Shown piece after piece: positions 1 to 64,000 of a stretch of 64,000 bases of DNA. This stretch comes from Staphylococcus phage AH12. The stretch lies in sequence record OR455461.1, one strand, 5' to 3'. Within the stretch, counting starts at the first letter, position 1; the number at the start of each line of letters is the position of its first letter. The position numbers and the translations under genes were made by a program. The notes beneath the pieces are model-generated. The model did no database searches, was not told where the DNA came from, and saw only the letters and a program-made list of their open reading frames with translations.

Positions 1-64
1 ATCTCTCCTCAGAATTCAATTATTATAATATTTTATTCTTTGGAAAATATAAAAAATTAATATC

Positions 65-826
65 TTATTTTGCTTTAATACCATCATTTTCACGCAATTT
101 TCCTATGAGATTAATAAATTCATTATAATTTTTATCTACTACTTTTATATAATTGTATCCTGAATTTTTAGCAACTTCATCTTTTTTCTTTTCTTTAATT
201 TCATCACGTTTTTGATAATGATTATTTTTACCTTTAATTTCTACTAATAAATTAAAATCAGGCATGTAAAAATCAGGCATGTAAAAATGTTCTTTATTAG
301 CAAATTTATAAGGTAATGCTATATTTGATGGTGATAGTACGTTATTTGATCTAAGATCCATTTGCGTATCTAAGAAGTTAAGGAAATCTTTTTCATAAGA
401 TCCTACATATTGAGTAGGCAATCCTTTGCCAGAACTCCAATGATATTTACCTGAAATTCTTCTATTTTCTAACATTTTATTTTGCATATCTGGATCATTC
501 AGTAAAGTTGTTTTACCGTATTTTTTATTCATTCTATCTTTAAATTGTTGTCTATATTTATCTTTACATATTTTATCGTGTACACGCTCATACTTTTCAG
601 TCTGTTCATTAAATTTAGTTGGTTTTCCACATATAATACATGCACCATGAGTTTTTTTATTTCTATAATTAAAATATACATTTGCTGGAGATAAATCACC
701 CAATTCTAAAGGATGTGTTTTTTCCATATGGTTATATAAACCACTTTTGTTAATATACTTTTTATTACAGAAAGGACATTTATGATATTTTGTTGCCATT
801 ATTAAATTCACCGTTCTTTCTCTCAT
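65..826 (-). CDS. putative homing-endonuclease-like protein: N-terminal C2H2 zinc finger, KYG..P.M.N motif, C-terminal Vsr/DUF559-like 'LLVEIKGKNNH' nuclease motif
   Basis: The ORF encodes 253 aa. The N-terminus carries 'HKCPFCNKKY...HMEKTH'. The C-terminus carries 'NLLVEIKGKNNHYQ', paralogous to 'IAIECNGAYWH' (30119-31366) and 'LAIEVNGVKYH' (26707-28965). Confidence 0.45.
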   Translation of the reverse strand: MRERTVNLIMATKYHKCPFCNKKYINKSGLYNHMEKTHPLELGDLSPANVYFNYRNKKTHGACIICGKPTKFNEQTEKYERVHDKICKDKYRQQFKDRMNKKYGKTTLLNDPDMQNKMLENRRISGKYHWSSGKGLPTQYVGSYEKDFLNFLDTQMDLRSNNVLSPSNIALPYKFANKEHFYMPDFYMPDFNLLVEIKGKNNHYQKRDEIKEKKKDEVAKNSGYNYIKVVDKNYNEFINLIGKLRENDGIKAK

Positions 827-920
827 TATTTATAAGATGTTGTTTCTATCGTTTATACATAAAAAATTAAGGATATATTATTTTATATAATATAATATTA
901 TATAGTATAAATATTGAAAG

Positions 921-1373
921 TTGGTGAATTATATCGCTAAAGATACAAAACATTTTAGAAAAGAAATATTTATGGCCCAAAATGTATATAACCGTCAAAT
1001 GATGTTAGATGACATGGAAGCCATGGGACAGACGATACAGAATTTAATCATTATGAAACCTGGTACATATCCAAACACTCCTGGTTTAGGAGTTGGTATT
1101 GAAGATTATTTATTTGAAATTTTAGATAATGATACAATTATGGATATAAGTGCCAATATAAATAATCAAATAACAAGATATATAGTTTCTCAGTCAGTAA
1201 ATGTTGAAGTAAGAATAAGTAAATTGGAAAATAGTAATGCAAATATAAATAGTTTAAAAATAGATGTTAATTTATCTGATGTGTTAGATATAAATAACCA
1301 ACAACTATTTTCATTTGTATTCGCTTCAAATAATTTAACTAAGAAAATGATAACTAAATTAGTACTTGCTTAA
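921..1373 (+). CDS. baseplate wedge protein, gp25/GPW-like
   Basis: The motif 'KPGTYPNTPGLGVGIEDYLFEILD' fits the GPW/gp25 signature (PGE.p..P.fGs.l..llFe). The protein is about 130-150 aa, and the true start is probably the ATG at about 973. Confidence 0.5.
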   Translation: MVNYIAKDTKHFRKEIFMAQNVYNRQMMLDDMEAMGQTIQNLIIMKPGTYPNTPGLGVGIEDYLFEILDNDTIMDISANINNQITRYIVSQSVNVEVRISKLENSNANINSLKIDVNLSDVLDINNQQLFSFVFASNNLTKKMITKLVLA

Positions 1374-1410
1374 ATATAAAATTAAAAGAAAAGAATGGAG
1401 AATATTATAA

Positions 1411-2862
1411 ATGGTAAGAAAAGCAGACAATAATGAACTTGATAACTTCATGTCAGAAGAGGAATTAAAAGAATTAGGCGTAGAAGCTGATAAAAAACAA
1501 GAAGAAACAAATAATAATCAAAATAAATCACAAAATAATCGAAATAAAAATAATAATAGAAATAGTAATAAAAATAAACGTAAGAAAAATAATAATCAAA
1601 ATAAATCGGCTATTCCGACTCAAAGAAATAAGAATAATCAAAAACAAGATGAAGAAGCTAAAACTGATCATATTGATTTTTCTCAACCAGAACCAGCTCA
1701 AAATTATAAAGACTATGATCATTTAACTCAAAAAGACGAAGAACCTAAATTATCTTCTCCAGCAGAAGATACTGAGTCTATGACTTTAGATCAATTTGAA
1801 AGTCATCAACAAGATCTTAATAAACATCAACAAAAAGTTCAAAAAGAAATTGAAGAACTTTCTAAAATTGATTCTAATGAAAGAAATAATATTTTAAGTA
1901 ATATTAATGTAGATTTAAATAATATTGAAATTATTTCAGATATTGACTATGATGTTAATAAAGAAAATACTAATTTTGTATTAAATAGTAAAGCTACTCA
2001 TCAAGTAGTATTATCTCAATCAGCTTATATTGCTCATATGGAAAGTTTACGTAACCAAGAAATTCTTTCTATTGCAGAATCTATTGATGATGATTATAAT
2101 TCAGTTTTAAAAAGATATCAATTATACTTCCATAAAGTTAATACAAATTCATTAGGAATTAAAAACTTCTCAGATTTTGCTAAGTTAACTTCTGTATATG
2201 ATGTTAGTACTTTAGAATACGGATTATATAATATCTCTTTCCCTGGTGAGACTAAGTTTGATATTAAATGTGGTAGTTGTAAAGAAGAACTTAAAGACGT
2301 TAAAATCTCTAACGATCAATTAATGTCATTTAAAGATGAAGAAGCTTATGAACATGTAACTAAAAATGTTCATAACATTACAACTAAAGAACAAAATGAA
2401 AAGCATTCACTAATTTCTAAAACTGAAAGAATCATGTTAAACGACTCTAAGATTATATTTGATATTATTACACCTACTATTGATAAACATTTAACTGTAT
2501 TAGCAAGTATTCATACAGATGGATTGAGTCCAGAAGAAGCAGATAGATTTAAAAATAACTCAACTGCTTTAATGCATGTTAAAAATGTATACGTACCAGA
2601 TCTAAAATCTCTTAAAGAAGATGGAAAACCTAAATTCCAAAAAATTCCTGAAGAATCACTTCAAGAAATTATGACAATTATTGAGAACTTATCTGTACGT
2701 GATGGGCATCAATTAACTGATAAGATATATGATTCTGTAGGTAAAAATGCTATAGAATATGCAATTAATGGAGCTAAATGTCCTAATTGTGGAAATGATC
2801 TTGGAAAAATTGATATCGATATGACAGAAGTACTTTTCAAGGAAGCTCTTCATTTGGTTTAA
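1411..2862 (+). CDS. hypothetical protein with N/K-rich low-complexity N-terminus and C-terminal Cys pairs (zinc-ribbon-like)
   Basis: The long ORF has an RBS-like 'ggagaat' upstream. It contains 'CGSCKEEL' and 'CPNCGND' Cys pairs. Confidence 0.5.
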   Translation: MVRKADNNELDNFMSEEELKELGVEADKKQEETNNNQNKSQNNRNKNNNRNSNKNKRKKNNNQNKSAIPTQRNKNNQKQDEEAKTDHIDFSQPEPAQNYKDYDHLTQKDEEPKLSSPAEDTESMTLDQFESHQQDLNKHQQKVQKEIEELSKIDSNERNNILSNINVDLNNIEIISDIDYDVNKENTNFVLNSKATHQVVLSQSAYIAHMESLRNQEILSIAESIDDDYNSVLKRYQLYFHKVNTNSLGIKNFSDFAKLTSVYDVSTLEYGLYNISFPGETKFDIKCGSCKEELKDVKISNDQLMSFKDEEAYEHVTKNVHNITTKEQNEKHSLISKTERIMLNDSKIIFDIITPTIDKHLTVLASIHTDGLSPEEADRFKNNSTALMHVKNVYVPDLKSLKEDGKPKFQKIPEESLQEIMTIIENLSVRDGHQLTDKIYDSVGKNAIEYAINGAKCPNCGNDLGKIDIDMTEVLFKEALHLV

Positions 2863-3151
2863 TCAATACTGTCGATAGTAAGCAATATAAGAAAAAAGTA
2901 TATGAAGATGCCGCTTATCTTGCTTATCTATTGGACCTCTTTGAAGGGCGTTTAAGTTTTAATGAAATACTTACTATGGATTTGAATATACTTAATTCAA
3001 TGACAAAAGCTAAAGAAAAAGAAATGAAAAATAAACGATTACAGCAGAAAAAGGTTGAATCTGCTACTAGAAAAGATTTTGATAATGGTATGCCTAAGTT
3101 GGATTTACCTAGACATCTTAATAGTTAATAAAGAAAGGATGGATTTTCCAG

Positions 3152-3445
3152 ATGGTTCTTAGTACAAAAGAAAGTCAGAAAATCCTTCATATTTATGATT
3201 CACTAGTTGATAATGATGAAAATCTTTTATCATCTTTATGTCATTCAAATAAAGGTTTACTTTTTGTAGACCTTTTATATGACATAGATTATAAAATTAA
3301 AGAAGGGTTTTCTAAAGATAATAATGAATTTAATTACATTATATTAGAAACTGAAGAAAAAGAAAAATTAAAAGAAAAAGCTCTTTATAAAAAAAATTTA
3401 AAAATTGAAGACAACAAGGATTCTATAAGAATTTCAGTAGTATAA
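3152..3445 (+). CDS. hypothetical small protein
   Basis: The ORF has an RBS 'aaggatgg' upstream and runs co-directionally with its neighbours. Confidence 0.35.
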   Translation: MVLSTKESQKILHIYDSLVDNDENLLSSLCHSNKGLLFVDLLYDIDYKIKEGFSKDNNEFNYIILETEEKEKLKEKALYKKNLKIEDNKDSIRISVV

Positions 3446-3462
3446 AGGAGAGAATTGCTTAA

Positions 3463-5220
3463 ATGAGTGAACATAAGAAAAATAAAAAGTTGGTATCAAA
3501 TATAGTAGATGAAGATTCATACAAAGAAATAGCTGAATTAACAATTGATACTATTTCTGGAACATTAATGAAATCATTAGGTTATTATGGTTCTACTACA
3601 ATATTTGATGACGGTATTAGTAGATTTGTAACTAAAGACGGATATAATATTTTAAAGAATATTAGATTTCAAGACACTATTGCTGCAGCAATATTAAACT
3701 TCATTAAAGAAGTTTCATTATCACTAGTTAAAACTGTAGGTGATGGATCTACTTCTTCAGTAATTAATTCTCAAGCTATGTTTAAAGAAATTAATGCTAG
3801 ATTAAAAGAAAAAGATGATTTAGGTGGATTTTCTCGTAAAGAAATTTCAGATTCATTAAATAACATGAAAGATTTAATTACAGAAGGTTTAAAAGATAAA
3901 TCTATAGAAATTAATGAAGATAATTTCTATAAATTAAAAAATATTGCTACAGTATCAAATAATAATGATGAAAAATTAGGTGAAATGGTTTACGAAATTT
4001 TTTCTCAAATAGGTAAAAATGGTTTTATCACACCTGAAATTTCAGACAATGAAGAAGATTACTACTCATTAACTAAAGGTATTGAGAAAAATAATGCTCT
4101 ATTAGATAATAAATTAATTAATGATAAAGAAAATCATTCAGTTGATTTTAATAAACCTCATGTAGTAGTAGTTAATGATAAACTAAAAGAAGAAGACATT
4201 AAATGGTGTAGTGAGATTGTTACTTCATTACAACCTTTCTCTAGTAAAGGTTTAGTATTTGTTGCACCTAGCTTTTCTAAAGAGTTTATTAGTTGGGTAA
4301 AAGTATTATTAAATGCTAACCGTAATAATGGAGGTTTAAAAGCAGCTGAAGCTGAATTTGAATTATCTGTAGCATCTTACAGTAAAGACCCTGAAGAATT
4401 AGAAGATCTTGCAATATATGTAGGTTCAAATGTTATTGATATGACAATAGATCCAGAAGATTTTAAAAAGAATATTGTTGATAAATTAGAGGATTCTAGA
4501 AGTAATCCATTAAATTGGATGGAATTCCAACAACAATATGTAGGGCGTACTGAAAGATTTGTAATTGATTCTTTTAAAACTCAAATCATTGAAGGTCATG
4601 GTAATAAAACTGAAACTGGTTCTAGAAGATTGAAAGATCGTATTGCAGAAATAAATAACGAAATTAGTTATTTTGCAGATATGAATTCAGAACAAGCTAT
4701 TGGAGAGATTACTACATTACAACGTAGAGCTAATTCTTTAAATAGTGCAATTGCTAAATTATATGTGGGTGGTTCTTCTCAAGCAGAAAAAATCTCTCGT
4801 AAATACTTAGTGGAAGATTCAGTGCATGCTTCTAAATCAGCATTGAAATTTGGTTATGTATCTGGAGGAAATCTATCAGTAAATAAAGTTATCAAAGATA
4901 TTGATACAGAAAAATTATCTGATTTAGATAGATTAGTCCTAGACTTAATTGATATTTCTTCTCGTGAAGTATATCACAAAGTATTAGAAAACTTTAATAG
5001 ATTTAAAAAACCTGAAATAGAATCTATGACTCAGACTTGTATTAGTAAAGATGCAATTTATAATATTAAAACTGCCGAATATGAAGATGATGTAGAAACT
5101 GATATTATAAACTCTGTAGAAACAGATATTAAAATATTAGAAACTACAATTAGTATCATTGGTTTAATTTCATTAAGTAACCAATTCTTAACTAATTCTT
5201 TAATTATTCCACAAGATTAA
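3463..5220 (+). CDS. GroEL/Cpn60-like chaperonin
   Basis: 'TKDGYNILKNIRFQD' and 'VGDGSTSSVINSQAMF' align to the GroEL 'TKDGVSVAREIELED' and 'AGDGTTTATVLAQAII' motifs. 'KLYVGGSSQAEKISRKYLVEDSVHASKSALKFGYVSGG' aligns to the GroEL equatorial '[39 protein letters not shown]'. An RBS 'aaaggagag' lies upstream. Confidence 0.75.
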   Translation: MSEHKKNKKLVSNIVDEDSYKEIAELTIDTISGTLMKSLGYYGSTTIFDDGISRFVTKDGYNILKNIRFQDTIAAAILNFIKEVSLSLVKTVGDGSTSSVINSQAMFKEINARLKEKDDLGGFSRKEISDSLNNMKDLITEGLKDKSIEINEDNFYKLKNIATVSNNNDEKLGEMVYEIFSQIGKNGFITPEISDNEEDYYSLTKGIEKNNALLDNKLINDKENHSVDFNKPHVVVVNDKLKEEDIKWCSEIVTSLQPFSSKGLVFVAPSFSKEFISWVKVLLNANRNNGGLKAAEAEFELSVASYSKDPEELEDLAIYVGSNVIDMTIDPEDFKKNIVDKLEDSRSNPLNWMEFQQQYVGRTERFVIDSFKTQIIEGHGNKTETGSRRLKDRIAEINNEISYFADMNSEQAIGEITTLQRRANSLNSAIAKLYVGGSSQAEKISRKYLVEDSVHASKSALKFGYVSGGNLSVNKVIKDIDTEKLSDLDRLVLDLIDISSREVYHKVLENFNRFKKPEIESMTQTCISKDAIYNIKTAEYEDDVETDIINSVETDIKILETTISIIGLISLSNQFLTNSLIIPQD

Positions 5221-5232
5221 AATTTAAACTCT

Positions 5233-5275
5233 ACCGAAACCATTATGAATTTAATTAATGGTTTCGGTTTATTTT
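5233..5275 (+). terminator. rho-independent terminator: hairpin CCGAAACCATTA/TAATGGTTTCGG followed by T-run
   Basis: The inverted repeat and following T-run lie immediately after the chaperonin stop codon. Confidence 0.6.
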
Positions 5276-5395
5276 TGCAAATCAATTAAAATTATATACA
5301 TTTTTAAAATTTTGATTTTTATTAAACTTTTATTTGCTTTTTTATAAAATTTTTGTTATAATTAAAAATGTAGTAGAAAACAAGGAGGAATTTTA

Positions 5396-6163
5396 TTGGT
5401 TAATATGACAGCTTCACAATTCCTTAAAAACCCTACAGGAAAAGGTTCAGCTACAGTAGCTAGACGTGATCGTATTATTTTAGATATGAGAACACGATTT
5501 TCTTATCTATATAAGAAAAATAAAAGAAATTTTAAATTAAAGATATTTCTTCATCAAGAAAACTATTATTTCTATTTTCAAATACCTTCAGAAGATTACT
5601 TCAAAGATGAATTACATTATGACGTAATCATAGAATTCAGACCACCTAATGAAAAAGCAGCTAAAACTAAAGATCTTAATAATTATTTAATAAGATTTAT
5701 AAGTAACTCTCCAAACTTTATGTTTACATATGGTTACTTATATAATAAAGATGATTTACTTATTAGTTGGCTGAGTTATAAATTAGGTAAAAAAGCTTTA
5801 ACTCAAGCTCCAGTTGTTAGAAACCCTAGACATGAATACGGATTTGAGAAATCAGTTTATTTTGCACTATTGTATTTAGAAACAAATCCTAAAGCATTAA
5901 AAAATCCTTTACATTTAACATTACCAAATAGACAAAGAATTAAGAAAACTTTTATGCCTTCAGATTTAAAGTTAAAAGAATACAATAGAATTAAAAAACA
6001 AAATACTCAAAAAGAAAAGAATAAAAATATTGTAACTAAGCAAATAAGTAATCAATTAGATAAAAGACGACAAGAACAGCAGAGGAAAACAAAACCAATC
6101 AATCGTAAATCCAAACCTATTGGAAAAGTTAAAAAGGTAAAGACTACCAAAAAGAGAAAATAA
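5396..6163 (+). CDS. hypothetical protein with a strongly basic C-terminal tail
   Basis: The 255-aa ORF has an RBS 'aaggagga'. The C-terminus is K/R-rich. Confidence 0.45.
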   Translation: MVNMTASQFLKNPTGKGSATVARRDRIILDMRTRFSYLYKKNKRNFKLKIFLHQENYYFYFQIPSEDYFKDELHYDVIIEFRPPNEKAAKTKDLNNYLIRFISNSPNFMFTYGYLYNKDDLLISWLSYKLGKKALTQAPVVRNPRHEYGFEKSVYFALLYLETNPKALKNPLHLTLPNRQRIKKTFMPSDLKLKEYNRIKKQNTQKEKNKNIVTKQISNQLDKRRQEQQRKTKPINRKSKPIGKVKKVKTTKKRK

Positions 6164-6253
6164 AGTTAAATATATATTATAAAAATGTATTTAATATAGT
6201 AATTTTAAATACGCTTATCATTTTATTAATTATCTAAGGAGAGTGTGTCTTAA

Positions 6254-7999
6254 TTGGAAAACAATAAAGTCGTAGAGAGAGAAGCTTTAAGAGAAGAAGA
6301 TTTAAATTTGAATGAAATAGAAGAAAAGGTAGAAGAAAAGAAAGAAATACCTTTGTTATCTAGTAATGTTTTTAAATTAAAACCGGTTAAAGGTAATTTT
6401 GAGTTTACAAATAAGTATATTAATTCAATAGACTTAGAAACTTATGAGAAAGAAGTAACTCAGAAAAATGGTAATAAGAAGATTGAAACTAAAATCATTC
6501 AGCGAGATGATATTGAAGAATTAATAAAATTTGTTGATGATACTAATGATACATTATTCATTAATGTACATAAGATATTAAACAAACCTAATTTGAATAC
6601 TGATTATGTTAATGACATATTTACAATCCAAATCAAACAACGTTCTTATAAGAGTATATTAGAGTACATTGTCAATGACATGAATTTTATATTTAATGAA
6701 ATACCACATATCATATTAAAATGTGCTAATATTTGTCAAAAAATATTTAGTAAAAAAGATGAATATAGTGAAGAAGAATTCTTCCAAGATATTCAAGATT
6801 TAATTGAAGATGAAGATTTAAGAAATGTTGTTTGTACTATCGTTAATGATAATTATTCCATTGATTTAGATAAGACAAATGCTGAAGCAATGTTACAAAG
6901 TAAAAAAATCATTAAAAAAGATTTACAAGTTACAGACCAAGTCAATAAGTCATTTTTATCAACTGCATTATTGCAAAGATTTATTATACCTTTTATTAAT
7001 CAGTATTATGTACTTACTAATAAATATCATTGTAAGAATACAGATGAAGATAAAGAGAGAACTAAGAATGGATATTTTAAAGCATTTAATTATTGTATGT
7101 GTATTACATCTTTAGATTATAATGTAGCTAATAATAATAAACTTTATAAGATAGTAGAACCTAAAGTAATTAAAACAAAATATAATGACAGAGTTATGTG
7201 GAAGTTTTTAGATTTACGTTCTATAGATCCAGATACAGTAATCAATAAAATAATGGATAAGATTATAAGACAAATAGTATGTAAATTATTAGTTGATACT
7301 TCTGCAGTATCTTATTTCACTTCTGTTATCAAATTCTCAATAGATTATGAATTCCAATTCAAATATCCTATTAAGTTCAGATCAATTAAATTAACTACAG
7401 ATGATGACGATGATGAAGATGGTTTTGATAAATTCCAAATGAATAATTTCTTTAAGCAAAATGAAAGATTAGATATTGCTAATAAAATAACTATTGATCG
7501 TTATATCACTGAAAAATTAAAAGAATTAAATATCAGTGAAGAATATATTAAGCATTTATATGACAAATTTGATTATATAAATGATTTACAATCTCATTTA
7601 ATTAAAGTTTATTTTGCTGAGCATTTTGATGTTAATACAAATGATAGAAAGAGCATTGTATCATTATTAGCAATTATGTCTAAAGAATTAATTGAAAATA
7701 ATATGGATACTTTAGGTAAGATAGTTGCTTCAAAAGTAGTTTCTGGAACTAAAGCTAAGAATGTGGGTAAATTATCATTAGATGTTATTGCAGATAAATA
7801 CTATGTATCTGCTTGGGATAAATATAAATTTATTAATGATATTACTGAAAAAGATAATTTCATATTAAGAATTGCATTAGTTAATGGTTACAAGTTTAGT
7901 TATACTCCTGAAGATTTAAATTCTGAAGAAGAAGTAATTGCTGATATTGATAAAAAATATTTCATTTCTGAAGTATCACAATTTATATCAAATTATTAA
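6254..7999 (+). CDS. hypothetical protein
   Basis: The 581-aa ORF has an RBS 'aaggagag' and a TTG start. Confidence 0.5.
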   Translation: MENNKVVEREALREEDLNLNEIEEKVEEKKEIPLLSSNVFKLKPVKGNFEFTNKYINSIDLETYEKEVTQKNGNKKIETKIIQRDDIEELIKFVDDTNDTLFINVHKILNKPNLNTDYVNDIFTIQIKQRSYKSILEYIVNDMNFIFNEIPHIILKCANICQKIFSKKDEYSEEEFFQDIQDLIEDEDLRNVVCTIVNDNYSIDLDKTNAEAMLQSKKIIKKDLQVTDQVNKSFLSTALLQRFIIPFINQYYVLTNKYHCKNTDEDKERTKNGYFKAFNYCMCITSLDYNVANNNKLYKIVEPKVIKTKYNDRVMWKFLDLRSIDPDTVINKIMDKIIRQIVCKLLVDTSAVSYFTSVIKFSIDYEFQFKYPIKFRSIKLTTDDDDDEDGFDKFQMNNFFKQNERLDIANKITIDRYITEKLKELNISEEYIKHLYDKFDYINDLQSHLIKVYFAEHFDVNTNDRKSIVSLLAIMSKELIENNMDTLGKIVASKVVSGTKAKNVGKLSLDVIADKYYVSAWDKYKFINDITEKDNFILRIALVNGYKFSYTPEDLNSEEEVIADIDKKYFISEVSQFISNY

Positions 8000-8016
8000 A
8001 AAAAAAATAATTTTAA

Positions 8017-8048
8017 ATCCCATACACTCAATTATAGAGTGTATGGGA
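8017..8048. terminator. bidirectional hairpin terminator (CCCATACACTC/GAGTGTATGGG) flanked by A-run and T-run
   Basis: The perfect inverted repeat sits between convergent genes and has poly-A on the 5' side and poly-T on the 3' side. Confidence 0.6.
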
Positions 8049-8064
8049 TATTTTTGTTTTTTTT

Positions 8065-9207
8065 TTAGTTTCTGTTAATTTCTCCTTCAAATAAATAATC
8101 TATATTTATAAATGAATTTATAAATAATTCATCATTAAGTCTTTTTATTTCTAAGGGATCATTAAAATCTATTATTTGAGAAGATAAAATATTTTGTATC
8201 TTACTCCCATCAATTTCATCAACAATGTGTTTTTGATCAAATAACTTAAAGCGTTTGATTAACTCTTCTAATTTTTCTTCTTTTAAATAATCTTTAAAAG
8301 TATCTCTTAAAAGTGTCTCATTATTATATTCTTTTAAAGGAGATAATTTTGTATCTTCTATCATTCTATCTAATAGTTTAATTGTAGTTACTGGACCATA
8401 TCCAGATATAGATTTGTATTCTTGATCTTTATGATCTGAAAATAAGTTAAAAATATCTATGATACCAGAATCAATATTCATAAAATCATTAATATCTTTC
8501 TTTGTACTGGAACTGAATATTTCCCCTTTTATATTTTCTTTAGATATAACCTTGCTCTTTTCAGACCCTCGTAATTCTAAAAGTAATAGTCTATCTTTAT
8601 AATCTAATAATTGTCTATATATTTTATCATTACTTACAATTAAAGAATAATCATTTTCATTATCTATAGTTGTTTTTTCCATAATATAATAAGGTAATAT
8701 AGTAGGTTCTATTTTATAAGTATCAATATAATATGCATTAGGTATATACTTTACGATTGTTTTAACTAATTCTAATGTTATTGATATAGTCTTATTTATA
8801 TCTCTATAAGTTATATTATCTTCATTCATTTTCTTGTAGTATTCTTTTTTATAATCAGGATCAAATGAAGTGTGATATATTGATTCTTTATCTGAATAGA
8901 ATAAAAAGAATCTAGAATGCATATTTAATCTACTTGCAAAGAAATGTCTATAATGTCCTATAATATTTACTAATTCAACAACTAAATTTAATCTATTTTT
9001 AGTTTTTAAATGAGTAAAATTCTCTGAAACTTGAGGAGAATATAATTGCTTAATAACATTATTAATGTCTATATAAATGGTTACATTGTTGTTATTAGTA
9101 TTTCCTCTAAATCTTCCTCCTTCTATATAAGGTCTAACCAATTCTGTCATTTTATTGTAATTTAATTTTTTAGAATTTATTATTCTTTCAATTATTTCTA
9201 CATCCAT
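8065..9207 (-). CDS. possible 5'-3' flap endonuclease / RNase H-like nuclease (FEN family); otherwise hypothetical
   Basis: 'SISGYGPVTTIKLLD' resembles the FEN H3TH motif (GvpGIGekTAakLL). An N-terminal 'VTIYIDINNV' block is also present. The similarity is weak. Confidence 0.3.
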   Translation of the reverse strand: MDVEIIERIINSKKLNYNKMTELVRPYIEGGRFRGNTNNNNVTIYIDINNVIKQLYSPQVSENFTHLKTKNRLNLVVELVNIIGHYRHFFASRLNMHSRFFLFYSDKESIYHTSFDPDYKKEYYKKMNEDNITYRDINKTISITLELVKTIVKYIPNAYYIDTYKIEPTILPYYIMEKTTIDNENDYSLIVSNDKIYRQLLDYKDRLLLLELRGSEKSKVISKENIKGEIFSSSTKKDINDFMNIDSGIIDIFNLFSDHKDQEYKSISGYGPVTTIKLLDRMIEDTKLSPLKEYNNETLLRDTFKDYLKEEKLEELIKRFKLFDQKHIVDEIDGSKIQNILSSQIIDFNDPLEIKRLNDELFINSFINIDYLFEGEINRN

Positions 9208-9307
9208 TGATTATCTACATCCTTTCAGTATTATAATATATAATTAATTATTCATTTGTAAATTTATAAAAATCCATGTATAGCAATAACATCATTTTAT
9301 TAATGAT

Positions 9308-10600
9308 ATGAAGAAGAAAGTCGGTGAAAAAGAGTTGATAGAAAGTTTAGTAAGTAAGAAATTGTTTAATATAAAACTTATAGCATTATATTCTGATGGA
9401 ACAACAGAAGATATTTCTCAGTATGTTAAACGTTCTAGAATTGAAATGAACTTCCAAGAGTACATTATGCCTTATTATAGATTTATATTAAGACCTCCTA
9501 AAGAGACTATTATAAAAATAAATACAGATAGAGAAAAAGTTGTATTTTCATTTAGTTCTAATATGACAACTAATGATACAGAAGATGTTAAATTAGATGT
9601 TCCTTTTCATGAAGAAATAATTTTAAAACCCTTAATGGATTTAAATAATATTATTGATTATGATGATAGAATTACTAAAGATGATAATGATCGTAAAAAT
9701 CTATTTGATAGATATGAAATGGTTGCAATATCAGAAGAAATATTAAAAACAAATAAACCTATAGTATCTGGTATATACAATAATTGTACTGTAAGTGAAG
9801 TAGTTACTGATTTATTATCTCAATTTAATAATAGGGATATATATTTTCATGAAGTTGATAATAATAGAATATATGAACAGATAATGTTATTACCTGCAAA
9901 TATATATGATAATCTTAAATTCATAGATGACGTTTATGGAATATATGACAGAGAGATAAAATTATTTAATCATCATACAGGTTTAAATATATTACCTATG
10001 TCAGGATTTGATCCTAATACAATTGGTAAAGTTAAAATACAAGTTAGGTTTCCATCAAATCAAACTGATGAAGAAATAATAGAAGGTAGTTACGAACAGA
10101 TAAATCAATTAGATGATACTATAAGAAATAAAAACATAATAACTAAAATTAATAATGTTAGTTTAGTGGATAATACAAGATTATTTAATGAACTAGTTGG
10201 ATCTGAAATAAATCTGTTTGGAATAGATAATGAAAATGAAGGAACAAAATTATCTACATACAGAAGAAAAATAGAAGATCGTAATGGAGAAGTTAATAAA
10301 GTTAAAGTATATGATGATATATTTGATAACGATTACAGTTTAAAGAAAGAATTCAATAATAGTAAAGATATAATATTAAGAATGCAATTAAATGATGTAG
10401 ACCTAACATTAGAAGATACATTTAAACAATTTGACATAGAATTCTTTAATGATTACTATAAACATTATAATGGAATATATGAACTTCTTGGAGTTAATCA
10501 AGAGTTTAAAAATGCTAGTAAAGCATTAGTTTTAAGTAGCTTTATAACTTTAAGAAAAGTATCAGATCATTCTTTTACAAAAAATAATCCCAATACCTAA
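9308..10600 (+). CDS. hypothetical protein
   Basis: The 430-aa ORF is followed by a terminator hairpin at about 10596-10626. Confidence 0.45.
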   Translation: MKKKVGEKELIESLVSKKLFNIKLIALYSDGTTEDISQYVKRSRIEMNFQEYIMPYYRFILRPPKETIIKINTDREKVVFSFSSNMTTNDTEDVKLDVPFHEEIILKPLMDLNNIIDYDDRITKDDNDRKNLFDRYEMVAISEEILKTNKPIVSGIYNNCTVSEVVTDLLSQFNNRDIYFHEVDNNRIYEQIMLLPANIYDNLKFIDDVYGIYDREIKLFNHHTGLNILPMSGFDPNTIGKVKIQVRFPSNQTDEEIIEGSYEQINQLDDTIRNKNIITKINNVSLVDNTRLFNELVGSEINLFGIDNENEGTKLSTYRRKIEDRNGEVNKVKVYDDIFDNDYSLKKEFNNSKDIILRMQLNDVDLTLEDTFKQFDIEFFNDYYKHYNGIYELLGVNQEFKNASKALVLSSFITLRKVSDHSFTKNNPNT

Positions 10601-10626
10601 TTTTAATTAAAGGTATTGGGATTTAA
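10596..10626. terminator. hairpin terminator of the CCCAATACCTA...TAGGTATTGGG family
   Basis: The inverted repeat 'cccaatacctaattttaattaaaggtattggg' lies between convergent genes. Confidence 0.6.
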
Positions 10627-10627
10627 A

Positions 10628-11449
10628 TTATTGAAATGCTTTATTTCTTTGGGCATTTTCAGTTTCTACTAATTTTACACTTACACCAAAGTTAACAATA
10701 ATGTTACTTAGAATGTAGTCTTGTTTTAAGAATTGTGTTGAAGCTTGACGATTCATACTGAATAATTTATTTGCTCTAGTAACGTAAGTTTTTTGTTCGT
10801 TTATTTTTTCTTTTCGGTCAGTTTTTCCTTTTTCTAATTCTTTGATTTCACCAATAGCAATTTTACTATCTTTTTGGATATCATCTTTTAGTTGTTTACA
10901 TGTTTTAGCAGCACCTTTAGAGAATTTTACAAGTTGTTCACTTTGTTTCAGTAATGTTTCAACATTTTTTAAATTACCTAAAGCGATGTGATCATCTTCT
11001 TCATTCGCACTGTTATTTTTCAATTCATCGTATTCTTTATCAAAATCATCTGAATAGATCTTATTACTTAAATCAGTTAATTTCTTATAATTTTCTGATT
11101 TAGCTAATTTACCAATCGGTATTTCCATTTGTGATTTAGATGCAACAAAATCTGCAATTAATTTTTTGTCTTGTTTAAGTTTAGCTAGAACTGTTGCAGC
11201 TAATTCATGTAATTTAGTTACTTTACCAAAATGTGCTACAAAGAAAGTAGAGAATTTTTTCATAGCTTCTTGGATTGCCTTAACAATCTTAACAAAGAAT
11301 TCTTTTAATTTTTTAACCGTTTTTTTAATGTTAGAATCTTTTTTATCTTTAACAACTTCTTGAACTGCTTCATTCATAGAAATTGATTCTGTAACTATTT
11401 CTATTTCTTCATTTAAAAAACTTTCTTCAATACTGACATTTTTAATCAT
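10628..11449 (-). CDS. hypothetical alpha-helical protein (paralog of 12282-13088)
   Basis: It shares the block 'FFVKIVKAIQEAMKKFSTFFV' with 'FFIKIAKAVAEAFKKFTTFFV' in 12282-13088. Confidence 0.5.
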   Translation of the reverse strand: MIKNVSIEESFLNEEIEIVTESISMNEAVQEVVKDKKDSNIKKTVKKLKEFFVKIVKAIQEAMKKFSTFFVAHFGKVTKLHELAATVLAKLKQDKKLIADFVASKSQMEIPIGKLAKSENYKKLTDLSNKIYSDDFDKEYDELKNNSANEEDDHIALGNLKNVETLLKQSEQLVKFSKGAAKTCKQLKDDIQKDSKIAIGEIKELEKGKTDRKEKINEQKTYVTRANKLFSMNRQASTQFLKQDYILSNIIVNFGVSVKLVETENAQRNKAFQ

Positions 11450-11467
11450 CTTATATTTCCACCTTTT

Positions 11468-12076
11468 TTATTTTATATATTCTTCAACTTTACTTAATAA
11501 CTCATTATGACTTTTTAATGAATTATTAATGACTTTTCTATATAATATATTTAATTTGTTCAAGTCATTAACAAGTCTTTGATTTTCTTTTATTTTTTCA
11601 GCTTCAATTTCTTTAGTAGCAAATTTAATTGAAGTTTCGGAAGCACCTTTCATAGTGTCTGAAGATATTTTAAAAGATTTAGCAAAATTCTTTGAAGCAT
11701 TAAACTGTTCAAATGATTTTTCAACTACATATTTTAAATCTAATGACATTGTTAAAGGTATTTCTAAATAATGATTATTCTCATTTAGATCCATTTCAAA
11801 TTCTTTGTATTTTAAATCAAAACTACTCTTACCTGCATGTTTTAATACATCTTCATATTTCTTAAGATCTTTAGCTTTCCATATATAAAATATAGATGCT
11901 GAACCAGATAAATTACTCATTGCAACATTTATATTTTCTTTATTCTTTTCTATTTTCTTAAGTATACTTTTTGTTTTTAGTGTAGTTCTATTAAAATGCG
12001 TATTAAAGAATTTCATAAATTTAACTAATGCATTCTTAATAAGTGATAGTATATTTAGAAAGAATTCTTTAACCAT
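11468..12076 (-). CDS. hypothetical protein
   Basis: The ORF sits inside the minus-strand gene block. Confidence 0.4.
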   Translation of the reverse strand: MVKEFFLNILSLIKNALVKFMKFFNTHFNRTTLKTKSILKKIEKNKENINVAMSNLSGSASIFYIWKAKDLKKYEDVLKHAGKSSFDLKYKEFEMDLNENNHYLEIPLTMSLDLKYVVEKSFEQFNASKNFAKSFKISSDTMKGASETSIKFATKEIEAEKIKENQRLVNDLNKLNILYRKVINNSLKSHNELLSKVEEYIK

Positions 12077-12281
12077 TTCAAAGAAATCACCAACAGGGGA
12101 TTCGTTTAAAGAATTTATATTTTCATTAAATAATATTGATTCATTAACTATATTAATTTCTTCTTTAAGAATATCTTCCGTATAATTTTTATTAGATAAT
12201 AAAATTTTAATACCCCTTTCTTATAAAAATAAATTGACCTAATACCCAATTTAAAGGTATTAGGTCAATAAAAATTATTTA

Positions 12282-13088
12282 TTATGCAGTTGCTGGTTTA
12301 GTTTCTTTTTTATCACTTTTTTTCCCGGCAGCATTGATAGCTTTAGCAGCCGAGAATGCAGTAGCTAAAGTTTGGTTAGAAAGTTTAATTGATTTAGATA
12401 CAGCTGTACGAGATAATGAGTTAGCTTTACTAGCATTAGATGCTACACGTTTTTTCTCATTAATAGCTTCTTTATCTTCTTTGGCAGCAGCAGCTACACC
12501 ATCTTTAGCAGCTTGTTGAGCTGATTTATTAGTTTGAGAAACTAAGCTAGCTGCAGCCTTAACTTGTTTAACTGAACCGGCAGCAGCTTTAGCAGCCTTA
12601 TCAGCTTCAGAGATTGTTTTAATTGAACCTTTTACAACATTTGCCTCATCATTAAGACCAGATTTAGCATTTTCAAATCCACGATCAAAATGAGGACTAT
12701 CAGCTTTAGCTAATTCTTGTAAGTTTTTCAAAGCACTTGGAGCTAATAAAGAATATTCTCTAGCTTCACTTAATTTAGCACCAGATTTAACTCCACTAAT
12801 ATATTTTTGAACGTTAACTACACGAGATTCTAATTTTTTATACATTTCTACAAAGAAAGTAGTGAATTTTTTAAATGCTTCTGCAACAGCTTTAGCAATT
12901 TTAATAAAGAAATCTTTAGCTTTCTTAGCAAGTTCTCCTGCTTTTGAAGCTCCTTTTTCTTCTTCATCAGCTTCGTTTAAAGCATTAACGCTTTCTAAAA
13001 CAAAAAGTTCTGTTTGAGATGCAGAAAGTTCTTCTTGTAAGAAAGACATTTCAAATGATTGATTTTGCAACATTATATTTTCCTCCAT
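12282..13088 (-). CDS. hypothetical A/K-rich helical protein (paralog of 10628-11449)
   Basis: The homology block is noted under 10628-11449. The C-terminus is Ala/Lys-rich. Confidence 0.5.
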   Translation of the reverse strand: MEENIMLQNQSFEMSFLQEELSASQTELFVLESVNALNEADEEEKGASKAGELAKKAKDFFIKIAKAVAEAFKKFTTFFVEMYKKLESRVVNVQKYISGVKSGAKLSEAREYSLLAPSALKNLQELAKADSPHFDRGFENAKSGLNDEANVVKGSIKTISEADKAAKAAAGSVKQVKAAASLVSQTNKSAQQAAKDGVAAAAKEDKEAINEKKRVASNASKANSLSRTAVSKSIKLSNQTLATAFSAAKAINAAGKKSDKKETKPATA

Positions 13089-13122
13089 TTATTTTTAATT
13101 TATTTTTAATTTATTTTGATAT

Positions 13123-14235
13123 TTAGAATTTAATATCAAAATCATTTTCTAATTCTTTACTGATTTCAGAATCTATTTTTTCAGATTCAGATCTAGCTTG
13201 AACTTCAGCTACACCGTCCTCAATATCTATTTTATCAGCTAATTTACTTAATCTTTCAGCCATTTTTTCCTGTTTCTCACGTGTTGTTTTATCAATATTA
13301 TTATCTTTTTCACCTTCAATAATACTAACAGCGTCACGTAAGTATTCAGCAAAATCTGAACGGAATTTAATAAATTTAATATATGCTTGCTTTGTTGCCC
13401 ACATTACTAACATGGACACAGCTAATGCACCAATACTACCAAAGATAACTAAAGATGCTTTTTGAGATCTATTTAGTGCTGTTCCAGCTTCTTTTGCTTT
13501 ATTTATTGTATCTTTGCTAATATCTGCATCCATAACTTTACCAAAATTTTCTTTATATTTATCTTTATTTTTCATAAATGATTTATACATACTATCGAAG
13601 CTCTCATTAGTATTAACAATAGAGCCATCAATTTTAAAGATATCTCTAAATTTTTTATTTTTTTCTATCATTAATATATTATTTAAAGTCTTTAATTCAA
13701 TTGAATCTTTATTCTTCAATTTATTATTAGTAATTTCTAATATTCCTTTTTCATTTTTCTCAAAACCTAAAAAGAATATTTGAGTCACAACTAATAAAGC
13801 TGAAGCTGCAATTGATGCATATGTTATCTGACCAATTTCATTTCCATTAGTAAAACTTTTTTTGAAATCACTTTTATATTTTTCAAGCAATTTTACAGAA
13901 TTCTCAACTGTATCAAAAGCAGAAACAATGGTAGGATTAAAACCTTTAGATTTTTGAACTTTTATGTAATTAAAAGTTTTTTCAAAATCTTTATATGCTT
14001 TAATTTTCTTAAAATCACCTTTACTAGAAAGAATTGATTTTAAGTTTTTGTTTCCAGATTTTTTCAACATTTTTTCAGACATTTTAGATAAAGAATTAGC
14101 GAATGCTTCCGCTTGTTCTTCAGGTTCTAAACGTTTAAAAGGTCTGAAGGGTAAAGAGAATTCCTGTAAAACTTTTTGAGACATCGCATTTTCATTCAAG
14201 AGATGTTTACGTTCAAGTTCCACAGAGAATTCCAC
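13123..14235 (-). CDS. hypothetical membrane-associated protein (two hydrophobic segments)
   Basis: Hydrophobic stretches 'ASALLVVTQIFFLGF' and 'LVIFGSIGALAVSMLVMWA' are present. Confidence 0.45.
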   Translation of the reverse strand: MEFSVELERKHLLNENAMSQKVLQEFSLPFRPFKRLEPEEQAEAFANSLSKMSEKMLKKSGNKNLKSILSSKGDFKKIKAYKDFEKTFNYIKVQKSKGFNPTIVSAFDTVENSVKLLEKYKSDFKKSFTNGNEIGQITYASIAASALLVVTQIFFLGFEKNEKGILEITNNKLKNKDSIELKTLNNILMIEKNKKFRDIFKIDGSIVNTNESFDSMYKSFMKNKDKYKENFGKVMDADISKDTINKAKEAGTALNRSQKASLVIFGSIGALAVSMLVMWATKQAYIKFIKFRSDFAEYLRDAVSIIEGEKDNNIDKTTREKQEKMAERLSKLADKIDIEDGVAEVQARSESEKIDSEISKELENDFDIKF

Positions 14236-14400
14236 TTCCTTTCTAGTGTTAATTTATAATAAAAATAAAAATATAGAATCACTACACGCTAATATAATTT
14301 TTCTAATTTTATATTTTATAAATAAATGTTTAAAGTAAATAAACCTTAATTTTCTTCGTTTTAAGATTTTGTATATATTTTTTAACTAAAACTTTCTAAT

Positions 14401-15930
14401 TTATCTTTTTAGTAATTTTTCTAATGCTTTTGAATCTAAATCACCTTTTTTACTATCACTACTAACTTTAAGTGCACCAAGTTTATTTTGCTTAATGACT
14501 TCAAATTTACGATGATCTGGAAGGTATTTATAAACTATTTCTCTAGCTTCATCAATTACAATAAATTCTAATAAGAAGAATTCTTTATAGATTTTATCTA
14601 CTGCACGTCTATCTGAAATTAAATCAATACCTGTCTTACGCTTAACTTCTTGAACTTCATCAATACTAATCATTAATGCTGTTGTAGGAATATAGTTACC
14701 TGATCTAGAACGAGTAATACCACTAGCTCTATCAACTGTATAAATAGAATTTAATTTATTCCAAATAGCTCCAGTACGTCCACGTTTAGAATCTCTAGCA
14801 ATTTTCTTAGTTCTTTCAGTATCTAATAATAGATCTTTGAATAATCTTAATTCACCTGTAGTAAATTTAACTAATTTAGTTACAAGATTAGATTTTCTAG
14901 ATTTATCAGATAGATAGAAAATTACATCTTCAGTTTTAACAGGATGAACTACTGTCTTAACACCAAATTTAACTTGTTTAGTTGGATGTTTTACACCTTG
15001 TATTGCTTCACCTTTAGAATCTGTTAATAAGAATGTAACTTCTGTAGTGACCATTGTAGGTAATGAAGAATTTAATTTATCTTTCTGAATAGTTGTAGTA
15101 GATCCAAATTTTTCAGAATACTCTTGTTGCATGTTATTAGTAACACCTTGCAGTTGTTCTAAACGTTCTTTGAATGCTTGAGCTAAAGGAAAACTGCCGT
15201 ATGCAAAAGTAGTCCCATTATCTGCTTTCACTTCACGTGATTCTTTTAATATATCAAATAATGAACGTGTACTATTGTCTCCTGTTTCTTTTAGATTTTT
15301 AAAGACAAATATCTCTTGTTCTCCTTTCTTCGTATCTACATAAATCGTAGCATCATAAGTATTATCATTTCTAGGATCTAAAGATTTCAAAAGTTCTTGT
15401 GTATCAAATTCAATAGATATTAAAGTTCCTTCTTCTTGAGGGTAGTCGTAATTAACAACCTCTTCATTTAATAAATCCATCTCTTCTTTAGTAATTGACA
15501 TATCATTAATAGATGATAAATTAAATTTTTCATCCGGAGTTTCTATTAAATAATCATTGACACGTTTTATATCATTTGTTGTACTTTCGTTAAAGTTTAC
15601 ATTATTATGCAAATTACCCATAAATGAAGTAGAATCTTTAGGATTATATTCTTGTACTGCAGTATTAGTCAGTACAAAATCGAATTCATATGCTCTTTCT
15701 AATTCTAATTGATTTCTCATTAATTCTACTGTATCATTATCAATAGAATCAGAAGTTACAAGTGGAAATTGTAATATGAAATCACCAGCTTTTCCTCTTA
15801 GTGATCTATCAAATGGTCTTTTTCGTTTATTGTTGTTTTTATAGTTACTGCTTACGTTACCAGGAGTTGTATCCTTAAGTAAACCAATAACATCTGAAAG
15901 TATATTTACTTTTTTAGCCAAAACTTTCAC
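14401..15930 (-). CDS. hypothetical protein (509 aa)
   Basis: This is the first long ORF of the minus-strand block. Confidence 0.5.
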   Translation of the reverse strand: MKVLAKKVNILSDVIGLLKDTTPGNVSSNYKNNNKRKRPFDRSLRGKAGDFILQFPLVTSDSIDNDTVELMRNQLELERAYEFDFVLTNTAVQEYNPKDSTSFMGNLHNNVNFNESTTNDIKRVNDYLIETPDEKFNLSSINDMSITKEEMDLLNEEVVNYDYPQEEGTLISIEFDTQELLKSLDPRNDNTYDATIYVDTKKGEQEIFVFKNLKETGDNSTRSLFDILKESREVKADNGTTFAYGSFPLAQAFKERLEQLQGVTNNMQQEYSEKFGSTTTIQKDKLNSSLPTMVTTEVTFLLTDSKGEAIQGVKHPTKQVKFGVKTVVHPVKTEDVIFYLSDKSRKSNLVTKLVKFTTGELRLFKDLLLDTERTKKIARDSKRGRTGAIWNKLNSIYTVDRASGITRSRSGNYIPTTALMISIDEVQEVKRKTGIDLISDRRAVDKIYKEFFLLEFIVIDEAREIVYKYLPDHRKFEVIKQNKLGALKVSSDSKKGDLDSKALEKLLKR

Positions 15931-16059
15931 TGCCTTCCTTATTTTTATTAAGATTTTTATAAAATTATGTTTGATGATGATTTTTAGTAAAAAAAGTAAA
16001 AAAAAAATTAGCTATTAATGACTCCATTTAAGGAATCACTAATAGCTAATTTAAGATGA

Positions 16060-16150
16060 GCTGTTTTTAAATACTGTTATATTTAAGAAGGTTATCGCTT
16101 TGGGCTTTCGCCTGCCATACACTAGAAGCGATAAAATACGTATATGACTA
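16060..16150. ncRNA. candidate structured RNA element (locally GC-rich hairpin TTATCGCTT...AAGCGATAA) in a 700-bp non-coding divergent region
   Basis: The inverted repeat 'ggttatcgctttgggctttcgcctgccatacactagaagcgataa' sits in DNA that is otherwise under 25% GC. No convincing ORF covers it. Confidence 0.25.
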
Positions 16151-16728
16151 CTTTCCTGTTTTCCGATACAGTTCCGTTCATTAAGTTTATCTATATTAAT
16201 TAATATATTAAATATCTCTAAATTTCTTAGGAATATATAATAATTCATCTAAAATAAAATTTTCTGTACTCATATTTTTATCTTTATTCTTTATCTCACT
16301 GTGAACACTTTCATTCTTCTTTCTTAATTCCTTAATTTCTTCTAATGTCATTTATTTTTATTCCCCTATACAAGCAACATATCTCTTACGCTATCTTATA
16401 AACATGTGTAGACTATATTAATTTTTCAATTAATATACCTAAATATAACAGTATAACTTTTTGATTATCGAGTATTTCATCGATTTGGAAATCTTTTATT
16501 TAACTCATTTGTCTACAATTGGCGTTTATTTCCTATTCGATAACTGGGAGGTCCCAGACCTTCTTCTCAATACTTTATAGGGTAAAGTAATAAGTCAGGC
16601 ATATTTATAGACTAGTTATAAGAGCGAAGAAAGATGACATTCTCTCTTCCATTATTATAATATAAATTTAAAAATTAAATTAAAATAATAAGTGTGCTTT
16701 AACATGTACTTATTAAAATTTTAAGAAA

Positions 16729-17718
16729 ATGAATGGTGGTGAAGAAAGATTGGCTGAAGATGATAAAAGCTTAGAAACTTCTTTTAAGGAAGAAATCAAA
16801 AAAGAAGGTAATGTAAAAGAAATAGAATCCTTTAACCCTTATAGAATGAAGGATAAAAATTCAGAAATATTTAATAAAGGTTTACCTTATATTTTCTTTA
16901 CTGCTCCTCGTTTAAATTTAGTAGATGGTAATATAAATAGAGATAGTTTCTTTTCATATCTTAAAAGTGTTAAACCAAAATTATTAGAAACTTTAAATTT
17001 TAGTAATTTAAATGCTATAAGTTCAGGTAAACCTTTTATTCCAATCCTTTCAAATAGATTTATGGGTATATCTATACCCGATACACAAACTACAATGAAA
17101 GAATTCCATGAAACATTCTACGGATATAAACAACACTTACCGGTAGGAACAGTTAATTCAGTTGCTGGTGGAGAAATTGCTGTTGACTTTGAAGAAAATA
17201 AAAATATAGACATTATACATTTAATAAAAGCTTGGAGTGAATATATTGAAGGAGTTACTAGAGGTTATATGTATCCTTCAGAAGATGCGAAAAGTAAAAG
17301 GTATATAGATTATACTAGCTCTATATATTATTTCTTATTAGATTTTGATGGAGAAACTGTTTTACATTATTCTAAATACACAGGTTGTTTCCCTATTAAT
17401 GTACCATATGATATATTCTCTCAAAATGTTGGTGAAGATGTAGATGTTCCACATGTATCAGTTAACTTTGCTTATTCGTATAAAGAAGATATGAATCCAG
17501 ATACCTTAGTTGATTTTAATACAGTATCAACAATGGGAAGTTCAGTTGCAAATGCTTCAGGTGCTTCTCCTATAAGAGCTAATATAAATGCAGTAACAAT
17601 GGGTGTTAAACTCAAATACGATGAAATGTATCCTATTAATACAGGTAGTCCTTATATTGCAATGGGATCAAGAAGTGAAGATGGATCACAAAATAAATAT
17701 AGATTAAGATTTTTATAA
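16729..17718 (+). CDS. hypothetical protein (possibly virion structural)
   Basis: The 329-aa ORF has a TTG/ATG start after a long leader. Confidence 0.45.
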   Translation: MNGGEERLAEDDKSLETSFKEEIKKEGNVKEIESFNPYRMKDKNSEIFNKGLPYIFFTAPRLNLVDGNINRDSFFSYLKSVKPKLLETLNFSNLNAISSGKPFIPILSNRFMGISIPDTQTTMKEFHETFYGYKQHLPVGTVNSVAGGEIAVDFEENKNIDIIHLIKAWSEYIEGVTRGYMYPSEDAKSKRYIDYTSSIYYFLLDFDGETVLHYSKYTGCFPINVPYDIFSQNVGEDVDVPHVSVNFAYSYKEDMNPDTLVDFNTVSTMGSSVANASGASPIRANINAVTMGVKLKYDEMYPINTGSPYIAMGSRSEDGSQNKYRLRFL

Positions 17719-17741
17719 GAAAGTGAGTTGAAATTAATAAA

Positions 17742-20732
17742 ATGGCTATAACACAGTATTTCTCTAACGAACAAGAGAAATTAGATTTTTTAAATAATGC
17801 TAAGATAGATACGGATAGTGTTATTAAAATAGGAAGTACTTCATACGATGTTAAAGAAAAATGGTTTAATATGGCTAGCAAATTCTTTGAAATTGATACT
17901 GAAAATACTCCTATTGATGATAATGAAAATGAAGAACTTATTAGTTTACTTAAAGCAGGTTTATTTGGTTATATTAATGAGATTAATTCTCATGAAGTTA
18001 AAAATGCTATATATCATAGAAACGTTTTGTATGATGAATTATTCTTAAATACAGCATCAATACCAATGTCAATTTATAACTTTGCTAAATTATATAATGT
18101 ACCTATTCAAATGGCCACACCTGCTAACTTTAAAGTAGATTTAGTAGTTAGAAAAGAAGATATATTAAAACTTCCAACTAAAGAGATTATATCTACTAAA
18201 ACTATTGATAAAGAAAAATCTCTAAAAACATACGAAGCAACTATATCTAAAAAACAAGATTTCACTATAGGTAACTTTAAATATAGCTTACCTTATGATG
18301 TTTCTATTATATTAAAACAATATCCAGTTACTAAAGATGGTAAAGAATTAATTGATTATAAAATATCAGCTAATTATAATATAGATAACAACTTATTTAA
18401 ATTCTCATCTATACTAGACAATAACGTTAAAGTAACTAAAAATATTTCTAATGGAATAGATTATTTATTCTTTAGTTTAGATCTATATCAAATTGATAGA
18501 GTTGAAAAAGAATTTAATATTACAAGTAATGATATTGCAGAAAATATTTATCTAGATAGTAGTTATGAAGGTCAATTAGCTGGATTTAATGTATTTTATG
18601 AATATATGGGTGAAAGAATTCCTATGGAAACTTATTTCAATAATACATTTACTCCAGATACGGATAATCCTTTCTGTTATTACAATTTTAAAGAGGAAAA
18701 TAAATTAGAAATATCTTTCTCTAATATTGCTAATTCATTTAGACCTAAAGCAAATAGTAGAGTTGTAATTGAAACTTTAACTACTAGAGGTGAACAGGGT
18801 AACTTTAATTATAATGATGCATTAAATGTATCATTAGAATCTGGAATTAGTACATTTGAAAAAATACCAGTTACAGTATTACCTAAAGGAAATTCTGTTA
18901 ACGGTAGAAATAAACCTACAGTAAATTCAGAAAAAAGACGTATTATTAATAAAGCTATAACTAGAGATAATATTATTACAGATTTTGATATTAAAAATTA
19001 TTTTAATGAAGTTAATGACAGTAATAATATTAATAATTCATTTATTAATTTTGTTAAGAAACGTAATGATCTATATACACGTATGTATAATGCATTCTTA
19101 TTATTAAGAGATAGTAATAATAAAGTTATGCCTACAAACACTGCACCTTATTTAGATTTCCCTAAGCAATACTTCATTGGAAATACTTCTTTAGGAAATG
19201 AAGAAAATGGTTATGTTATTCCAGAAAATAGTCTATTTAAATACGATCATGAAGAAAAAGAATATGTCCATATACCTGATGGTTTAGATGATAAAGATGA
19301 AAAAGAAAAATTTGAAAAAGATAAAGATTCTTTATATTATGTAAATCCTTTCTTAATCAAGATTAATAAGTATCCTTTCTTATCTTCCAACTATTATAAA
19401 CTTCATGTAAATGATTTATTCTCAACTGAGTATAAATACATTAATGATTTAATACCTAGTAATATAACTACAACTGATTTATATGTAGAAAAATTAAATG
19501 ATTTCAAAAATACATTAGAATCAGATACATTTAAATTTAGTGTAGAAATTGGTATGGATACATCATTACAAGAAATGAAAGATTTATTAAGTGTTAGAGT
19601 AGTTCTATTATCTCAAGAAACTGGAGAGAAGTATGGTTACTTTGAATTAAAACCAGAAGAAAATATTGAATCTGAAAATAATATTATTGATGACAGTGAT
19701 AGTAGTGTTGATAAATCTTCACTATATACAGGAATGATATCTACAAACAGATCTTTCCATGAAGGAAAACTAGCAATCACAGATTCATTATATGATTCAA
19801 AAGGTATTGTACAAGATAATGTATTTATAGATGAGAAATTTGTAGTTAAAATTGGAATTATGTATAAAGATGAAGATATGAGATATTTTAATGAATTAGA
19901 TTATTCTGATGAAATGAATTTCTTTAAAGATGCTTTTCCTAATCATGAAGATAATGTAATTAATGACTATACATTAGCTTGTTCTATGGAAACTTTTGAA
20001 GGAGTATCTATCTATAAAGATATGTCAAATGTAATGAATAGTACAATATCTATGGATGATTCTAAATGTAGAGTAGAATTAATACCAATGTTCTCATTAG
20101 GTTACTTCATGAATAATTATGAAGAAGTATATAACGTATTAGATAGTTATAAAGATATACTAGAAGATGCTATTCCTAGATTACAAAATAATACTAGTAT
20201 AGATATGAAACTGTATAATACAAAAGGTCCTTCTAATAATTATTATTTAGATACTAAATTAAATGATGATAATGTAGAAAATAAATATATCTCTAGAACT
20301 GATATATTACTAGATCTAAATATAACACTATACGCTCCAATTAATGATTTCTTAGATAAAGAAATTAAAAGATATATATCAGATTTTATTGAAGCATGTA
20401 ATGAAAATGGTATTATACCTATATCGAATTTAATAAGATTATTAGAACAAAATTTTGATATCATTAAATATATTGTATTTAATGGAATTTCAGGCAAATA
20501 TGCAGAGAAAGTTGATAATCACTATCAAAAACTTCTTAACACTAATTTAGGTTATAACGATCTAAATAAACAAGAAATTATCGAATATGTTCCAGAATAT
20601 ATAAACATTAAAAAGAATCTTAGAGATAATAAAGTAGAAATTGAAAATGAAGATAATTCAACAGGGACTACAGTTATAGATTTAGGATTAACTTATGATG
20701 ATGTTGTAAATATTACTTATTCAGTTTCTTAA
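17742..20732 (+). CDS. hypothetical large protein, 996 aa (possibly virion structural)
   Basis: This is a long uninterrupted ORF. Confidence 0.55.
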   Translation: MAITQYFSNEQEKLDFLNNAKIDTDSVIKIGSTSYDVKEKWFNMASKFFEIDTENTPIDDNENEELISLLKAGLFGYINEINSHEVKNAIYHRNVLYDELFLNTASIPMSIYNFAKLYNVPIQMATPANFKVDLVVRKEDILKLPTKEIISTKTIDKEKSLKTYEATISKKQDFTIGNFKYSLPYDVSIILKQYPVTKDGKELIDYKISANYNIDNNLFKFSSILDNNVKVTKNISNGIDYLFFSLDLYQIDRVEKEFNITSNDIAENIYLDSSYEGQLAGFNVFYEYMGERIPMETYFNNTFTPDTDNPFCYYNFKEENKLEISFSNIANSFRPKANSRVVIETLTTRGEQGNFNYNDALNVSLESGISTFEKIPVTVLPKGNSVNGRNKPTVNSEKRRIINKAITRDNIITDFDIKNYFNEVNDSNNINNSFINFVKKRNDLYTRMYNAFLLLRDSNNKVMPTNTAPYLDFPKQYFIGNTSLGNEENGYVIPENSLFKYDHEEKEYVHIPDGLDDKDEKEKFEKDKDSLYYVNPFLIKINKYPFLSSNYYKLHVNDLFSTEYKYINDLIPSNITTTDLYVEKLNDFKNTLESDTFKFSVEIGMDTSLQEMKDLLSVRVVLLSQETGEKYGYFELKPEENIESENNIIDDSDSSVDKSSLYTGMISTNRSFHEGKLAITDSLYDSKGIVQDNVFIDEKFVVKIGIMYKDEDMRYFNELDYSDEMNFFKDAFPNHEDNVINDYTLACSMETFEGVSIYKDMSNVMNSTISMDDSKCRVELIPMFSLGYFMNNYEEVYNVLDSYKDILEDAIPRLQNNTSIDMKLYNTKGPSNNYYLDTKLNDDNVENKYISRTDILLDLNITLYAPINDFLDKEIKRYISDFIEACNENGIIPISNLIRLLEQNFDIIKYIVFNGISGKYAEKVDNHYQKLLNTNLGYNDLNKQEIIEYVPEYINIKKNLRDNKVEIENEDNSTGTTVIDLGLTYDDVVNITYSVS

Positions 20733-20760
20733 TATAAAATAAAAAGGAGAATTTAAACTT

Positions 20761-21741
20761 ATGTCTAAACCATTCATCTCAAAATATCGTCAAAGTCAAG
20801 CTGACTTAAATAAAAAAGCTAATACAGCTTTAGAACAGAAAAAATACAACGATATGGTCAATGAAGAATTACAAGTTTCAAAAGAGAAAGATTTAATTTC
20901 AGGAAGAAATAACCAAATCAAGGCTACAAATAAAAGAGCTATAGATAACGCTAAAAATAAAAATGATAGAGATTTATTATCATTAAACACTCAAACTATT
21001 ATGACTACTCTTTTTTCAGCATTAGTATTTAATACTTTCCCTAACAAAATTGCTGATAAAAGTAAATTACGTGACCATATTGTAAACAAGAGTCGTGTTT
21101 TCTTTAATGAAGCAATTGATGCTGAATTAGCTGATTATCAAGGTAGTGAAGTATTTAAAAATGCAAAATTCAATGCTGCAACTTATGCTAAAGACGCTCA
21201 TGGAGTTATTGATCCTAAAGACTCAATTAAAGGAGCTAAAGTAGTTTATAAAAAAGGTAGTACTGAATTTGACTACTTAGTAAATGTAGTTGCTAAGAAA
21301 ATTGAATCTGCTGTAATCAGAGAATCAGAACTAGTTGATGTACGTGAAAAATTAAACGAAGGTATTGCTGATACTCATAAAAAACAAAGTAAAACATTTT
21401 TCCGTACATTACATGAAATGGCAATTAATGATATTGTAAATAATGAAGAATATCTTAAAGAAGAAATTTCTGCTGAAGAAGTTAATATGAATGCGTTAAC
21501 TGAAGCTGTTTTAGACTATACTATTATGGAATTAGTTCATACAGCTAAATTAAGTACATTTAATATGTCAGAAGTTCAAAAATCTATTAAAAATGGATCA
21601 TTGAAAGTTAATACATCTCAATCTTCTAAAGTAAATCCTGAGAATGGTTCTACTAAACCATCTGGCGATGGTGTAAAACCTAGAGTCAGAGATAATGAAA
21701 ATAAACCGAAGTCAGGAAAAGTTCAATTAAACGAAGAATAA
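20761..21741 (+). CDS. hypothetical helical protein (scaffold-like?)
   Basis: An RBS 'aaaggagaat' lies upstream. A terminator hairpin follows at 21752-21795. Confidence 0.5.
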   Translation: MSKPFISKYRQSQADLNKKANTALEQKKYNDMVNEELQVSKEKDLISGRNNQIKATNKRAIDNAKNKNDRDLLSLNTQTIMTTLFSALVFNTFPNKIADKSKLRDHIVNKSRVFFNEAIDAELADYQGSEVFKNAKFNAATYAKDAHGVIDPKDSIKGAKVVYKKGSTEFDYLVNVVAKKIESAVIRESELVDVREKLNEGIADTHKKQSKTFFRTLHEMAINDIVNNEEYLKEEISAEEVNMNALTEAVLDYTIMELVHTAKLSTFNMSEVQKSIKNGSLKVNTSQSSKVNPENGSTKPSGDGVKPRVRDNENKPKSGKVQLNEE

Positions 21742-21751
21742 AAAAAAAAAT

Positions 21752-21795
21752 AATAAAATTTCCCCAATACCTATTAATTTAGGTATTGGGGATTA
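21752..21795. terminator. hairpin terminator CCCCAATACCTA..TAGGTATTGGGG
   Basis: A perfect inverted repeat lies between convergent genes. Confidence 0.65.
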
Positions 21796-21800
21796 TATTT

Positions 21801-22271
21801 TTAAATAGATTTTTGATACTCATTTCTTTCTTTTACATATAGTGTTAATTTGTAGTACATTATATCTAATATAATATTTGGTAATTCTTCATTATCATAA
21901 ACTTTATAGAGTTTTTTCTTAAAATCTTCAGATATATAACTCATGTATCTATTATAAACATCTTCCAATATTGTATTCTTTCTTTGTTCCGTAATACTTA
22001 CATTAGAAAATTTCATAGATGGATTTTCTAAATATACATCTAGATATATTTCTTCTATTGTTATATCAAAAGTAGGTTTTAAGAAGTTATCAATAGAATA
22101 ATCTAAATCATCAATAATACTTTTACCATCAAATTTATCTTCCATATCTTTTACTTTATATTGGAGTTGATTAACATTTTTTAAGCTTTGTTTATACTTA
22201 TAATAATAATGTCCTATGAATATACCTAGAAGTATACATATAAATATTAAAGCTGTAACTAAAAACCACAT
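21801..22271 (-). CDS. hypothetical membrane protein (N-terminal TM helix)
   Basis: The N-terminal 'MWFLVTALIFICILLGIFIGHYYY' is hydrophobic. A further small TM ORF, about 45 aa on the minus strand at about 22290-22430, is not in the ORF track. Confidence 0.45.
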   Translation of the reverse strand: MWFLVTALIFICILLGIFIGHYYYKYKQSLKNVNQLQYKVKDMEDKFDGKSIIDDLDYSIDNFLKPTFDITIEEIYLDVYLENPSMKFSNVSITEQRKNTILEDVYNRYMSYISEDFKKKLYKVYDNEELPNIILDIMYYKLTLYVKERNEYQKSI

Positions 22272-22431
22272 TCATTTCACCTCCTTTTTATTCTTCTTAA
22301 TTTATTGAATCTTTTTCTTTTATTCTTAATTTTAATTTTTTCACTACGTTCTTTTTTAAGAATATCATTTGAAATATTTGACACTATAAGTAATACTAAA
22401 GATATTATGAAAACCATTACAATATAAATCA

Positions 22432-22986
22432 TTACAGTTCACCATCTTTAATTCTAATGAAGTTAACATTATTTTCTATTAATAAATCCATAACAGGTTC
22501 ATAATCATCATAGAGTTCATTAAAGTAAACTGTTTTTATTCCTGAAGCTATGATATTCTTAGCACAATTGTAACATGGTGAATGTGTGCAATATAAATCA
22601 AGTCCTTCTGTAGATATTCCTTTTTTACTCATTTTAGTCAACGCATTTATTTCTGCATGAACTTCATTAAGTAATGACCATTTATGATGAAGTTCTTGAT
22701 CTTCGCATTCTATTAGCTCATCTCCATTAATTTCATACCAAACATTATCTTTTTTCTTAAATATTTCATTACAATTAACTTTACCAGGAAATGATCCATT
22801 TACTCCTATAGAATATATTGAAGAATTATCTGCAATAATTGAACTAACTTTTTTAGCTGCACACTTACTCAATTCAGAAGCTTCTTTACAATATTTCATA
22901 CATAATATGTTCCATTTATTGATTTCATAAAAATCATTAAATTCATTATCATTAAAATCTATTTTTGTAGTCATAATTAAATTCAT
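22432..22986 (-). CDS. dCMP/cytidine deaminase (zinc-dependent CDA fold)
   Basis: The 'HAEINAL' and 'PCYNCAKNI' motifs match the H-A-E...P-C-x-x-C zinc-binding signature. Confidence 0.75.
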   Translation of the reverse strand: MNLIMTTKIDFNDNEFNDFYEINKWNILCMKYCKEASELSKCAAKKVSSIIADNSSIYSIGVNGSFPGKVNCNEIFKKKDNVWYEINGDELIECEDQELHHKWSLLNEVHAEINALTKMSKKGISTEGLDLYCTHSPCYNCAKNIIASGIKTVYFNELYDDYEPVMDLLIENNVNFIRIKDGEL

Positions 22987-22995
22987 AAACTCCTT

Positions 22996-23607
22996 TTATT
23001 TTAAATTATTAACAAATTCAGTTATTTTCTCTATAATATAATCATATGAATAAGCTTCATCATTATTTTCATAAGCGAGTAATTTTCCTTTATTTGCATA
23101 TTCATCAGCTAATTCATTGTATTTTGAATCTTGGTCAATTGATTTATTATGTCCTTTTGTCCATGATAAATTTATATTAAACCTCATTCCTAAATTATAT
23201 TTTATATCATCTATTAATGACCATAGTTCTTTATTTTTTATAGGAGCTCCTGTATTTGTTAACCAACCATTTTCTGACCATTTTGAAAGATATTTATTAA
23301 AACCATCAACAACATATCTAGAATCTGTTTTAATATTTATATTTAATTTTCCCTCACCTTTATACGTTTCTATAGCAAATAGAACGGAAAATATAAATGA
23401 TAATATTTCTAAATTGTTATTAGTTAATTTTTCATCCATCACAGGTATTCCCATAGAATCAAAAGGTCTATCTTCTTCAGGCAAATATATACCTAACCCA
23501 CCATATTTAGTTCCTTTAGATTTAACACCTTTTATTGCACCATCACAATAAATTATTACTTTATCACTGTTTTTATCTAAATATTTTTTAAAGTCTATCA
23601 AATTCAT
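22996..23607 (-). CDS. ribonuclease H (RNase HI-like)
   Basis: 'IYCDGA', 'WTKGH' and 'NELADEYA' match the RNase H catalytic DEDD/His pattern. Confidence 0.7.
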   Translation of the reverse strand: MNLIDFKKYLDKNSDKVIIYCDGAIKGVKSKGTKYGGLGIYLPEEDRPFDSMGIPVMDEKLTNNNLEILSFIFSVLFAIETYKGEGKLNINIKTDSRYVVDGFNKYLSKWSENGWLTNTGAPIKNKELWSLIDDIKYNLGMRFNINLSWTKGHNKSIDQDSKYNELADEYANKGKLLAYENNDEAYSYDYIIEKITEFVNNLK

Positions 23608-23635
23608 ACACCGTCCTAGAATTTATAAAAAAAAA

Positions 23636-23668
23636 TAAATGAAGAGAGATTAGATCTCTCTTCATCCT
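23636..23668. terminator. hairpin GAAGAGAGAT/ATCTCTCTTC
   Basis: The inverted repeat lies between minus-strand genes. Confidence 0.4.
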
Positions 23669-23706
23669 TTATATAATTAAAAAGTTTTTACCATTTATTA
23701 ATTTTA

Positions 23707-25779
23707 TTAAACCATAAATGAATCTAAGATCTCTTCATCTAAAGATTTAACATCAGTTTCTTCACCAGTAATTAATTTAACTAAATCTTCGTCACTATCT
23801 AAATCTTTATTAGTAACTTTAATTCTAATGTCTTCTAAAGTATCTGTTCCTTCAAGAACATCAATATAATCACTAACAAATTGAACTTCACCATCAATAT
23901 TAGTAACTTTAATAGTATGACTATCCGAGAACTCTACGCTATCTACGAAAGCAAATTTAGTATTATCATTAATTAATTTATTAATGAATAATTTACGTTT
24001 AGCGATTTCTAATTCAATATCGCCTTTACGAATTTTATCAATTCTATGTGTAGAACCTGCATATTTAAACGATACATCCTTAGTGAATTTGTTTTCTTTA
24101 ATAATTTGATATGTCATATTTAATTTCTCCTCTTTATTATCATTTTTAGTTTCTTTTACATTTTTTATAGTAGATTCTTTTGATTTAATTTCTTCCTGTA
24201 CCTCTTTTAATTCATCTTCATTATTAATTTCAATAATACTTTCTTTTTCAGGTTTAGTAAATGCATATTTTCCTTCAATTATATTTTGATATTGATTAGT
24301 AAATGCATCAACGTAATTTTTATCCTCATCAAATATGTTATCCAATGAAGATTTTAAACTTAGTTTTAGATTTGAATATCTATGTGAAGTTGTATCAATA
24401 CGTTTACTACTATTAAATATATCTTTTCTTGAAGTAAAGACATTTTTAATATCTTCATTAAAATCAGTGTTATTATTTTCAAAAGTAATGAATTTCATTA
24501 ATTTTATAACATTGAAATCATCAAGTTTTATAGTTTGGTTACTTGATTGTATATATTCAAATAAGAAGTTATTGAATAAAGTATAACCTACTATATGAGT
24601 ACTAGTGCTTAATGTTTCTGATATGTTCATTTTTAATGGATATTCATTTTTCTTCTTCTTAGTATAACCACGTTTATTTTCTGAATTCAATAAATATGAT
24701 TTGGAAGTGAATTCATTAACATTCCCTTTAGAGTATATTCCTGAATAAACACCTTGAAGAAGTTCAAATGTAAATCTTTTTAAAGTATACTCAATATTTT
24801 CTATGCCTAAGAAACTTAAGAATAAATCATATATCAATGTCTCTCTAATAGGATGGTCATAACTAACTGACAAGAAGCGTTGTCTAAATGGATTGAAATA
24901 TAAATTTTCTCTAGTTAAGATATTTGTATCTCTTATTTTTTGTTCTTTTCCATTTGTACATATAAATAAATCTAATCTAGTATCATCCCTTGCATCACTT
25001 ACTTTTGGAATATTGAATAATGGATTACTAGCGAAATAATAATCTGAACGTTGACTAAATGTAAACACTTCAGAATATGTTCTATTTGAAAATATATCAT
25101 TTCTTTCAATCTTTCCAGTCAATTTACCTTCTTTACTTCTAATATTTATATTAGCATCCATTAGTAAATCAAAATAATTAATTGCGTCATAAGATTTATT
25201 TAATAGCTCCTCATTGTTTAATGAAATTAAATAACTACCTAAATTATCTACACTTAATTCTTTATACGCTGCCATAATAGAATCTTTATTAATTTCAGCA
25301 ATTAAATCGTATAATGTATTTCTTTCATAATTACCAAAACTGCTTAGTTTTTTATGGAAACTAAAATCTGCAGTTTTATAAAATTTATAAACCATTAAAT
25401 TGTCAACGATACTTGATTTAATAAATTTTAATAATGCATCTACATTTACATCACTATTTTTATCTTTAACATTCATTTTTGGACCATATACTCTAGTAAC
25501 AAAAGGAATACTATCAATTGAATAAATGATAAAAATATTTCTAGATTCTTCATTATTATCATTAGAAATAAATCTAAACATTGTATCTGTTATTTTATTT
25601 TCTTTCATAATATTAATAACGCCATCAAAAAGATTATTTACATTATTTACATAATTTTCATCATTTACCATTTTAGATGGTTGATTAACATCTATTTCTT
25701 TCTTAAACCAACGTTTAACTTCCTTTAAACTGATATTACTTTCTGACAAATTGTTTTTCTTTAGTATTATTCTACTCAT
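23707..25779 (-). CDS. hypothetical protein (690 aa)
   Basis: The long ORF has the motif TTATAATATATATTTAAAA about 60 nt upstream. Confidence 0.5.
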   Translation of the reverse strand: MSRIILKKNNLSESNISLKEVKRWFKKEIDVNQPSKMVNDENYVNNVNNLFDGVINIMKENKITDTMFRFISNDNNEESRNIFIIYSIDSIPFVTRVYGPKMNVKDKNSDVNVDALLKFIKSSIVDNLMVYKFYKTADFSFHKKLSSFGNYERNTLYDLIAEINKDSIMAAYKELSVDNLGSYLISLNNEELLNKSYDAINYFDLLMDANINIRSKEGKLTGKIERNDIFSNRTYSEVFTFSQRSDYYFASNPLFNIPKVSDARDDTRLDLFICTNGKEQKIRDTNILTRENLYFNPFRQRFLSVSYDHPIRETLIYDLFLSFLGIENIEYTLKRFTFELLQGVYSGIYSKGNVNEFTSKSYLLNSENKRGYTKKKKNEYPLKMNISETLSTSTHIVGYTLFNNFLFEYIQSSNQTIKLDDFNVIKLMKFITFENNNTDFNEDIKNVFTSRKDIFNSSKRIDTTSHRYSNLKLSLKSSLDNIFDEDKNYVDAFTNQYQNIIEGKYAFTKPEKESIIEINNEDELKEVQEEIKSKESTIKNVKETKNDNKEEKLNMTYQIIKENKFTKDVSFKYAGSTHRIDKIRKGDIELEIAKRKLFINKLINDNTKFAFVDSVEFSDSHTIKVTNIDGEVQFVSDYIDVLEGTDTLEDIRIKVTNKDLDSDEDLVKLITGEETDVKSLDEEILDSFMV

Positions 25780-25835
25780 ATCCGATTCACTCTCCTAGTG
25801 TAATTTTTATGAAATACTATTAGCTAATTAGTACT

Positions 25836-25860
25836 TCACTTTTATAATATATATTTAAAA
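25836..25860 (-). promoter_or_regulatory. conserved upstream motif TTATAATATATATTTAAAA (candidate phage promoter), about 60 nt upstream of the 23707-25779 start
   Basis: The same 17-19-mer recurs at 29016-29034 (upstream of the 28965 start) and at 52395-52411 (upstream of the 52355 start). Weaker versions lie upstream of the 9207, 58127 and 56134 starts. Confidence 0.35.
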
Positions 25861-25957
25861 ATTGATATAAAACGGTAATATGTAACTCATATAGTTTAAA
25901 ATATTATGATAACATATTATTATAATAATACAAACAAAATTATTCAGAAAGAAGGTC

Positions 25958-26650
25958 ATGAAATCTATGCAAATGCCAAAAGTAGATAAAAAAGACCTGC
26001 CAAAATTAATAGAAACAATAGAGTTAAATGTAGATGAAACTAAAAAATTTGATATGTACAATACTGAAGATGAAATCAAGTCTGAAGAGACTTTTAATAA
26101 ATATGTAGAAAAAATAATTAGAAGCTCATTTGAATATAAATCATTTATTAAAGCTTTGAAAACTGAAATGGATCTAACTAAATGTAAATTTATTCCAGAG
26201 GTAGATATAAATGATGATAAAAAGCTTACTATTGAGATGCATCACTATCCACTTTCATTGTACGACATCGTTTCTAGTTATCGTGAAAAATTAAAAACTA
26301 ATTATGAATATAAACAGTCATATGAAAGTTTTACTGTAGCAGAAGATGTTATTAAAATGCATTTTGAAGGTAATATAGGTATTGTACCATTATCATATAC
26401 TGCACATGAGTTAGCTCATAATGGTGATCTGTTTATACCATTAAATGAAGAATTTGTTTTTGGTAATTTTGAAGGTCTTTTTGATCAGATTGAGTTAGAA
26501 GCTCCTTTAGAAAATAAAATAGAAGCAGTTAAGAAAATGACTAAGAAATATGAAGAAGATCCGTCTCTATATGAGTCAGAGGTTCTTGATAAAGTTAAAA
26601 CTGAAATAAAAATGAAAAATGAAGTTAAACCAAATAAGATAATACAATAA
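25958..26650 (+). CDS. hypothetical protein
   Basis: The 230-aa ORF is followed by a terminator at 26663-26700. Confidence 0.45.
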   Translation: MKSMQMPKVDKKDLPKLIETIELNVDETKKFDMYNTEDEIKSEETFNKYVEKIIRSSFEYKSFIKALKTEMDLTKCKFIPEVDINDDKKLTIEMHHYPLSLYDIVSSYREKLKTNYEYKQSYESFTVAEDVIKMHFEGNIGIVPLSYTAHELAHNGDLFIPLNEEFVFGNFEGLFDQIELEAPLENKIEAVKKMTKKYEEDPSLYESEVLDKVKTEIKMKNEVKPNKIIQ

Positions 26651-26662
26651 AAAAAATAATAA

Positions 26663-26700
26663 AATTCCCCTAACCTATTAATTTAGGTTAGGGGATATAT
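26663..26700. terminator. hairpin CCCCTAACCTA..TAGGTTAGGGG
   Basis: A perfect inverted repeat is present. Confidence 0.6.
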
Positions 26701-26706
26701 TTTTAA

Positions 26707-28965
26707 TCATTCAAATATAAAATTAGTTGAACCTGTATCATATACTTTATTTATATAAGTTTTATTTTTATCAATCTTATGTCTTATATAACTATCATTA
26801 CTTGTACCTTTTAAGAAAGTCTTTTCAATAGGTAATTCATTACCTACTTTATACATTCCAAATTTCTCAAATTTATAACATGTATATGAATCAGATTTTA
26901 CATTAAAAGTTAGACTTGGAAATATCTTTTTAATTTTAATTAAATCTGCGTCTGTATTTAAAAGTGAAATAAAATTATGTGATACATTAGTCTTATTATT
27001 AAAAGAAAATGCACAAATAATATAACCTTTATAATAAAGAGCGAAGAAGTCAGAATCTTTCCCATAAAAGTCTTCTGTTGAATGATTTTCAAAGAAATCT
27101 TTAAATGTAAAGAATCCCATAGATTTAATTTTTATATCACCATAATCTAATACAGAATAATCATCTTTAAATAGTAACAATTGATGTAAGAATTTAGCAT
27201 AATTCTTACCATCAATTCTTTTAGTTTCATTACGGATATCATCATCAAATAAATTAAGAAGATGGTACCCTTTTTCTTTAAGTTCATTGTATTTCTTAAG
27301 TTGATGATATTTAGCATTTATATCAGATTTAGTTTCATTGGAATGATATTTAACTCCATTAACTTCAATAGCCAATTTATACTTTTCAGAGAGTATATCA
27401 ATTTCTTTACCATCTAACAAATCTCTATTCTGTCTTTCTATATCAAAACCTAAATATTTCATTTCATCAGATACTTTTGATTCAGCAATAGAAGATTTTC
27501 CATTACTACATGACGGACAATTAATACCTTTTTCTATTAAATCATTTGCATTTATTTTAAATTCACCATGGTCTTTACATATTACTATTGATCTTTCATA
27601 TTTATCGTTAGGTCTAAATTTACTCATATTATATTTATCTTTACCATGTTTAATATTTGCAAGTGTTTGATATACTTCAGTCTTTTCTTCTTCAGTATAA
27701 TCAAAGTTATTAAGATTTTTAATCTTAGTATTAAGTGACTTTATACGTTTATACTCTTTTAATTCCTGAACAGAATATTTTCTCTTATTCTTTATTTTTG
27801 GTATTGATACTGATACTGAAACTATTTCTTTTTGATCTTCATTTGAATCTTTAACTTTATCTTTAACTTTATCTTTAACTTTATCTTTAACTTTATCTTT
27901 AATATTATCCTTAACTTTATCAATATCAAAATTATTAGAGATTTCTCTTTCTATATTTTCTTTCTTCATATTCTTTTTAATTTTCGGTGTTTTCTTTATA
28001 CCTTTAAGTAATTTCTCAGTTTCTTCTTCACGTTTCTTTTTATTATTCTCTACGATTTTTTCCCAGTCTTTATCTATACTAAGTTTTTCTTCTTCACATT
28101 TAGGACAAGCTAATTTTTTATCAAATAACATTTCGTGTATAGATGTTTTAAATTCACCATGTTTTTCACATATAATTGGTTGAATATCTTTTTCGTTAAT
28201 AGGTCTAAATTTAGAAAAATCATAGTTTGTATTATTAGCTTTATTTAGAGCTAAATCATAAATATGGTTTTTCTCATCTTCTGTATAATCTTTAGTCAAT
28301 TCTAAAAATAAATCAGGATCTATGTCTTTTAAATTATTAAAGATATTTTCAGTAGTTGCAACTTCTCCATCTTTCTTACAACCTGGACAGCCATCAAGAT
28401 TATTTATAAGAAAATTTTTAACTGAACTTTTAAAGCTACCATGTTTTTCACAGACTATATTTTGTTTAGTATTTATACTGTTCGGTTTAAAATTAGATAC
28501 ATCATAAGGAGAATATAGTCCATATTTAGCTATTGTAATATTATAGAAGAATAAATATTTTTCTTCTTTACTTTTATTCTTTAAATATCTAACTTTATCT
28601 TTCATTTTAGTAGAGCTATTTAAGAAAAATGTATAAGGTTCTAAAAATTCATTAGGATCTTCTACCATAGGAGATTCAAGTCGCTTAGTTCTTTCTTTAT
28701 TTTTTAAAAATTTCTCAGCGTTAACTTTATTTTCATTTTCTCCTGATTCAATTATTCTTAAACAGCTTTCAAAATAATTATCGAACCATTCTTTACTTTT
28801 AGTATATTTAATCATTCTTATTTTAAAATCTTCAGATATTTTTCCTTTATATGTTACTTTTACTTTATCTTCATTTATTTGATAATCTTTATCATTATCT
28901 ATATTAAATGTATAGTCATTACCTAATTTTTCTTTAAAGCTTTCTCTTAATTTTTTACCTAACAT
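26707..28965 (-). CDS. putative free-standing homing endonuclease: three zinc-finger-like repeats (CEKHGxFK...CPxC) plus a Vsr/DUF559-like PD-(D/E)XK nuclease motif (LAIEVNGVKYH); internal (KVKD)n repeat
   Basis: The 752-aa ORF carries 'CEKHGSFK..CPGCKK', 'CEKHGEFK..CPKCEE' and 'CKDHGEFK..CPSCS', then 'GKEIDILSEKYKLAIEVNGVKYHS'. A 12-bp tandem repeat lies at about 27845-27905. Confidence 0.5.
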   Translation of the reverse strand: MLGKKLRESFKEKLGNDYTFNIDNDKDYQINEDKVKVTYKGKISEDFKIRMIKYTKSKEWFDNYFESCLRIIESGENENKVNAEKFLKNKERTKRLESPMVEDPNEFLEPYTFFLNSSTKMKDKVRYLKNKSKEEKYLFFYNITIAKYGLYSPYDVSNFKPNSINTKQNIVCEKHGSFKSSVKNFLINNLDGCPGCKKDGEVATTENIFNNLKDIDPDLFLELTKDYTEDEKNHIYDLALNKANNTNYDFSKFRPINEKDIQPIICEKHGEFKTSIHEMLFDKKLACPKCEEEKLSIDKDWEKIVENNKKKREEETEKLLKGIKKTPKIKKNMKKENIEREISNNFDIDKVKDNIKDKVKDKVKDKVKDKVKDSNEDQKEIVSVSVSIPKIKNKRKYSVQELKEYKRIKSLNTKIKNLNNFDYTEEEKTEVYQTLANIKHGKDKYNMSKFRPNDKYERSIVICKDHGEFKINANDLIEKGINCPSCSNGKSSIAESKVSDEMKYLGFDIERQNRDLLDGKEIDILSEKYKLAIEVNGVKYHSNETKSDINAKYHQLKKYNELKEKGYHLLNLFDDDIRNETKRIDGKNYAKFLHQLLLFKDDYSVLDYGDIKIKSMGFFTFKDFFENHSTEDFYGKDSDFFALYYKGYIICAFSFNNKTNVSHNFISLLNTDADLIKIKKIFPSLTFNVKSDSYTCYKFEKFGMYKVGNELPIEKTFLKGTSNDSYIRHKIDKNKTYINKVYDTGSTNFIFE

Positions 28966-29012
28966 ATCATGTTCATCTCCATATTATAATATTAAGATTA
29001 TATTTTAATAAT

Positions 29013-29040
29013 CTCAAATTTATAATATATATTTAAAACG
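29013..29040 (-). promoter_or_regulatory. same upstream motif, about 50 nt upstream of the HEG-like gene 26707-28965
   Basis: The motif is recorded under the 25836-25860 feature. Confidence 0.35.
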
Positions 29041-29054
29041 TAAAATAAAATAAT

Positions 29055-29150
29055 CCCAATATCTAATTTAATAGATATTGGGAAATATGTATAAATTAAC
29101 CCTAACCTCTTCGACTAATTCAAAATCAATCTGTAGGTTAGGGTTAATGT
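29055..29150. terminator. two tandem hairpins (CCCAATATCTA..TAGATATTGGG and CCCTAACCT...AGGTTAGGG)
   Basis: The inverted repeats lie downstream of the minus-strand tRNA-like genes. Confidence 0.5.
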
Positions 29151-29519
29151 TACTTTTACGAGAAAAGTATAAAGTTGCTTTAATAATTTTTTATATCCTA
29201 TAAAGCATAAGAAGGATTAAAGAAACCAATATATGCATGGAACATATTAGGAATCTTATAGTGATATTTTAATAGTCTAGTTTTTCTTATATTAGGAACT
29301 AAAACTAGAAAACCTAAAGTGTATTAAAGTCAGATACTTATCACAAATTAATGTAAAATAAGTCCTCTTTAATACTTCTTTTTTAATACTTTTTTACAAC
29401 TAAAGATATGCCTTAACTTTAGTTGAATCTAATAAATTAAGTTTGGCATATCACTTAATTTATATTTTATTTATAGCAGGTCTGCAGCCAAGCTATAAGG
29501 ATGATTAATCCTATAGGGT

Positions 29520-29604
29520 TGTTCCTAATGAGATTCGAACTCATAACCTACAGATAAATTTTAATTCATAAATCTGTACGCTCTGACCATTGAGCTATAG
29601 GAAC
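29520..29604 (-). tRNA. tRNA-like gene (85 nt) with canonical acceptor, D and T arms but a non-canonical, expanded anticodon region (7-bp stem, 16-nt loop)
   Basis: The minus-strand sequence reads GTTCCTA-TA-GCTC-AATGGTCA-GAGC...ATGAG-TTCGAAT-CTCAT-TAGGAAC. The acceptor stem has 7 bp, the D-loop is TAGCTCAATGG and the T-loop is TTCGAAT. The anticodon arm does not fold as 5 bp plus 7 nt. Confidence 0.5.
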
Positions 29605-29964
29605 ATAGAAATTTAAAAAAAAATTAAAAGAGTACATTTATCATCTATGCACTCTTTTAAGTAAATAAATATATAATAATATCTATTAATTTTTAATTAT
29701 ACGTAAGGAGGCGTATGGATTTCTATTTAAAACCATGACATATTAAAAATAGAAACAAGAGAAACCAAAGAAACATTTTTAAACCAACAACGAGTGACAA
29801 AGTAAGTTATAATAGAATTTAATCTATTATATTTTTTAGTTAAATCAAAAACTAAAAAAAATCTATAATAATTTGACGAGAATCATTATAGATTTATACT
29901 ATATAGTTAATTAATATTTTTAAATAAAATTTTTTTAATAAATAGGAATTTTAGACCAAAAAAA

Positions 29965-30034
29965 AGCTTATCCGAGGGATCGAACCCCGGACACATGATG
30001 AAAATCATTGCTCTACCAACTGAGCTAGATAAAC
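29965..30034 (-). tRNA. tRNA-like gene (~70 nt) with canonical acceptor/D/T arms but a shortened anticodon arm (ATGAT-TTTC-ATCAT)
   Basis: The minus-strand sequence reads GTTTATC-TA-GCTC-AGTTGGTA-GAGC-A-ATGATTTTCATCAT-GTGTC-CGGGG-TTCGATC-CCTCG-GATAAGC. The anticodon loop appears to be 4 nt. Confidence 0.45.
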
Positions 30035-30072
30035 TTTCTTCATTATTATAATATATGTTTATATTTCACTAT

Positions 30073-30135
30073 ATTACGCTTTTAATAAATATAATCTTCT
30101 ATATCAATTTCATTTTGTTTAATTGTCATATATTC
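30073..30135 (-). repeat. duplicated 3' end of the beta-prime gene (15 codons MTIKQNEIDIEDYIY + stop), differing from the copy at 31402-31452 only at synonymous positions
   Basis: Alignment of 30088-30135 against 31405-31452 shows 3 mismatches, all synonymous in the beta-prime frame. Both copies are followed by TAA. Confidence 0.8.
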
Positions 30136-31366
30136 CTGAATTATGATAATACAATTTTCTTTTATTATCAAAAATTTTCATGGGTTCTTTGATTTCTATT
30201 TTATCTTTCATTTTTAAATAATGACTATATTTCATATTATCTAAAGAATTTGTTTTTACTTCTTTTTTGATAATATTTTCTAATTTTTCTTTTAAATTAT
30301 AATTTTCATTCTCATATAAAAATACAGTAGAAAATTTATTTTCTAAAAGAAATAGAGCTTTTTCTTGATGATAATATTTATCTTTAAATATTTCTGAATG
30401 CCAGTAAGCTCCATTACATTCGATAGCTATTTTTTCTTTAATATCATCAATATATAAAATTATATCAATTTCTCTTTTACCAATAAATTTATTATTTTCA
30501 ATATGATAACTATAATTTTCGTTGTCTAAAATTTCTTTTAATTCATCCAATACATTAATTTCAAATAATGAACGTTGTTTAGAATTACATTTACAACCTC
30601 TAGGACGATATCTATCATAATTTATATAATCTTTAAAAATAGTATTACATTTATTACATCTAAATGAATATATAAATTCTGAATTTATACCTTTAAATTC
30701 ATCATAAGTGTTTAAAATGTCTATATCATATTTTTTTAATAAATTCTTTAAATTATAATAAGTTTTATTTTTTCTAATTTTATTTAATTTTTCTTTTATG
30801 GTGTCATTTTTCATAGGATTGTCTACACCATATCTATTGATAAAAGATTCTTTTATTATATTTGACATATTAGGTATTTCATAAATATTATTAGCATCAA
30901 ATTTATTTTTTATTTGATCTTTAATATTTATGAAATTCCCATTATTTTTTAAAGTATTATGTGATTTAGAAGATATTACTTTATTTTTCATAGGATTGTC
31001 TACACCATATTTATCAATAAAAGCTTTCTTTCTTTTAATATTAAAATCTTCTATTTTATTCATATTGCTTGTTCCATACTTATCTTTTAAAGTTTTTCTT
31101 CCTTTTTCATATTTTTCAGGATCTTTCATAGAACAACTTCTAGAACAATATACTCCTAATTTATGTTTATTTTTTACAAATTTAACTTTATTTTTTCTAC
31201 AATACTTACAGTAAATTACAGAATTTATATCATTTCTTATATAGTACATTCTTTCAGATAAATTTACATCTTTAAATTCATTTAAAAAATCAGTGTATTT
31301 AATAATATCATTTTTATATTTATTTAAAGCAGGTCCTTTTATTTTCTTAATTTGTTCTAATTGCAT
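30119..31366 (-). mobile_element. free-standing homing-endonuclease gene (415 aa) inserted immediately downstream of the beta-prime stop codon; three KYGVDNPMKN repeats, Cys pairs, Vsr/DUF559-like motif IAIECNGAYWHSE
   Basis: The protein carries 'REIDIILYIDDIKEKIAIECNGAYWH', comparable to Vsr 'RPDIVFP..AIFVHGCFWH', and three 'KYGxDNPMKN' repeats. Its position and the flanking target duplication are recorded under the 30073-30135 repeat. Confidence 0.55.
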
Positions 31367-31401
31367 ATTATCACCCTTTCTAAAATGATAATATATATTT
31401 A

Positions 31402-32956
31402 TTAATAAATATAATCTTCGATGTCTATTTCATTTTGTTTAATTGTCATATCATGGAAAGACTTCATAGAGCTTGTTACAATTGCTTGAGCTACCTGATT
31501 GACTAATAAACCAATATTTTCTATACCTAATTTGTAAGGGAGTTCTCCTGCACATTTACTACAGATATCTTCACTTGCACAATACATAGGACTTCTGAAG
31601 TTCAATACTTTCCCAATATGCTCATCTACATTTGAAGTAGTTAACAGTGTTAATTGACCTTTTCTTCCTGAATTATCTTCAAAATATCTATAAAGTAAAA
31701 GATTCGCATTATCTTTAGTTAAAGTTAATTTTAATGTATGTTTTGTTCTACAATCAGAACCTTGTTTATCTAATACAGTTGTTTGGAAAGCAGACATAAG
31801 TTTTTTAGCTTGATCATTTTATTATCTATATTTTATTATAGATTAGACTATATCTTATGAATTTAATCATTTCTATATTTAGTCGTTGAACAACTTAATA
31901 AAGTTGATGCTAGTTAGTTTTTAACATTCTAGCAATTAATAGAATTTATTGTGAGCATCTAATTTACCCACCTTCTTGAGTCATTTATGTTAATCTATAT
32001 TAATTTAATATAGATCAGACTATATCAAAAACTCTTTATGAGTTTAATTATATTTAGTCGTTGAACAATCATTCTGATTGATGCTGATTAAGTTTATCTC
32101 TTCTCAGCAATTAATAATTTTTCTATTATTACATTACTATAATAAAGGGCATTCATATACCTAAAGCACGTCCAGCTGAACCAGCAGTCATAATGTCTCC
32201 AAACATATATAGTTCTTCTGGATCAATTCCATCAGCTAAAGAACTCTTAGCAATACGTATTTTACTAGGATCAGCGAAGTTTTTATTTGCTCCACGTATT
32301 AATGCAGTTAACTTGAAGTTATTTCCAAAACTACCTCTTGATCCACTATCATAAATATCAAGGTCTGCTAAACCTTCTAATTCTTCTTTACTTAACTTAA
32401 TTAATTCTTTTTCAATAGCACTAATAGCATTCAATTCTTCACCAGGAGTATTTAATGCTTTACCATATTTCTCTAGTAATTCTTCTTTCTTTTGTTTAAC
32501 TTTATCAGGAGCAACCATCATTGTAGTTGTCAAACTAGAATTAATAAATCCTGCTATAGAGAAACCAAGCCATTGAAGTTTATCAATATACATATTCATA
32601 TCTTTAGTTGTAATAACATCATTAAGTAATAAACTAGATAACTCAGATTGTAGATTTCCTACACCTGATCCTCCCATATCTTTATTCATATATCCTATAA
32701 TAGGTCCTATTTTATTGTCTAATATAAATTTATTAAATATATATCTTCCAACTGTTGTTCTTTCATCTTTACTATTATAAACTAAATCTTTTTTAAGTTT
32801 AAATCTATCGCTAGGATTAAACATTGGTTGTGTATTTTGTCTAAATGCAAATAATTCTTTAAGTTTATCAAGAGTAATATCTTCTTTTTTTATACTTAAT
32901 AAAGTTGATACTTCTTTCTCAGATAAATCTTTTTTATCATAAGTCATATTAACCAA
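31402..32956 (-). CDS. RNA polymerase beta-prime-like subunit, C-terminal half, interrupted by two group I introns; proposed exons 32956..32155, 31981..31962 (mini-exon), 31794..31402
   Basis: 'FRSPMYCASEDICSKCAG...IENIGLLVNQVAQAIVTSSMKSFHDMT' aligns to E. coli beta-prime '[21 protein letters not shown]...[25 protein letters not shown]'. 'KQGSDCRT' aligns to 'TEDDCGT'. Exon A ends GRALGI. The mini-exon restores 'YSRRWVN' (compare 'GYLTRRLVD'). The joined exons total 1215 nt and are in frame. Confidence 0.7.
31795..31961 (-). mobile_element. group I intron (beta-prime intron B), ORF-less, ~165 nt
   Basis: Minus-strand core elements are present: P AATTGCTAGAAT, Q AACTAGCATC, R GTTCAACGACTAAAT and S AGATATAGTCT. 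A 5' junction GGTAAAT|TAGATGCTC is also present. Confidence 0.65.
31982..32154 (-). mobile_element. group I intron (beta-prime intron A), ORF-less, ~170 nt
   Basis: Minus-strand elements are P AATTGCTGAGAA, Q AATCAGCATC, R GTTCAACGACTAAAT and S TGATATAGTCT. The 5' junction is GGTATAT|GAATGCCCTTTATTATAGTAAT and the 3' junction is ATAAATG|ACT. Confidence 0.7.
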
Positions 32957-33272
32957 TTTAATTTCACTTCTTTCATATATTATTTGTAATATTTGAATGT
33001 TATCGTCAATTTTATATTTTTGTAATTTATAAAAATATCTCGTAAAAAATTTGAAAACGCCCGGAATATTATATTTATATAATAATATAATTATTATAAT
33101 ATATTAAAATATTTAAATATTTTAATATATAAAAAATATAATATTAGAGGGGGTATATTTAGATTTTGATTATATCAAAATCTAATAAATTATTTCTTCT
33201 TAAATTACATAAGAAAGATAAAGAAAACAAGTACATATATAAATTTATTAAATGAAAGGAATTGAATAATAA

Positions 33273-36200
33273 GTGAAGTATCTTAATAGATTAAAGAATT
33301 TAAAATTCTATTCAATTTCAGGATATAAGATTAAAGCTATAGATGAAAATATTAAGGATCAAAAGAAAAACCAATTAATAATTTATAAAGGTTTTAAAGA
33401 AAATTCATTTATAGAATTCTTAAATAGTGGTATATTATATTATCAAAATTTCAAGAATATTTATACTCCTAGAATATATAGAACAGCAAATAGAAAATCA
33501 AGATTAATTACTAATATTTCAGATTATCAACAAGAAATTAAAAGTAAATCAATTAAATCTTATAGAGTTGAAAGAAATGAGAAATTATTTAAAGGAAGAA
33601 ACTATATAGTTGATTCAAGTAAATTTATCAATCTTGAAGATAAATCTTTAATGACTAAGAATTTTAAAACTGTATCAGATTCAATTAAAAATACTTATAA
33701 TAATTTAAATAATCCAGAAGAATATGAAAATTTATTATATGTAATTAATGTAGATGGATACAATAAATCTTCTCAAGAAGCTATTAGACCAAATACAAAA
33801 GATTTTATGTCAAGTTTATTTATGATGATTAAGAATCAGGAAGAATTACCTCATAAAGAAAATCAAAATGTAGTAGCTTTATTTATTTCTATTGAGAACG
33901 GTATAATGTTTAAATTTGATTTTAAAGATTATAATAAATTCAATAATAGATTAAGACAAAGATTAAGAAGAGCTATTGATTTAAATACACAACAAATAGA
34001 TACAGATGAAATTTCTAATGTTGAAGATGATGATAATACAGAAGCTATAGATTCAACTATTAAAAAGAAATCATTTAGCAATGTTAAAGATATTGATCCA
34101 GTTGAATTACAAGATAAGAATGAAGATGAAGTTAATCAGGATATTGAAGATTCTAAGATGGAAAAAATATCTAAGAAAATAGATGATACATTAAGATATA
34201 TTAAATCTAATGATAATATTGATATGGATATTAATGATGAATATAATATTGCAATGATAATTGAAAAAGAATTAAACAATAATAATGATCTTATTGATAT
34301 TGATGAAGATACATTATACAATGATGTACTTGATAAGAATGATTCATTTAAATCAATTAAAAGAGATATTAAAAATAAATCATATATTGGAGACACTGCA
34401 TTAAAGAATTCTAAAAAGATATTATCACTAGCTAAAAATCAAGATGAATATCTTGAAAAATTAGAAGATTTTAGTTTCTCTGAAGATAGTATTATTGATA
34501 GAGAAATTAATGAAAATGTCAATAGTATTAATGATGAAGCAATAAACAATGTATCTTCAAATGATTTTGACTTATCTTATATGAAAAAGACATTTAATAA
34601 AGACTTTGTAAATATTATGAAGAGTTTTAATGATAAGGAAGAAATACCAGTATTCATTAACAAAATGAATGTAGAAGATAATTCAGATTCTCAATCATTA
34701 AAGAATACTGTAAAAGTTCAATTTAAGAGTCCTGATGGAATTAACCATAATGTAAAATTTGATGTACCTAAAATTATTGATGGTAAATATTTAAAATTAA
34801 ATGGTGGTAAAAAGGTTCTAACTAAACAATTAATGATGTATCCTATTGTTAAATATAGACCAGATACAGTTTGGATTACAACTAATTATAATAAATTTAT
34901 CATTGAAAAATTTGGTACTAAAGAGAATTCTGAAACTGAATGGCTTAAAAAAGTTATTGAAGATAAACAAGTACTAGAATACATTAAAGATAAAAATGAT
35001 ATTAATATTCAAAAAGGTAACTCATCTTTAATTAATAAAGAATATTTAACTTCTGTGTTGTATAATAATTTATCTAAAAATATATTAAGATTCTCTAAAG
35101 ATGATTTGATAATTGATTTTAATCAAAGAAATCTTAAAAAAGTTATTTCAGAAAGTAAAACTTTAAGTGAAATTGATTATGATAAAGATAAATACTATCC
35201 TATCGGTTATAGTTCAAACAAATCTAAATTAATATTGTCAAATACTACAGAATCTATTATTTTTAAAGCTACTAAAAGTAATATAGAATCTATGAATATT
35301 AATATTACAGATTATATTATTGAACAACTTGAAGATAATATTGATTTTAGTCTAATAGATAAAAAATTCAGTAAAAATATTCAAGCTAGTAAAACAATGG
35401 CATTTTCTCGTGTTAAAATTACTAATAAATTAATTCCTACAATAGTATTATTAGGTTTCTATAAAGGTTTAACTAGTATTCTTGATCTTTATGAAGTTGA
35501 TTATAAGTTTGTTGAAGAAAATGAAAGAATAACTATTAAAGATAAGAAGAATAAAATTAAATTCCAAAATGGTTATCTTATTTATTCAACAGATAAATTA
35601 AGATATGATTTATTATTATCAGGATTAAATACTATTCCTACTTCACAATATGACTTTGAAGAATTTAATAGTGAAACACCTTACTTAGAATACTTTAATG
35701 ATAAGTTCTATAGTCGTAATGTTGGTAAAGGAATTAAAAATGCATTAGATTTAGCAATGGATCCTATTACAGAAGATGTATTAAGAGATTTAAAATTACC
35801 TGAAACTATGGTTGAGTTATTACTCTTAGCTAATACCATGCTAGAAGATGTAACTGCTAGAGAACACAATGACATGGGAATATATCGTGTACGTGGTCCA
35901 GAACAAGTTAATGCTTTAATGTATAAAATGATTGCAAATGCATATAAAGAATATTCTGACTCTTACAATAATAAGAATCCTAAGAATATTTCAGTTAAAC
36001 AAGACCAATTAATTAAAACTATTATGGAACAACCTACTGTAGATGAAGTATCTGATCTTAATCCATCTTTAGAGATTGATAAGATGACTTCAGTAACTTT
36101 TAAAGGTCCAGCAGGACGTAATAATGAACAATCATATGAACCTGATATTCGTTCATATAGTGAAAGTATGCAAGGCGTATTAGGAATATCTAGTCCTGAT

Positions 36201-38095
36201 AGTAATAAAATTGGGGTAGTTAGACAGCTTTCATATAATTCATTAATTAAATCTACTAGAGGTTATACTGATGGCGGTAAAAAAGATGCTAATGATACAT
36301 CTCTATACACTCCATTAGAATTACTTAACCCTTATTCTAGTAGACATGCCGATAATCAAACATGGATAGTCGGCTTAAAAACTATTTAATTGCTGAAATT
36401 ACTTTAAAGTTAATCAGCATCAATCAAATTGTTCAACGACTAAATAATAGATACTAATTATATAATTAGTAATGATATAGTCTCAACTATGTATAAAGTA
36501 TATAGAAATAAGATAATGTCTCCACGTATTGGAATGACTGGTATATGAATGCCCTTTATTATAGTAATATAATAATAGAAAAATCTTTAATTGCTGAGAA
36601 AATAATAATTAAGTTAATCAGCATCAATCAAATTGTTCAACGACTAAATAAGATTATACCTAAACGGTATTTGATATAGTCTCAGCTTTAATTTATTTTA
36701 AAGAAGTTCATTAAGAACTAATACACAATAAACAAAGTGTATTAAGATAATCTGACTCAAGCCAAGCACGTAATTCCAACAAAAACTAATAGTAAACCAT
36801 TAGTTGGATCTGGTGTTGATAAATCTTTAGCTTATCAATTATCAGATACATTTGCTTTTAAAGCTAAACAAGATGGTAAAGTATTAAAAATTAACGAGAA
36901 AACTGGTTTAATGACAGTAGAATATATCAATGGTGAAAAAGATATTGTTGATATATCTGAAAAATTAGCCAAAAACTCTAACTCAGGTTTTTATCAATCT
37001 AATAAACTTGATCCACAATTTAATGTAGATGACACTTTTAATAAAGGTCAAATACTTGCTAAAAATAATAATTTCTTTGCTGGATCCGGTAAAGATAATG
37101 ATATTCAATTTACTTCAGGTAAATTATCTAAAGTATCTGTAGCTAGCTCATATGGTATTATAAATGCCTTTCATTATAGTAATGTAATGTCAAAAAATTA
37201 TTAATTGCTGAGAAATATTAAATTAATCAGCATCTCTACATTTATAGAGTTCAACGACTAAATATGATTATTCATTAATACTAATGAATTTGATATAGTC
37301 TAATCTATTATAAAAATATAATAGCTAATATAAATGACTTATGAAGATAGTTCTATTATTTCTAGTAGTATGTCTGAAGCAATGTCTACTAAAGTTACTA
37401 TGAAGAAAACAGTAAATATTCCATCAAACACAAATATTCAATATATAGTTAAAGAAGGTCAGAAAGTACGTACAGGTGATCCTTTAATGATATTTGAAAC
37501 TTCATTTGATGAAGAAGGTATTGGTTCTTTATTAGATAAAATCGGTAGTGAATTTGAACAAGATATTCAAGATATAGCTAATCGAGCTGTTAGAAGTAAA
37601 TATACAGGTAATATTAAAAAGATTAATATTTATTATAATGATGATATTGAAAATATGACTGATAGTTTAGCTAAATTAGTTAATAATTACATTAAAAAAT
37701 CAAATGATAAATATAAAGAATATAAATCTGGAGTTAAAAATAATAAAGAAACTTTACCTGGTATTGATGTAGATATTGCAGCTGTAGAGAAAATTAATAC
37801 AGAGAAAATTAAAGGAGAAAAAGTTGACGGAGTTCTTATTGAAATCTTCACTGAATATGAAGATGATATGAGTGTTGGAGATAAAATTAGTTTCTACGGA
37901 GCTTGTAAAACTGTAGTTGCTGATGTAACTCCTCCAAATGAATCACCTTATTCTGAATATAGATCTGATGAAGAAGTTGAAGCTGTATTCTCTCCATTAA
38001 GTATTGTCTCTCGTATGACAGTTGATATTTATATGATGTTATTCACAAATAAAGCTTTAATAGAATTAAAACGTAAAGTAAAAGATATGGTATAA
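33273..38095 (+). CDS. RNA polymerase beta-like subunit interrupted by three group I introns; proposed exons 33273..~36383, 36513..36546 (mini-exon), 36747..~37160, ~37337..38095
   Basis: The exon-1 C-terminus 'GPAGRNNEQSYEPDIRSYSESMQGVLGISSPDSNKIGVVRQLSYNS' aligns to E. coli beta '[46 protein letters not shown]'. 'LLNPYSSRHADNQ' aligns to 'LIPFLEHDDANR'. Exon-3 'QAKHVIPTKTNSKPLVGSG' aligns to 'QRQAVPTLRADKPLVGTG'. The in-frame stops at 36387 and 37202 fall inside intron cores. Confidence 0.65.
36384..36512 (+). mobile_element. group I intron (beta intron 1), short-form 5' region, ORF-less
   Basis: P AATTGCTGAAAT lies at 36388, Q AATCAGCATC at 36412, R GTTCAACGACTAAAT at 36431 and S GATATAGTCTC at 36474. 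A P8-like hairpin is TACTAATTATATAATTAGTA. The 3' junction is TAAG|ATAATG. Confidence 0.6.
36547..36746 (+). mobile_element. group I intron (beta intron 2), ORF-less, 200 nt
   Basis: The 5' junction is GGTATAT|GAATGCCCTTTATTATAGTAAT. The P, Q, R and S elements lie at 36589-36683. The 3' junction is TAAG|ATAATC. The exon joins are in frame and give ...MTGIY|NLTQAKHVIP. Confidence 0.65.
37160..37336 (+). mobile_element. group I intron (beta intron 3), ORF-less
   Basis: The 5' junction is GGTATTAT|AAATGCCTTTCATTATAGTAAT. P lies at 37204, Q at 37226, R at 37250, a P8 hairpin is ATTCATTAATACTAATGAAT and S lies at 37286. The 3' junction is ATAAATG|ACT, analogous to beta-prime intron A. The exact splice sites remain ambiguous, since both 37336 and 37350 are possible 3' ends. 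Confidence 0.55.
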
Positions 38096-38185
38096 AATTT
38101 ATAAGATGATTAATATCTATTTAATCATCTTTTTTTTATTTTAACACTATAATATTAATAAACATATAGAAAAGAGGAAAATATA

Positions 38186-39448
38186 ATGAATTTGGAATCA
38201 TTGGAAGAATCATTAGATAAAGAATTTAATTTAACTAATGAAGAATTAGAACGTAAGGTAGATACTGATAAAGAAGAGCCTATTTGTGAGGATTGTGGTT
38301 CTAAAAATTTATCTCTTAACGAATCAAATCAATTAGTATGTGAAGATTGTGGTTCTGAGAACAGTAAAGTAGTCAAAGAAGAATTATTAACTGAAGGAAT
38401 TAGTGAATTCTTTGCTAAACATGATGTTAAGAAAATAACTAAAAAAGCAATTAAAAGAGGTGCTACTAAAGTTGTAGTTAAAGAAATTGCAGATTTAGAT
38501 ATGATTGAAAAACTTAAGAAAGATAGAAGAATCAAAAAGTTACTACCATTAATAGGTGTAGTTGGTATGGCAATAAATAAGAAAAGTCCAGCTCAGATCG
38601 TAGCAAATATCGCAATTATTGGGTTGGGTGCAGCACATAGTGAAATATCTTCTAAAACTGAAGCAGGTAAAGATAAAGGATTAACAATTACTTTCACTAA
38701 TGAGGAAAAAGAACTTGTTCAGTCAATTGTTTTTACAACCACTGGATTAGACTTTAATAAAGCTGATGTAAAGAAAACTATTAAATCTTATATTGATAAG
38801 AAAGATAAAGAATTAATTGTAGAAAATATGAATAAATTAAATGAGCTAGATGGTTTGATGGAAGATATTTATATTCAAGAAGGTAAAAAATTAGATAAAG
38901 CTAAAAAAGTGGCTAGAAAAATTTTTGTGGGATTAACTCCTGAAGAAATTAAAGAAAAATTTGCTATACGTGTAGCTAAAAAGAAATATAATATTGAAGT
39001 TAAAAAAGGCTATAAGATAAATTATTCTGACGCTAAATTGTTTACACATGCAACTACACGTAAGGATTCACATACTATAGATTACGAATTAAGTTTAGTA
39101 TTTTCTTTTACTAAACCTAATGGTAAGAAAAGTTTCTTGGATAGAAGCGTTTTCATTTATAATCGTTTCTCAACAATGCAAGAAGCTGTATCATTCCAAA
39201 ATAAACATGGAAAAGATTTATTAAAAATATTTAAAACAACTAAAGCAGATAAAAAACCTAAGAAATCTAAATCAGTTAATGAAGGCATGGAAGAATTAGG
39301 TATTAATGAAGATTTTGAAGACAAATTATTTGAATATTTAGAAGGCGTTACAGAGCAAATCTTATCTGAAGAAAATAAAGAAGAACAACAAACTAATGAA
39401 GATATTACATCTTTAGAAGAATCTTTAGATAAAGAATTCAGTTTATAA
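38186..39448 (+). CDS. hypothetical protein with N-terminal zinc ribbon (CEDCGSKNLSLNESNQLVCEDCGS) and matching terminal direct repeats SLEESLDKEF(N/S)L
   Basis: The 420-aa ORF is a paralog of the zinc-ribbon module in 40881-42797. The first 12 codons are repeated at the C-terminus. Confidence 0.5.
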   Translation: MNLESLEESLDKEFNLTNEELERKVDTDKEEPICEDCGSKNLSLNESNQLVCEDCGSENSKVVKEELLTEGISEFFAKHDVKKITKKAIKRGATKVVVKEIADLDMIEKLKKDRRIKKLLPLIGVVGMAINKKSPAQIVANIAIIGLGAAHSEISSKTEAGKDKGLTITFTNEEKELVQSIVFTTTGLDFNKADVKKTIKSYIDKKDKELIVENMNKLNELDGLMEDIYIQEGKKLDKAKKVARKIFVGLTPEEIKEKFAIRVAKKKYNIEVKKGYKINYSDAKLFTHATTRKDSHTIDYELSLVFSFTKPNGKKSFLDRSVFIYNRFSTMQEAVSFQNKHGKDLLKIFKTTKADKKPKKSKSVNEGMEELGINEDFEDKLFEYLEGVTEQILSEENKEEQQTNEDITSLEESLDKEFSL

Positions 39449-39449
39449 T

Positions 39450-39490
39450 ATTTATCCCAATACCTAAATTAATAGGTATTGGGATTTTAT
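39450..39490. terminator. hairpin CCCAATACCTAAATTAATAGGTATTGGG + T-run
   Basis: The hairpin belongs to the same family as those at 10596, 21752 and 50178. Confidence 0.65.
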
Positions 39491-39553
39491 TAAATTTCAA
39501 GTTAACATTAACATATCGTATAAATAATAATAATAAGAAAGTGAGGAAAATTA

Positions 39554-40822
39554 ATGGGTTATTTTATTAGTAATGATGATCTTCAACCGAAAGATATTGT
39601 AAATAGTTATGTATCTTCATATCTTTCAGGTACTGAAAAGTATAGTAAATTCCAAGCTGGAGCTCCTAGTTTTGTTACTTATTACAGTAAAGATCATGAG
39701 AACTCAACCTCAGATAGATCGTTAGATAATGTTGAAGAAATTATTGGTGATAATTCACCACTTAAATATAATAAATTAAAAGATTTTCCATTATATTCTG
39801 TTACTGAAATGACACCTGGTATGGAATGGGATGAAGAATGGGGAGTTGATAAAGATCTTGAAAGTGAAGCGGTTATATTACCAGGTACTATTGAACCTCT
39901 TCCAGATGATTTTATTGTATTTCAATATCAAACTAAAGAGAATTCAACTAGTAGAATATATCGTATAACTAATGTAGAAATTAGTTCTTTAGAAAATTCA
40001 TCATATTATAAAATAAGTTACCAGAATTTTAATGTAAATACAGATGATATAGAGAGACAAGTTACTAACACTTATAGAACTGTATTTTCTAATATTGGTA
40101 CAGATAATAAATCATTAATATTAGAAGAAGATTTCTATCAAGTTAATAATAGTATTAAATACTCCGATGAAATATCTGCATTAATTATTGATAATTTCTA
40201 TAATTCTTCACTAAATACATTCATTTATTATGAAGATGAAATTAGTGCAGTAGCAAATGTAAAATATATAGATTTAAATTTATCTAGATTTATATACGAT
40301 AATAATTTATTAGTAAAGTCTAGTACCTATTTATCAAACATAATGCCTTATAAAGATAAAAATCCTAAAAATGAAAGAATAAACCAAAAGAATTATAAAT
40401 ATTCTCTATATGAAAGATTGAAAGATAGAAAAGAATTACCTAATATAATAACTTTAAATGAAACTAAAGATAATTTTTTAAAGATGTTTAGAGAAAAATA
40501 TTTAGAGATTAACTTTATGAATAAAGCTCTTCATGATACAAAAATATTAAATGATATGAATGATTTCACTGAATTATCTAATATAAGTAAAATTAATAGA
40601 ATTAATGAAGATTATCAAGGTGTAAATAGTTTAACTGATCTTGATGAACGTTATAAATTAATTGTACTATATTTACAAAAAGATAATATTGATGAAAAAA
40701 TTCTTGATAAAATATTTAAGTATTACGATGATAAGTTTGAATTAGATATGGAAGATTATATATTATTACCATGTATATTATTTATTATAAAGAATAATAT
40801 TGAATCTAAATTTAAAAAATAA
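39554..40822 (+). CDS. hypothetical protein (422 aa)
   Basis: The ORF has an RBS 'gtgaggaaaa' upstream. Confidence 0.45.
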   Translation: MGYFISNDDLQPKDIVNSYVSSYLSGTEKYSKFQAGAPSFVTYYSKDHENSTSDRSLDNVEEIIGDNSPLKYNKLKDFPLYSVTEMTPGMEWDEEWGVDKDLESEAVILPGTIEPLPDDFIVFQYQTKENSTSRIYRITNVEISSLENSSYYKISYQNFNVNTDDIERQVTNTYRTVFSNIGTDNKSLILEEDFYQVNNSIKYSDEISALIIDNFYNSSLNTFIYYEDEISAVANVKYIDLNLSRFIYDNNLLVKSSTYLSNIMPYKDKNPKNERINQKNYKYSLYERLKDRKELPNIITLNETKDNFLKMFREKYLEINFMNKALHDTKILNDMNDFTELSNISKINRINEDYQGVNSLTDLDERYKLIVLYLQKDNIDEKILDKIFKYYDDKFELDMEDYILLPCILFIIKNNIESKFKK

Positions 40823-40880
40823 TATATTATAAATCAAAAGAATTAACTATAAAATACAGAAAATAAAGGAGAATTTTAAT

Positions 40881-42797
40881 ATGTCTAAAGAAATAAATAA
40901 AACAGATTTAAATGAAGAAGATATGTTTTTATATGAAGGAAATGATTTAGATAGTAATGATGAGGAATTAGAAAGAGATATTCCTGAAGATGAGGAAGAA
41001 ATTGAAGAAACTTTCAATAAATTAATCAATGAAGAAGAAATTGATGATAAAGAAACTGATGATCTTGATGAAATAGAAGATGCTGAAGAAGAAGATGATG
41101 TAAAAGTTATTGATTCTGATGATCCTGAATACGACAGTCCTATTATCTTAGATAAAGATGATGTAGTTGATGATGATACCGCAAATAATGATGTTCAAGA
41201 AAATCTTTTATTTAATGAAGATGATAAAGAAGATGAAGAAGAAACACAACCTGGTTATACTGAATTAAGAGCTAAATTCTTAGATTCTCAAATGGTAGTT
41301 CCTACTACTTTTGGTCCTCATTCAACTTATGGAGTTAATACATCTAGTGCAAGTACTTCAGCATCTTCTGTTAGTGATGGAGGAATGTCAACAGCTAACG
41401 GTACAGCTAGTGTTGGTGGAGCAGTTACTGAAACTTATTTATACAATAAAGATCCTAAACCTGAATTTACTTTTGTAGATTTAAAAAATGCTTTGTTAGA
41501 TACCGATGCCGAAGTAGGATATACAATAGGTACACCTGAATCTAGTGAAGTAAAAAATCAAAGTAAAAATATTGTTGCTAATGAAGCTTATGTAGATGAG
41601 GAAAATAAAGCATTTCCTTTTGTTAAAGTAAATGAAAATTACGATACTGCAATTGTAAAAGCTTTTAACGGTGAAGTTAAGAAAATTAATGAATCCATTT
41701 TAAATACTTTTAAATTAGAATCTAAAAGTAGAAAACAAATTTTTGTTACTAATGAATCAATTGAAACTATGCGTAGACTATTAAATGAAACTGGAAAAAT
41801 TAAAAATGGTCAACAAATTTGTGAAGATTGTGGCAGTAAACTTTCTCTTAATGAATCTAATGAATTAATCTGTGAAAGTTGTAGCAAAGATATAAATGAA
41901 GCAATTAAACAAGAAAAAGAAGTTGGAGAAGTTATCTGTAATGAGTGTGGTGTACAAGAAGAAGTTGACCCTAACGTTAATGAAGCTGAATTAGTTTGTG
42001 AAAATTGTGGTTCTGATGATGTTGAATTTAAAACTAAAGTTATTAATGAATTTGAAACTAATGAAGAATTTTCACCTAAAGATTTATTAAGATATGCAAC
42101 TACAATTTCCGAATCATTGGGTAAACGTGTAGATATAGTTGTGTCTAAAGAATCTTATTCACAAATTCCTTCTGTATATGATCCATCTTCTTTACTTGTA
42201 GATAAAGTTGACTTTGGTAAAGGATTTAAAAAAGTAATTGTTGTATCTCCTAAAGGAAATAAATTACTTAAAGAACTTTACACTAGTAATGAAATTAATT
42301 TTGATTCACTTAAAGAAGAATTCAATAATCAATTAATACAACGTGTTACTAATGAATCACTAAATGGAATTTTAGAAAACTTTTTAAATCCTTTAGATGA
42401 AGTTAATCATAGTGTAAAAGAAGAACTTAATAATAATGAAGTTGATCTAGAACAATTAGAAGAATCAATTAATAATGAAATGAAAAATAAAGATGAAGTA
42501 TTATATGAAGGTCATGAAGAGTCTTTAGAAGAATTTTATGAAGATATTGTTTTTGAAGCTTATGAAAATGTACCTAATATAGATGAAGAAAAATTCAAAA
42601 AAGCTTTAAGTGAAAATATCAATGATCTTAATGTTAATAAAGAAATTAAAGTTAGTGAATCATCATTAATTATCAATGGAAAAACTATTGATTTTGAAGA
42701 TAAAAATGAAAAAGAATTAAAAGAAATGCTAATGAATGAAGATAGATTAGAACAAAACCTATTAAACGAAAATATTTTTAAAATTATTAATGGTTAG
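40881..42797 (+). CDS. hypothetical acidic protein with two zinc-ribbon modules (CEDCGSKLSLNESNELICESC; CNECG...CENCGSDD)
   Basis: The 638-aa ORF has an RBS 'aaaggagaat' and a D/E-rich N-terminus. Its Cys motifs are paralogous to those in 38186-39448. Confidence 0.5.
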   Translation: MSKEINKTDLNEEDMFLYEGNDLDSNDEELERDIPEDEEEIEETFNKLINEEEIDDKETDDLDEIEDAEEEDDVKVIDSDDPEYDSPIILDKDDVVDDDTANNDVQENLLFNEDDKEDEEETQPGYTELRAKFLDSQMVVPTTFGPHSTYGVNTSSASTSASSVSDGGMSTANGTASVGGAVTETYLYNKDPKPEFTFVDLKNALLDTDAEVGYTIGTPESSEVKNQSKNIVANEAYVDEENKAFPFVKVNENYDTAIVKAFNGEVKKINESILNTFKLESKSRKQIFVTNESIETMRRLLNETGKIKNGQQICEDCGSKLSLNESNELICESCSKDINEAIKQEKEVGEVICNECGVQEEVDPNVNEAELVCENCGSDDVEFKTKVINEFETNEEFSPKDLLRYATTISESLGKRVDIVVSKESYSQIPSVYDPSSLLVDKVDFGKGFKKVIVVSPKGNKLLKELYTSNEINFDSLKEEFNNQLIQRVTNESLNGILENFLNPLDEVNHSVKEELNNNEVDLEQLEESINNEMKNKDEVLYEGHEESLEEFYEDIVFEAYENVPNIDEEKFKKALSENINDLNVNKEIKVSESSLIINGKTIDFEDKNEKELKEMLMNEDRLEQNLLNENIFKIING

Positions 42798-42844
42798 AAT
42801 TTTATAACATTATTATATAATATTAATTATTTTTCGCTGTTTTA

Positions 42845-42940
42845 AATAAAACCCTAATACATTACTAAACGATGAGCCAATTTAAAAATAAGAAACTCTC
42901 ATCAGTTTAAAAAATGTATTAGGGGGTTTTATTTGAAAAA
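42845..42940 (+). terminator. long-loop hairpin (AAACCCTAATACATT ... AATGTATTAGGGGGTTTT) after gene
   Basis: A 13-bp inverted repeat encloses a loop of about 55 nt and is followed by T residues. Confidence 0.4.
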
Positions 42941-42966
42941 ATTAAACAGAAAGTAGGAGAAAACTT

Positions 42967-44121
42967 TTGAATAACGAAGATGGTAAAGTTTTAATAACGG
43001 TTCCCCATAGAACATATATACCTAATAAAGGGATGGGTCCAATAAATAAACCCTTTTATGTTAATAAAGATATTTTAAAATTGTATGACTTAATGAATAT
43101 ACAATATAAGAGAATAACTGAGTATGATTATGTAGATATAAATGAAGATGGAAAATATGAAGTTGAAGAAATTAAATCAGTAGAAGATTATATTGAAATG
43201 AAGTACTTACAGGTTAATGAAATACTTAAACAGATAAAAATTATATCTAATGACAGTGAAAAGATTAATAACGAAATGGAAGACAAATTTAAAAAAGTTA
43301 AAGAAAATTTAATCGATACTGACAATCTTAATGAATATTTAAGTGACCTTGATAAATTTAAATATAATATAGAAGATAAAAAATTAGATCTTCAATCTGA
43401 AAAAGAAGATGTTATTTCAACAATAGAAGATATGAATAATAAATTGAGTAATATGAAAGATACTTTATCAGATTTTGAAAAAGTAAGAGAACAGTTCAAT
43501 AGTAATTATAATAATACAATGAGTCTTAATGATGAAATGCAGAATCTAAGTGAAACTGCAAATTATATTAAGAATATGGAAAATGATGTAGTTAAGGTTG
43601 AAGAAAAATTAAATCTTATAAAAAATAAATCTGAAGAACTAAAATCTTCACAAGATTCATTTAATAATAAAATAGATGATTTTGAAAATAAATTATTAGA
43701 TTATAAAGAAAATCTTAAAAATTATATGATAGAAAATGCTGAAAAGTATAAAGGTGATCCAGGTATGCAAGGTCCAAGAGGTGAACCTTTCAAATATTCC
43801 GATTTTACTCAAGAGCAATTAGCTGAGTTAAAAGGAGATAAATTCACATACGAAGATTTTACTCAAGATCAATTAGACTTATTAAAAGGTGAAAAAGGTG
43901 ATAAATTAACTTTTAGTGATTTAACTACTGAAGATAAAAAAGAACTAAAAGGTGATAAAGGGGATAAATTAACTTTTAATGATCTGTCTAGTGAAGATAA
44001 AGAAGAATTAAAAGGTGAACAAGGAGATAAGGGTGATTCAGCTCCTCCTAAAGTATTCACTAGAGATGAGTATGATACTTTAGAAGAAAAAGATCCTAAT
44101 ACGCTTTACTTTATTATATAG
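42967..44121 (+). CDS. collagen-like repeat protein (tail-fiber/appendage candidate); N-terminal module shared with 47912-48475
   Basis: Gly-X-Y runs such as 'GDPGMQGPRGEP' and repeated 'KGDKGDKLTF.DL' are present. The N-terminal 'VPHRTYIPNKGMGPINKPFYVNKDILKLY' parallels 'VPGKGKGPFVKPFIATGSQIRLY'. Confidence 0.5.
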   Translation: MNNEDGKVLITVPHRTYIPNKGMGPINKPFYVNKDILKLYDLMNIQYKRITEYDYVDINEDGKYEVEEIKSVEDYIEMKYLQVNEILKQIKIISNDSEKINNEMEDKFKKVKENLIDTDNLNEYLSDLDKFKYNIEDKKLDLQSEKEDVISTIEDMNNKLSNMKDTLSDFEKVREQFNSNYNNTMSLNDEMQNLSETANYIKNMENDVVKVEEKLNLIKNKSEELKSSQDSFNNKIDDFENKLLDYKENLKNYMIENAEKYKGDPGMQGPRGEPFKYSDFTQEQLAELKGDKFTYEDFTQDQLDLLKGEKGDKLTFSDLTTEDKKELKGDKGDKLTFNDLSSEDKEELKGEQGDKGDSAPPKVFTRDEYDTLEEKDPNTLYFII

Positions 44122-44126
44122 AAAGG

Positions 44127-44957
44127 ATGATTGAAATGTTAAATATAGGAAGTCTTAAATCATCTTTTCTATATAAAGGTGATAATTTAATTTATCCCAA
44201 TCCTATTAAAGATGGTTTAATACTATGGTATGATTTTGCAGGAATGAAAAATGATAGTGTTAATAAAAATATTACAAAAGATTTAACAAAGAATACAAAT
44301 GAAAGTGCTAAACACTTTAATTTTTTATACAATTCTCAAAGTGGATATAATAAAGGAATAAAGTTTGATGGTATTGATGATAGAATTATTCCAATAGCGA
44401 AACATGTAGATGATGGTACAACAGGTCAATTGGATATGAAAAAAATAAATAATGGACAACTTTTCTCCGTTGAAATGACAATAAAGATGTCTGACACGCT
44501 TATAGAACAAGGCTCAGAAATATTTATGACTAGTAAGACATACGGTAGATTTTGGTTACAATTTTTGAAAGATAATAACCACACTGAATCCGATGAGTTT
44601 GTTATATCCACTTCAACATATTATGGAAATGAAGGCGGAAGAAGTACTTACGTATTTAGTAAAGAAGAATCATATAAATATGGAGATGAATTTCATTTAA
44701 CTGCTACATTAGATAAAAATGATAAAATCATATTATATGTAAATGGAATAAAAAAAGACGAAAAACCTTTAGACGATATCAAAATTACAACTCCTCAAGA
44801 ACAAGACTTCTTAGTCTATATGGGTCAAGGAGATTCAAGTGCGTATTATCGTAGATTTGACCATGAACTATACTCAATGAAAATATACGACAGAGTTCTT
44901 ACTGAAGAAGAAATCCAATATAATTATCAATTAGAAAAAGAAAGATGGGAGTTATAA
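44127..44957 (+). CDS. LamG (concanavalin A-like lectin/glucanase) domain protein
   Basis: 'NPIKDGLILWYDFAGMKND' and a C-terminal 'YNYQLEKERWEL' are present. The protein is a paralog of the next gene. Confidence 0.55.
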   Translation: MIEMLNIGSLKSSFLYKGDNLIYPNPIKDGLILWYDFAGMKNDSVNKNITKDLTKNTNESAKHFNFLYNSQSGYNKGIKFDGIDDRIIPIAKHVDDGTTGQLDMKKINNGQLFSVEMTIKMSDTLIEQGSEIFMTSKTYGRFWLQFLKDNNHTESDEFVISTSTYYGNEGGRSTYVFSKEESYKYGDEFHLTATLDKNDKIILYVNGIKKDEKPLDDIKITTPQEQDFLVYMGQGDSSAYYRRFDHELYSMKIYDRVLTEEEIQYNYQLEKERWEL

Positions 44958-45688
44958 TTATGAGTATAATTAAATTAGGCAATGATCCCATATCTTTTGT
45001 TTATCAAGGTAATGAGTTGTTATATCCTAATCCAGTTAAAGACGGTTTATTATTATGGTATGATTTTAAAGGTATAAAGAATGACATGAATAAAGATGTT
45101 GCTATAGATTTAAGTGGAAACGAGAACAATGGGACTTTACAAAATTTTGCTTATACAAGCGATAGTGGATATGATGACGGATTGAAATTTGACAATATCG
45201 ATGATAGATTGGTTACAAATACTAATATTGAGTCTAATTCATTTACTTTATCTATGACTATTGATATAAAAAATCAAAAAGATATAAATTTTTTATTTGG
45301 TGGCAATATTTCTGCGTTTTATATGAGAAAAAATTACAATGATTTACACGCTTCTATTTTTACTGACAAACAAGTAACTTCTTCATCCGGAAATAAATTC
45401 TTCTATAATCTATTTAATGAAGGTAAATCAAAATGTCAGGTTATATTAAAAGTCGATGACGATAATAAGACACTTTCAATATTAGGTAATGGAATATTGC
45501 TTGATGAAAGAATATTTGAAGGTATAATAAATAAATGGAGGGTAACTAGTTTGGGAGCATGGTCATCATCATCTAATAATGACAATCTCAATGGTAAACT
45601 TTTATCATCCCATCTTTACAATAGAGCATTATCTCTAGAAGAAATAAAACATAACTTTGAGTTAGAAAAAGAAAGGTGGAACTTGTAA
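44945..45688 (+). CDS. LamG domain protein (paralog of 44127-44957)
   Basis: 'NPVKDGLLLWYDFKGIKND...DLSGNENNGTLQN' and a C-terminal 'HNFELEKERWNL' are present. The true start is probably the ATG at about 44960. Confidence 0.55.
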   Translation: MGVIIMSIIKLGNDPISFVYQGNELLYPNPVKDGLLLWYDFKGIKNDMNKDVAIDLSGNENNGTLQNFAYTSDSGYDDGLKFDNIDDRLVTNTNIESNSFTLSMTIDIKNQKDINFLFGGNISAFYMRKNYNDLHASIFTDKQVTSSSGNKFFYNLFNEGKSKCQVILKVDDDNKTLSILGNGILLDERIFEGIINKWRVTSLGAWSSSSNNDNLNGKLLSSHLYNRALSLEEIKHNFELEKERWNL

Positions 45689-45909
45689 TGAAGTTTGTAA
45701 TTGCAGATGTGGAATTTTTTGAAAGATTGGGTTATAGCACTAAATATTGGAGAAAATCTGTAGACGGAAATAAAACTATATGTCATCTAGAATATGCAGA
45801 AATTTTAGATAACGGTATTCAAGAAGAAGAAGATGTTTTAGTCGTTGATGCAACTGAAGCTCAAGATATTATGAATACGGAAGAATGGTCTAGTAAAGAA
45901 GAAGAATAA
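45676..45909 (+). CDS. hypothetical small acidic protein
   Basis: Its start overlaps the stop of the previous gene (ATGA). Confidence 0.35.
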   Translation: MELVMKFVIADVEFFERLGYSTKYWRKSVDGNKTICHLEYAEILDNGIQEEEDVLVVDATEAQDIMNTEEWSSKEEE

Positions 45910-45950
45910 GAACAAGTAAATATAATAAAAATAAATGGAGGAAATTTTTT

Positions 45951-46913
45951 ATGGCTAAAAAACATATCGGTACATGGAACGGTGTTCCTGTTTATACTGA
46001 TTTTTTACCAATAGGTACACGTAGAGCTGGAGATAAGCTTAACGGACCTAAATTTATTGTTGCTCATGACACAGGAAACCCTAACACTACTGCTCAAAAT
46101 AATGTCGATTACTATCGTAATTCATATAATATCGACTGGAACTATACTGCTTCAGCACATATTTTTGTTGATGATAAAGAATGTATTATCTGTGTTCCTT
46201 TAGATGAAAAAGCATGGCATGTTATGTATAATACACCAACTGACAATGCTTGGTATGGAGCAGATGCAAACGATGCAGCTATTGGTGTTGAAGGATGTTA
46301 CTTCTCTAATAGAAGTCGTTCATTAAAATCATTTGATAACTATTGTCGTATTCTTGCTTTCTTATGTAAAGAATATAAAATTAATGCAAGCACAAATATG
46401 CCTGGTCACCAAGATATTCAGGCAGATAAACAAGATCCAGGTAACTTATTAGCTGCATGCGGTATGTCTCGTAGTGTTTCTAATGTAGATAAAAAAGTTC
46501 TAGCTTATATGAAAACTGGTGCTACTTCTACAGCTAAAACTTCAACAGCAACTAAAGTTGCTACTAAAGAAGAAGTTGCTAAGAAAGCTCCAGCTAAACC
46601 AGCTAAAACTTCAACTGCAACTTCTAAAACTTGGAAACGTAATTCTGCAGGTATTCTATGGAAAACTGAAAAAGCTACATTTAAATGTGGTGTTGCAGTA
46701 GGTATTAAAACACGTAAAGGTGGTCCATGGACTGGATGGCCGCAAGGTCCATTTATGGCTAAAGGAGATACTATTAAATATGATGAAATTCAAGATTTTG
46801 ATGGATATATTTGGGTATCAGGTAACTTTAAAGGCCAATACGTTTATGTACCGGTTGGTAAATCAACAGGAAATGGTAAACGTGTAGGTCCAGCATGGGG
46901 TACATTTAGTTAA
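45951..46913 (+). CDS. endolysin 1: N-acetylmuramoyl-L-alanine amidase (Amidase_2/PGRP) + SH3b (SH3_5) cell-wall-binding domain
   Basis: The amidase motifs 'IVAHDTGNP', 'WHV' and 'GVEGCYF' are present. The C-terminal 'WKRNSAGILWKTEKATFKCGV...GPAWGTFS' aligns to staphylococcal lysin SH3b domains. An RBS 'aatggagga' lies upstream. Confidence 0.8.
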   Translation: MAKKHIGTWNGVPVYTDFLPIGTRRAGDKLNGPKFIVAHDTGNPNTTAQNNVDYYRNSYNIDWNYTASAHIFVDDKECIICVPLDEKAWHVMYNTPTDNAWYGADANDAAIGVEGCYFSNRSRSLKSFDNYCRILAFLCKEYKINASTNMPGHQDIQADKQDPGNLLAACGMSRSVSNVDKKVLAYMKTGATSTAKTSTATKVATKEEVAKKAPAKPAKTSTATSKTWKRNSAGILWKTEKATFKCGVAVGIKTRKGGPWTGWPQGPFMAKGDTIKYDEIQDFDGYIWVSGNFKGQYVYVPVGKSTGNGKRVGPAWGTFS

Positions 46914-47028
46914 TTCATTAATTTAATTGTCCTAACGTTCATATAGAGCGTTAGGACTTATTTCTTTAATAGAAGAACAGGTTATTATAAATATATAAAA
47001 TGGAATAAAGAAAGGATTTGAATTCTAT

Positions 47029-47826
47029 ATGAAAACAAAAACTCAAGCTCTTGATTGGGTTAATAATCGTATTGGTCGCAGACTAGACTTTGATGGTTGG
47101 TATGGAGCTCAGTGTATGGATTTAACTATAGGTTACTGTGATTATATTTCAGGAGGTTCATTCCGTCCTTGGGGTAATGCAATTAATCTTAAAGACAATA
47201 CAATGCCAGCTGGATGGGAATTAATTAAAAATACTACATCATTCCTACCTCAACCTGGTGATATTGCTATTTGGGCTTATGCACCTTACGATGTTTATGG
47301 TCATACAGGTATTATTACTTCAGCTAACTTAAATAATTTCTATTCAATTGATCAGAACTGGTTTAACGCAGGAAGTAATGGTTCACCTGCTGCTAAAGTA
47401 TTTCATGATTATACAGGTTTCTGGGGAGTAATTCGTCCAGCTTTTGGTAGTACAACTACTAAGAAAGCAGTTACTAAGGAAGTCGCTACTAAGAAAGCAG
47501 TTGTTAAGAAAGCAACTCCTAAGAAAGCAACTACAACAGCTACTTGGAAACGTAACTCTGCAGGCATTCTATGGAAAACTGAAAAAGCTACATTTAAATG
47601 TAATGTATCTTCAGGAATCATTACACGTAAAAATGGTCCATGGACTGGATGGGCTCAAGGTCCATTTATGAAGAAAGGCGATAGTATTAAATATGACGAA
47701 ATTCAAGATTTTGATGGTCATGTTTGGGTATCAGGTAAATTTAAAGGACAATATGTATACGTGCCAATTGGTAAATCAAATGGTAAAGGACAACGTATTG
47801 GTGCCGCATGGGGTACATTTAGTTAA
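47029..47826 (+). CDS. endolysin 2: CHAP peptidase + SH3b (SH3_5) domain
   Basis: The CHAP Cys 'GAQCMDL' and His 'YGHTGII' are present. The C-terminal SH3b is about 85-90% identical to that of 45951-46913. Confidence 0.8.
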   Translation: MKTKTQALDWVNNRIGRRLDFDGWYGAQCMDLTIGYCDYISGGSFRPWGNAINLKDNTMPAGWELIKNTTSFLPQPGDIAIWAYAPYDVYGHTGIITSANLNNFYSIDQNWFNAGSNGSPAAKVFHDYTGFWGVIRPAFGSTTTKKAVTKEVATKKAVVKKATPKKATTTATWKRNSAGILWKTEKATFKCNVSSGIITRKNGPWTGWAQGPFMKKGDSIKYDEIQDFDGHVWVSGKFKGQYVYVPIGKSNGKGQRIGAAWGTFS

Positions 47827-47835
47827 TTAAGTTTT

Positions 47836-47868
47836 TAAAGGGATTTTTATAAAATCCCTTTCTAACTT
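47836..47868 (+). terminator. hairpin AAGGGATTTT..AAAATCCCTT + T-run
   Basis: A perfect inverted repeat lies directly after the lysin stop codon. Confidence 0.6.
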
Positions 47869-47911
47869 TTTTATATAATAAAATAATAAAGATGAAAGGA
47901 AAGAAAATTAT

Positions 47912-48475
47912 ATGTTAAAATTTAATGAAGATAATAATTTCATTATTATTAATGAAAAAGCATTTGTACCTGGTAAAGGTAAAGGTCCTTTTGTTAAACC
48001 ATTTATAGCTACAGGATCTCAAATTCGTTTATATAGACGTTTAGGTTTACAAGTAACAGTAGTAGATGAAGATTATGAATATCCTAGTGATAAAGATAAT
48101 AAAAAAGAAGAAAAAGCTGAAAAGAATGAAAAAGTCAGTGTTGAAAAAAGTAATGATACAACAACTGAAACAAAGAAAGATGAGAAAAGTGACTCTTCAG
48201 AAAGCAAAGAAGAGAGCGAAGTTTCTGAAGAAAGTAATGAAGAACAGTCAGTTGATGACAAAGTAGATGAACCTCAAGAAGATTCTAATGAAGAAAAAGA
48301 ATCTGATAAAGTTGAAGAAGATAGTTCTGAAGAAGAATCAGAAATTAGTGAAGAAGATTTAAATGAATTCACTGTAGCTGAACTTAAAGAAGAATTAGAT
48401 TCAAAAGGCGTTGAATATCCAAATAATGCACGTAAAAAAGATTTAATTGAATTATTAAAAGAAAACTCAAAATAA
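47912..48475 (+). CDS. acidic protein with N-terminal module shared with 42967-44121 and a C-terminal SAP/HeH-like motif
   Basis: 'EFTVAELKEELDSKGVEYPNNARKKDLIELL' resembles a SAP/HeH motif. The centre is E/S-rich. Confidence 0.4.
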   Translation: MLKFNEDNNFIIINEKAFVPGKGKGPFVKPFIATGSQIRLYRRLGLQVTVVDEDYEYPSDKDNKKEEKAEKNEKVSVEKSNDTTTETKKDEKSDSSESKEESEVSEESNEEQSVDDKVDEPQEDSNEEKESDKVEEDSSEEESEISEEDLNEFTVAELKEELDSKGVEYPNNARKKDLIELLKENSK

Positions 48476-48495
48476 GAAAGGAAGTTTAACTGATA

Positions 48496-50163
48496 ATGGC
48501 AACTACTAACTTTTATAAAGTGAAAGTATTAGATGAAAAAATAATTCCATTTTTAGGTTATAAAGAATACGGTCCTAGAGAAAATGTTATTCTTTCTGGT
48601 AGTGATTTAGCTAGTTTAAAACAAGCTGGTTGGACTATTACTGATGTTACACCTTTACCGGAAACTGGAAAAATTAAATATGATAGACGTACTATTTATT
48701 TCAAAACTGAAGGAGAACAAGGTAAATTTATTAATGTTCCTTTCTATGTAAATCCTGTTGATGCTCGTGATGTATTTGGTTTACTTAAACTTGATTTAAT
48801 CAAATTATCTGATGAAACAGTTGTAAGTACACATAATGTTAAAGATATTAAAAATGAAATATTAAGTATACCTACTTCTGATCTTGAAATTGGTGAAGAA
48901 TATAAATTAAGATTATACTTCCCTAAAGATGCAGATGAAGATTATGATATAGCTATTTCTGAAGGTCATAAAGATCTTTTTGAAAGAGTTCATGATGAAG
49001 TAACTATTAAAGTAAAAGAATATGGTAAAATTACAGGTCGTCTTGTTCAATTACAACAAGATATTAATGTATATAAAGAATCTGTATTACCTTTAGAGAA
49101 AATTGTAGGATATAAAGACTTTGATTCTAAAGAGGTAACTCCTATAAGTAAAGAGAATTTATTACAATTATTATCAGTTGAAGTTAGTGATACTAGCTTT
49201 GCTAAATTTGAACGTAATAAAAATCGCTTATTCTTCTATAGTAAAGAAGGAAAAATAGTTGTTAAAGTTATTGAAAAGAATATTCAAGACAATATCATTA
49301 ACTTTAACGTACGTATTTTAAGTGAAGAAACAGCACAAAAAGAAATTGATAAAAAACTTGAATATTCTGTTTATAATCCTGAAGATGGAAAATTTGAAAG
49401 CATTAATCAAACTAAAAGTATAACTGTTACTCCAGAGACAGTTAATATTGAAGCTGAAGGAACTCAAAAATTAGAAGTTACTACTGAACCAGAAGGAAGA
49501 AAAGTGAGCTTTGAGTTAAAAGACGGTTCTGAATTTGCTTCATTAGATAATAAAGGAAATATTACTGGTATTTCTGAAGGAACTGCAACTGTTACAGTTA
49601 AATCAGATAATGTTTCTAAAGATGTAAAGGTTAATGTAAGCCGTTTAAAGACTAAGAGTCTAACTGTTACTCCAGAAGAAATTAACATAGATGCAGAATC
49701 AACTCAACAGTTAGACGTTAAAATTCAACCAACTACAAACTCTGTAAGTTATTCTATTACTGAAGGATCTGAATTTGCTTCAGTTAATAACAGTGGTCTT
49801 GTAACTGCTAAAGCTGTAGGAACTGCTAAAGTTAAAGTAAGTTCTGATTCCATTAGTAAGACAGTTAATGTTAATGTAACTAGAGTAAAAACTAAAACTC
49901 TAAATGTTACTCCTAATAGTGTTGATATTAAAGATAATGAAACACAACAATTAACGGTAACTACGGATCCTAAAGGAAACCCTGTAAGCTATTCTATCTC
50001 TGAAGGATCTGAATTTGCTTCAGTTAATAATAGTGGTCTTGTAACCGCTATATCTGAAGGAACTGCTAAAGTTAAGGTTGTTTCTGATAGTGTAAGTAAA
50101 GATGTTAGTATTAACATATCTACTTCACAAGTAGAAGAATCTCCTGAAGAACCTTTAGAATAA
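48496..50163 (+). CDS. protein with three C-terminal tandem Big_2 (bacterial Ig-like) domains; virion decoration/adhesin candidate
   Basis: Three repeats of about 90 aa each match 'LTVTPE..NI.A..TQQL.V...P....VSYSI.EGSEFASV.N.G.VTA...GTA.VKV'. At DNA level this is a tandem repeat at about 49390-50150. Confidence 0.6.
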   Translation: MATTNFYKVKVLDEKIIPFLGYKEYGPRENVILSGSDLASLKQAGWTITDVTPLPETGKIKYDRRTIYFKTEGEQGKFINVPFYVNPVDARDVFGLLKLDLIKLSDETVVSTHNVKDIKNEILSIPTSDLEIGEEYKLRLYFPKDADEDYDIAISEGHKDLFERVHDEVTIKVKEYGKITGRLVQLQQDINVYKESVLPLEKIVGYKDFDSKEVTPISKENLLQLLSVEVSDTSFAKFERNKNRLFFYSKEGKIVVKVIEKNIQDNIINFNVRILSEETAQKEIDKKLEYSVYNPEDGKFESINQTKSITVTPETVNIEAEGTQKLEVTTEPEGRKVSFELKDGSEFASLDNKGNITGISEGTATVTVKSDNVSKDVKVNVSRLKTKSLTVTPEEINIDAESTQQLDVKIQPTTNSVSYSITEGSEFASVNNSGLVTAKAVGTAKVKVSSDSISKTVNVNVTRVKTKTLNVTPNSVDIKDNETQQLTVTTDPKGNPVSYSISEGSEFASVNNSGLVTAISEGTAKVKVVSDSVSKDVSINISTSQVEESPEEPLE

Positions 50164-50177
50164 AAAAAAAATAATAA

Positions 50178-50222
50178 AATTCCCCAATACCTAAATTAAT
50201 AGGTATTGGGGATTATATTTTT
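50178..50222. terminator. hairpin CCCCAATACCTAAATTAATAGGTATTGGGG between convergent genes
   Basis: The sequence is identical in family to the hairpins at 39450 and 21752. Confidence 0.65.
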
Positions 50223-51069
50223 AACCTCTAATAATATCATCATCAGAAAGTTCTATTTTAGAACTTGCATCCATTTTATTTATTTCATCTGTATCTATTG
50301 TTTCTTTAATGAATTCTATTTTTAAATTCATTCCTAAAGAATTGATAACTGTTTCCATAGTCTTCCAAGTTAATTTTCCTTGTTTGATCATTTTATCTAA
50401 AGATGATTTTAGTTTACTTACTACATTAACTTCATCTGAATTCTTTTCTATCTCACCAAATAACATTTCAAATGTATAACCTTCATTACCTAATATTTCT
50501 AAGAAATCCACAAATTCTAGTATATATTCTTCATATAAAACATCTGGCATTAATTTAAATCCTAGTTTACCTGAAAATTTAGATGTCTTAGTTTTTCTTT
50601 TAGGATTATATAAAGTTAATTCATCTTTATCTTTAAATTCCTCTGAAACTAATGAAGCTTTATATCCAATTACTTCACAAATACTAATTAATGAATGTAT
50701 AGTAAATACTTTACTACTCTTCAATCTATACATAGTGTTTTTAAATGAATCGATTTCACCTTCACCATATACTTTAGCATATCTTTCAAAATATTCTTCG
50801 AAAGTCATTCCTTCTTTATCGCCTACAATATTTTCCATAAATTGAATTACCTTTTTACCTAAATAAGGTAATTTATCATATTCTTCTTTAGTAACAATTC
50901 CTTGTATACTACCATGATATTTTGAAGAATTTGATTGTTCTTCTTGATCTTCCATTTCATCATTTAATTCAGTATATCTGACATCTTTAAATACCGATTT
51001 AACATCAACTTCGTCTACATTAGATATAATTCTTTCTAATTCGTCTGAAACATCTCTATTGTTTTTCAT
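50221..51069 (-). CDS. hypothetical acidic protein
   Basis: The ORF encodes 282 aa. Confidence 0.45.
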   Translation of the reverse strand: MKNNRDVSDELERIISNVDEVDVKSVFKDVRYTELNDEMEDQEEQSNSSKYHGSIQGIVTKEEYDKLPYLGKKVIQFMENIVGDKEGMTFEEYFERYAKVYGEGEIDSFKNTMYRLKSSKVFTIHSLISICEVIGYKASLVSEEFKDKDELTLYNPKRKTKTSKFSGKLGFKLMPDVLYEEYILEFVDFLEILGNEGYTFEMLFGEIEKNSDEVNVVSKLKSSLDKMIKQGKLTWKTMETVINSLGMNLKIEFIKETIDTDEINKMDASSKIELSDDDIIRG

Positions 51070-51149
51070 TTACATAATCTCCTTACAGTATATAAAAAAT
51101 AAATATAATATTGGTATAATGTGAAATTAATCACATTATACCGTATTTA

Positions 51150-52355
51150 TTAAATTCCTAAATCATCATCTTTATCTAATTCTTTACTTTTACTTGTAAA
51201 TTTATCTAATAACGATTTTGATCTACCTTGGTCTTCTTCATTTTCTTCATTTACATTATTCGATAAGTCTTCCATAGATCCAGATTCTTTATTAACCTCT
51301 GCATCTTTAAACATTGTAGATTTATCAATTTGTCTATCTTCTTGTTGATTTTTAACTTCTGTTTTATCAGCAAAAGGTAAATCGTCATCAGTAATGTTAT
51401 TCGCTGCACCAAAAGGATTTTCTGGAGTACTTTGTTGTTGATTTTGAGGTGTATTATTTACATTGCCGAAAGGATTTGGATTTGATTGTTGCTGTTGTTG
51501 AGGTTGATTAAAATTACCAAATTGATTATTTGATTGTTGAGGAGCATTATTCTGTTGTTGATTAAATCCTCCATTATTATTACCAAAATTTCCAAAACCA
51601 TTATTTTGTTGATTAAATCCACCTGAGTTATTTTGTTGTCTTGGAGCGTTATTATATGAAGCTTTCTCATCCATATGGTGATTAGACATATCAGTTGGTA
51701 AACCTTGAGCTCTTAGTAATCCTTTAAGTAATTGATTATTCTCAATTTCTTTAGCTTGCATTTCAGCTTGTACACATTGATTTCTAAATGTTAAAGGATC
51801 ATTAGTAATTCTAACTAATAAATTAACTAAATTAATAAAAGCATTTGCTGAAATGAAATCATATTTATTATTATCATTTACAATAATAGCAAAACCGATT
51901 TCAGTTGAATTAGTACGTTTATTAACAATTGTAGTTGGAGCGAAAGCAATACCTTTACCTGAAACTAAGCTAGGTGATTGCCAAATATGATTTTGATACT
52001 CAGCAGTTACTTGATTATTTTGGAAAATACTATTAAAGTTTTCACCAATACTCTTGTAAGTAGCTTTTAAGAAATTATTAAATTCTTGTAAGTGTGGATA
52101 ACTAATTAATACATCCTCTGAAATAGGTGCTTGACCTTGTTGGAATTTACTGTAAGAGAATGAAATATAATGGTTGCCGTTATTTTCAATTTCACTTAAA
52201 AATGGAATATTGTTATACTGACTTGATTTATAAGTATTGATATATTCACCATTAATAGCATTACCAGTGTTTTTATTCTTTCTAGCAAATAGTGTGTAAA
52301 TTGAAACTGAAACATTTTGTCCTCGGTATAGATGGTCTTTGAAATTTGTTAACAT
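51150..52355 (-). CDS. possible single-stranded DNA-binding protein: Q/N/G-rich linker followed by SSB-tail-like DDDLPF motif
   Basis: 'GGFNQQNNGFGNFGNNNGGFNQQQNN...' is followed by 'ITDDDLPFADK', comparable to the bacterial SSB C-terminus DDDIPF. An extra extension of about 60 aa follows. Confidence 0.35.
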   Translation of the reverse strand: MLTNFKDHLYRGQNVSVSIYTLFARKNKNTGNAINGEYINTYKSSQYNNIPFLSEIENNGNHYISFSYSKFQQGQAPISEDVLISYPHLQEFNNFLKATYKSIGENFNSIFQNNQVTAEYQNHIWQSPSLVSGKGIAFAPTTIVNKRTNSTEIGFAIIVNDNNKYDFISANAFINLVNLLVRITNDPLTFRNQCVQAEMQAKEIENNQLLKGLLRAQGLPTDMSNHHMDEKASYNNAPRQQNNSGGFNQQNNGFGNFGNNNGGFNQQQNNAPQQSNNQFGNFNQPQQQQQSNPNPFGNVNNTPQNQQQSTPENPFGAANNITDDDLPFADKTEVKNQQEDRQIDKSTMFKDAEVNKESGSMEDLSNNVNEENEEDQGRSKSLLDKFTSKSKELDKDDDLGI

Positions 52356-52387
52356 AATAAAATCTCTCCTAATAAAATAATTTTTGT

Positions 52388-52415
52388 ATTACTACTTTTA
52401 TATAATATATATTTA
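52388..52415 (-). promoter_or_regulatory. same upstream motif, about 40 nt upstream of the SSB-like gene
   Basis: The motif is recorded under the 25836-25860 feature. Confidence 0.35.
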
Positions 52416-52420
52416 AAATT

Positions 52421-53029
52421 TTAGTCTAAAATTTTTGCTTTCTTAATGAATGACAATAATAATGATGCAATTGATAATGATGAATCAGTCATAGATTCAT
52501 TTGTTCCCATTAATTCTTCTGCATAAGAATAATCGCCATCTTTAATACTAGACATTCTTACTACTGATTTCACATCAATAGGTTGGAAATCAATGTATGA
52601 AGGAAATTCATAAGTGTTATCTGAAGATCCACCGTATACCAATTCAATTAATTGACTCCATAAAGTTATTTCATCTATCCAGAAAACTAATTTATCTGCA
52701 TATTCAGAAAGTCCTTCAAAATAATCTCTAATACGTTGAACTTGAATAACCGTATCATCTTTAACTAATCTCAAGTTATAATCATCTAATGTTTTATCAA
52801 TCTTAGTATAGCTAGACAATTGACCTTTTTCATATGCATCTTTAAGCATTTCATTCTTAAATACTTCATTTAGATCTATATCTGAGAACTCTAAATACAA
52901 GTCTTTAAATTTAGGACTATCTACCATGAATGTCATATTGATAAATTCAGTATTAGTTTTAGGTGAAGTAGTTACCGCTGAAACTATTACATTTAACGCT
53001 GGCAATTTTTCTTCAATATATTCTATCAA
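52421..53029 (-). CDS. hypothetical protein
   Basis: The ORF encodes 202 aa. Confidence 0.4.
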   Translation of the reverse strand: MIEYIEEKLPALNVIVSAVTTSPKTNTEFINMTFMVDSPKFKDLYLEFSDIDLNEVFKNEMLKDAYEKGQLSSYTKIDKTLDDYNLRLVKDDTVIQVQRIRDYFEGLSEYADKLVFWIDEITLWSQLIELVYGGSSDNTYEFPSYIDFQPIDVKSVVRMSSIKDGDYSYAEELMGTNESMTDSSLSIASLLLSFIKKAKILD

Positions 53030-53031
53030 TC

Positions 53032-53745
53032 TTATAACCTACCTTCATATTTAATGTAAAATTCAAAACCATATTCATTTTTAAAATACTGTAAGAAATC
53101 ATTTATCTTATTCATAATGAAATCTTTATTAGCAAATCTGAAGTCATATTTACTAATTGTATCTTTTTCTTTTTGAAGAGAGTTTAATTCTTTATTATTC
53201 TTATCCAATAACTCTTCATTACTAGATATTCTCTCTTTTAATTCATTTACTTCTTTTTTAAGTTTAAATGAATTATTCATACCTACTAGATTTAATAATG
53301 CATTAGATAAAGAACCTAGTTTAATTTTTTCATCTAGTTCATTATTTTTATCTTCTAATTCTCTATTATATTTTTTATTATTTCTATTCATAGTTGCAAT
53401 AGCATTTTTTCTGGTATCTATTTTATTTTCTAATATATTTATTTGATTATTAATTGATTCTTTTAAAAAATCAATATTCTCTTCTAAGCTATATAAGAAT
53501 ATAATACCTTCATAAATATCAAATTCAATAAATTTGTTCAAGATTAAAAGAGATATATTATTTTTATTCTCAACTATATCAAAATTAGATTTAATATTTT
53601 TAATAATAGATGATTTAAAACTAGTGTGGTTAATTTTAAATATCTCATCTGACAAAAAGTTATTAATATCTTTTCTTACATTTATAAATAATTCGTTGAG
53701 GTATTGATAATTATCAATTGCCTCTTTACGAGATATATGTGACAC
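53032..53745 (-). CDS. hypothetical coiled-coil protein
   Basis: The ORF encodes 237 aa, and its stop is adjacent to the start of the next ORF. Confidence 0.4.
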   Translation of the reverse strand: MSHISRKEAIDNYQYLNELFINVRKDINNFLSDEIFKINHTSFKSSIIKNIKSNFDIVENKNNISLLILNKFIEFDIYEGIIFLYSLEENIDFLKESINNQINILENKIDTRKNAIATMNRNNKKYNRELEDKNNELDEKIKLGSLSNALLNLVGMNNSFKLKKEVNELKERISSNEELLDKNNKELNSLQKEKDTISKYDFRFANKDFIMNKINDFLQYFKNEYGFEFYIKYEGRL

Positions 53746-53765
53746 AATACCTCAACTACCTTTCC

Positions 53766-55322
53766 TTATTTTAACTTAAAATCAGTAACGTTTAAAGCCT
53801 TTTTCTTAAATACATTTTTTAATCTATTATTAGCTTGTGTTACTAGTTTTTTAAATCCATGATCGACAAAATCAAAATACATCAATTTTTCATTTTCAAT
53901 ATAGCGTAATCTTCCCATTATCTGTATAACTTTACTTTCAGATGATAATGGAACTGTATTAATGACAGCTTTGAGACCAGGTATATCTATACCTGTTCCT
54001 AAAGATAAATCTGTAGTAATTATTAGATTAGATTCTAATACTTTAGATTTTTCTTCTTTATCAATTCCATCATAGTAGCGAATACAGTTTAGAAATTCTA
54101 ATCCTTCTTTACCTAATTTTTCTTCTAAATAGTAATAAAACTCATCTATCATATTTTTCAATTTAAACATAACGACAGTTTTTCTTATTTCTTTTTTCAT
54201 AATAACTTCATTAATGATATTAAATATCATATCAAAATATTCATCTTTTCTCTTATCTTTATCTATAAGATATTTACTGTAATGATTTATATTAAGACCA
54301 TTTCTTCTTGATGCTGAAACAAAATCAGCTAGTTCTGTTTCACTAGGTTCACTATTGTAGCGTATAATGAACACATCATGATATTTAGATGGTATCTTTC
54401 TATTAGAAGCTATTTGTCTATCATAATTATCTGATCTAAACATTGGTACGTTAAGGAATATATTACTGAATACCATATTCTCTGATTTATCAGATCTTTC
54501 AGGAGTTGCAGAAAGATATATAGATGGTAAATCTGTTTGTATATCTATATTTGTTAAACTTCTAAAGTCTAAATGTGCTTCATCAAATATTTTAATAGAT
54601 ACTTTAGTTTTAAATATTAGTTCTTGTAATTTTTCAATGTCGTCTTCTATAAATGAATTTAATGTCTTATACATAACTATATAGAAATCTATTTTACTAC
54701 GTTCATCAGACTTCATTTTAAATAATTTATTAATACTTGATTTACCTTGAATAATATATATTCTTTCGTCATCAATATTGGTATATTCTTTAATTTTATC
54801 AAACCATTGTTCTTTAAGTTTGTTATTATTAACAAATATCATAGGAACTAGCTGACGATCAATAACACTTTTTAAAGCACAAAAAGTTTTACCTTCACCA
54901 GTTTTAAGTGATAAAAATTTCTGGGTTGAAGCTTCATATATACTAAAAGCGTTTAAGAATTCAATAGATTTCTTTTGTAATAAATCTCTTGGTTTAAAAT
55001 TCATTTCCACATCATAATTCTTTTTAGGTTTAAAATATAAATTGTCTACTTTTCTAAAATCTTGAAAATCTACTTCTCCATGATTTTGTAATGACTGAAT
55101 TAATATCTTCATATTTATTCCAGCAGGAAATGATATAGTTTTCTCTTCCTCATTATATATGAAAGCTTTATAAGTATATTTAAAGTATATTTTATCCCAT
55201 ACAGATAGATACTTCTCTATTGCTGAGCAATATCCTAGTTCATAATTTTCAACAAGAATTCGTGTCGGATAAACCGACACTTTTATTTTTCTTGTCTTAT
55301 TTAAAACTACCATAAATTTCAA
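53766..55322 (-). CDS. SF2 DEAD/DEAH-box helicase
   Basis: Motif I is 'LKTGEGKT', motif II is 'IFDEAH' and motifs V/VI are 'ITTDLSLGTGIDIPGL'. Confidence 0.7.
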   Translation of the reverse strand: MKFMVVLNKTRKIKVSVYPTRILVENYELGYCSAIEKYLSVWDKIYFKYTYKAFIYNEEEKTISFPAGINMKILIQSLQNHGEVDFQDFRKVDNLYFKPKKNYDVEMNFKPRDLLQKKSIEFLNAFSIYEASTQKFLSLKTGEGKTFCALKSVIDRQLVPMIFVNNNKLKEQWFDKIKEYTNIDDERIYIIQGKSSINKLFKMKSDERSKIDFYIVMYKTLNSFIEDDIEKLQELIFKTKVSIKIFDEAHLDFRSLTNIDIQTDLPSIYLSATPERSDKSENMVFSNIFLNVPMFRSDNYDRQIASNRKIPSKYHDVFIIRYNSEPSETELADFVSASRRNGLNINHYSKYLIDKDKRKDEYFDMIFNIINEVIMKKEIRKTVVMFKLKNMIDEFYYYLEEKLGKEGLEFLNCIRYYDGIDKEEKSKVLESNLIITTDLSLGTGIDIPGLKAVINTVPLSSESKVIQIMGRLRYIENEKLMYFDFVDHGFKKLVTQANNRLKNVFKKKALNVTDFKLK

Positions 55323-55330
55323 CTACTTTC

Positions 55331-55789
55331 TTATTTATTAATTTCAATTGTAGAAGAAAATACATTATTAATTGTTTCAAAGATATCAGGTCCATCAGCT
55401 TTAAACATCCCTGAAAGATCAAATGTGGCATTTTCATCTTCTAAATTAACATATACAGGCATAGGACCAAATAAAATATCAGAAACCATATAGAATAAAC
55501 CTTCTTTGAATTGATTATTTTCTTCAGCTTTAATTAAAGTAATCTGTTGATCTTCTTCTTTATCTACAATAATATTTAATTTATAAATATCTTTAGAAGT
55601 AATACCATCTTTTGAATATTTTAAATAATCTTCAACATTTTCATTAATTAATTTAGTAATAGCAAAAGTACCTTTTTCTGAATTGAAAAAAGCATCTTTA
55701 ATCTCTTTTAAATATTTATCCTCTGTATTTAATTCAATTGTAACTTCTTTAGGGTATTCTAATTCTTTTAATTTAGTAACTTTCATCAT
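55331..55789 (-). CDS. hypothetical protein
   Basis: The ORF encodes 152 aa. Confidence 0.4.
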   Translation of the reverse strand: MMKVTKLKELEYPKEVTIELNTEDKYLKEIKDAFFNSEKGTFAITKLINENVEDYLKYSKDGITSKDIYKLNIIVDKEEDQQITLIKAEENNQFKEGLFYMVSDILFGPMPVYVNLEDENATFDLSGMFKADGPDIFETINNVFSSTIEINK

Positions 55790-55858
55790 ATTGAAAATTC
55801 TCCATTCTATATAATTTTAAAATTTTATATCTATCAGTTATTATGAATTTTTAATTTT

Positions 55859-56134
55859 TTACGAATTAATTTCTTTAATTATCTTTTTATTTAAATCTTC
55901 AAAATCATAAATAGCTTCAATAGAAAAACTATGTGAAGACACAGGTATATCATCTTTAGTTAATAAGAATGAAAGTACATATTTATCATCAATATCAGCA
56001 TCAGAAATTAAATATATATTTCGCTCACCATCGTCATTAATATTATCAAATACCACATTACAATTTTTAAATATCGCCTTCAATAATTTATCTTTATCAT
56101 AATGAAATTTCTCTAATAAGTTATCATTAGTCAT
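55859..56134 (-). CDS. hypothetical small protein
   Basis: The ORF encodes 91 aa. Confidence 0.35.
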   Translation of the reverse strand: MTNDNLLEKFHYDKDKLLKAIFKNCNVVFDNINDDGERNIYLISDADIDDKYVLSFLLTKDDIPVSSHSFSIEAIYDFEDLNKKIIKEINS

Positions 56135-56210
56135 ATTTAAATTCCTCCTTAGTAATTTTTATATAATATACCAAACTCTAAAGTTAATTAGAGTTTGGTT
56201 AAATCAATTG

Positions 56211-58127
56211 TTAAATATCAAAATCAAATAATGGATCGAACATAGATTCATTATCTTTACTGAAAAATCCATTAGTTTCATCTGTAGTAAGCTGAGCACG
56301 AACATTTTCAAATATCAGTGAATGTACTGGTGAAGGTGAATTTAATATAGAGTTACCTACATTACGTAAAGTAATTTTAGGATTAAATTCAGGATCTTTA
56401 TATTTCACTCTATCTTCATATATCGTATCATTCAAGAATACCATATTACGAATAATAGTCTCTACATGTACTGACATAACATCTGTACCTGACTTTAATA
56501 ATAGATCCATTACATCATTAAACATTCTTTGATAATCTTTTTCTTCATAATCATTCTTAATAAAATTACTTCTTTCTAATATAGAACGAATTTTTAGAAG
56601 TGGATCGGCTACACCTTCATTTTTAATTTTAATATTAAATAAGAAATTCTCTCCTAAATCTTTCATATTAAATACATAAGCATTTTCATCTTCATTGTAG
56701 AATTTTTCAATTGAATCAAATTTCTGATCTGGTATTCTAAGAATAACAGGTGATTTAACTTCATGTACCTTAGTACCTATTTTAAATTTAAATGATTTAG
56801 CTTTATATTTTCCATAATCAATATCTTCATTAATAATCATATCATCTATAATAACTTTAGTTTTCTCATCACGAGGAATAATATTATCTCCAGAGAATTC
56901 AAAGTGTTCATTAAATATATCTGGCCATGAAAATTCAGAAAGTTGAACAGCTTGAAGATGTTTTGTTGAAAGTAATTTCTGTGTCATAGGTTCTGTTAAC
57001 TGTAATGTAGCTATGATACCTACTGCTAAATTTCTATTAATATCATATAGTCTTCTTCCATAACACACTTGACATATTTTACCATTCGGTTCAGCACATG
57101 TTATAGGAGATCTTAATGGTACAATTTGACCTATTAAATGAACATCATTTCTACTATCAATTAATTTAAATTCTTGATCATTATCATCATAATAGTATCT
57201 ATCATTAATACGATCTAATTTTTCCTTACTATCTACATTGAAGTAAAGTAAATGCTTACTACCACAATCATGATTATCTGATAATTTTAAATCTGAAGTT
57301 AATAATGTAATCTTACGATTTAAATAACCTGATTCTCTAACTTTATTCTTAGAGTTCATTAAAGCATTTAAAGAAGATTCTGCATCAATAGCAAATTGAG
57401 TTGTATTCTTTAATCCACGCATAAATGAAGTATCAATAATATCAGTAACAACATCTCCACGAATATCAGGTTTAAATCCTACAAAACTTAATACCTCATT
57501 CAATTGTATTTTATTTATACCTGTTCCAGATTCTAAGAAAGTTTTATAATCATTTTCTTTATCCATCTTAATATGTTTAATAAGATTATCCATATTAGGT
57601 TTTTGAACTTCATTAATAATTTGTTGATACGTTAAATTAGGATCAATATCTTCATTATCAAAGTTAATTAATCTTTCAATTTCTTTATCTTCATTAGCTA
57701 ATCTCATAATATCATATAAAGATATAGAAGGTCCATCTACAGGAAGTATATATTCATTTGAGAATATAGTAAGTTCATCAATGATATAAGCTATTGATTG
57801 ACTGATTTTAATAGGGTCATGTCCTTCTTTAATAAAGTTCACTACAATTTTATCAAAATAATCATAGTAATCATTAATATTAGTTGGATTAACTAAATAC
57901 TCTTCTGTAAATTCCTTATTCATTTCTCTAAAAGGTTTTCCTAAAATTAATAATGTTAAATAATTACTTTTAGAAATATTATCTTCAAAGTAGTCACTCA
58001 TTCTGTCTTTAGGGTTATTAATAATATCCTGCTTTAATTCTTCTATTATTTTATAATAATTATCCGAATGTAAATAGTTATTATATTTACCCAATTTTAA
58101 ATCTAAAACTAACTTTTCTTCACTCAT
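56211..58127 (-). CDS. second RNA polymerase beta-prime-like subunit, C-terminal half (paralog of 31402-32956, intron-free)
   Basis: 'ESGYLNRKITLLTSDLKLSDNHDCGS' aligns to beta-prime '[25 protein letters not shown]'. 'CAEPNGKICQVCYGRRLYDINRNLAVGIIATLQLTEPMTQKLLSTKH' aligns to '[42 protein letters not shown]'. Confidence 0.7.
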   Translation of the reverse strand: MSEEKLVLDLKLGKYNNYLHSDNYYKIIEELKQDIINNPKDRMSDYFEDNISKSNYLTLLILGKPFREMNKEFTEEYLVNPTNINDYYDYFDKIVVNFIKEGHDPIKISQSIAYIIDELTIFSNEYILPVDGPSISLYDIMRLANEDKEIERLINFDNEDIDPNLTYQQIINEVQKPNMDNLIKHIKMDKENDYKTFLESGTGINKIQLNEVLSFVGFKPDIRGDVVTDIIDTSFMRGLKNTTQFAIDAESSLNALMNSKNKVRESGYLNRKITLLTSDLKLSDNHDCGSKHLLYFNVDSKEKLDRINDRYYYDDNDQEFKLIDSRNDVHLIGQIVPLRSPITCAEPNGKICQVCYGRRLYDINRNLAVGIIATLQLTEPMTQKLLSTKHLQAVQLSEFSWPDIFNEHFEFSGDNIIPRDEKTKVIIDDMIINEDIDYGKYKAKSFKFKIGTKVHEVKSPVILRIPDQKFDSIEKFYNEDENAYVFNMKDLGENFLFNIKIKNEGVADPLLKIRSILERSNFIKNDYEEKDYQRMFNDVMDLLLKSGTDVMSVHVETIIRNMVFLNDTIYEDRVKYKDPEFNPKITLRNVGNSILNSPSPVHSLIFENVRAQLTTDETNGFFSKDNESMFDPLFDFDI

Positions 58128-58233
58128 ATCCTAATCTCTCCTTAATTATAAATAAATCAAATATTGTTACATATTTATAATATATAATTGAATAATGGTT
58201 TGTAATAAACCATTATTCAATTATTTTTATATC

Positions 58234-60708
58234 TTAAAAACTACTATCATCATCTGCATTATCATCGGAACCAAATGAATTATCATCATCAGAACCAAAT
58301 GAATCATCTTCGGATTTTTTTGATAGATCCTCTTCTCTGTTATCTTTTTCTATATCTTTTTTAACATTCTCAATAATATTTTCAAATCTATCATAAGATA
58401 AATTAGACATAAACTCTTGAGTTACTAATTCTTTTCTAAATAATCTCTTAAGTTTATCATTTTCAGTCTCGTCTTCAGTTTCTGGAGTATATAAAGGAAC
58501 TAAGAAATCTAACATTTGTGTTACTGCACCAACTTCTTCATTTAAATTACCTAAATTTAAAAATACTGGTGGTGGGAAATATGCTTCTATTTCCGATATA
58601 GTTCCTAATAGTTCTTCATAATCTTTTTCATCACTAGTTTCCTTATTCTCTAAATAATATAAACGTCTTAATACTTTAGTAAAGAAATCTCCAAATGAAT
58701 TTTGATAGTTAACTACTTTTCTTACAAAACCATTATTTTGCATTGCTAATGATCTTGCATAATCAGTTTCAGCTTCTGAATCAATATAATTCAAAGGTAC
58801 TCCTGTACCTGAAATAACAGATTTCTTAAGCCATTCTAAGAACTCATCATTAATATCAATTTGAATACCTGAAATGGTATCTATTTCTAAAGGTGTATTA
58901 CCGTCTTTATTCTCAGGAATGTACATGTTCTCTAAATTACCTACTTGATTAAACATTGTTTGAACTGATGTTCCATCTCCAAACATACCAGAAGACATTT
59001 CACTAGATCTTACATTACGAATAACTTCCTCTACAGTTCCTTCATAATCATCATCTAATCCAGATTTAACTCTAAATACACGTCTATCTCTTGACTGATT
59101 TATTTTAACCATCATGGTAGTAATTAATGTACTTAAATATAATTTAGCAAAGAATAATGATTTATATAATCTTGAAACTCCATATGTCTTTTGACTATCA
59201 AGTTTATGATGTACAACTTCTTCAGGTTCTAAGTAAGTTAATTTAACACCATTTTCAATAATATAATTTTTACGTATTAAACGATATATAACATCTTTAA
59301 ATGAATCGTTCTTATTAACAAAATCCATATCAATTTTCTGAGCTATACCTTTAACCATTACATCTACAAGACCTTGATAAGCCATCAATGTATTACCATT
59401 TTCAAAGTAAGAACCTGATGTAGCATTCATTCCAGCATTTGGATTTTTAGAATTCGTGGTTGTTCCTCCCATAGCTGAATTACCTGTAACAGGATCTAAA
59501 TTAGTTATTCCCATTCCATTTGACATAGAACCCATTTGGGATTGTTTTTGATATCCATCTCCCATAATACCGTTCATAGCACTTAATAAAGGATTTGCTC
59601 CTCCTCTAATATCAGTACCAGAATCAGGTTCAATATAAAGATAACCAATACATAAACCATCTACTTCTAATTTAATCATATCTTCTGGATTAACATTTCG
59701 GAAATATGTAGTTCCACCTTTAATCTTTTTATCTTTGTTACTTCCTTGAGCTTTATCTAAGAAAGATTGAAGGTCATTTGAACCTTTATATTTACCAACA
59801 TCAGAAAGTAATTCAGAAGAATTTTTAAAGAATTCTACATTTTCATTAATACTCTTAAGAATCTCATTTTTAAAATTTTCTTTTTGTAATTTAACATTCT
59901 TTTCATCTTTATATATTGATCCTTCATCAATATGATTATTTAATTCCTTAAGTAAGATATCTAAATCTTCATTATTAATTTCTTCATCTAAAAATGATTC
60001 ATTAATAACTTTAGCATCATCAACAGAAGAACTTTCTCTACCTAAAACATCATCGTTCTCAGTAAGTATTTCTTCAAAATCTTTTCTAGTATCTTTAATA
60101 ATATAGAAAAGGTCACCTAACATTAATCCTTCTCTTACTGAAGGATATATTAATTTATTTAAATCATATTTTTCCACAATACGATCTAATTCTCTTTTAA
60201 CTTTTCTATTCTCTTCATTATTTTCATTAATGTCAGATTTATATCTATACATTAATGATAATTTACTAGTATCATCAGGAGCTATAATTGAAGTTGAGAA
60301 TACATCTATACTAGAAGAAATTTCTGGTATAAATTTATCTATAATACGATAATCGTCATATCTAGATATTCTAGCTACTTCAGTACTAAAATCTTGATCA
60401 TCAATATTCTCTTTAATAAAATCATTAACAAAGTTTTGTCTATCATCTTTAGATACAGTTTTATTCTTTCTACTGTTACTCATTTCTTTAGCAGTAACCT
60501 TAGCACCTAAAGATAATAAATCTCCACCATTGTCATCTCTATGACTAGTTTTTCTTCTTATATTAGGTAATCTTTTATTAAAATCGTTAATACTATTTCC
60601 TAGTATTTTAGGATTTTCTTCAGGATCTAAACTTTTAATAATGTCTTTATTTAAATTATTAAAAGAATTATTTATTTTATTATTTTCATCAGCCAAATTC
60701 CATTTCAT
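58234..60708 (-). CDS. hypothetical large protein (824 aa) with Gly/Asn/Met-rich segment and acidic C-terminal tandem repeat (SFGSDDDN)x2
   Basis: The function is not recognised. A DNA tandem repeat of about 42 bp lies at 58240-58300. Confidence 0.5.
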   Translation of the reverse strand: MKWNLADENNKINNSFNNLNKDIIKSLDPEENPKILGNSINDFNKRLPNIRRKTSHRDDNGGDLLSLGAKVTAKEMSNSRKNKTVSKDDRQNFVNDFIKENIDDQDFSTEVARISRYDDYRIIDKFIPEISSSIDVFSTSIIAPDDTSKLSLMYRYKSDINENNEENRKVKRELDRIVEKYDLNKLIYPSVREGLMLGDLFYIIKDTRKDFEEILTENDDVLGRESSSVDDAKVINESFLDEEINNEDLDILLKELNNHIDEGSIYKDEKNVKLQKENFKNEILKSINENVEFFKNSSELLSDVGKYKGSNDLQSFLDKAQGSNKDKKIKGGTTYFRNVNPEDMIKLEVDGLCIGYLYIEPDSGTDIRGGANPLLSAMNGIMGDGYQKQSQMGSMSNGMGITNLDPVTGNSAMGGTTTNSKNPNAGMNATSGSYFENGNTLMAYQGLVDVMVKGIAQKIDMDFVNKNDSFKDVIYRLIRKNYIIENGVKLTYLEPEEVVHHKLDSQKTYGVSRLYKSLFFAKLYLSTLITTMMVKINQSRDRRVFRVKSGLDDDYEGTVEEVIRNVRSSEMSSGMFGDGTSVQTMFNQVGNLENMYIPENKDGNTPLEIDTISGIQIDINDEFLEWLKKSVISGTGVPLNYIDSEAETDYARSLAMQNNGFVRKVVNYQNSFGDFFTKVLRRLYYLENKETSDEKDYEELLGTISEIEAYFPPPVFLNLGNLNEEVGAVTQMLDFLVPLYTPETEDETENDKLKRLFRKELVTQEFMSNLSYDRFENIIENVKKDIEKDNREEDLSKKSEDDSFGSDDDNSFGSDDNADDDSSF

Positions 60709-60733
60709 CTCCTTTTTAGAATTTTTCCTTATA

Positions 60734-61519
60734 TTATATATTATAAATCAAAAAATCTAAATTTGCTATAAATTTATCTTGAGAAATTGAAAATTTTAGT
60801 AAGATAAATTCACTATATACATCTGTTTCCGGAGCAAAGATATCTACATGAACTTCAGGACAAACAATATTTCCTTTTGTAGTTTTATATTTTAATCCTA
60901 ATAAATATTTCTTTGAAGTTCTGAAATCAATTAAATAATCATCTTCATCATAAATATAATACGGTTCTCTTACAAACATTTCATTTTCAGTAAATACACA
61001 TTTAAAGAATTCAGAAGGTTTACATTCTTTAATATATAATAAAGATTTTTCATCTAAATTAAAAGAATAGAAAGGATCTAATTCTTTAAGAAATTTAATA
61101 GCATCTTCTGTATAATTATATTCTTCATTGATATTCTCTTCATTATGATAATCTTTATCATCAATAATTGTTTCTAAATCCGATTCTCTAGTAAACTTAA
61201 TACCTTTATTATCTTCATCATTAAAGAATTCTACTTTAATAATTTTATCAGCTTTATTAGTTCTAACTTGTATAAAATCTTCTACATTAAAACTACAATA
61301 CTCAATTGGAAGAAGATAATCATAAATTGGATTATCTTCTTTAATTTGTACATTAACATTATTAGGTATAGTTTCTAAATTAGAACCATTAGTAAATACA
61401 TTATTTTTGAAATCTATCAATTTACTTCCATTTTCAATATTATTAAATAATTTAGAAATTTCTTCAAAGGTCATGACTAATTTATTTACTATTTTACTTT
61501 CTTCAATTAAAATACTCAA
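60734..61519 (-). CDS. hypothetical protein; in the same frame as the upstream polymerase ORF, separated only by a single TAA
   Basis: The ORF has a TTG start. One stop codon (61520-61522) separates it from 61523-62806 in the same frame. Confidence 0.4.
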   Translation of the reverse strand: MSILIEESKIVNKLVMTFEEISKLFNNIENGSKLIDFKNNVFTNGSNLETIPNNVNVQIKEDNPIYDYLLPIEYCSFNVEDFIQVRTNKADKIIKVEFFNDEDNKGIKFTRESDLETIIDDKDYHNEENINEEYNYTEDAIKFLKELDPFYSFNLDEKSLLYIKECKPSEFFKCVFTENEMFVREPYYIYDEDDYLIDFRTSKKYLLGLKYKTTKGNIVCPEVHVDIFAPETDVYSEFILLKFSISQDKFIANLDFLIYNI

Positions 61520-61522
61520 AGG

Positions 61523-63392
61523 TTAAGCTCCTTTACTTTTTATTTTATCAGATACTTTCTTAGCTGCAACATTCAATGGAGGTAAACCATGAAATTCTTG
61601 AGCAAAGGATACACTATCTTGACTGTTAAATTTACTAATAAATTCAGTATTAAAGTCATAATTTAATTTGTCTTCTTCATACTTAGGAACTGTCATTGTA
61701 GATTTATCTCGTATTTGAATTTTACCTATGTGTCCTTCAGGAGTTATATTAAATCCTCTAATAATTGAAGGATATAGTGAACTCAAGTCAAAGTCACATA
61801 CATTACTAAATATTCTATTAGATCTAATATCTTTACCTTTAACTAAAATATCTCCCATACGTTCTATTAAAGTCATATTAGCTACAAATCCACCACGTAT
61901 TTTATCTGCATTTGGATCAGATAGTATTTTAGAGTGATTATTACTTAATACAAATCCTTGATTTTCAAAGAAGACAGAACTACGATTTCTTAAACAAATA
62001 GTTTTCTTAAGTGCTTTACTTGGTCTAGTTCTAGTCATATCTACAATAGAGAATAGTAAATCAAACATATTAGTGTTCTTCTCTATTAAAGCAGTTAATA
62101 TGGTATCTTTAATATTATAAAGAATGAATGTGTAATAATCTCTAAAATGTAAATCAGAGATAGAGCCTTCATATACATCCTTTTTAATTCCAGTTTCTTT
62201 TTCACCAACATCATTTAACTTAACTGATTCCATTACACCGTTCGGTTTATTCACATTTGCATATAAAGCTAATTGGTCAATCCAGTTAGTGTATGAGTTA
62301 GTTTCGAATGTAGATGATCTATTAGCTGCATCTGTAGCATTCTTATCTAATCTATAATAAGCTTTTTTATCTTGTAAATCTTTAGAACAGAAATAATCTG
62401 CTGGATCTTCTCCATTAACTTTAATTCTTTCAAATATAGTTGCAAAGTCAAAATCTAGATTCCATGCGGTACATATATCAGGCTTACTAATTTCATTAAT
62501 ATAGTATAAGAATGATTTAATAATTTCCATTTCAGTATCTAATTCATATATTTCAAATTCTAAACCTAAATCTTCTCCAATCTCACTATCTTTATTATTA
62601 TAAATATTATTTAGATCTTCCATTAATTTAGTTTTATCTGTCATAACTTCATTATAATTATCCGTATCATATTTTAATGCAAATGTTAAACATTTACGTT
62701 TACTCCAATCAACTACAGTTATAATATTAATTTCAGCCATTCCTGGTTCAGGGACATTTATATTAACTTCATACAATTGTATAAAGATTAGACTATATCT
62801 TATCAATATCAGTGATAATTATATTTAGTCGTTGAACACAATTAAATGTGATGCTGATTGTCTTTAAACTTTTCAGCAATTAATAATTTTTTAATTGAGC
62901 TACCTAAAACCCAATTACATTTGATCCATCTACCTCTATATCAAATAGACATATATCAATTCCAACTTTACTATCTAAGTTTTGTTTGATATATTCATTG
63001 ATATTATAATCTTCAATATTAATATCAGATCCATGAACATTATTCATTAAATGAAAATCTTTTAATTTTCTAAACTCTTCATAATTACCTGAAGATAATA
63101 TTCTATCGTATTCTGATTTATCTTGAGCATTACCTGCTTCTCTAACTATAGATTTAATAACATCTTTATGTTTACAATGTACAGTTCTAACTTTCTCTTT
63201 TGCCATAGAACCTACAACTTGACCAGGTGGTAACCAATATTCATCTTTAGTAACATAATAGTGCATCATTGGATCCACTATTTCCATATGTTTTTTAGTT
63301 CCATCTTCTTCTTTAACAACCATTACTACTTTTTCTTTTTTATTAGATGTTTCTTTTTTATTCAAATATGTTGATTTTATAAAACGACCCAT
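61523..63392 (-). CDS. family B DNA polymerase, N-terminal part (3'-5' exonuclease motifs I-III + polymerase motif A), interrupted by a group I intron; proposed exons 63392..~62906 and 62754..61523
   Basis: Exo I is 'LFDIEVDG', Exo II is 'TAWNLDFDFATIFERI' and Exo III is 'YYTFILYNIKD'. Motif A is 'DFDLSSLYPSIIRG'. Motifs B and C were not found in this window. Confidence 0.65.
62755..62905 (-). mobile_element. group I intron in polB, ORF-less, short-form 5' region
   Basis: Minus-strand elements are P AATTGCTGAAAAG, Q AATCAGCATC, R GTTCAACGACTAAAT and S AGATATAGTCT. The 3' junction ATAAATG|TCC matches the other introns. The first about 17 codons of track ORF 61523-62806 are intronic. Confidence 0.65.
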
Positions 63393-63477
63393 AACTAAAA
63401 ATTCCTCCTAATTCAAGTTATTTCATAATTGCTAGTTATTATAATTTTGTAAAAAATTAAAAATATAATGCCAAACA

Positions 63478-63510
63478 ACTTTATTAAAGTTGTTTGGCGT
63501 GTTTTATATT
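63478..63510. terminator. hairpin CCAAACAACTTTATTAAAGTTGTTTGGCG + T-run
   Basis: A perfect inverted repeat is present. Confidence 0.5.
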
Positions 63511-63557
63511 TATTTAGTCCAAATAAAACCTGTTTCTTTAGTAGTTTTTGATTCTTT

Positions 63558-63842
63558 TTAAATTTTCCCTTTTGATTTTAATTCTAAGTAATAATCATTT
63601 AACTTTTCACAAATATTTAAAGATAATCCACCTATTTCTCTTTTACCATTCTTAAGTTTAGATATTTGTGATTGATCTACTTTTGTTTCTTTTGCAATTC
63701 TACTTCCATTTATATTACTTTTAAGTAATTTTTCTATATTATTTCTCATCTCACTCATATATAAACTCCCATTCCATATTTTATAATAATTTATCTTCTT
63801 CATTATATACATATTTTTCTGTATCAACTGTGTCGATATCAT
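63558..63842 (-). CDS. XRE-family helix-turn-helix DNA-binding protein
   Basis: 'MRNNIEKLLKSNINGSRIAKETKVDQSQISKLKNGKR' is a typical HTH_3 pattern. The true start is probably an internal Met. Confidence 0.55.
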   Translation of the reverse strand: MISTQLIQKNMYIMKKINYYKIWNGSLYMSEMRNNIEKLLKSNINGSRIAKETKVDQSQISKLKNGKREIGGLSLNICEKLNDYYLELKSKGKI

Positions 63843-64000
63843 CTTGCTGATATCTAGTTCTTAAATGTTCAAAGAATAAGTTAAGTGGTAAAGCAATTGC
63901 AATAGTCATTAAAGTAGATATTAGTAGTCTTTTTTTATTCATTTTTAAAACATCCTTTTCAAATTTAATTTAATTTAAATAATACATTTTTACCTTGCAT

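What the first reader, a model, noticed from the sequence alone, without database searches (positions are those of the whole stretch)
31795..62905. Six ORF-less mini group I introns with shared junction sequences suggest a common insertion-site preference
All six introns carry P (AATTGCTGAGAA), Q (AATCAGCATC), R (GTTCAACGACTAAAT) and S (GATATAGTCT). They are only about 130-200 nt long with no internal ORF. Four begin right after an exonic GGTA(T/A)AT, and three end with ATAAATG. The targets are RNAP beta, RNAP beta-prime and polB, all highly conserved catalytic genes. Similar introns invading RNAP genes have been reported for AR9. Here the near-identity between copies suggests an active, still-spreading element, possibly mobilised in trans by the free-standing endonucleases.
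Basis: partly seen in the sequence, partly recalled or inferred. Interest (0 to 1): 0.6.

Follow-up and report, generated by a model that had tools for sequence, protein, structure and literature searches.

The report
Six miniature group I introns
Six very small (151-212 nt), ORF-less group I introns interrupt the virion RNA polymerase and DNA polymerase genes of a Staphylococcus jumbo phage; they belong to a family with about 34 copies in the closest sequenced relative, and this kind of element is already known in such phages.

Summary
The six elements are real, and a covariance model finds exactly six in the window. They are group I introns. Each follows an exonic T and ends in G. Each has a guide sequence complementary to its own 5' exon. 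P3, P4, P6 and P8 covary strongly across 29 family members, and P7 carries the canonical R/S core. Removing them restores full-length ORFs collinear with the intron-less genes of phage S6.

- Lengths are 151-212 nt.
- Only GGT of the 'shared junction' is exonic; the rest is an intronic P1-P2 module.
- Copies are 57-81% identical, not near-identical.
- There is no single target. Only A and D share a 10-nt site, GGT^ACTCAAG.

The window comes from a Machias/PB50-like Staphylococcus jumbo phage. Machias has 34 family members and S6 has none. Phages that are at least 95% identical differ in which sites are occupied, and PB50 has perfect empty A and D sites. This implies recent gain or loss.

Sibling copies carry an I-HmuI-like HNH gene or TnpB (IStrons). 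Introns in these phages, and swarms of small introns in huge phages, are already published. Splicing itself is untested here. Verdict: new members of a known kind, moderate interest.

The parts
31982..32158 (-). Intron A (177 nt) in the virion RNAP beta' mid-domain gene, with P1, P2, P3-P9. It lies after exonic ...TTAGGT and ends ...ACATAAATG.
   Evidence: Spliced alignment to S6. The PB50 empty site is GGT^ACTCAAG. Model hit of 103 bits. Folds.
31966..31981 (-). 16-nt mini-exon ACTCAAGAAGGTGGGT (codes TQEGG) between introns A and B. Its 3' end is the P1 substrate of intron B.
31815..31965 (-). Intron B (151 nt), without P2. P1 is GUGGGU/GCUCAC. P4 carries a compensatory variant, UGCUAG/CUAGCA.
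   Evidence: (90 bits).
36354..36518 (+). Intron C (165 nt) in the virion RNAP beta C-terminal gene, without P2. P1 is GCCGAU/GUCGGC.
   Evidence: (79 bits).
36519..36542 (+). 24-nt mini-exon TCTCCACGTATTGGAATGACTGGT (SPRIGMTG) between introns C and D.
36543..36754 (+). Intron D (212 nt), with P1-P2 41/42 nt identical to A, P6-R 25/25 nt identical to C, and extra P9.1 and P9.2 hairpins.
   Evidence: (88 bits). PB50 empty site.
37157..37336 (+). Intron E (180 nt), with P1 (GGUAUU/AAUGCC), P2 and P3-P9.
   Evidence: (84 bits). Rfam RF00028 scores it only 15.9 bits.
62755..62908 (-). Intron F (154 nt) in the DNA polymerase exonuclease-domain gene, without P2. P1 is UAAUUGGGU/GCUCAAUUA.
   Evidence: (89 bits). 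The Machias intron at this site carries an HNH ORF in P8.
32159..32956 (-). Exon 1 of the virion RNAP beta' mid-domain gene.
31402..31814 (-). Exon 3 of the virion RNAP beta' mid-domain gene.
33273..36353 (+). Exon 1 of the virion RNAP beta C-terminal gene.
36755..37156 (+). Exon 3 of the virion RNAP beta gene.
37337..38095 (+). Exon 4 of the virion RNAP beta gene.
62909..63392 (-). Exon 1 of the DNA polymerase (exonuclease-domain) gene.
61523..62754 (-). Exon 2 of the DNA polymerase (exonuclease-domain) gene.
30119..31366 (-). Free-standing homing-endonuclease candidate (415 aa), 36 nt downstream of the beta' gene. It is a possible trans-acting mobility factor, but no link to the introns has been shown.
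   Evidence: phrog_3339 'homing endonuclease', E=4e-26. DUF7487 plus a weak REase_MTES_1575 match. Absent from Machias and S6.

Best explanation
The six elements are miniature group I introns, RNA enzymes that remove themselves from the pre-mRNA.

How each one works (inferred from the structure):
- A guide sequence 8-17 nt into the intron pairs with the last 3-9 nt of the upstream exon. This forms P1, with a U.G wobble at the cut site.
- The core is P3-P8 and P4-P6 with the P3/P7 pseudoknot. P7 holds the guanosine-binding G-C pair.
- This core catalyses two transesterifications. The intron's terminal G marks the 3' splice site.
- The result is intact mRNAs for virion RNAP beta', virion RNAP beta and the DNA polymerase exonuclease subunit.
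- The 16-nt and 24-nt mini-exons are joined in between. Each serves as the P1 substrate of the downstream intron.

Mobility (inferred): the introns encode no protein, so they cannot move by themselves. They most likely spread and persist at the DNA level. In mixed infections, an endonuclease would cut intron-less alleles and recombinational repair would copy the intron in. The endonuclease could be encoded by sibling intron copies or by free-standing genes. Recombination between copies would explain their mosaic structure.

Shown: the structure, the boundaries, ORF restoration and presence/absence polymorphism. Inferred: splicing itself and the mode of mobility.
For: Boundaries and ORF restoration:
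- All six introns follow a T and end in G, at positions where S6 is continuous. PB50 is also continuous at the A and D sites.
- Conceptual splicing gives ORFs of 408, 1421 and 571 aa with no internal stops. The S6 proteins are 408, 1417 and 573 aa, 80-85% identical.
- PHROGs names these products RNAP beta-type subunits and DNA polymerase.

Structure:
- On a structure-blind MAFFT alignment of 29 non-redundant cores, 95.9% of cells pair. Shuffled controls give 77.4% and slid registers 29-50%.
- 18 of 30 pairs change on both sides, with 143 compensatory cells. None of 500 shuffles reaches the observed values.
- Pairs with compensatory changes: P3 5/6, P6 5/6, P8 6/6, P4 2/6. P7 is invariant.
- RNAalifold finds P4, P6 and P7 independently.
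- In every one of the 24 family introns examined except one with an ambiguous junction (Machias TerL intron 3), a guide sequence pairs with that intron's own 5' exon; this holds for all six window introns.
- P1, P2 (A, D and E only) and P9 fold as expected.
- From my own knowledge, R and S closely match the Tetrahymena core (GUUCACAGACUAAAU / AAGAUAUAGUC).

Mobility:
- Occupancy differs among window, Machias and PB50, which are 95-97% identical.
- Machias holds 34 R motifs, all inside insertions relative to S6, and 30 model hits. S6 holds none.
- A and D share the 10-nt site GGT^ACTCAAG. They are both present in window, Machias and LY01, and both absent in PB50, SA1, S6, MarsHill and Madawaska.
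- Only 3 nt of that site can pair with the guide sequence, which points to recognition by a protein.
- The Machias intron at the F site carries an I-HmuI-like HNH gene in P8.
- A free-standing endonuclease candidate sits beside the beta' gene.
Against: - No RNA data: splicing was not observed.
- Rfam's group I model does not reach its threshold. It gave no hit at E<=10 over 6 kb and 15.9 bits against a cut-off of 50 on intron E alone.
- The introns are extremely small and only 19-23% G+C. P5 is vestigial and often not predicted to fold. B, C and F lack P2. No P10 pairing is evident. Unaided self-splicing is therefore uncertain, and protein help may be needed.
- No endonuclease has been tied to any of the six sites.
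- The free-standing candidate is absent from Machias, which also carries A, B, D and E.
- A test for co-conversion of flanking exons in LY01 and PB50 was inconclusive.
Confidence: 0.85

Rival explanations
1. The introns spread to new sites at the RNA level. The excised intron reverse-splices into any transcript carrying a short sequence complementary to its guide sequence. Reverse transcription and recombination then fix the insertion.
For: - Guide sequences and 5' exons are complementary at every site, and related copies sit after similar short sequences (...GGGT...CGAT...GAGT...GGT).
- The introns sit in many different genes.
- Machias-type phages encode an RNA-directed DNA polymerase (annotation).
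Against: - Short targets are far from saturated. The window has 8 uninterrupted GGTACT, 10 TGGGTA and 2 unoccupied GCCGAT.
- A and D share 7 nt of 3' exon that no part of the intron can pair with (inspection).
- A and D are mosaic, not whole-intron copies: 41/42 nt in P1-P2 but 63-75% in the P3-P8 core and 28/83 in the gap-rich S-P9 segment.
Confidence: 0.15
2. The mini-introns are non-autonomous relatives of IStrons (group I intron plus IS200/IS605 module). They would be moved or retained by the transposon machinery (TnpA/TnpB) of full-length copies elsewhere in the genome.
For: - Three Machias copies and one LY01 copy have the same intron core, followed by a tnpB gene and a G+C-rich 3' region. 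They end TTAACAAGACAG and sit after ...GGAT or ...AGAT.
- Intron C and several Machias minis sit after ...CGAT.
- The known IS605 IStron target motif is TTGAT, and free-standing introns coexist with IStrons in C. difficile (10.1101/2023.11.20.567912).
- ORF-less IStrons are known (PMC4227781).
Against: - The window has no tnpB.
- No TnpA transposase is annotated in Machias.
- The six minis lack the 3' guide-RNA-like module.
- By its known mechanism, TnpB cuts only the empty site matching its own guide.
- The cores of the six (UGCUGA type) are not the closest to the IStron cores (UGCUGG type).
- Rfam found no known guide-RNA family in the Machias IStron.
Confidence: 0.07
3. The introns are immobile relics inherited vertically from an intron-rich ancestor. 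Differences between phages reflect only precise losses, for example by recombination with spliced cDNA or with intron-less relatives.
For: - Orthologous introns in window and LY01 are 72-89% identical, about as diverged as the exons (81.5%).
- Paralogues are old, at 57-81% identity.
Against: - LY01's exons are 92-95% identical to S6, yet LY01 shares A-E with the window clade (82% to S6). Its nearer relatives S6, MarsHill and Madawaska lack most of them. Vertical inheritance would need many independent precise losses.
- PB50's empty A and D alleles have flanks identical to the window's exons.
- Sibling copies carry intact endonuclease and tnpB genes.
Confidence: 0.15
4. They are not introns. 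The genes are naturally split, as RNAP genes are in AR9-like phages, and the repeats are intergenic regulatory elements.
For: AR9-type RNAPs are encoded by several genes. PB50's GenBank annotation lists the pieces as separate CDSs.
Against: - Pieces of 16 and 24 nt cannot be genes.
- S6, SA1 and, at A and D, PB50 have continuous ORFs at exactly these points.
- The covarying group I core and the exon-matched guide sequences have no role in an intergenic repeat.
Confidence: 0.02

Closest known systems
[quoted passage not shown]
   Same: These are the same elements. Machias orthologues of A, B, D and E are 99-100% identical. The paper reports intron-disrupted RNAP, DNA polymerase, prohead protease, terminase and gyrase genes, with exon numbers that vary between phages.
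   Different: That work inferred introns from protein alignments only. In the text read here, no RNA structure, family analysis or copy census appears. The Machias GenBank record joins beta' mid as two exons, although two introns and a 16-nt mini-exon are present. The window phage has a different occupancy (C present, no endonuclease-bearing introns here) and an extra free-standing endonuclease gene.
Small group I introns of huge gut 'Jug' phages (Sci Adv 2026, PMC12880540)
   Same: Both involve many small, mostly ORF-less group I introns per genome that fragment essential genes and sit alongside stand-alone homing endonucleases. Jug phages average 18.5 per genome at about 206 nt, and metatranscriptomes support splicing for 37 of 76. 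The exact Q..R signature of this family occurs in 87 IMG/VR stretches, nearly all on 200-400 kb contigs, with full-length model hits in clusters.
   Different: The host and phage lineage differ. Whether the IMG/VR contigs are Jug phages was not tested. The introns here are shorter (151-212 nt; 143-183 nt for the ORF-less Machias copies with clean boundaries).
Group I introns of Bacillus jumbo phage AR9/PBS1 RNAP genes
   Same: Same gene class and same phage group. The AR9 virion RNAP beta gene is annotated with six exons and an HNH endonuclease. It gives one hit to the family model, at 43.6 bits and E=2e-5.
   Different: The AR9 hit is a distant relative: a 191-nt core at 41% G+C. blastn finds no AR9 match to introns B or E.
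Classical phage group I introns (T4 td/nrdB/sunY; SPO1/SP82 DNA polymerase intron with I-HmuI; Twort)
   Same: They share the same kind of ribozyme and a preference for conserved nucleotide-metabolism and polymerase genes. The Machias twin of intron F encodes an I-HmuI-like HNH endonuclease (NUMOD4 + HNH_3 + I-HmuI NUMOD-like) in P8.
   Different: From my own knowledge, the classical introns are about 250 nt or more without their ORF and carry peripheral helices (P7.1/P7.2 in subgroup IA2). Here a single hairpin lies between P3' and P7', P5 is vestigial and half the copies lack P2. The subgroup was not assigned.
IStrons (CdISt1, BcISt1, CboIStron; PMC4227781 and 10.1101/2023.11.20.567912)
   Same: Sibling copies in Machias and LY01 have IStron architecture: this intron core, then tnpB, then a structured 3' end that ends at the 3' splice site. 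ORF-less derivatives and free-standing introns coexist with IStrons in bacteria.
   Different: The six window introns have no IS module and the window has no tnpB. In the searched library, no paper mentions IStrons together with jumbo or Staphylococcus phages.
'Collaborative homing' of ORF-less introns by free-standing endonucleases (reviewed in PMC4227781, discussion)
   Same: An ORF-less intron lies in a conserved gene with a free-standing endonuclease gene next door (30119-31366, 36 nt from beta').
   Different: Nothing shows that this endonuclease cuts the A or B empty sites. Machias keeps A and B without it.

Membership tests
Group I intron | Conserved core helices P3, P4, P6, P7 and P8, with the P3/P7 pseudoknot | tested here: met
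   95.9% of cells paired, 18/30 pairs with compensatory changes, 0/500 shuffles as high. Slid registers give 29-50%. The alignment was made by MAFFT without structural input.
Group I intron | P1 formed by an internal guide sequence and the 5' exon, with U at -1 paired to G | tested here: met
   all six have U at -1 and 3-9 bp of exon-guide pairing. The guide differs wherever the exon differs.
Group I intron | Terminal guanosine (omega-G) at the 3' splice site and precise restoration of the reading frame | tested here: met
   all six end in G. The spliced ORFs have no stops and are collinear with S6.
Group I intron | Guanosine-binding site in P7 (G-C pair next to a bulged nucleotide) and conserved J8/7 | tested here: met
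   A(C)GACUA / UAGUCU and GAUA are invariant in 29/29 copies. The match to the canonical core rests on my own knowledge of the Tetrahymena sequence. Function was not tested.
Group I intron | Score above Rfam RF00028's gathering threshold | tested here: not met
   No hit at gathering or at E<=10 on 6 kb. 15.9 bits against 50 on intron E alone. I read this as limited model sensitivity for miniature AT-rich introns.
Group I intron | GTP-dependent self-splicing | not testable with these tools
   Needs RT-PCR or RNA-seq, or in vitro splicing.
Group I intron subgroup IA2 (typical of phage introns and IStrons) | Extra helices P7.1/P7.2 between P3' and P8 | tested here: not met
   Only one hairpin of 16-22 nt lies between P3' and J8/7 in all six. 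The definition of IA2 is from my own knowledge.
Mobile group I intron with homing endonuclease | Endonuclease ORF in a peripheral loop | tested here: not met
   The longest stop-free stretch is 19-44 codons. Siblings in Machias and MarsHill do carry ORFs.
IStron | Group I intron fused to an IS200/IS605 or IS607 module (tnpA and/or tnpB, guide-RNA region) | tested here: not met
   The window has no tnpB (tblastn) and the six introns are 151-212 nt. The feature is met by three Machias copies and one LY01 copy.

The most novel reading that the evidence does not exclude
The 143-212-nt ORF-less members of this family would be the smallest naturally self-splicing group I ribozymes, with a P3-to-P7 core of only 89-116 nt. 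They would form one evolving population with endonuclease-bearing and TnpB-bearing (IStron) copies in virulent jumbo phages. Short modules (P1-P2, P6, P8) would be exchanged between copies to retarget them to new conserved sites, such as GGT^ACTCAAG in both RNAP beta and beta'.
Probability: 0.2. Interest if true: 0.65.

Novelty: new member of a known kind. Interest (0 to 1): 0.4.

Why it matters
- Annotation. Standard tools miss these introns: Rfam scores them far below threshold, and public records split or truncate the genes and overlook 6-24-nt mini-exons. Essential RNAP and polymerase genes of Staphylococcus jumbo phages, which are candidates for therapy and are known transducers, are therefore mis-annotated.
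- Ribozyme biology. If they self-splice, ribozymes of about 150 nt with a roughly 100-nt core and about 20% G+C would be useful minimal group I scaffolds.
- Mobile-element biology. Closely related phages offer natural filled and empty alleles (window against PB50 at A and D). This is a ready system for testing how ORF-less introns spread, and how endonuclease-bearing, TnpB-bearing and naked copies of one intron family interact.

Tried and rejected
- Rfam over the whole window at gathering found only two tRNAs. At E<=10 on 31500-37600 it found no group I hit. On intron E alone it gave a sub-threshold 15.9 bits.
- The possible seventh copies, at 8783-8987 (+) and about 45850 (-), were rejected: the model scores them at or below 15 bits.
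- Pfam on the spliced proteins found nothing useful. PHROGs was used instead.
- tblastn of Machias TnpB against the window found nothing.
- Rfam on a Machias IStron found no known guide-RNA family.
- The window's free-standing endonuclease has no homologue in Machias or S6.
- Genome-collection scans: the Q..R signature gave 0 hits. R..S with short spacing gave one hit, in an Elusimicrobiota MAG, which was not followed up.
- The R..S motif alone is not family-specific. It matches many unrelated viral contigs, including giant-virus bins.
- The co-conversion test on the beta' exons of LY01 and PB50 showed no clear donor-type tract and was inconclusive.
- No P10 pairing with the 3' exon was found by inspection.
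- Literature searches for the smallest known group I intron returned nothing usable. The size comparison therefore rests on my own knowledge.
- F is not a simple deletion of the Machias HNH-bearing intron. P6 and the P8 stem differ, while the 5' and 3' thirds are 97-99% identical.


Full report
**Source of the window.** A 7-kb query from the window matches Staphylococcus jumbo phages: Machias at 97.1% and vB_StaM_PB50 at 95.4%. LY01, MarsHill, Madawaska, S6, PALS_2, DC4 and SA1 match at about 80-83%. These are AR9-like phages in which intron-disrupted RNAP, polymerase and other genes have been reported from protein alignments (bioRxiv 10.1101/2020.12.14.422802).

**The observation.**
- R (GTTCAACGACTAAAT) is exact at six places, against 0.21 expected by chance. 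S is exact at the same six.
- Q is exact in five and P in three.
- Copy B's variants of P and Q compensate each other (UGCUAG/CUAGCA).
- A covariance model built from the family, run over the whole window with filters off, returns exactly these six at 79-103 bits. Nothing else scores above 16 bits.

**Boundaries.** Phage S6 has uninterrupted genes for virion RNAP beta' mid (1227 nt), virion RNAP beta C-terminal (4254 nt) and the polymerase exonuclease subunit (1722 nt). Alignment and a spliced-alignment script place the introns as follows:

| Intron | Coordinates | Strand | Length |
|---|---|---|---|
| A | 32158..31982 | - | 177 nt |
| B | 31965..31815 | - | 151 nt |
| C | 36354..36518 | + | 165 nt |
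| D | 36543..36754 | + | 212 nt |
| E | 37157..37336 | + | 180 nt |
| F | 62908..62755 | - | 154 nt |

- All six follow a T and end in G.
- A and B are separated by a 16-nt mini-exon, and C and D by a 24-nt one.
- PB50 is 95% identical to the window and has continuous GGTACTCAAG at both the A and D sites, with flanks identical to the window's exons.
- Removing the six gives ORFs of 408, 1421 and 571 aa without stops. The S6 proteins are 408, 1417 and 573 aa. PHROGs identifies them as RNAP beta-type subunits and DNA polymerase. Pfam does not recognise them.
An exon running through to that GGT would include the in-frame stop TAG. The guide sequence GCUCAAUUA pairs with ...UAAUUGGGU, which places the 5' splice site after GGGT.

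**Structure.**
- I aligned 29 non-redundant cores with MAFFT, six from the window and 23 from Machias. I then counted pairs for a structure I named: P3, P4, P6, P7 and P8, with P3 and P7 crossing.
- 95.9% of cells pair, against 77.4% in shuffles and 29-50% in slid registers.
- 18 of 30 pairs change on both sides, with 143 compensatory cells. No shuffle out of 500 reaches any observed measure.
- P3 joins segments about 80 nt apart and takes more than a dozen different 6-bp forms. P7 and J8/7 are invariant.
- From my own knowledge, this core closely matches the canonical group I core (Tetrahymena GUUCACAGACUAAAU...AAGAUAUAGUC).
- In the 24 family introns examined (all six window introns among them), every one but Machias TerL intron 3, whose junction is ambiguous, has a guide sequence matched to its own exon. 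Examples are GGU/GCC, GUGGGU/GCUCAC, GCCGAU/GUCGGC, UGAGAGU/GCUCUCA and CACCU/GGGUG. At the C site in LY01 the exon is GCGGAU and the guide GUUCGC.
- P2 is present only in A, D and E. P9 is present in all, and D adds two more 3' hairpins.
- P5 is short and often not predicted to fold. I found no P10.
- The core from P3 to P7 spans only 89-116 nt.
- Rfam's RF00028 misses these introns and gives 15.9 bits against a cut-off of 50 on E alone.

**What the shared junction is.**
- Only GGT is exonic.
- The sequence ATATGAATGCCCTTTATTATAGTAAT... is the intronic P1-P2 module. It is 41/42 nt identical between A and D, but the rest of those two introns is 63-75% identical or less. D shares 25/25 nt of P6-R with its neighbour C. 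The copies are therefore mosaics.
- Overall, paralogues are 57-81% identical. 'Near-identity' holds only for the core motifs.
- A and D do share a real 10-nt target, GGT^ACTCAAG. It encodes G-TQ in both beta' and beta. It occurs uninterrupted 0 times in the window, 0 times in Machias and once in S6, at the empty A site.
- A and D are both present in window, Machias and LY01. Both are absent in PB50, SA1, S6, MarsHill and Madawaska.
- Only three exon bases can pair with the guide sequence there. I therefore favour recognition by a protein endonuclease, but this is inference.
- Short motifs such as GGTACT, TGGGTA and GCCGAT have many unoccupied copies.

**The family.**

*Copy numbers*
- Machias contains 34 R motifs, all inside insertions relative to S6, and 30 model hits.
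- They lie in both RNAPs (seven subunit genes), prohead protease, terminase, NrdE, both DNA polymerase genes, gyrB and two virion or hypothetical genes.
- Several introns are in tandem, with mini-exons as short as 6 nt.
- S6 has no model hit in 267 kb.
- blastn finds the family only in Machias, PB50, LY01, MarsHill and Madawaska among 50,697 phage records.

*Copies that carry genes*
- An I-HmuI-like HNH gene sits in P8 of the Machias twin of F.
- Other ORFs lie upstream of R in further Machias copies.
- TnpB, followed by a structured 3' end, occurs in three Machias copies and one LY01 copy. This is the IStron architecture.

*Site occupancy*
- Occupancy at the window's sites is patchy.
- LY01's exons are 92-95% identical to S6, yet it has A-E, while S6 has none and MarsHill and Madawaska have few.
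- Within 25 nt of the beta gene, three different sites are used in different phages: S6 positions 3069, 3086 and 3093.

*Wider distribution*
- The exact Q..R signature is absent from 185,579 representative bacterial and archaeal genomes.
- It occurs in 87 IMG/VR stretches, almost all on contigs of 200-400 kb, where full-length model hits cluster densely.
- A published study of huge gut phages reports the same kind of swarm, about 206 nt each and 18.5 per genome, with metatranscriptome support for splicing (PMC12880540).
- AR9's beta gene gives one distant model hit.

**Mechanism and rivals.**
- That these are splicing group I introns is well supported by comparative evidence, but no RNA data were seen.
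- Mobility is inferred. I favour endonuclease-dependent homing in mixed infections plus recombination among copies.
- A free-standing endonuclease candidate lies 36 nt from the beta' gene. It is absent from Machias and S6 and is not tied to any site.
- Reverse splicing, IStron-type mobilisation and pure vertical inheritance with loss remain possible at lower probability. A co-conversion test was inconclusive.
- The split-gene or intergenic-repeat reading is excluded by the mini-exons and the empty alleles.

**Novelty.** Introns in these phages are published, and so are swarms of small introns in huge phages. This analysis adds:
- the RNA structure and exact boundaries;
- the mini-exons, which public annotations miss (for example, Machias beta' mid is joined as two exons);
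- the census of 34 copies in Machias against none in S6;
- the mosaic modules and the shared A/D target;
- the link to HNH-bearing and TnpB-bearing siblings.

In the searched library, no paper mentions IStrons together with jumbo or Staphylococcus phages. From my own knowledge, the smallest well-studied self-splicing group I intron is about 205 nt (Azoarcus). Functional introns of 151-165 nt would therefore be notable, but I could not check a size record.

Noticed in passing
window 29517-29605 (-) and 29964-30035 (-): There are two tRNA-like genes. The first has about 14 extra nucleotides in the anticodon loop, and ARAGORN cannot name either anticodon. Machias annotates the homologues as tRNA-Asn pseudogenes.
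   Followed up: no
window 30119-31366 (-): A 415-aa free-standing homing-endonuclease candidate (phrog_3339, E=4e-26; DUF7487; weak PD-(D/E)xK-type REase match) is inserted between the beta' gene and the tRNA-like genes. It has no homologue in Machias or S6.
   Followed up: partly
Machias L007:28816-30457 (-), L010:9526-11178 (+), L010:~31907-33552 (+); LY01 L018 in the virion RNAP beta gene at S6 position 1581: These copies have IStron architecture: the same intron core, then a 398-402-aa TnpB (HTH_OrfB_IS605 + OrfB_IS605 + Cas12f1-like TNB), then a G+C-rich 3' region that ends at the 3' splice site. They sit after ...GGAT or ...AGAT in a virion protein gene, a hypothetical gene, gyrB and the RNAP beta gene. 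No paper in the searched library mentions IStrons together with jumbo or Staphylococcus phages.
   Followed up: partly
Machias L006:2799-3166 and L001 (beta' mid CDS): Public annotation misses tandem introns and mini-exons. The non-virion RNAP beta' N CDS stops at 2822, although two introns separated by a 6-nt mini-exon (GCCGAT) and a further exon follow. Beta' mid is joined as two exons, although there are two introns and a 16-nt mini-exon.
   Followed up: partly
window 38242-38858 and 44282-45662: These stretches have no megablast match in Machias. The second holds two ORFs (44127-44957 and 44945-45688) with weak similarity to virion structural proteins.
   Followed up: no
MarsHill L003 and Madawaska L019, beta' A site: The empty A site reads GGAACTCAAG rather than GGTACTCAAG. 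This is a synonymous change that removes the U needed at -1 of a group I 5' splice site. It could make the allele refractory to this intron.
   Followed up: no
IMG/VR loci L036, L057, L069, L090 and others: Full-length matches to the family core are densely clustered on huge-phage contigs of 230-400 kb, up to about nine within 6 kb. In L090 they fragment a gene on the minus strand, next to HNH-like ORFs.
   Followed up: partly
L142 (Elusimicrobiota MAG contig DATLOS010000560.1) 3441-3494: This was the only hit in the representative bacterial and archaeal genomes to the R..S pattern with short spacing.
   Followed up: no

Follow-up and report, generated by a model that had tools for sequence, protein, structure and literature searches.

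The locus analysed here, two adjacent lysin genes ending in similar cell-wall-binding domains, raises the question of how such a pair arose and why its two binding modules are so alike. The pair occupies positions 45951-47826 of the window, the whole 64,000-nucleotide stretch of record OR455461.1 that was analysed. This stretch belongs to a Staphylococcus jumbo phage, AH12, whose lysin region is 93.4% identical in DNA to those of phages Machias and PB50; judged by its sequence, the phage has a genome distinct from its nearest relatives (93% DNA identity). Our comparison set comprised 15 genomes or loci: ten sequenced phages, AH12 included, and five metagenomic loci (L011-L015), which were found with full-length protein queries against a collection of 5.8 billion proteins. 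When the lysin arrangement was compared in these related phages, as the preliminary description had proposed, the amidase and CHAP lysin pair was found in all nine sequenced relatives and in all five metagenomic loci. In AH12 the amidase-SH3_5 gene is followed by the CHAP-SH3_5 gene, then by a gene for a HeH-domain protein and one for an Ig-domain protein, and the genes downstream of the pair are kept in L011, L013 and L014. Tail-fibre-like genes lie upstream of the pair and the Ig-domain gene downstream (Pfam, PHROG). The explanation that we regard, as a whole, as likely is that the two genes are the two endolysins of the MarsHill/Machias/PALS2/S6/SA1 group of Staphylococcus jumbo phages.

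The two enzymes had been described as separate genes, each with its own SH3_5 domain, and the Pfam matches on the plus strand bear this out. Gene A (45951-46913, plus strand, 320 aa) encodes an Amidase_2 domain (~46047-46445; aa 33-165, E=1e-19), a Lys/Thr/Ala-rich linker (~46503-46628) and an SH3_5 domain (46629-46910; aa 239-302, E=1.6e-14). A GGAGGA ribosome-binding site read from the sequence precedes it (45937-45942, plus strand), and an equivalent one is annotated in Machias. The best PHROG family of its protein is the endolysin family phrog_833 (E=6e-67), and the protein is 82.8% identical to SA1 lys211. The His- and Glu-containing amidase motifs VAHDTGN, GVEG and PGHQDIQADKQDPGN are retained among the core-clade orthologs; in L011-L013 one or two residues are changed and the His residues are retained. 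Gene B (47029-47826, plus strand, 265 aa) encodes a CHAP domain (~47101-47358; aa 25-110, E=1.2e-11) with the Cys29 and His92 motifs, a Lys-rich linker (~47449-47541) and an SH3_5 domain (47542-47823; aa 184-247, E=3.3e-16). Its best PHROG family is the endolysin family phrog_635 (E=1.3e-70), its protein is 86.8% identical to S6 ORF93 and 72.3% to SA1 lys210, and the CHAP motifs Q-C and G-H show no change in 15 of 15 orthologs. The gene B protein aligns end to end with the solved CHAP-SH3b endolysin 8h1i (E=5.8e-37). Both SH3_5 domains match the solved SH3b domains of phage 2638A, ALE-1 and lysostaphin, the phage 2638A domain 7aqh being the best solved relative of copy 1 (E=1.4e-21) and matching copy 2 at E=8.4e-24. 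While the CHAP and both SH3b domains are well covered by solved structures, the amidase domain has a distant match only (best E=2.6e-07).

Both proteins have the modular layout of Gram-positive endolysins, a catalytic domain with a C-terminal wall-binding SH3_5 domain, and their Amidase_2 and CHAP matches lie above the Pfam cut-offs with catalytic motifs intact, the His-containing amidase motifs being retained in all 15 orthologs. Muralytic activity of the AH12 pair would be expected by analogy with its orthologs, whose lytic activity has been shown: SA1 lys210 and lys211 were each bactericidal once expressed (PMC9096886), and expressed S6 ORF93 was lytic from outside (PMC11498662). Both enzymes would build up in the cytoplasm until a holin encoded elsewhere in the genome gives them access to the wall. 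We detected no Phage_holin_1 homolog within the 64-kb window and no holin adjoining the pair, and in relatives the annotated holin gene lies far from the pair (PMC9096886). Each enzyme would find staphylococcal peptidoglycan through an SH3_5 domain of its own, and the amidase and CHAP enzymes would cut two different bonds at sites set by near-equivalent binding modules. The remote holin also fits another account, in which only one of the genes encodes a true endolysin and the other a virion-associated or accessory wall hydrolase serving entry or a wider host range, placed at this locus because the neighbourhood is structural. The pair indeed sits among tail-fibre-like and Ig-domain genes, a third amidase is encoded elsewhere in these phages, and the preprint of Korn et al. 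(10.1101/2020.12.14.422802) is undecided on which amidase is the endolysin. However, both AH12 proteins are built like endolysins, with an SH3b domain joined by a linker to the catalytic domain, whereas virion-associated hydrolases commonly have no C-terminal binding domain according to the DC4 paper. In the passages of that paper considered here, neither protein is listed among the virion proteins; moreover, orthologs of both lyse cells from outside. We hold a division of labour of this kind to be very improbable.

The spacer and the flanks of the pair provided clues to how the two endolysin genes may be expressed. The absence of an intron between them, already noted in the preliminary description, agrees with the content of the 115-nt spacer, namely a terminator hairpin, a promoter-like motif and a ribosome-binding site, and a search of 44000-50500 against Rfam (E<=1) returned no intron or other RNA family. 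We also considered an intron-split endolysin of the LysK type and rejected it: Rfam gave no match, a terminator lies in the 115-nt spacer, gene A has an SH3b and a stop codon of its own at its end, and the CHAP gene follows gene A rather than preceding it. After gene A lies a terminator-like hairpin of 12 pairs (GTCCTAACG...CGTTAGGAC) followed by a T-rich run (46929-46967, plus strand); it occurs in 14 of 15 relatives, with both arms changed and the pairing kept. A second such hairpin (AAAGGGATTTTTATAAAATCCCTTT), again followed by a T-rich run, lies after gene B (47837-47871, plus strand) and is kept in the sequenced relatives. Both hairpins are annotated terminators in Machias, and both came from a terminator scan that reported 7 sites in the region versus 0.7 expected. 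By comparison, a sigma-70 promoter scan was uninformative (12 sites versus 11.8 expected). Upstream of each gene we identified an AACA(N6)TA motif, a candidate late promoter for the phage non-virion RNA polymerase: AACAAGTAAATA 29 nt upstream of gene A (45911-45922, plus strand) and AACAGGTTATTA 42 nt upstream of gene B (46976-46987, plus strand). Both fit the late-promoter consensus of phage AR9, AACA(N6)TW, as quoted in bioRxiv 10.1101/2020.12.14.422802. The motif at gene A is found in L011, L012 and L015 and in 10 of 10 sequenced phages, including those with a different gene upstream; that at gene B is found in 10 of 10 sequenced spacers and in L011, L012 and L014, and is absent from the spacer of L013, which is only 29 nt long. 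Overall, 14 of 15 genomes carry the motif upstream of both lysin genes. The six matches to AACANNNWWWTATA in the window are all intergenic, upstream of and co-oriented with an ORF, a count that is not above chance for so short a motif (4.25 expected). Staphylococcal jumbo phages carry genes for their own RNA polymerases. Each lysin gene would, on these signals, form a separate late transcription unit with its own promoter-like motif and terminator.

The similarity between the two genes resides in their 3′ parts. A comparison of protein A with protein B by BLASTP (E=6e-57) drew all of its match from the C-terminal part, and the DNA contains a direct repeat, D1, of 298 nt and 84% identity (46629-46926 versus 47542-47839), whose start coincides exactly with the first Trp codon of the SH3b domain in each gene (46629 and 47542). 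Its arms hold SH3b copy 1 (46629-46913, plus strand) and copy 2 (47542-47826, plus strand). The 13 nt by which D1 extends beyond both stop codons match at 8 of 13 positions and are AT-rich, so we put this extension down to chance. Over 279 coding nucleotides the copies are 84.2% identical in DNA and 81.7% in protein; the two are related as had been claimed, and "near-identical" overstates a value that lies at or just under the 85-90% given. With dN of 0.11 and dS of 0.48, the AH12 copies have a dN/dS of ~0.23. In protein they are 82% alike, versus at most 61% identity to any SH3_5 domain found outside the jumbo group, and no further SH3b, CHAP or amidase copy was found within the window. The linkers, said to be duplicated as well, are indeed more alike than codon-shuffled controls (local score 43 versus 25.3 +/- 4.7, with 4 of 1000 shuffles reaching 43). 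As they are of low complexity, with a 15-nt tandem repeat in the CHAP linker (47456-47534, plus strand; 5.3 copies, Tandem Repeats Finder score 88), this argues only weakly for their homology. The repeat units encode about five residues, e.g., KKAVT, and the length of the CHAP linker is variable, CHAP orthologs ranging from 255 to 278 aa.

Were the modules duplicated recently, as the preliminary description proposed? The test that it named for this, a comparison with orthologs, decides against it: among the ten sequenced phages orthologous SH3b copies average 89.9% and 90.7% identity, versus 84.9% for paralogs of the same genome (83-85%). Orthologs that are closer than paralogs speak for a single old SH3b duplication before the lineages split, followed by ordinary divergence without gene conversion; the similarity of the copies and their lineage-specific shared states would then result from strong purifying selection, with both modules adapting in parallel to one wall ligand. 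The dN/dS of ~0.23 is in line with this history, as is the retention in L011 and L012 of paralog-specific C-terminal signatures, GNG[KR]R.GP in the amidase-gene copy (A) and GKGQR.G[AS] in the CHAP-gene copy (C). However, the A and C copies of the core clade differ from each other by ~17% in DNA, versus ~25-30% from their own orthologs in L011 and L012. Neighbour-joining trees of the SH3b copies (273 columns), whose deep signal rests on three metagenomic lineages, joined the core-clade A and C copies (14) in one clade against the copies of L011, L012 and L013, with bootstrap values of 95% for DNA and 71% for protein, whereas monophyly of all A or all C copies obtained 0-12%. Four-point sums likewise put the paralogs together for all three of these outlying phages.

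The polarised sites point the same way. At thirteen of them both core copies share one derived base, versus ~1.5-2.2 expected; seven of these are at first or second codon positions, as parallel adaptation would allow, and six are third-position synonymous sites, versus ~1 expected. Pairing of A and C copies by genome beat permuted pairings (p=0.002); inclusion of the divergent lineages gave p=0.0004, a value that partly restates the tree result and is kept as support only. Sawyer-type tests, whose p-values are no more than nominal after correction for about six lineages, indicated candidate conversion tracts at nt 176-219 in Machias/PB50 (p=0.006-0.013) and at nt 5-57 in DC4/S6/PALS2/Madawaska (p=0.013-0.027), and in both groups the clustered tract agrees with the other SH3b copy of its genome. 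Four of the six differences between the A copies of Madawaska and S6 lie in a stretch of 16 nt; in three of these, S6_A has the base found in the S6 C copy. We did not take the 33 shared polymorphisms versus 6 fixed differences as proof of conversion: third positions are nearly saturated, homoplasy is expected, and shared polymorphisms alone would suit an old duplication equally. The case for conversion relies instead on the genome-matched permutation, the tract tests, the deeper outgroups and the polarised derived states. Part of the deep signal could stem from long-branch attraction, or from selection acting in parallel on both domains for their common ligand; on balance, an old duplication with ordinary divergence seems to us improbable.

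We conclude that the SH3b copies of the two genes have probably been made alike by gene conversion. The wall-binding module would have been copied between the neighbouring lysin genes and re-homogenised by conversion in the ancestor of the sequenced clade; short conversion tracts may continue in some lineages, and the AH12 copies would since have drifted to 84% DNA identity under purifying selection. Gene conversion, which had been put forward, as an ongoing process, as the other possible origin of the similarity, is supported at the level of the clade and not for AH12 itself, where the pair gave no significant recent tract (p=0.28, Sawyer-type test). Because orthologs cluster in the sequenced clade and AH12 lacks a significant tract, conversion appears to be episodic and not currently active in this phage. 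For AH12 the explanation as a whole is based on domains, synteny, phylogeny and motif conservation, while expression timing, bond specificity, synergy and the direction of copying are what we infer.

How the two catalytic domains came together is a separate matter. The preliminary description considered the fission of a three-domain CHAP-Amidase_2-SH3b lysin of the LysK/phi11 type, with subsequent duplication of SH3b, and outside the jumbo group the CHAP and SH3_5 modules do have their nearest relatives in three-domain lysins: P0125, P0126 and P0128 of Staphylococcus and Mammaliicoccus are 33-41% identical in CHAP and 50-61% in SH3_5, and they share the C-terminal motif PIGKSNGKGQR[IV]G.AWGTF with the AH12 CHAP-gene copy. 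These lysins are single polypeptides, whereas AH12 has two genes. Fission predicts CHAP upstream of the amidase-SH3b part, and the AH12 order is the reverse; furthermore, the AH12 amidase fails to align with the central amidase of P0126, the sole three-domain lysin tested. It groups instead with N-terminal amidases of other architectures, those of Silviavirus, Macrococcus and Amidase_2-CHAP-SH3b_P2 proteins (~66% identity), and in Silviavirus this amidase domain and this gene order occur together with another family of binding domain. With the gene order wrong and the nearest relatives of the catalytic domains differing, we find this origin scarcely credible; a simple fission of a LysK-type lysin is not supported, the two catalytic domains differing in ancestry. 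Lysins of the Amidase_2-CHAP-SH3b architecture (described in bioRxiv 10.1101/2025.02.06.636829), e.g., P0069, do have the domain order of the AH12 genes and an amidase domain 67% identical to that of AH12, but they are one protein with one SH3b_P2-type binding domain, and their CHAP domain is only 26% identical. Macrococcus Amidase_2-SH3_5 proteins were examined as a source of the whole of gene A and were rejected because their SH3b (34-36% identity, versus ~65% for the amidase) is further from AH12 than that of the three-domain lysins.

The closest parallel in layout outside the jumbo group is the cassette of Silviavirus SA11, in which the holin gene gp170 is followed by gp171 and gp172, an Amidase_2-CBD gene and an adjacent CHAP-CBD gene, as in AH12. 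The SA11 proteins share one binding-domain family, SH3b_P2 (PF25606), and are 59% identical in it, whereas the AH12 proteins match SH3_5 only; the SA11 amidase domain is ~66% identical to that of AH12, the CHAP domain only 32%. SA11 has its holin directly upstream and a 13-nt spacer without terminator, while AH12 has no adjoining holin and a 115-nt spacer. The AH12 pair works like the Silviavirus cassette and is not a member of it. Our data suggest that occasional gene conversion keeps the module matched between the two enzymes. They likewise suggest that the layout was attained in another phage family, there with a binding domain of a different kind. More generally, we give slightly better than an even chance to the view that phages with split lysins keep both wall-binding modules matched by repeated copying or conversion, and that this happened independently with SH3_5 in the jumbo phages and with SH3b_P2 in Silviavirus. 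Repeated copying between neighbours would then be the reason why the same amidase domain (~66% identity) bears the binding domain of its respective CHAP neighbour. If so, intragenomic gene conversion would stand beside exchange between phages as a mechanism of endolysin module evolution, and, if confirmed, the matched modules would imply selection for both enzymes docking on the same wall ligand. AH12-type genes would also be natural strictly two-domain SH3_5 lysins, a class not found in a 2025 survey of 182 staphylococcal endolysins. For engineering, they would offer such lysins with long Lys-rich linkers of variable length, as well as naturally paired binding domains that share 75-87% identity within a single genetic background, in which residues that tolerate change might be mapped.

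As regards other known systems, the Kayvirus gene of the LysK type is interrupted by an intron, whereas the AH12 genes have none. The CHAP-SH3b endolysins of podoviruses (SAP-2/P68 type; 8h1i) have the two-domain layout of gene B at ~34% identity, but each is the sole endolysin of its phage and has no amidase partner gene. The two-endolysin layout itself has already been published for the jumbo phages PALS2, SA1, DC4 and S6 (ORF93), and the tandem endolysins PALS2_239/240, SA1 lys210/lys211, DC4_0060/0061, S6_ORF93/ORF94 and Machias gp154/gp155 equal those of AH12 in locus, order, strand and domains, and are followed by the same genes. The differences are at the sequence level only, with protein identities of 83-95% (amidase) and 72-93% (CHAP enzyme), and the SH3b of the AH12 CHAP gene is without the A-like tract at nt 176-219 that is present in Machias and PB50. 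The enzybiotic interest anticipated for the pair is real, orthologs having already been expressed as enzybiotics (PMC9096886, PMC11498662), and since the sister enzymes lys210, lys211 and S6 ORF93 are among these antistaphylococcal agents, AH12 adds just one variant per enzyme. The new contribution is evolutionary and lies in the matching of SH3b between two enzymes; the tandem arrangement is known, and AH12 represents one further sequence variant of each.

Two co-oriented lysin genes lie, as the preliminary description had placed them, at 45951-46913 (+; ORF A, 320 aa, Amidase_2 and SH3_5) and 47029-47826 (+; ORF B, 265 aa, CHAP and SH3_5), and all four of their Pfam domain matches exceeded the cut-offs. 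Both matched 'lysis' PHROGs (E=6e-67 for ORF A and E=1.3e-70 for ORF B), and in all 15 orthologs the Cys and His motifs of CHAP were invariant and the amidase-motif His residues were retained. An alignment of gene B with the solved structure of the CHAP-SH3b endolysin 8h1i spanned both from end to end, and the SH3b structures of 2638A, ALE-1 and lysostaphin were matched by both SH3b copies. The bond specificities and synergy of the two enzymes are those we infer from knowledge of their families. The 115-nt spacer between the genes contains a strong terminator hairpin and no Rfam family, in line with the earlier statement that no intron separates them.

The region is 93.4% identical to the Staphylococcus jumbo phages Machias and PB50, and 80-88% identical to DC4, LY01, Madawaska, SA1, S6, PALS_2 and MarsHill, whose genomes span 259-274 kb; the G+C content of the window is 25%. 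Comparing the lysin arrangement across related phages, as had been proposed, we found the tandem pair in identical order in all nine sequenced relatives, followed by the HeH-domain and Ig-domain genes. The arrangement is not new, because it was already described in work on PALS2, SA1, DC4 and S6. PALS2_239 (CHAP+SH3_5) and PALS2_240 (amidase_2+SH3_5) were predicted as two endolysins (PMC7982418); SA1 lys210 and lys211 were expressed and both were bactericidal, in a paper entitled '...With Two Lysins' (PMC9096886); DC4_0060 and DC4_0061 are named in the DC4 paper (PMC10638138); and S6 ORF93 lysed nine staphylococcal species and was more active with a shorter Lys-rich linker (PMC11498662). The window proteins are 82.8% identical to lys211 and 72.3% to lys210, and the CHAP-SH3_5 protein is 86.8% identical to ORF93. 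The window pair is a further member of an arrangement already published and studied experimentally.

Public annotations of the pair are incomplete in several GenBank records. The CHAP-SH3_5 gene is a 'hypothetical protein' in Machias, Madawaska, MarsHill, DC4, LY01 and S6 (among our loci, L001 4368-5165, L005 4152-4949 and L009 5152-5949, and also L003, L004 and L007), as is the amidase gene in DC4 and S6. The CHAP gene was left out of the candidate endolysins by Korn et al. (10.1101/2020.12.14.422802).

The proteins of ORF A and ORF B are similar to each other (BLASTP E=6e-57), and a direct repeat of 298 nt with 84% identity (46629-46926 and 47542-47839) begins with the first Trp codon of the SH3b domain. 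Over 279 coding nucleotides the SH3b copies share 84.2% DNA and 81.7% protein identity, so that they are similar but not 'near-identical', as they had been called. The linkers, described as duplicated too, align above codon-shuffled controls (score 43 vs. 25.3 +/- 4.7, p=0.004), but both are low-complexity Lys/Thr/Ala-rich sequences, and a 15-nt repeat in 5.3 copies lies within the CHAP linker. In the ten sequenced phages, SH3b segments cluster according to the gene they come from. Mean identity is 89.9% between A orthologs and 90.7% between C (CHAP gene) orthologs, and 84.9% between paralogs of the same genome; orthologs thus being the more similar, the proposed recent duplication fails the criterion set for it beforehand. 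Paralogs of different genomes share 83.4%, and the small same-genome excess is significant when genome pairing is permuted (p=0.002). Nominally significant tracts were found at nt 176-219 of the domain in Machias/PB50 (p 0.006-0.013) and at nt 5-57 in DC4/S6/PALS2/Madawaska (p 0.013-0.027). The Madawaska and S6 A copies differ at six sites in total, four of them clustered in 16 nt; three of these four are sites where the S6 A copy equals its own C copy.

Searching a large protein collection, we obtained deeper metagenomic relatives with the tandem pair (L011-L015), whose amidase proteins are 70% (L011), 74% (L012), 56% (L013) and 84% (L014/L015) identical to that of the window; the downstream gene order was confirmed in L011, L013 and L014. 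In neighbour-joining trees of 273 columns, with only three outlying lineages, the 14 A and C copies of the core clade formed one clade against those of L011, L012 and L013 (bootstrap 95% for DNA, 71% for protein with outgroups), while monophyly of all A or all C copies reached 0-12%. Four-point sums favoured 'paralogs together' with each of the three outlying phages. Polarised by the outlying orthologs, 13 sites were derived to the identical base in both core copies, where about 1.5-2.2 would be expected; six of these are third codon positions. The paralog dS of the window (0.48) lies inside the core-clade ortholog range of 0.09-0.69. Long-branch effects, or the two domains having been selected in parallel for a single ligand, may account for part of the signal. 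Homogenisation of the SH3b copies was partial, because paralog-specific C-terminal signatures persist in L011 and L012, and gene conversion fits this better than fresh duplication. The trees, four-point sums, derived sites and dS agree in direction and support gene conversion as an episodic process in the history of the clade, but not as the ongoing one suggested earlier for this phage, where the window tract (nt 24-57 of the domain) was not significant (p=0.28). In the most distant relative, L013 (5001-6745; ENA ERZ27257812, contig k141_8599), the genes are just 29 nt apart, with neither a terminator nor an AACA motif in the spacer. Its second protein has a diverged N-terminal domain (33% identical) without a recorded CHAP match, and its SH3b copies share 36% protein and 53% DNA identity; L013 may represent a pair that has not been homogenised, or one in which a module was replaced.

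Origin by fission of a three-domain lysin, as first proposed, is not supported by gene order or by the amidase. Fission of a LysK-type CHAP-amidase-SH3b protein would leave CHAP upstream, whereas here the amidase comes first, and the central amidase of P0126, the sole three-domain lysin tested, gave no alignment with that of gene A. Gene B has its closest relatives outside the jumbo group among three-domain CHAP-Amidase_2-SH3_5 lysins of Staphylococcus and Mammaliicoccus (identity 33-41% for CHAP and 50-61% for SH3b), while the amidase of gene A shares about 66% identity with N-terminal amidases of other contexts, namely Silviavirus Amidase_2-SH3b_P2, Macrococcus Amidase_2-SH3_5 and Amidase_2-CHAP-SH3b_P2 proteins. 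Because these nearest relatives differ, the two catalytic domains have different histories, yet they have a common binding domain. The two SH3b copies are 82% identical to each other and at most 61% to any non-jumbo SH3_5; both are nearest to the SH3_5 of three-domain lysins, and that of the Macrococcus amidase reaches only 34-36%. The simplest reading is that one gene acquired its binding module from its neighbour by copying, the CHAP gene being the probable donor and the amidase gene the recipient.

Terminator-like hairpins follow gene A (46929-46957) and gene B (47837-47861), and both are conserved among relatives, with changes in both arms that preserve pairing. An AACA(N6)TA motif precedes each gene (45911-45922 and 46976-46987), fitting the late-promoter consensus AACA(N6)TW of AR9, a related uracil-DNA jumbo phage, quoted by Korn et al. 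(10.1101/2020.12.14.422802), who could not find an AR9-like late promoter de novo in MarsHill. The motif is upstream of both genes in all ten sequenced phages, including those with a different upstream neighbour, and also in L011, L012 and L014/L015. The stricter AACANNNWWWTATA has six matches in the window, not above the 4.25 expected by chance: 14317-14330 (-), 15958-15971 (-), 25911-25924 (+), 42806-42819 (+), 45911-45924 (+) and 46976-46989 (+). All six are intergenic, upstream of an ORF and in its orientation, a placement that would fit an AR9-like late promoter. Because of the motif before and the hairpin after each gene, each lysin gene may be a separate late transcription unit with its own candidate promoter and terminator. 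No holin was found near the pair; the holin annotated in relatives is distant from their lysin genes.

Just upstream are two tandem paralogous Laminin_G_3/ConA-like genes (Pfam; 44127-44957 and 44945-45688, +). The upstream block was compared with loci L003, L005, L007 and L008 at about 620-2968, and the block adjoining the lysins resembles a variable cassette for host recognition. The HeH-domain gene (47912-48475, +; Pfam HeH E=1.1e-09) is directly 3′ of the pair in every relative with downstream sequence, including L011 and L013; the middle of its 187-aa protein is very acidic and rich in Ser, Glu and Lys, and a HeH/LEM (SAP-like) DNA-binding motif lies at the C-terminus. It is followed by a gene of 555 aa (48496-50163, +) with repeated Ig-like (Big_2-type) domains and structural-protein PHROGs; the gene annotated at this position differs widely in length between relatives, with S6 (476 aa) and LY01 (642 aa) at the extremes, a pattern suggesting that repeat units have been gained and lost. 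Elsewhere, ARAGORN reported two tRNA-like genes (29517-29605 and 29964-30035, -) with a two-base 'tt' anticodon call and no assigned identity. They may be phage tRNAs that are unusual or contain an intron, or spurious calls in DNA of 25% G+C.

A 2025 survey of 182 endolysin sequences reported zero strictly two-domain SH3_5 (SH3b_P1) proteins, and we did not find the jumbo pair in its set (bioRxiv 10.1101/2025.02.06.636829). Silviavirus lytic modules are already known to encode two muralytic proteins (PMC7150955); our literature search, of limited scope, found no discussion of their matched binding domains. Silviavirus SA11 (L010 2498-4687, NC_019511) encodes a holin, Amidase_2-SH3b_P2 and CHAP-SH3b_P2, with the lysins in the order of the jumbo pair, and its two SH3b_P2 domains share 59% identity. 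SA11 may be a second instance of a split lysin whose binding domains match: the homologous amidase domain carries SH3_5 in the jumbo phages and SH3b_P2 in Silviavirus, each time the family of its CHAP neighbour.

What the first reader, a model, noticed from the sequence alone, without database searches (positions are those of the whole stretch)
56211..58127. Second, paralogous beta-prime C-terminal subunit: the window encodes parts of two distinct multisubunit RNA polymerases
ORF 56211-58127 contains the same beta-prime signatures as 31402-32956 (SGYL.R...DCG; C.VCYGR...VGIIATLQLTEPMTQ) but is highly diverged from it and has no introns. Two sets of split beta/beta-prime-like genes are characteristic of AR9/PBS1-type jumbo phages, which carry a virion RNAP and a non-virion RNAP. 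The dCMP deaminase gene at 22432-22986 is consistent with a dU-containing genome. The SH3_5 and CHAP lysins suggest a Staphylococcus-like host rather than Bacillus.
Basis: partly seen in the sequence, partly recalled or inferred. Interest (0 to 1): 0.7.

Follow-up and report, generated by a model that had tools for sequence, protein, structure and literature searches.

The report
Non-virion RNA polymerase β′ subunit gene
The ORF is the intact gene for the C-terminal half of β′ of the second (non-virion) RNA polymerase of a Staphylococcus jumbo phage close to phages Machias and PB50, which is a real but already described feature of AR9/PBS1-type uracil-DNA phages.

Summary
The observation and its interpretation hold, but the feature is already known. 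ORF 56211-58127 (-) is the ortholog of AR9 gp154, the β′ C-terminal subunit of the non-virion RNA polymerase (nvRNAP). Its best solved-structure match is 7S00 chain D (E 7e-79, near full length), and it shares AR9's gene order. It is 97.5% identical in DNA to annotated genes of S. aureus jumbo phages PB50 and Machias.

The locus at 31402-32956 is the ortholog of AR9 gp264, a virion RNAP (vRNAP) β′ piece. The two proteins share 26% identity over 125 residues, spanning the bridge helix, the zinc site and the start of the trigger loop. Both are under purifying selection.

The window also encodes the nvRNAP promoter-specificity subunit (6254-7999, gp226-like, with the uracil-discriminating valine conserved) and the vRNAP β gene (33273-38095).

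Two corrections apply. The vRNAP gene is the β′ "mid" piece, not the C-terminal end. Its gap holds two tandem small group I introns around a 16-nt micro-exon, not one intron.

These introns belong to a family without ORFs, 151-212 nt long. The window has 6 copies and the PB50 genome has 22 matches. Public annotations do not describe the family.

The parts
56211..58127 (-). nvRNAP β′ C-terminal subunit gene (638 aa, no intron). It carries the bridge helix (SGYLNRK, 57312-57332), a 4-Cys zinc site (DCGS 57258-57269; C..C..C 57054-57098), trigger-loop helix 1 (56958-57023), a trigger-loop insertion domain, and the C-terminal β′ regions.
58177..58184 (-). TATATTAT motif 50-57 nt upstream of the ATG, followed by the RBS AAGGAGAG. 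It resembles the AR9/MarsHill early (vRNAP) promoter core. AR9 g154 has an annotated early promoter at the equivalent place.
   Evidence: The motif is not enriched in the window as a whole, so this rests on position only.
58184..58224 (.). 19-bp hairpin (terminator-like) between the portal gene and the nvRNAP β′C gene.
   Evidence: Machias annotates a terminator at the same place.
56170..56199 (-). 12-bp terminator-like hairpin just downstream of the ORF. The gene therefore looks monocistronic.
6254..7999 (+). nvRNAP promoter-specificity subunit (AR9 gp226-like, 581 aa). The valine that excludes thymine in AR9 (V206) is conserved.
31402..32956 (-). vRNAP β′ 'mid' subunit gene (AR9 gp264 ortholog), in three exons. 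Exon 1 is 32956..32159, intron 1 is 32158..31982 (177 nt), the micro-exon is 31981..31966 (16 nt, TQEGG + first base of Y, bridge helix), intron 2 is 31965..31815 (151 nt), and exon 3 is 31814..31402. The spliced product is 408 aa.
33273..38095 (+). vRNAP β (C-terminal part) gene, in four exons: 33273-36353, 36519-36542 (24-nt mini-exon, SPRIGMTG), 36755-37156 and 37337-38095. The introns are 36354-36518 (165 nt), 36543-36754 (212 nt) and 37157-37336 (180 nt). The spliced product is 1421 aa.
   Evidence: The DC4 ortholog was found in virions.
22432..22986 (-). dCMP deaminase, which supplies dUMP. This fits a dU-substituted genome.

Best explanation
The window comes from an AR9/PBS1-type uracil-DNA jumbo phage of Staphylococcus, about 95-97.5% identical in DNA to Machias and PB50.

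ORF 56211-58127 encodes the β′ C-terminal subunit of the phage's non-virion RNA polymerase. It supplies the bridge helix, the second zinc site, a trigger loop carrying an insertion domain, and the C-terminal β′ regions.

By analogy with AR9, it assembles with β′N, βN and βC subunits, which are encoded outside the window, into a four-piece core. The gp226-like subunit encoded at 6254-7999 joins this core. In AR9 that holoenzyme reads a 3′-UUGU-5′ element on the template strand of uracil-containing late promoters.

The gene itself looks like an early gene, with an AR9-like TATATTAT element and flanking hairpins. It would be transcribed by the injected virion polymerase. Two subunits of that virion enzyme, β′-mid (31402-32956) and β (33273-38095), are encoded in the same window.

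Shown here: homology, orthology, conserved catalytic motifs, intact reading frames after splicing, and purifying selection. Inferred from AR9 and relatives: subunit assembly, absence from the virion, timing of expression, and uracil-dependent promoter recognition.
For: Homology of the ORF to the nvRNAP β′C family:
- Near full-length match to AR9 gp154 in solved nvRNAP structures (7s00/7s01/7um0/7um1, E 7.4e-79). Next come phiKZ nvRNAP gp74 (2.8e-18) and bacterial β′ residues 723-938.
- tblastn finds a single place in AR9, namely g154, annotated as the non-virion RNAP β′ C-terminus.
- The ORF is followed by small ORFs and an SF2 helicase, as g154 is in AR9, and it follows the portal gene as in MarsHill, Machias and PB50.
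- MarsHill and Madawaska orthologs are annotated as the non-viral RNAP β′ subunit.
- The AR9 trigger-loop insertion domain (gp154 400-508, PMC9209446) is aligned in the window protein.

A second nvRNAP subunit in the window:
- The gp226 ortholog matches 7s01_A at E 9.4e-41, with V206 conserved.
- PB50 annotates the same gene as the specificity subunit.

The paralog:
- It maps to AR9 gp264, a virion RNAP subunit.
- The DC4 ortholog of the neighbouring β gene was detected in virions.

Selection: dN/dS is 0.06-0.17.

Published context: Machias and its relatives carry five vRNAP and five nvRNAP subunit genes and behave as dU-DNA phages. Several window genes are orthologs of proteins reported as exclusive to uracil-DNA phages.
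Against: - No expression, virion-proteome or biochemical data exist for this phage. The 'non-virion' label rests on orthology at 33.5% identity to AR9.
- The promoter-like TATATTAT motif is not enriched in this AT-rich window.
- The partner core subunits (βN, βC, β′N) are not in the window, so the completeness of the enzyme cannot be seen here.
- I207 of AR9 gp226 is M in the window protein. The details of uracil recognition could therefore differ.
Confidence: 0.93

Rival explanations
1. The ORF is a decaying duplicate (pseudogene) of the other β′ gene, or both belong to the same enzyme.
For: The two share homologous motifs.
Against: - The ORF is intact at 638 aa and conserved in nine Staphylococcus phages. 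dN/dS is 0.06 against Machias and 0.17 against MarsHill.
- The two paralogs fall in different orthologous groups, phrog_3015 and phrog_2962, and map to different AR9 subunits.
- Both cover the bridge helix to the start of the trigger loop. One polymerase has this segment only once.
Confidence: 0.01
2. The assignments are swapped: 56211-58127 is the virion enzyme's β′ piece and 31402-32956 is the non-virion one.
For: No proteomics exists for this phage. In DC4, only one RNAP subunit was reported in virions.
Against: - The ORF's best match is the purified and crystallised AR9 nvRNAP chain.
- The undivided roughly 630-aa β′C architecture is that of nvRNAP. The vRNAP β′ is split into three pieces, and the third piece is found elsewhere in PB50.
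- The vRNAP β ortholog next to the 31402 locus was detected in DC4 virions.
Confidence: 0.03
3. The ORF is a captured host (bacterial) rpoC fragment with no role in a phage-specific polymerase.
For: It matches bacterial β′ over residues 195-392.
Against: - Bacterial matches are weak (E about 1e-8 to 1e-13) and partial. The AR9 match is 7e-79 and near full length.
- The DNA has the phage's 25% GC.
- No E. coli-type or Staphylococcus-type β′ flanking regions are present.
Confidence: 0.01

Closest known systems
Bacillus phage AR9 gp154 (nvRNAP β′ C-terminal subunit; PDB 7S00/7S01/7UM0/7UM1)
   Same: The lengths are similar (638 vs 631 aa) and the alignment is near full length, at 33.5% identity by tblastn. 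Both have the bridge helix, the zinc site, a trigger loop with an insertion domain, and the C-terminal region. Both have a neighbouring SF2 helicase, an early-promoter-like element upstream, and a gp226-type partner in the genome.
   Different: The host is Staphylococcus rather than Bacillus, and only about a third of residues are identical. In AR9 the gene follows the DNA polymerase region. Here it follows the portal gene.
Staphylococcus jumbo phages Machias (gp144) and vB_StaM_PB50 (WPH64319.1), and more distantly MarsHill gp141, Madawaska, S6, PALS_2, DC4, LY01 and SA1
   Same: Identity to Machias and PB50 is 97.4-97.5% in DNA and 98.3-98.4% in protein, and 78-83% to the others. The gene order is the same and the annotations read β′ or non-viral RNAP β′.
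   Different: The window is not identical to any record. Its exact protein is not on record. Its content of introns and homing endonucleases also differs:
- An HE ORF at 30119-31366 is absent from Machias.
- Machias has an HE-containing insertion in vRNAP β that the window lacks.
- PB50 lacks intron 1 of β′-mid.
phiKZ gp74 (nvRNAP β′ C-terminal subunit, PDB 7OGP)
   Same: It has the same role and the same split position. It matches over residues 195-395, from the bridge helix to the trigger loop.
   Different: The relationship is much more distant (E 2.8e-18, partial). phiKZ has thymine DNA, and its fifth subunit gp68 works differently (PMC9209446).
AR9 gp264 and the vRNAP β′-mid family (the paralog in this window)
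   Same: It covers the same β′ segment, with 26% identity over 125 residues.
   Different: It is shorter (408 aa) and ends just after trigger-loop helix 1. It is interrupted by two introns here and belongs to the virion enzyme.

Membership tests
Jumbo-phage nvRNAP β′ C-terminal subunit (AR9 gp154 / phiKZ gp74 type) | Full-length sequence homology to gp154, closer than to the vRNAP paralog or to cellular β′. | tested here: met
   7s00_D matches at E 7.4e-79 over 29-633 of 638 residues. phiKZ gp74 matches at 2.8e-18 and bacterial β′ at 1e-13 or weaker. The paralog in the window matches at only 6e-9. phrog_3015 scores 1.3e-68 against 2.7e-18 for phrog_2962.
Jumbo-phage nvRNAP β′ C-terminal subunit (AR9 gp154 / phiKZ gp74 type) | β′ catalytic-centre elements of the C-terminal half: bridge helix, Cys4 zinc site, and a trigger loop with a conserved His. 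| tested here: met
   SGYLNRK, DCGS, C344/C352/C355 and ...TEPMTQKLLSTKH are present. They align to the AR9, phiKZ and bacterial motifs.
Jumbo-phage nvRNAP β′ C-terminal subunit (AR9 gp154 / phiKZ gp74 type) | One undivided polypeptide running from after the DPBB split to the β′ C-terminus. The vRNAP β′ has a further split. | tested here: met
   The 638-aa ORF aligns to AR9 gp154 through residue 630. The vRNAP paralog stops after trigger-loop helix 1, and its last piece is a separate gene in PB50. The architecture is described.
Jumbo-phage nvRNAP β′ C-terminal subunit (AR9 gp154 / phiKZ gp74 type) | The genome also encodes the other nvRNAP subunits, including the fifth (specificity) subunit. 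| tested here: met
   The gp226-like gene is in the window. The nvRNAP β and β′N genes are annotated in the near-identical PB50 genome but lie outside the window.
Jumbo-phage nvRNAP β′ C-terminal subunit (AR9 gp154 / phiKZ gp74 type) | The protein is absent from virions, is made early, and is part of the enzyme that transcribes late genes. | not testable with these tools
   There is only indirect support: an early-promoter-like TATATTAT motif upstream and DC4 virion proteomics that reported the vRNAP β ortholog only.
Uracil-DNA (AR9/PBS1-like) jumbo phages | Virion DNA has dU in place of dT. | not testable with these tools
   Support is indirect. The window has a dCMP deaminase, a conserved gp226 V206 equivalent, and orthologs of proteins reported as exclusive to uracil-DNA phages. 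dU was reported for S6 and inferred for Machias and MarsHill.
Group I introns (for the interruptions in the paralogous vRNAP genes and the DNA polymerase gene) | Conserved core helices P3-P8 (P7 formed by the R and S elements), a U at the 5′ splice site paired to an internal guide G, and a terminal G. | tested here: met
   - All six introns follow a T and end in G. Boundaries were fixed against intron-free alleles.
- The R element GTTCAACGACTAAAT and the S element GATATAGTCT are present.
- P3, P4, P6 and P8 are 97.8% paired against 73% in shuffles, and 16 of 22 pairs show compensatory changes. The alignment was fitted to the model.
Group I introns (for the interruptions in the paralogous vRNAP genes and the DNA polymerase gene) | Reaches the curated Rfam RF00028 gathering score. 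| tested here: not met
   Scores are 15.9-36.1 bits against a cut-off of 50. Local E-values are 2.6e-7 to 5.4e-5 for four introns and 0.29 for one. The short length (151-212 nt against a 253-position model) explains the shortfall.
Group I introns (for the interruptions in the paralogous vRNAP genes and the DNA polymerase gene) | Self-splicing with a guanosine cofactor. | not testable with these tools
   Splicing is inferred from the intact reading frames obtained after removing the introns.

The most novel reading that the evidence does not exclude
The RNAP paralogy itself is known. The least-described thing at this locus is the set of interruptions in the paralog.

They belong to a compact group I intron lineage without ORFs, 151-212 nt long and below Rfam's threshold. 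It has multiplied to 6 copies in this window and 22 model matches in the PB50 genome. It sits in nearly every RNAP subunit gene except the one in this finding and the gp226-like gene.

Twice it occurs as tandem pairs that leave micro-exons of 16 and 24 nt. These encode the core of the β′ bridge helix and of the β motif aligned to bacterial 'ANRALMGA'.

Three members share their 5′ end and the insertion context GGT^ACT. This suggests spread to new sites guided by a very short P1.

The introns may serve as immunity against free-standing Hef-like endonucleases such as the one at 30119-31366. They may also act in competition between co-infecting jumbo phages.
Probability: 0.4. Interest if true: 0.45.

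Novelty: already known. Interest (0 to 1): 0.2.

Why it matters
For the finding as stated, the value is correct annotation. The window can be labelled as part of a Machias/PB50-like Staphylococcus jumbo phage with two multisubunit RNA polymerases. Published work already describes this for the clade, and AR9 structures explain it mechanistically.

The gp226-like subunit keeps the uracil-discriminating valine. This gives a sequence-level reason to expect AR9-style promoter recognition on the uracil-containing template strand in a Staphylococcus phage.

The practical by-product is better gene models. Public records of the closest relatives either split the vRNAP genes into fragments or join only two pieces. 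They therefore miss the micro-exons that encode catalytic-centre residues.

Tried and rejected
- **Rfam at gathering thresholds, whole window:** only two tRNA-like hits and no introns. Introns appeared only in local E-value scans.
- **Exact-protein look-up of the 638-aa product:** not on record, so the source isolate could not be named.
- **IMG/VR scan with a gapped intron-core pattern:** no matches.
- **Search for the vRNAP β′ C-terminal-most piece in the window:** phmmer with the nvRNAP β′C tail against all window ORFs found nothing. The gene lies elsewhere in PB50.
- **TATATTAT as a window-wide promoter signal:** 40 matches against 34.6 expected, so not enriched. The generic sigma-70 scan was at background level.
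- **RNAalifold on a plain MAFFT alignment of the six introns:** it recovered only P4, P6 and P7. One intron (36354-36518) was misaligned and was left out of the seed for the covariance model.
- **My first guess about the 24-nt mini-exon of β:** I took it for the 'PSRMNIGQ' motif. The alignment to bacterial β shows it matches 'ANRALMGA' instead.
- **My first coordinates for the DNA polymerase intron:** they were off by a few bases. I corrected them from the P1 pairing and the reading frame.
- **Literature searches for 'smallest group I intron' and for a description of these introns:** nothing useful turned up. The mBio 2026 paper on phage JS1 was irrelevant.
- **Large protein-database searches and structure prediction:** not run, because a solved homolog at E 7e-79 already settles the identity.
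Full report
**What is at the coordinates**

ORF 56211-58127 on the minus strand is a 638-aa reading frame that starts with ATG.
- SGYLNRK at residues 266-272
- DCGS at 287-290
- CAEPNGKICQVCYGR at 344-358
- VGIIATLQLTEPMTQKLLSTKH at 369-390

Profile searches assign it to RNA polymerase β′. Pfam RNA_pol_Rpb1_5 scores E 2.5e-8, above its curated cut-off. PHROG phrog_3015 scores E 1.3e-68.

Against solved structures, the best match is chain D of the AR9 non-virion RNA polymerase (7S00/7S01/7UM0/7UM1). The E-value is 7.4e-79, and residues 29-633 align to 43-630 of 631. Next come phiKZ gp74 (2.8e-18) and then bacterial β′ residues about 723-938.

**Where the window comes from**

The ORF is 97.5% identical in DNA to Staphylococcus phage vB_StaM_PB50 and 97.4% to Machias. 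It is 82-83% identical to S6, PALS_2, DC4, MarsHill, Madawaska and LY01, all jumbo phages of S. aureus. A 20-kb stretch of the window is 95-95.5% identical to PB50 and Machias over 90% of its length.

The window is AT-rich, at about 25% GC. The exact protein is not on record. The window is therefore a new isolate of a described clade.

**Which polymerase each paralog belongs to**

In AR9, tblastn with the ORF finds a single place. That place is g154, annotated as 'non-virion RNAP subunit; β′ subunit, C-terminus', and it has an early promoter annotated upstream.

Gene order is kept. In AR9, g154 is followed by a small ORF and an SF2 helicase. In the window the ORF is followed by two small ORFs and an SF2 helicase (53766-55322; Pfam ResIII and Helicase_C). 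It is preceded by the portal gene, as in MarsHill, Machias and PB50.

The other locus (31402-32956) matches phrog_2962 and AR9 g264, which is annotated as a virion RNAP subunit.

The two window proteins share 26% identity over 125 residues (E 6e-9). The shared stretch runs from the bridge helix through the zinc site to the first trigger-loop helix. Both cover the same part of β′, so they cannot be parts of one enzyme.

Both are under purifying selection:
- The ORF has dN/dS 0.06 against Machias and 0.17 against MarsHill.
- The paralog has dN/dS 0.13 against both MarsHill and S6.

The pseudogene reading is excluded.

**More of both enzymes in the window**

ORF 6254-7999 (+) matches phrog_25005 and AR9 gp226, the nvRNAP promoter-specificity subunit (7S01 chain A, E 9.4e-41). 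PB50 annotates the same gene that way.

In AR9, V206 of gp226 sterically excludes thymine at promoter position -10. It is reported as invariant among homologs in uracil-DNA phages (PMC9209446). In the alignment this valine is conserved (window 'ndrVMwkf', AR9 'sdvVIwty').

The gene starting at 33273 is the vRNAP β gene (phrog_38251 E 4e-147). Its ortholog in phage DC4 was detected in virions by proteomics (PMC10638138).

The window therefore carries two subunits of each polymerase.

**How the gene most likely works**

By homology with the AR9 structures, the 638-aa protein provides the following parts:
- the bridge helix
- the second zinc site
- the trigger loop, with the insertion domain described for gp154 residues 400-508
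- the C-terminal β′ regions

It would assemble with β′N, βN and βC into a core, which the gp226-like subunit joins. In PB50 the partner subunits are encoded outside the region that matches the window. In AR9 the holoenzyme recognises 3′-UUGU-5′ on the template strand of uracil DNA.

Between the portal stop codon and the ORF lie three elements, in this order:
1. a 19-bp hairpin at 58184-58224
2. TATATTAT at 58177-58184
3. an AAGGAGAG ribosome-binding site

A second hairpin follows the ORF at 56170-56199. The TATATTAT core equals the early promoter core reported for AR9 and MarsHill. AR9 g154 has an early promoter at the equivalent distance. The motif is not enriched across the window, so early transcription by the virion enzyme remains an inference.

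**The side claims**

- 22432-22986 is a dCMP deaminase.
- 45951-46913 is Amidase_2 plus SH3_5.
- 47029-47826 is CHAP plus SH3_5.

Published work reports uracil DNA for S6 and infers it for MarsHill, Madawaska and Machias. It notes the dCMP deaminase and describes five virion and five non-virion RNAP subunit genes (bioRxiv 10.1101/2020.12.14.422802).

Two window genes are orthologs of Machias proteins listed as exclusive to uracil-DNA phages (PMC10303552). The equivalence rests on length and collinearity:
- 17742-20732 (996 aa)
- 25958-26650 (230 aa)

First, the vRNAP β′ is encoded in three pieces. The gene at 31402-32956 is the 'mid' piece, as Machias annotates it. It ends just after the first trigger-loop helix. 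The last piece is not in the window. In PB50 it lies next to the tail sheath gene.

Second, the gap in that gene is not one intron. Alignment with the intron-free alleles of S6, MarsHill and SA1 shows two insertions, of 177 nt (32158..31982) and 151 nt (31965..31815). They are separated by a 16-nt micro-exon, ACTCAAGAAGGTGGGT, at 31981..31966.

PB50 has only the second insertion. Machias and LY01 have both.

Removing both insertions gives an intact 408-aa frame. The micro-exon encodes TQEGG and the first base of Y. This aligns to the centre of the bacterial bridge helix ('TADSGY').

Public records miss the micro-exon:
- Machias joins only two pieces.
- PB50 and LY01 annotate two separate CDSs.

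**The intron family (outside the finding, partly followed up)**

Intron positions:
- The vRNAP β gene has three insertions of the same kind: 36354-36518, 36543-36754 and 37157-37336.
- The first two are in tandem around a 24-nt mini-exon (36519-36542, SPRIGMTG).
- Splicing gives 1421 aa.
- The mini-exon aligns to 'ANRALMGA' of the conserved bacterial β motif [20 protein letters not shown].
- The DNA polymerase exonuclease-domain gene has a sixth copy, at 62908..62755. Splicing gives 571 aa.

Evidence that these are group I introns:
- All six follow a T and end in G.
- All six carry the R and S core elements.
- They match Rfam's group I model end to end but below its threshold, at 15.9-36.1 bits against 50. 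Local E-values go down to 2.6e-7.
- A covariance model built from five copies finds exactly six in the window and none in the AR9, S6, MarsHill or SA1 loci held.
- On 13 distinct copies, P3, P4, P6 and P8 are 97.8% paired, against 73% in shuffles and 31-52% when the partners are slid. Sixteen of 22 pairs show compensatory changes. The alignment was fitted to the model.

Spread of the family:
- None of the six window copies contains an ORF.
- The same model finds 22 matches in the PB50 genome. By the PB50 annotation tables they lie in or between the CDS fragments of these genes: the large terminase, the scaffold/protease, ribonucleotide reductase, gyrase B, both DNA polymerase genes, vRNAP β′N, β′-mid, βN and βC, and nvRNAP β′N and β.
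- None lies in the nvRNAP β′C gene of this finding or in the gp226-like gene.
- BLAST with one intron gives 29 places in Machias, 32 in LY01, 20 in PB50, 11 in Madawaska and 7 in MarsHill. It gives none in S6, PALS_2, DC4 or SA1. This agrees with the DC4 authors finding no introns with Rfam.
- Three window copies share the 5′ end ATATGAATGCC... and the insertion context GGT^ACT.

**Verdict**

The finding is correct, and its interpretation is supported. It describes a feature already published for this clade and worked out structurally for AR9, so its novelty is 'already known' and its interest is low.

The undescribed part is the compact, multiplied group I intron family and the micro-exons it creates in the paralogous virion-polymerase genes. 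That needs RNA-level confirmation.

Noticed in passing
window 31815-32158 (-), 36354-36754 (+), 37157-37336 (+), 62755-62908 (-): Six ORF-less group I introns of one family, 151-212 nt long, all below Rfam's gathering score. Two tandem pairs leave micro-exons of 16 nt (31966-31981, β′ bridge helix) and 24 nt (36519-36542, conserved β motif). Public annotations of Machias, PB50 and LY01 miss the micro-exons.
   Followed up: partly
L011-L016 (PB50 whole genome); counts for Machias, LY01, MarsHill and Madawaska: The same intron core occurs 22 times in PB50 (covariance model). BLAST gives about 29-32 places in Machias and LY01, and none in S6, PALS_2, DC4 or SA1. It interrupts most RNAP subunit genes but not the nvRNAP β′C or gp226-like genes.
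   Followed up: partly
window 32158/31981, 36543/36755, 37157/37337: Three introns share a nearly identical 5′ end (ATATGAATGCCCTTTATTATAGTAAT...) and the same insertion context (GGT^ACTCAAG, or GGT^ACTTATG), in two different genes. P1 uses only about three exon bases. This suggests spread to ectopic sites.
   Followed up: no
window 30119-31366 (-): A 415-aa Hef-like or REase-type homing endonuclease ORF lies directly downstream of the vRNAP β′-mid gene. It is absent at this place in Machias. AR9 also has a Hef-like endonuclease (g265) directly downstream of the orthologous g264.
   Followed up: partly
window 26707-28965 (-): A 752-aa homing-endonuclease-like ORF (phrog_3339, repeated zinc-finger-like modules, REase_MTES_1575 domain). 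It has an internal run of (KDKV) repeats.
   Followed up: no
window 29517-29605 and 29964-30035 (-): Two tRNA-like genes (Rfam tRNA 60 and 45.8 bits). ARAGORN cannot assign them an anticodon ('tRNA-???', 2-base anticodon 'tt'). Machias annotates the equivalents as tRNA-Asn pseudogenes. One of them is 89 nt long.
   Followed up: no
window 38186-39448 (+): A 420-aa ORF with no family match. Only its 3′ half matches Machias (gp163). Where Machias and PB50 have two ORFs plus an opposite-strand gene, the window has this single ORF, so there is a local rearrangement.
   Followed up: no
window 17742-20732 (+), 25958-26650 (+): Orthologs of proteins listed in PMC10303552 as found only in uracil-DNA phages (Machias QQO92559.1 and QQO92553.1). 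Their functions are unknown.
   Followed up: no
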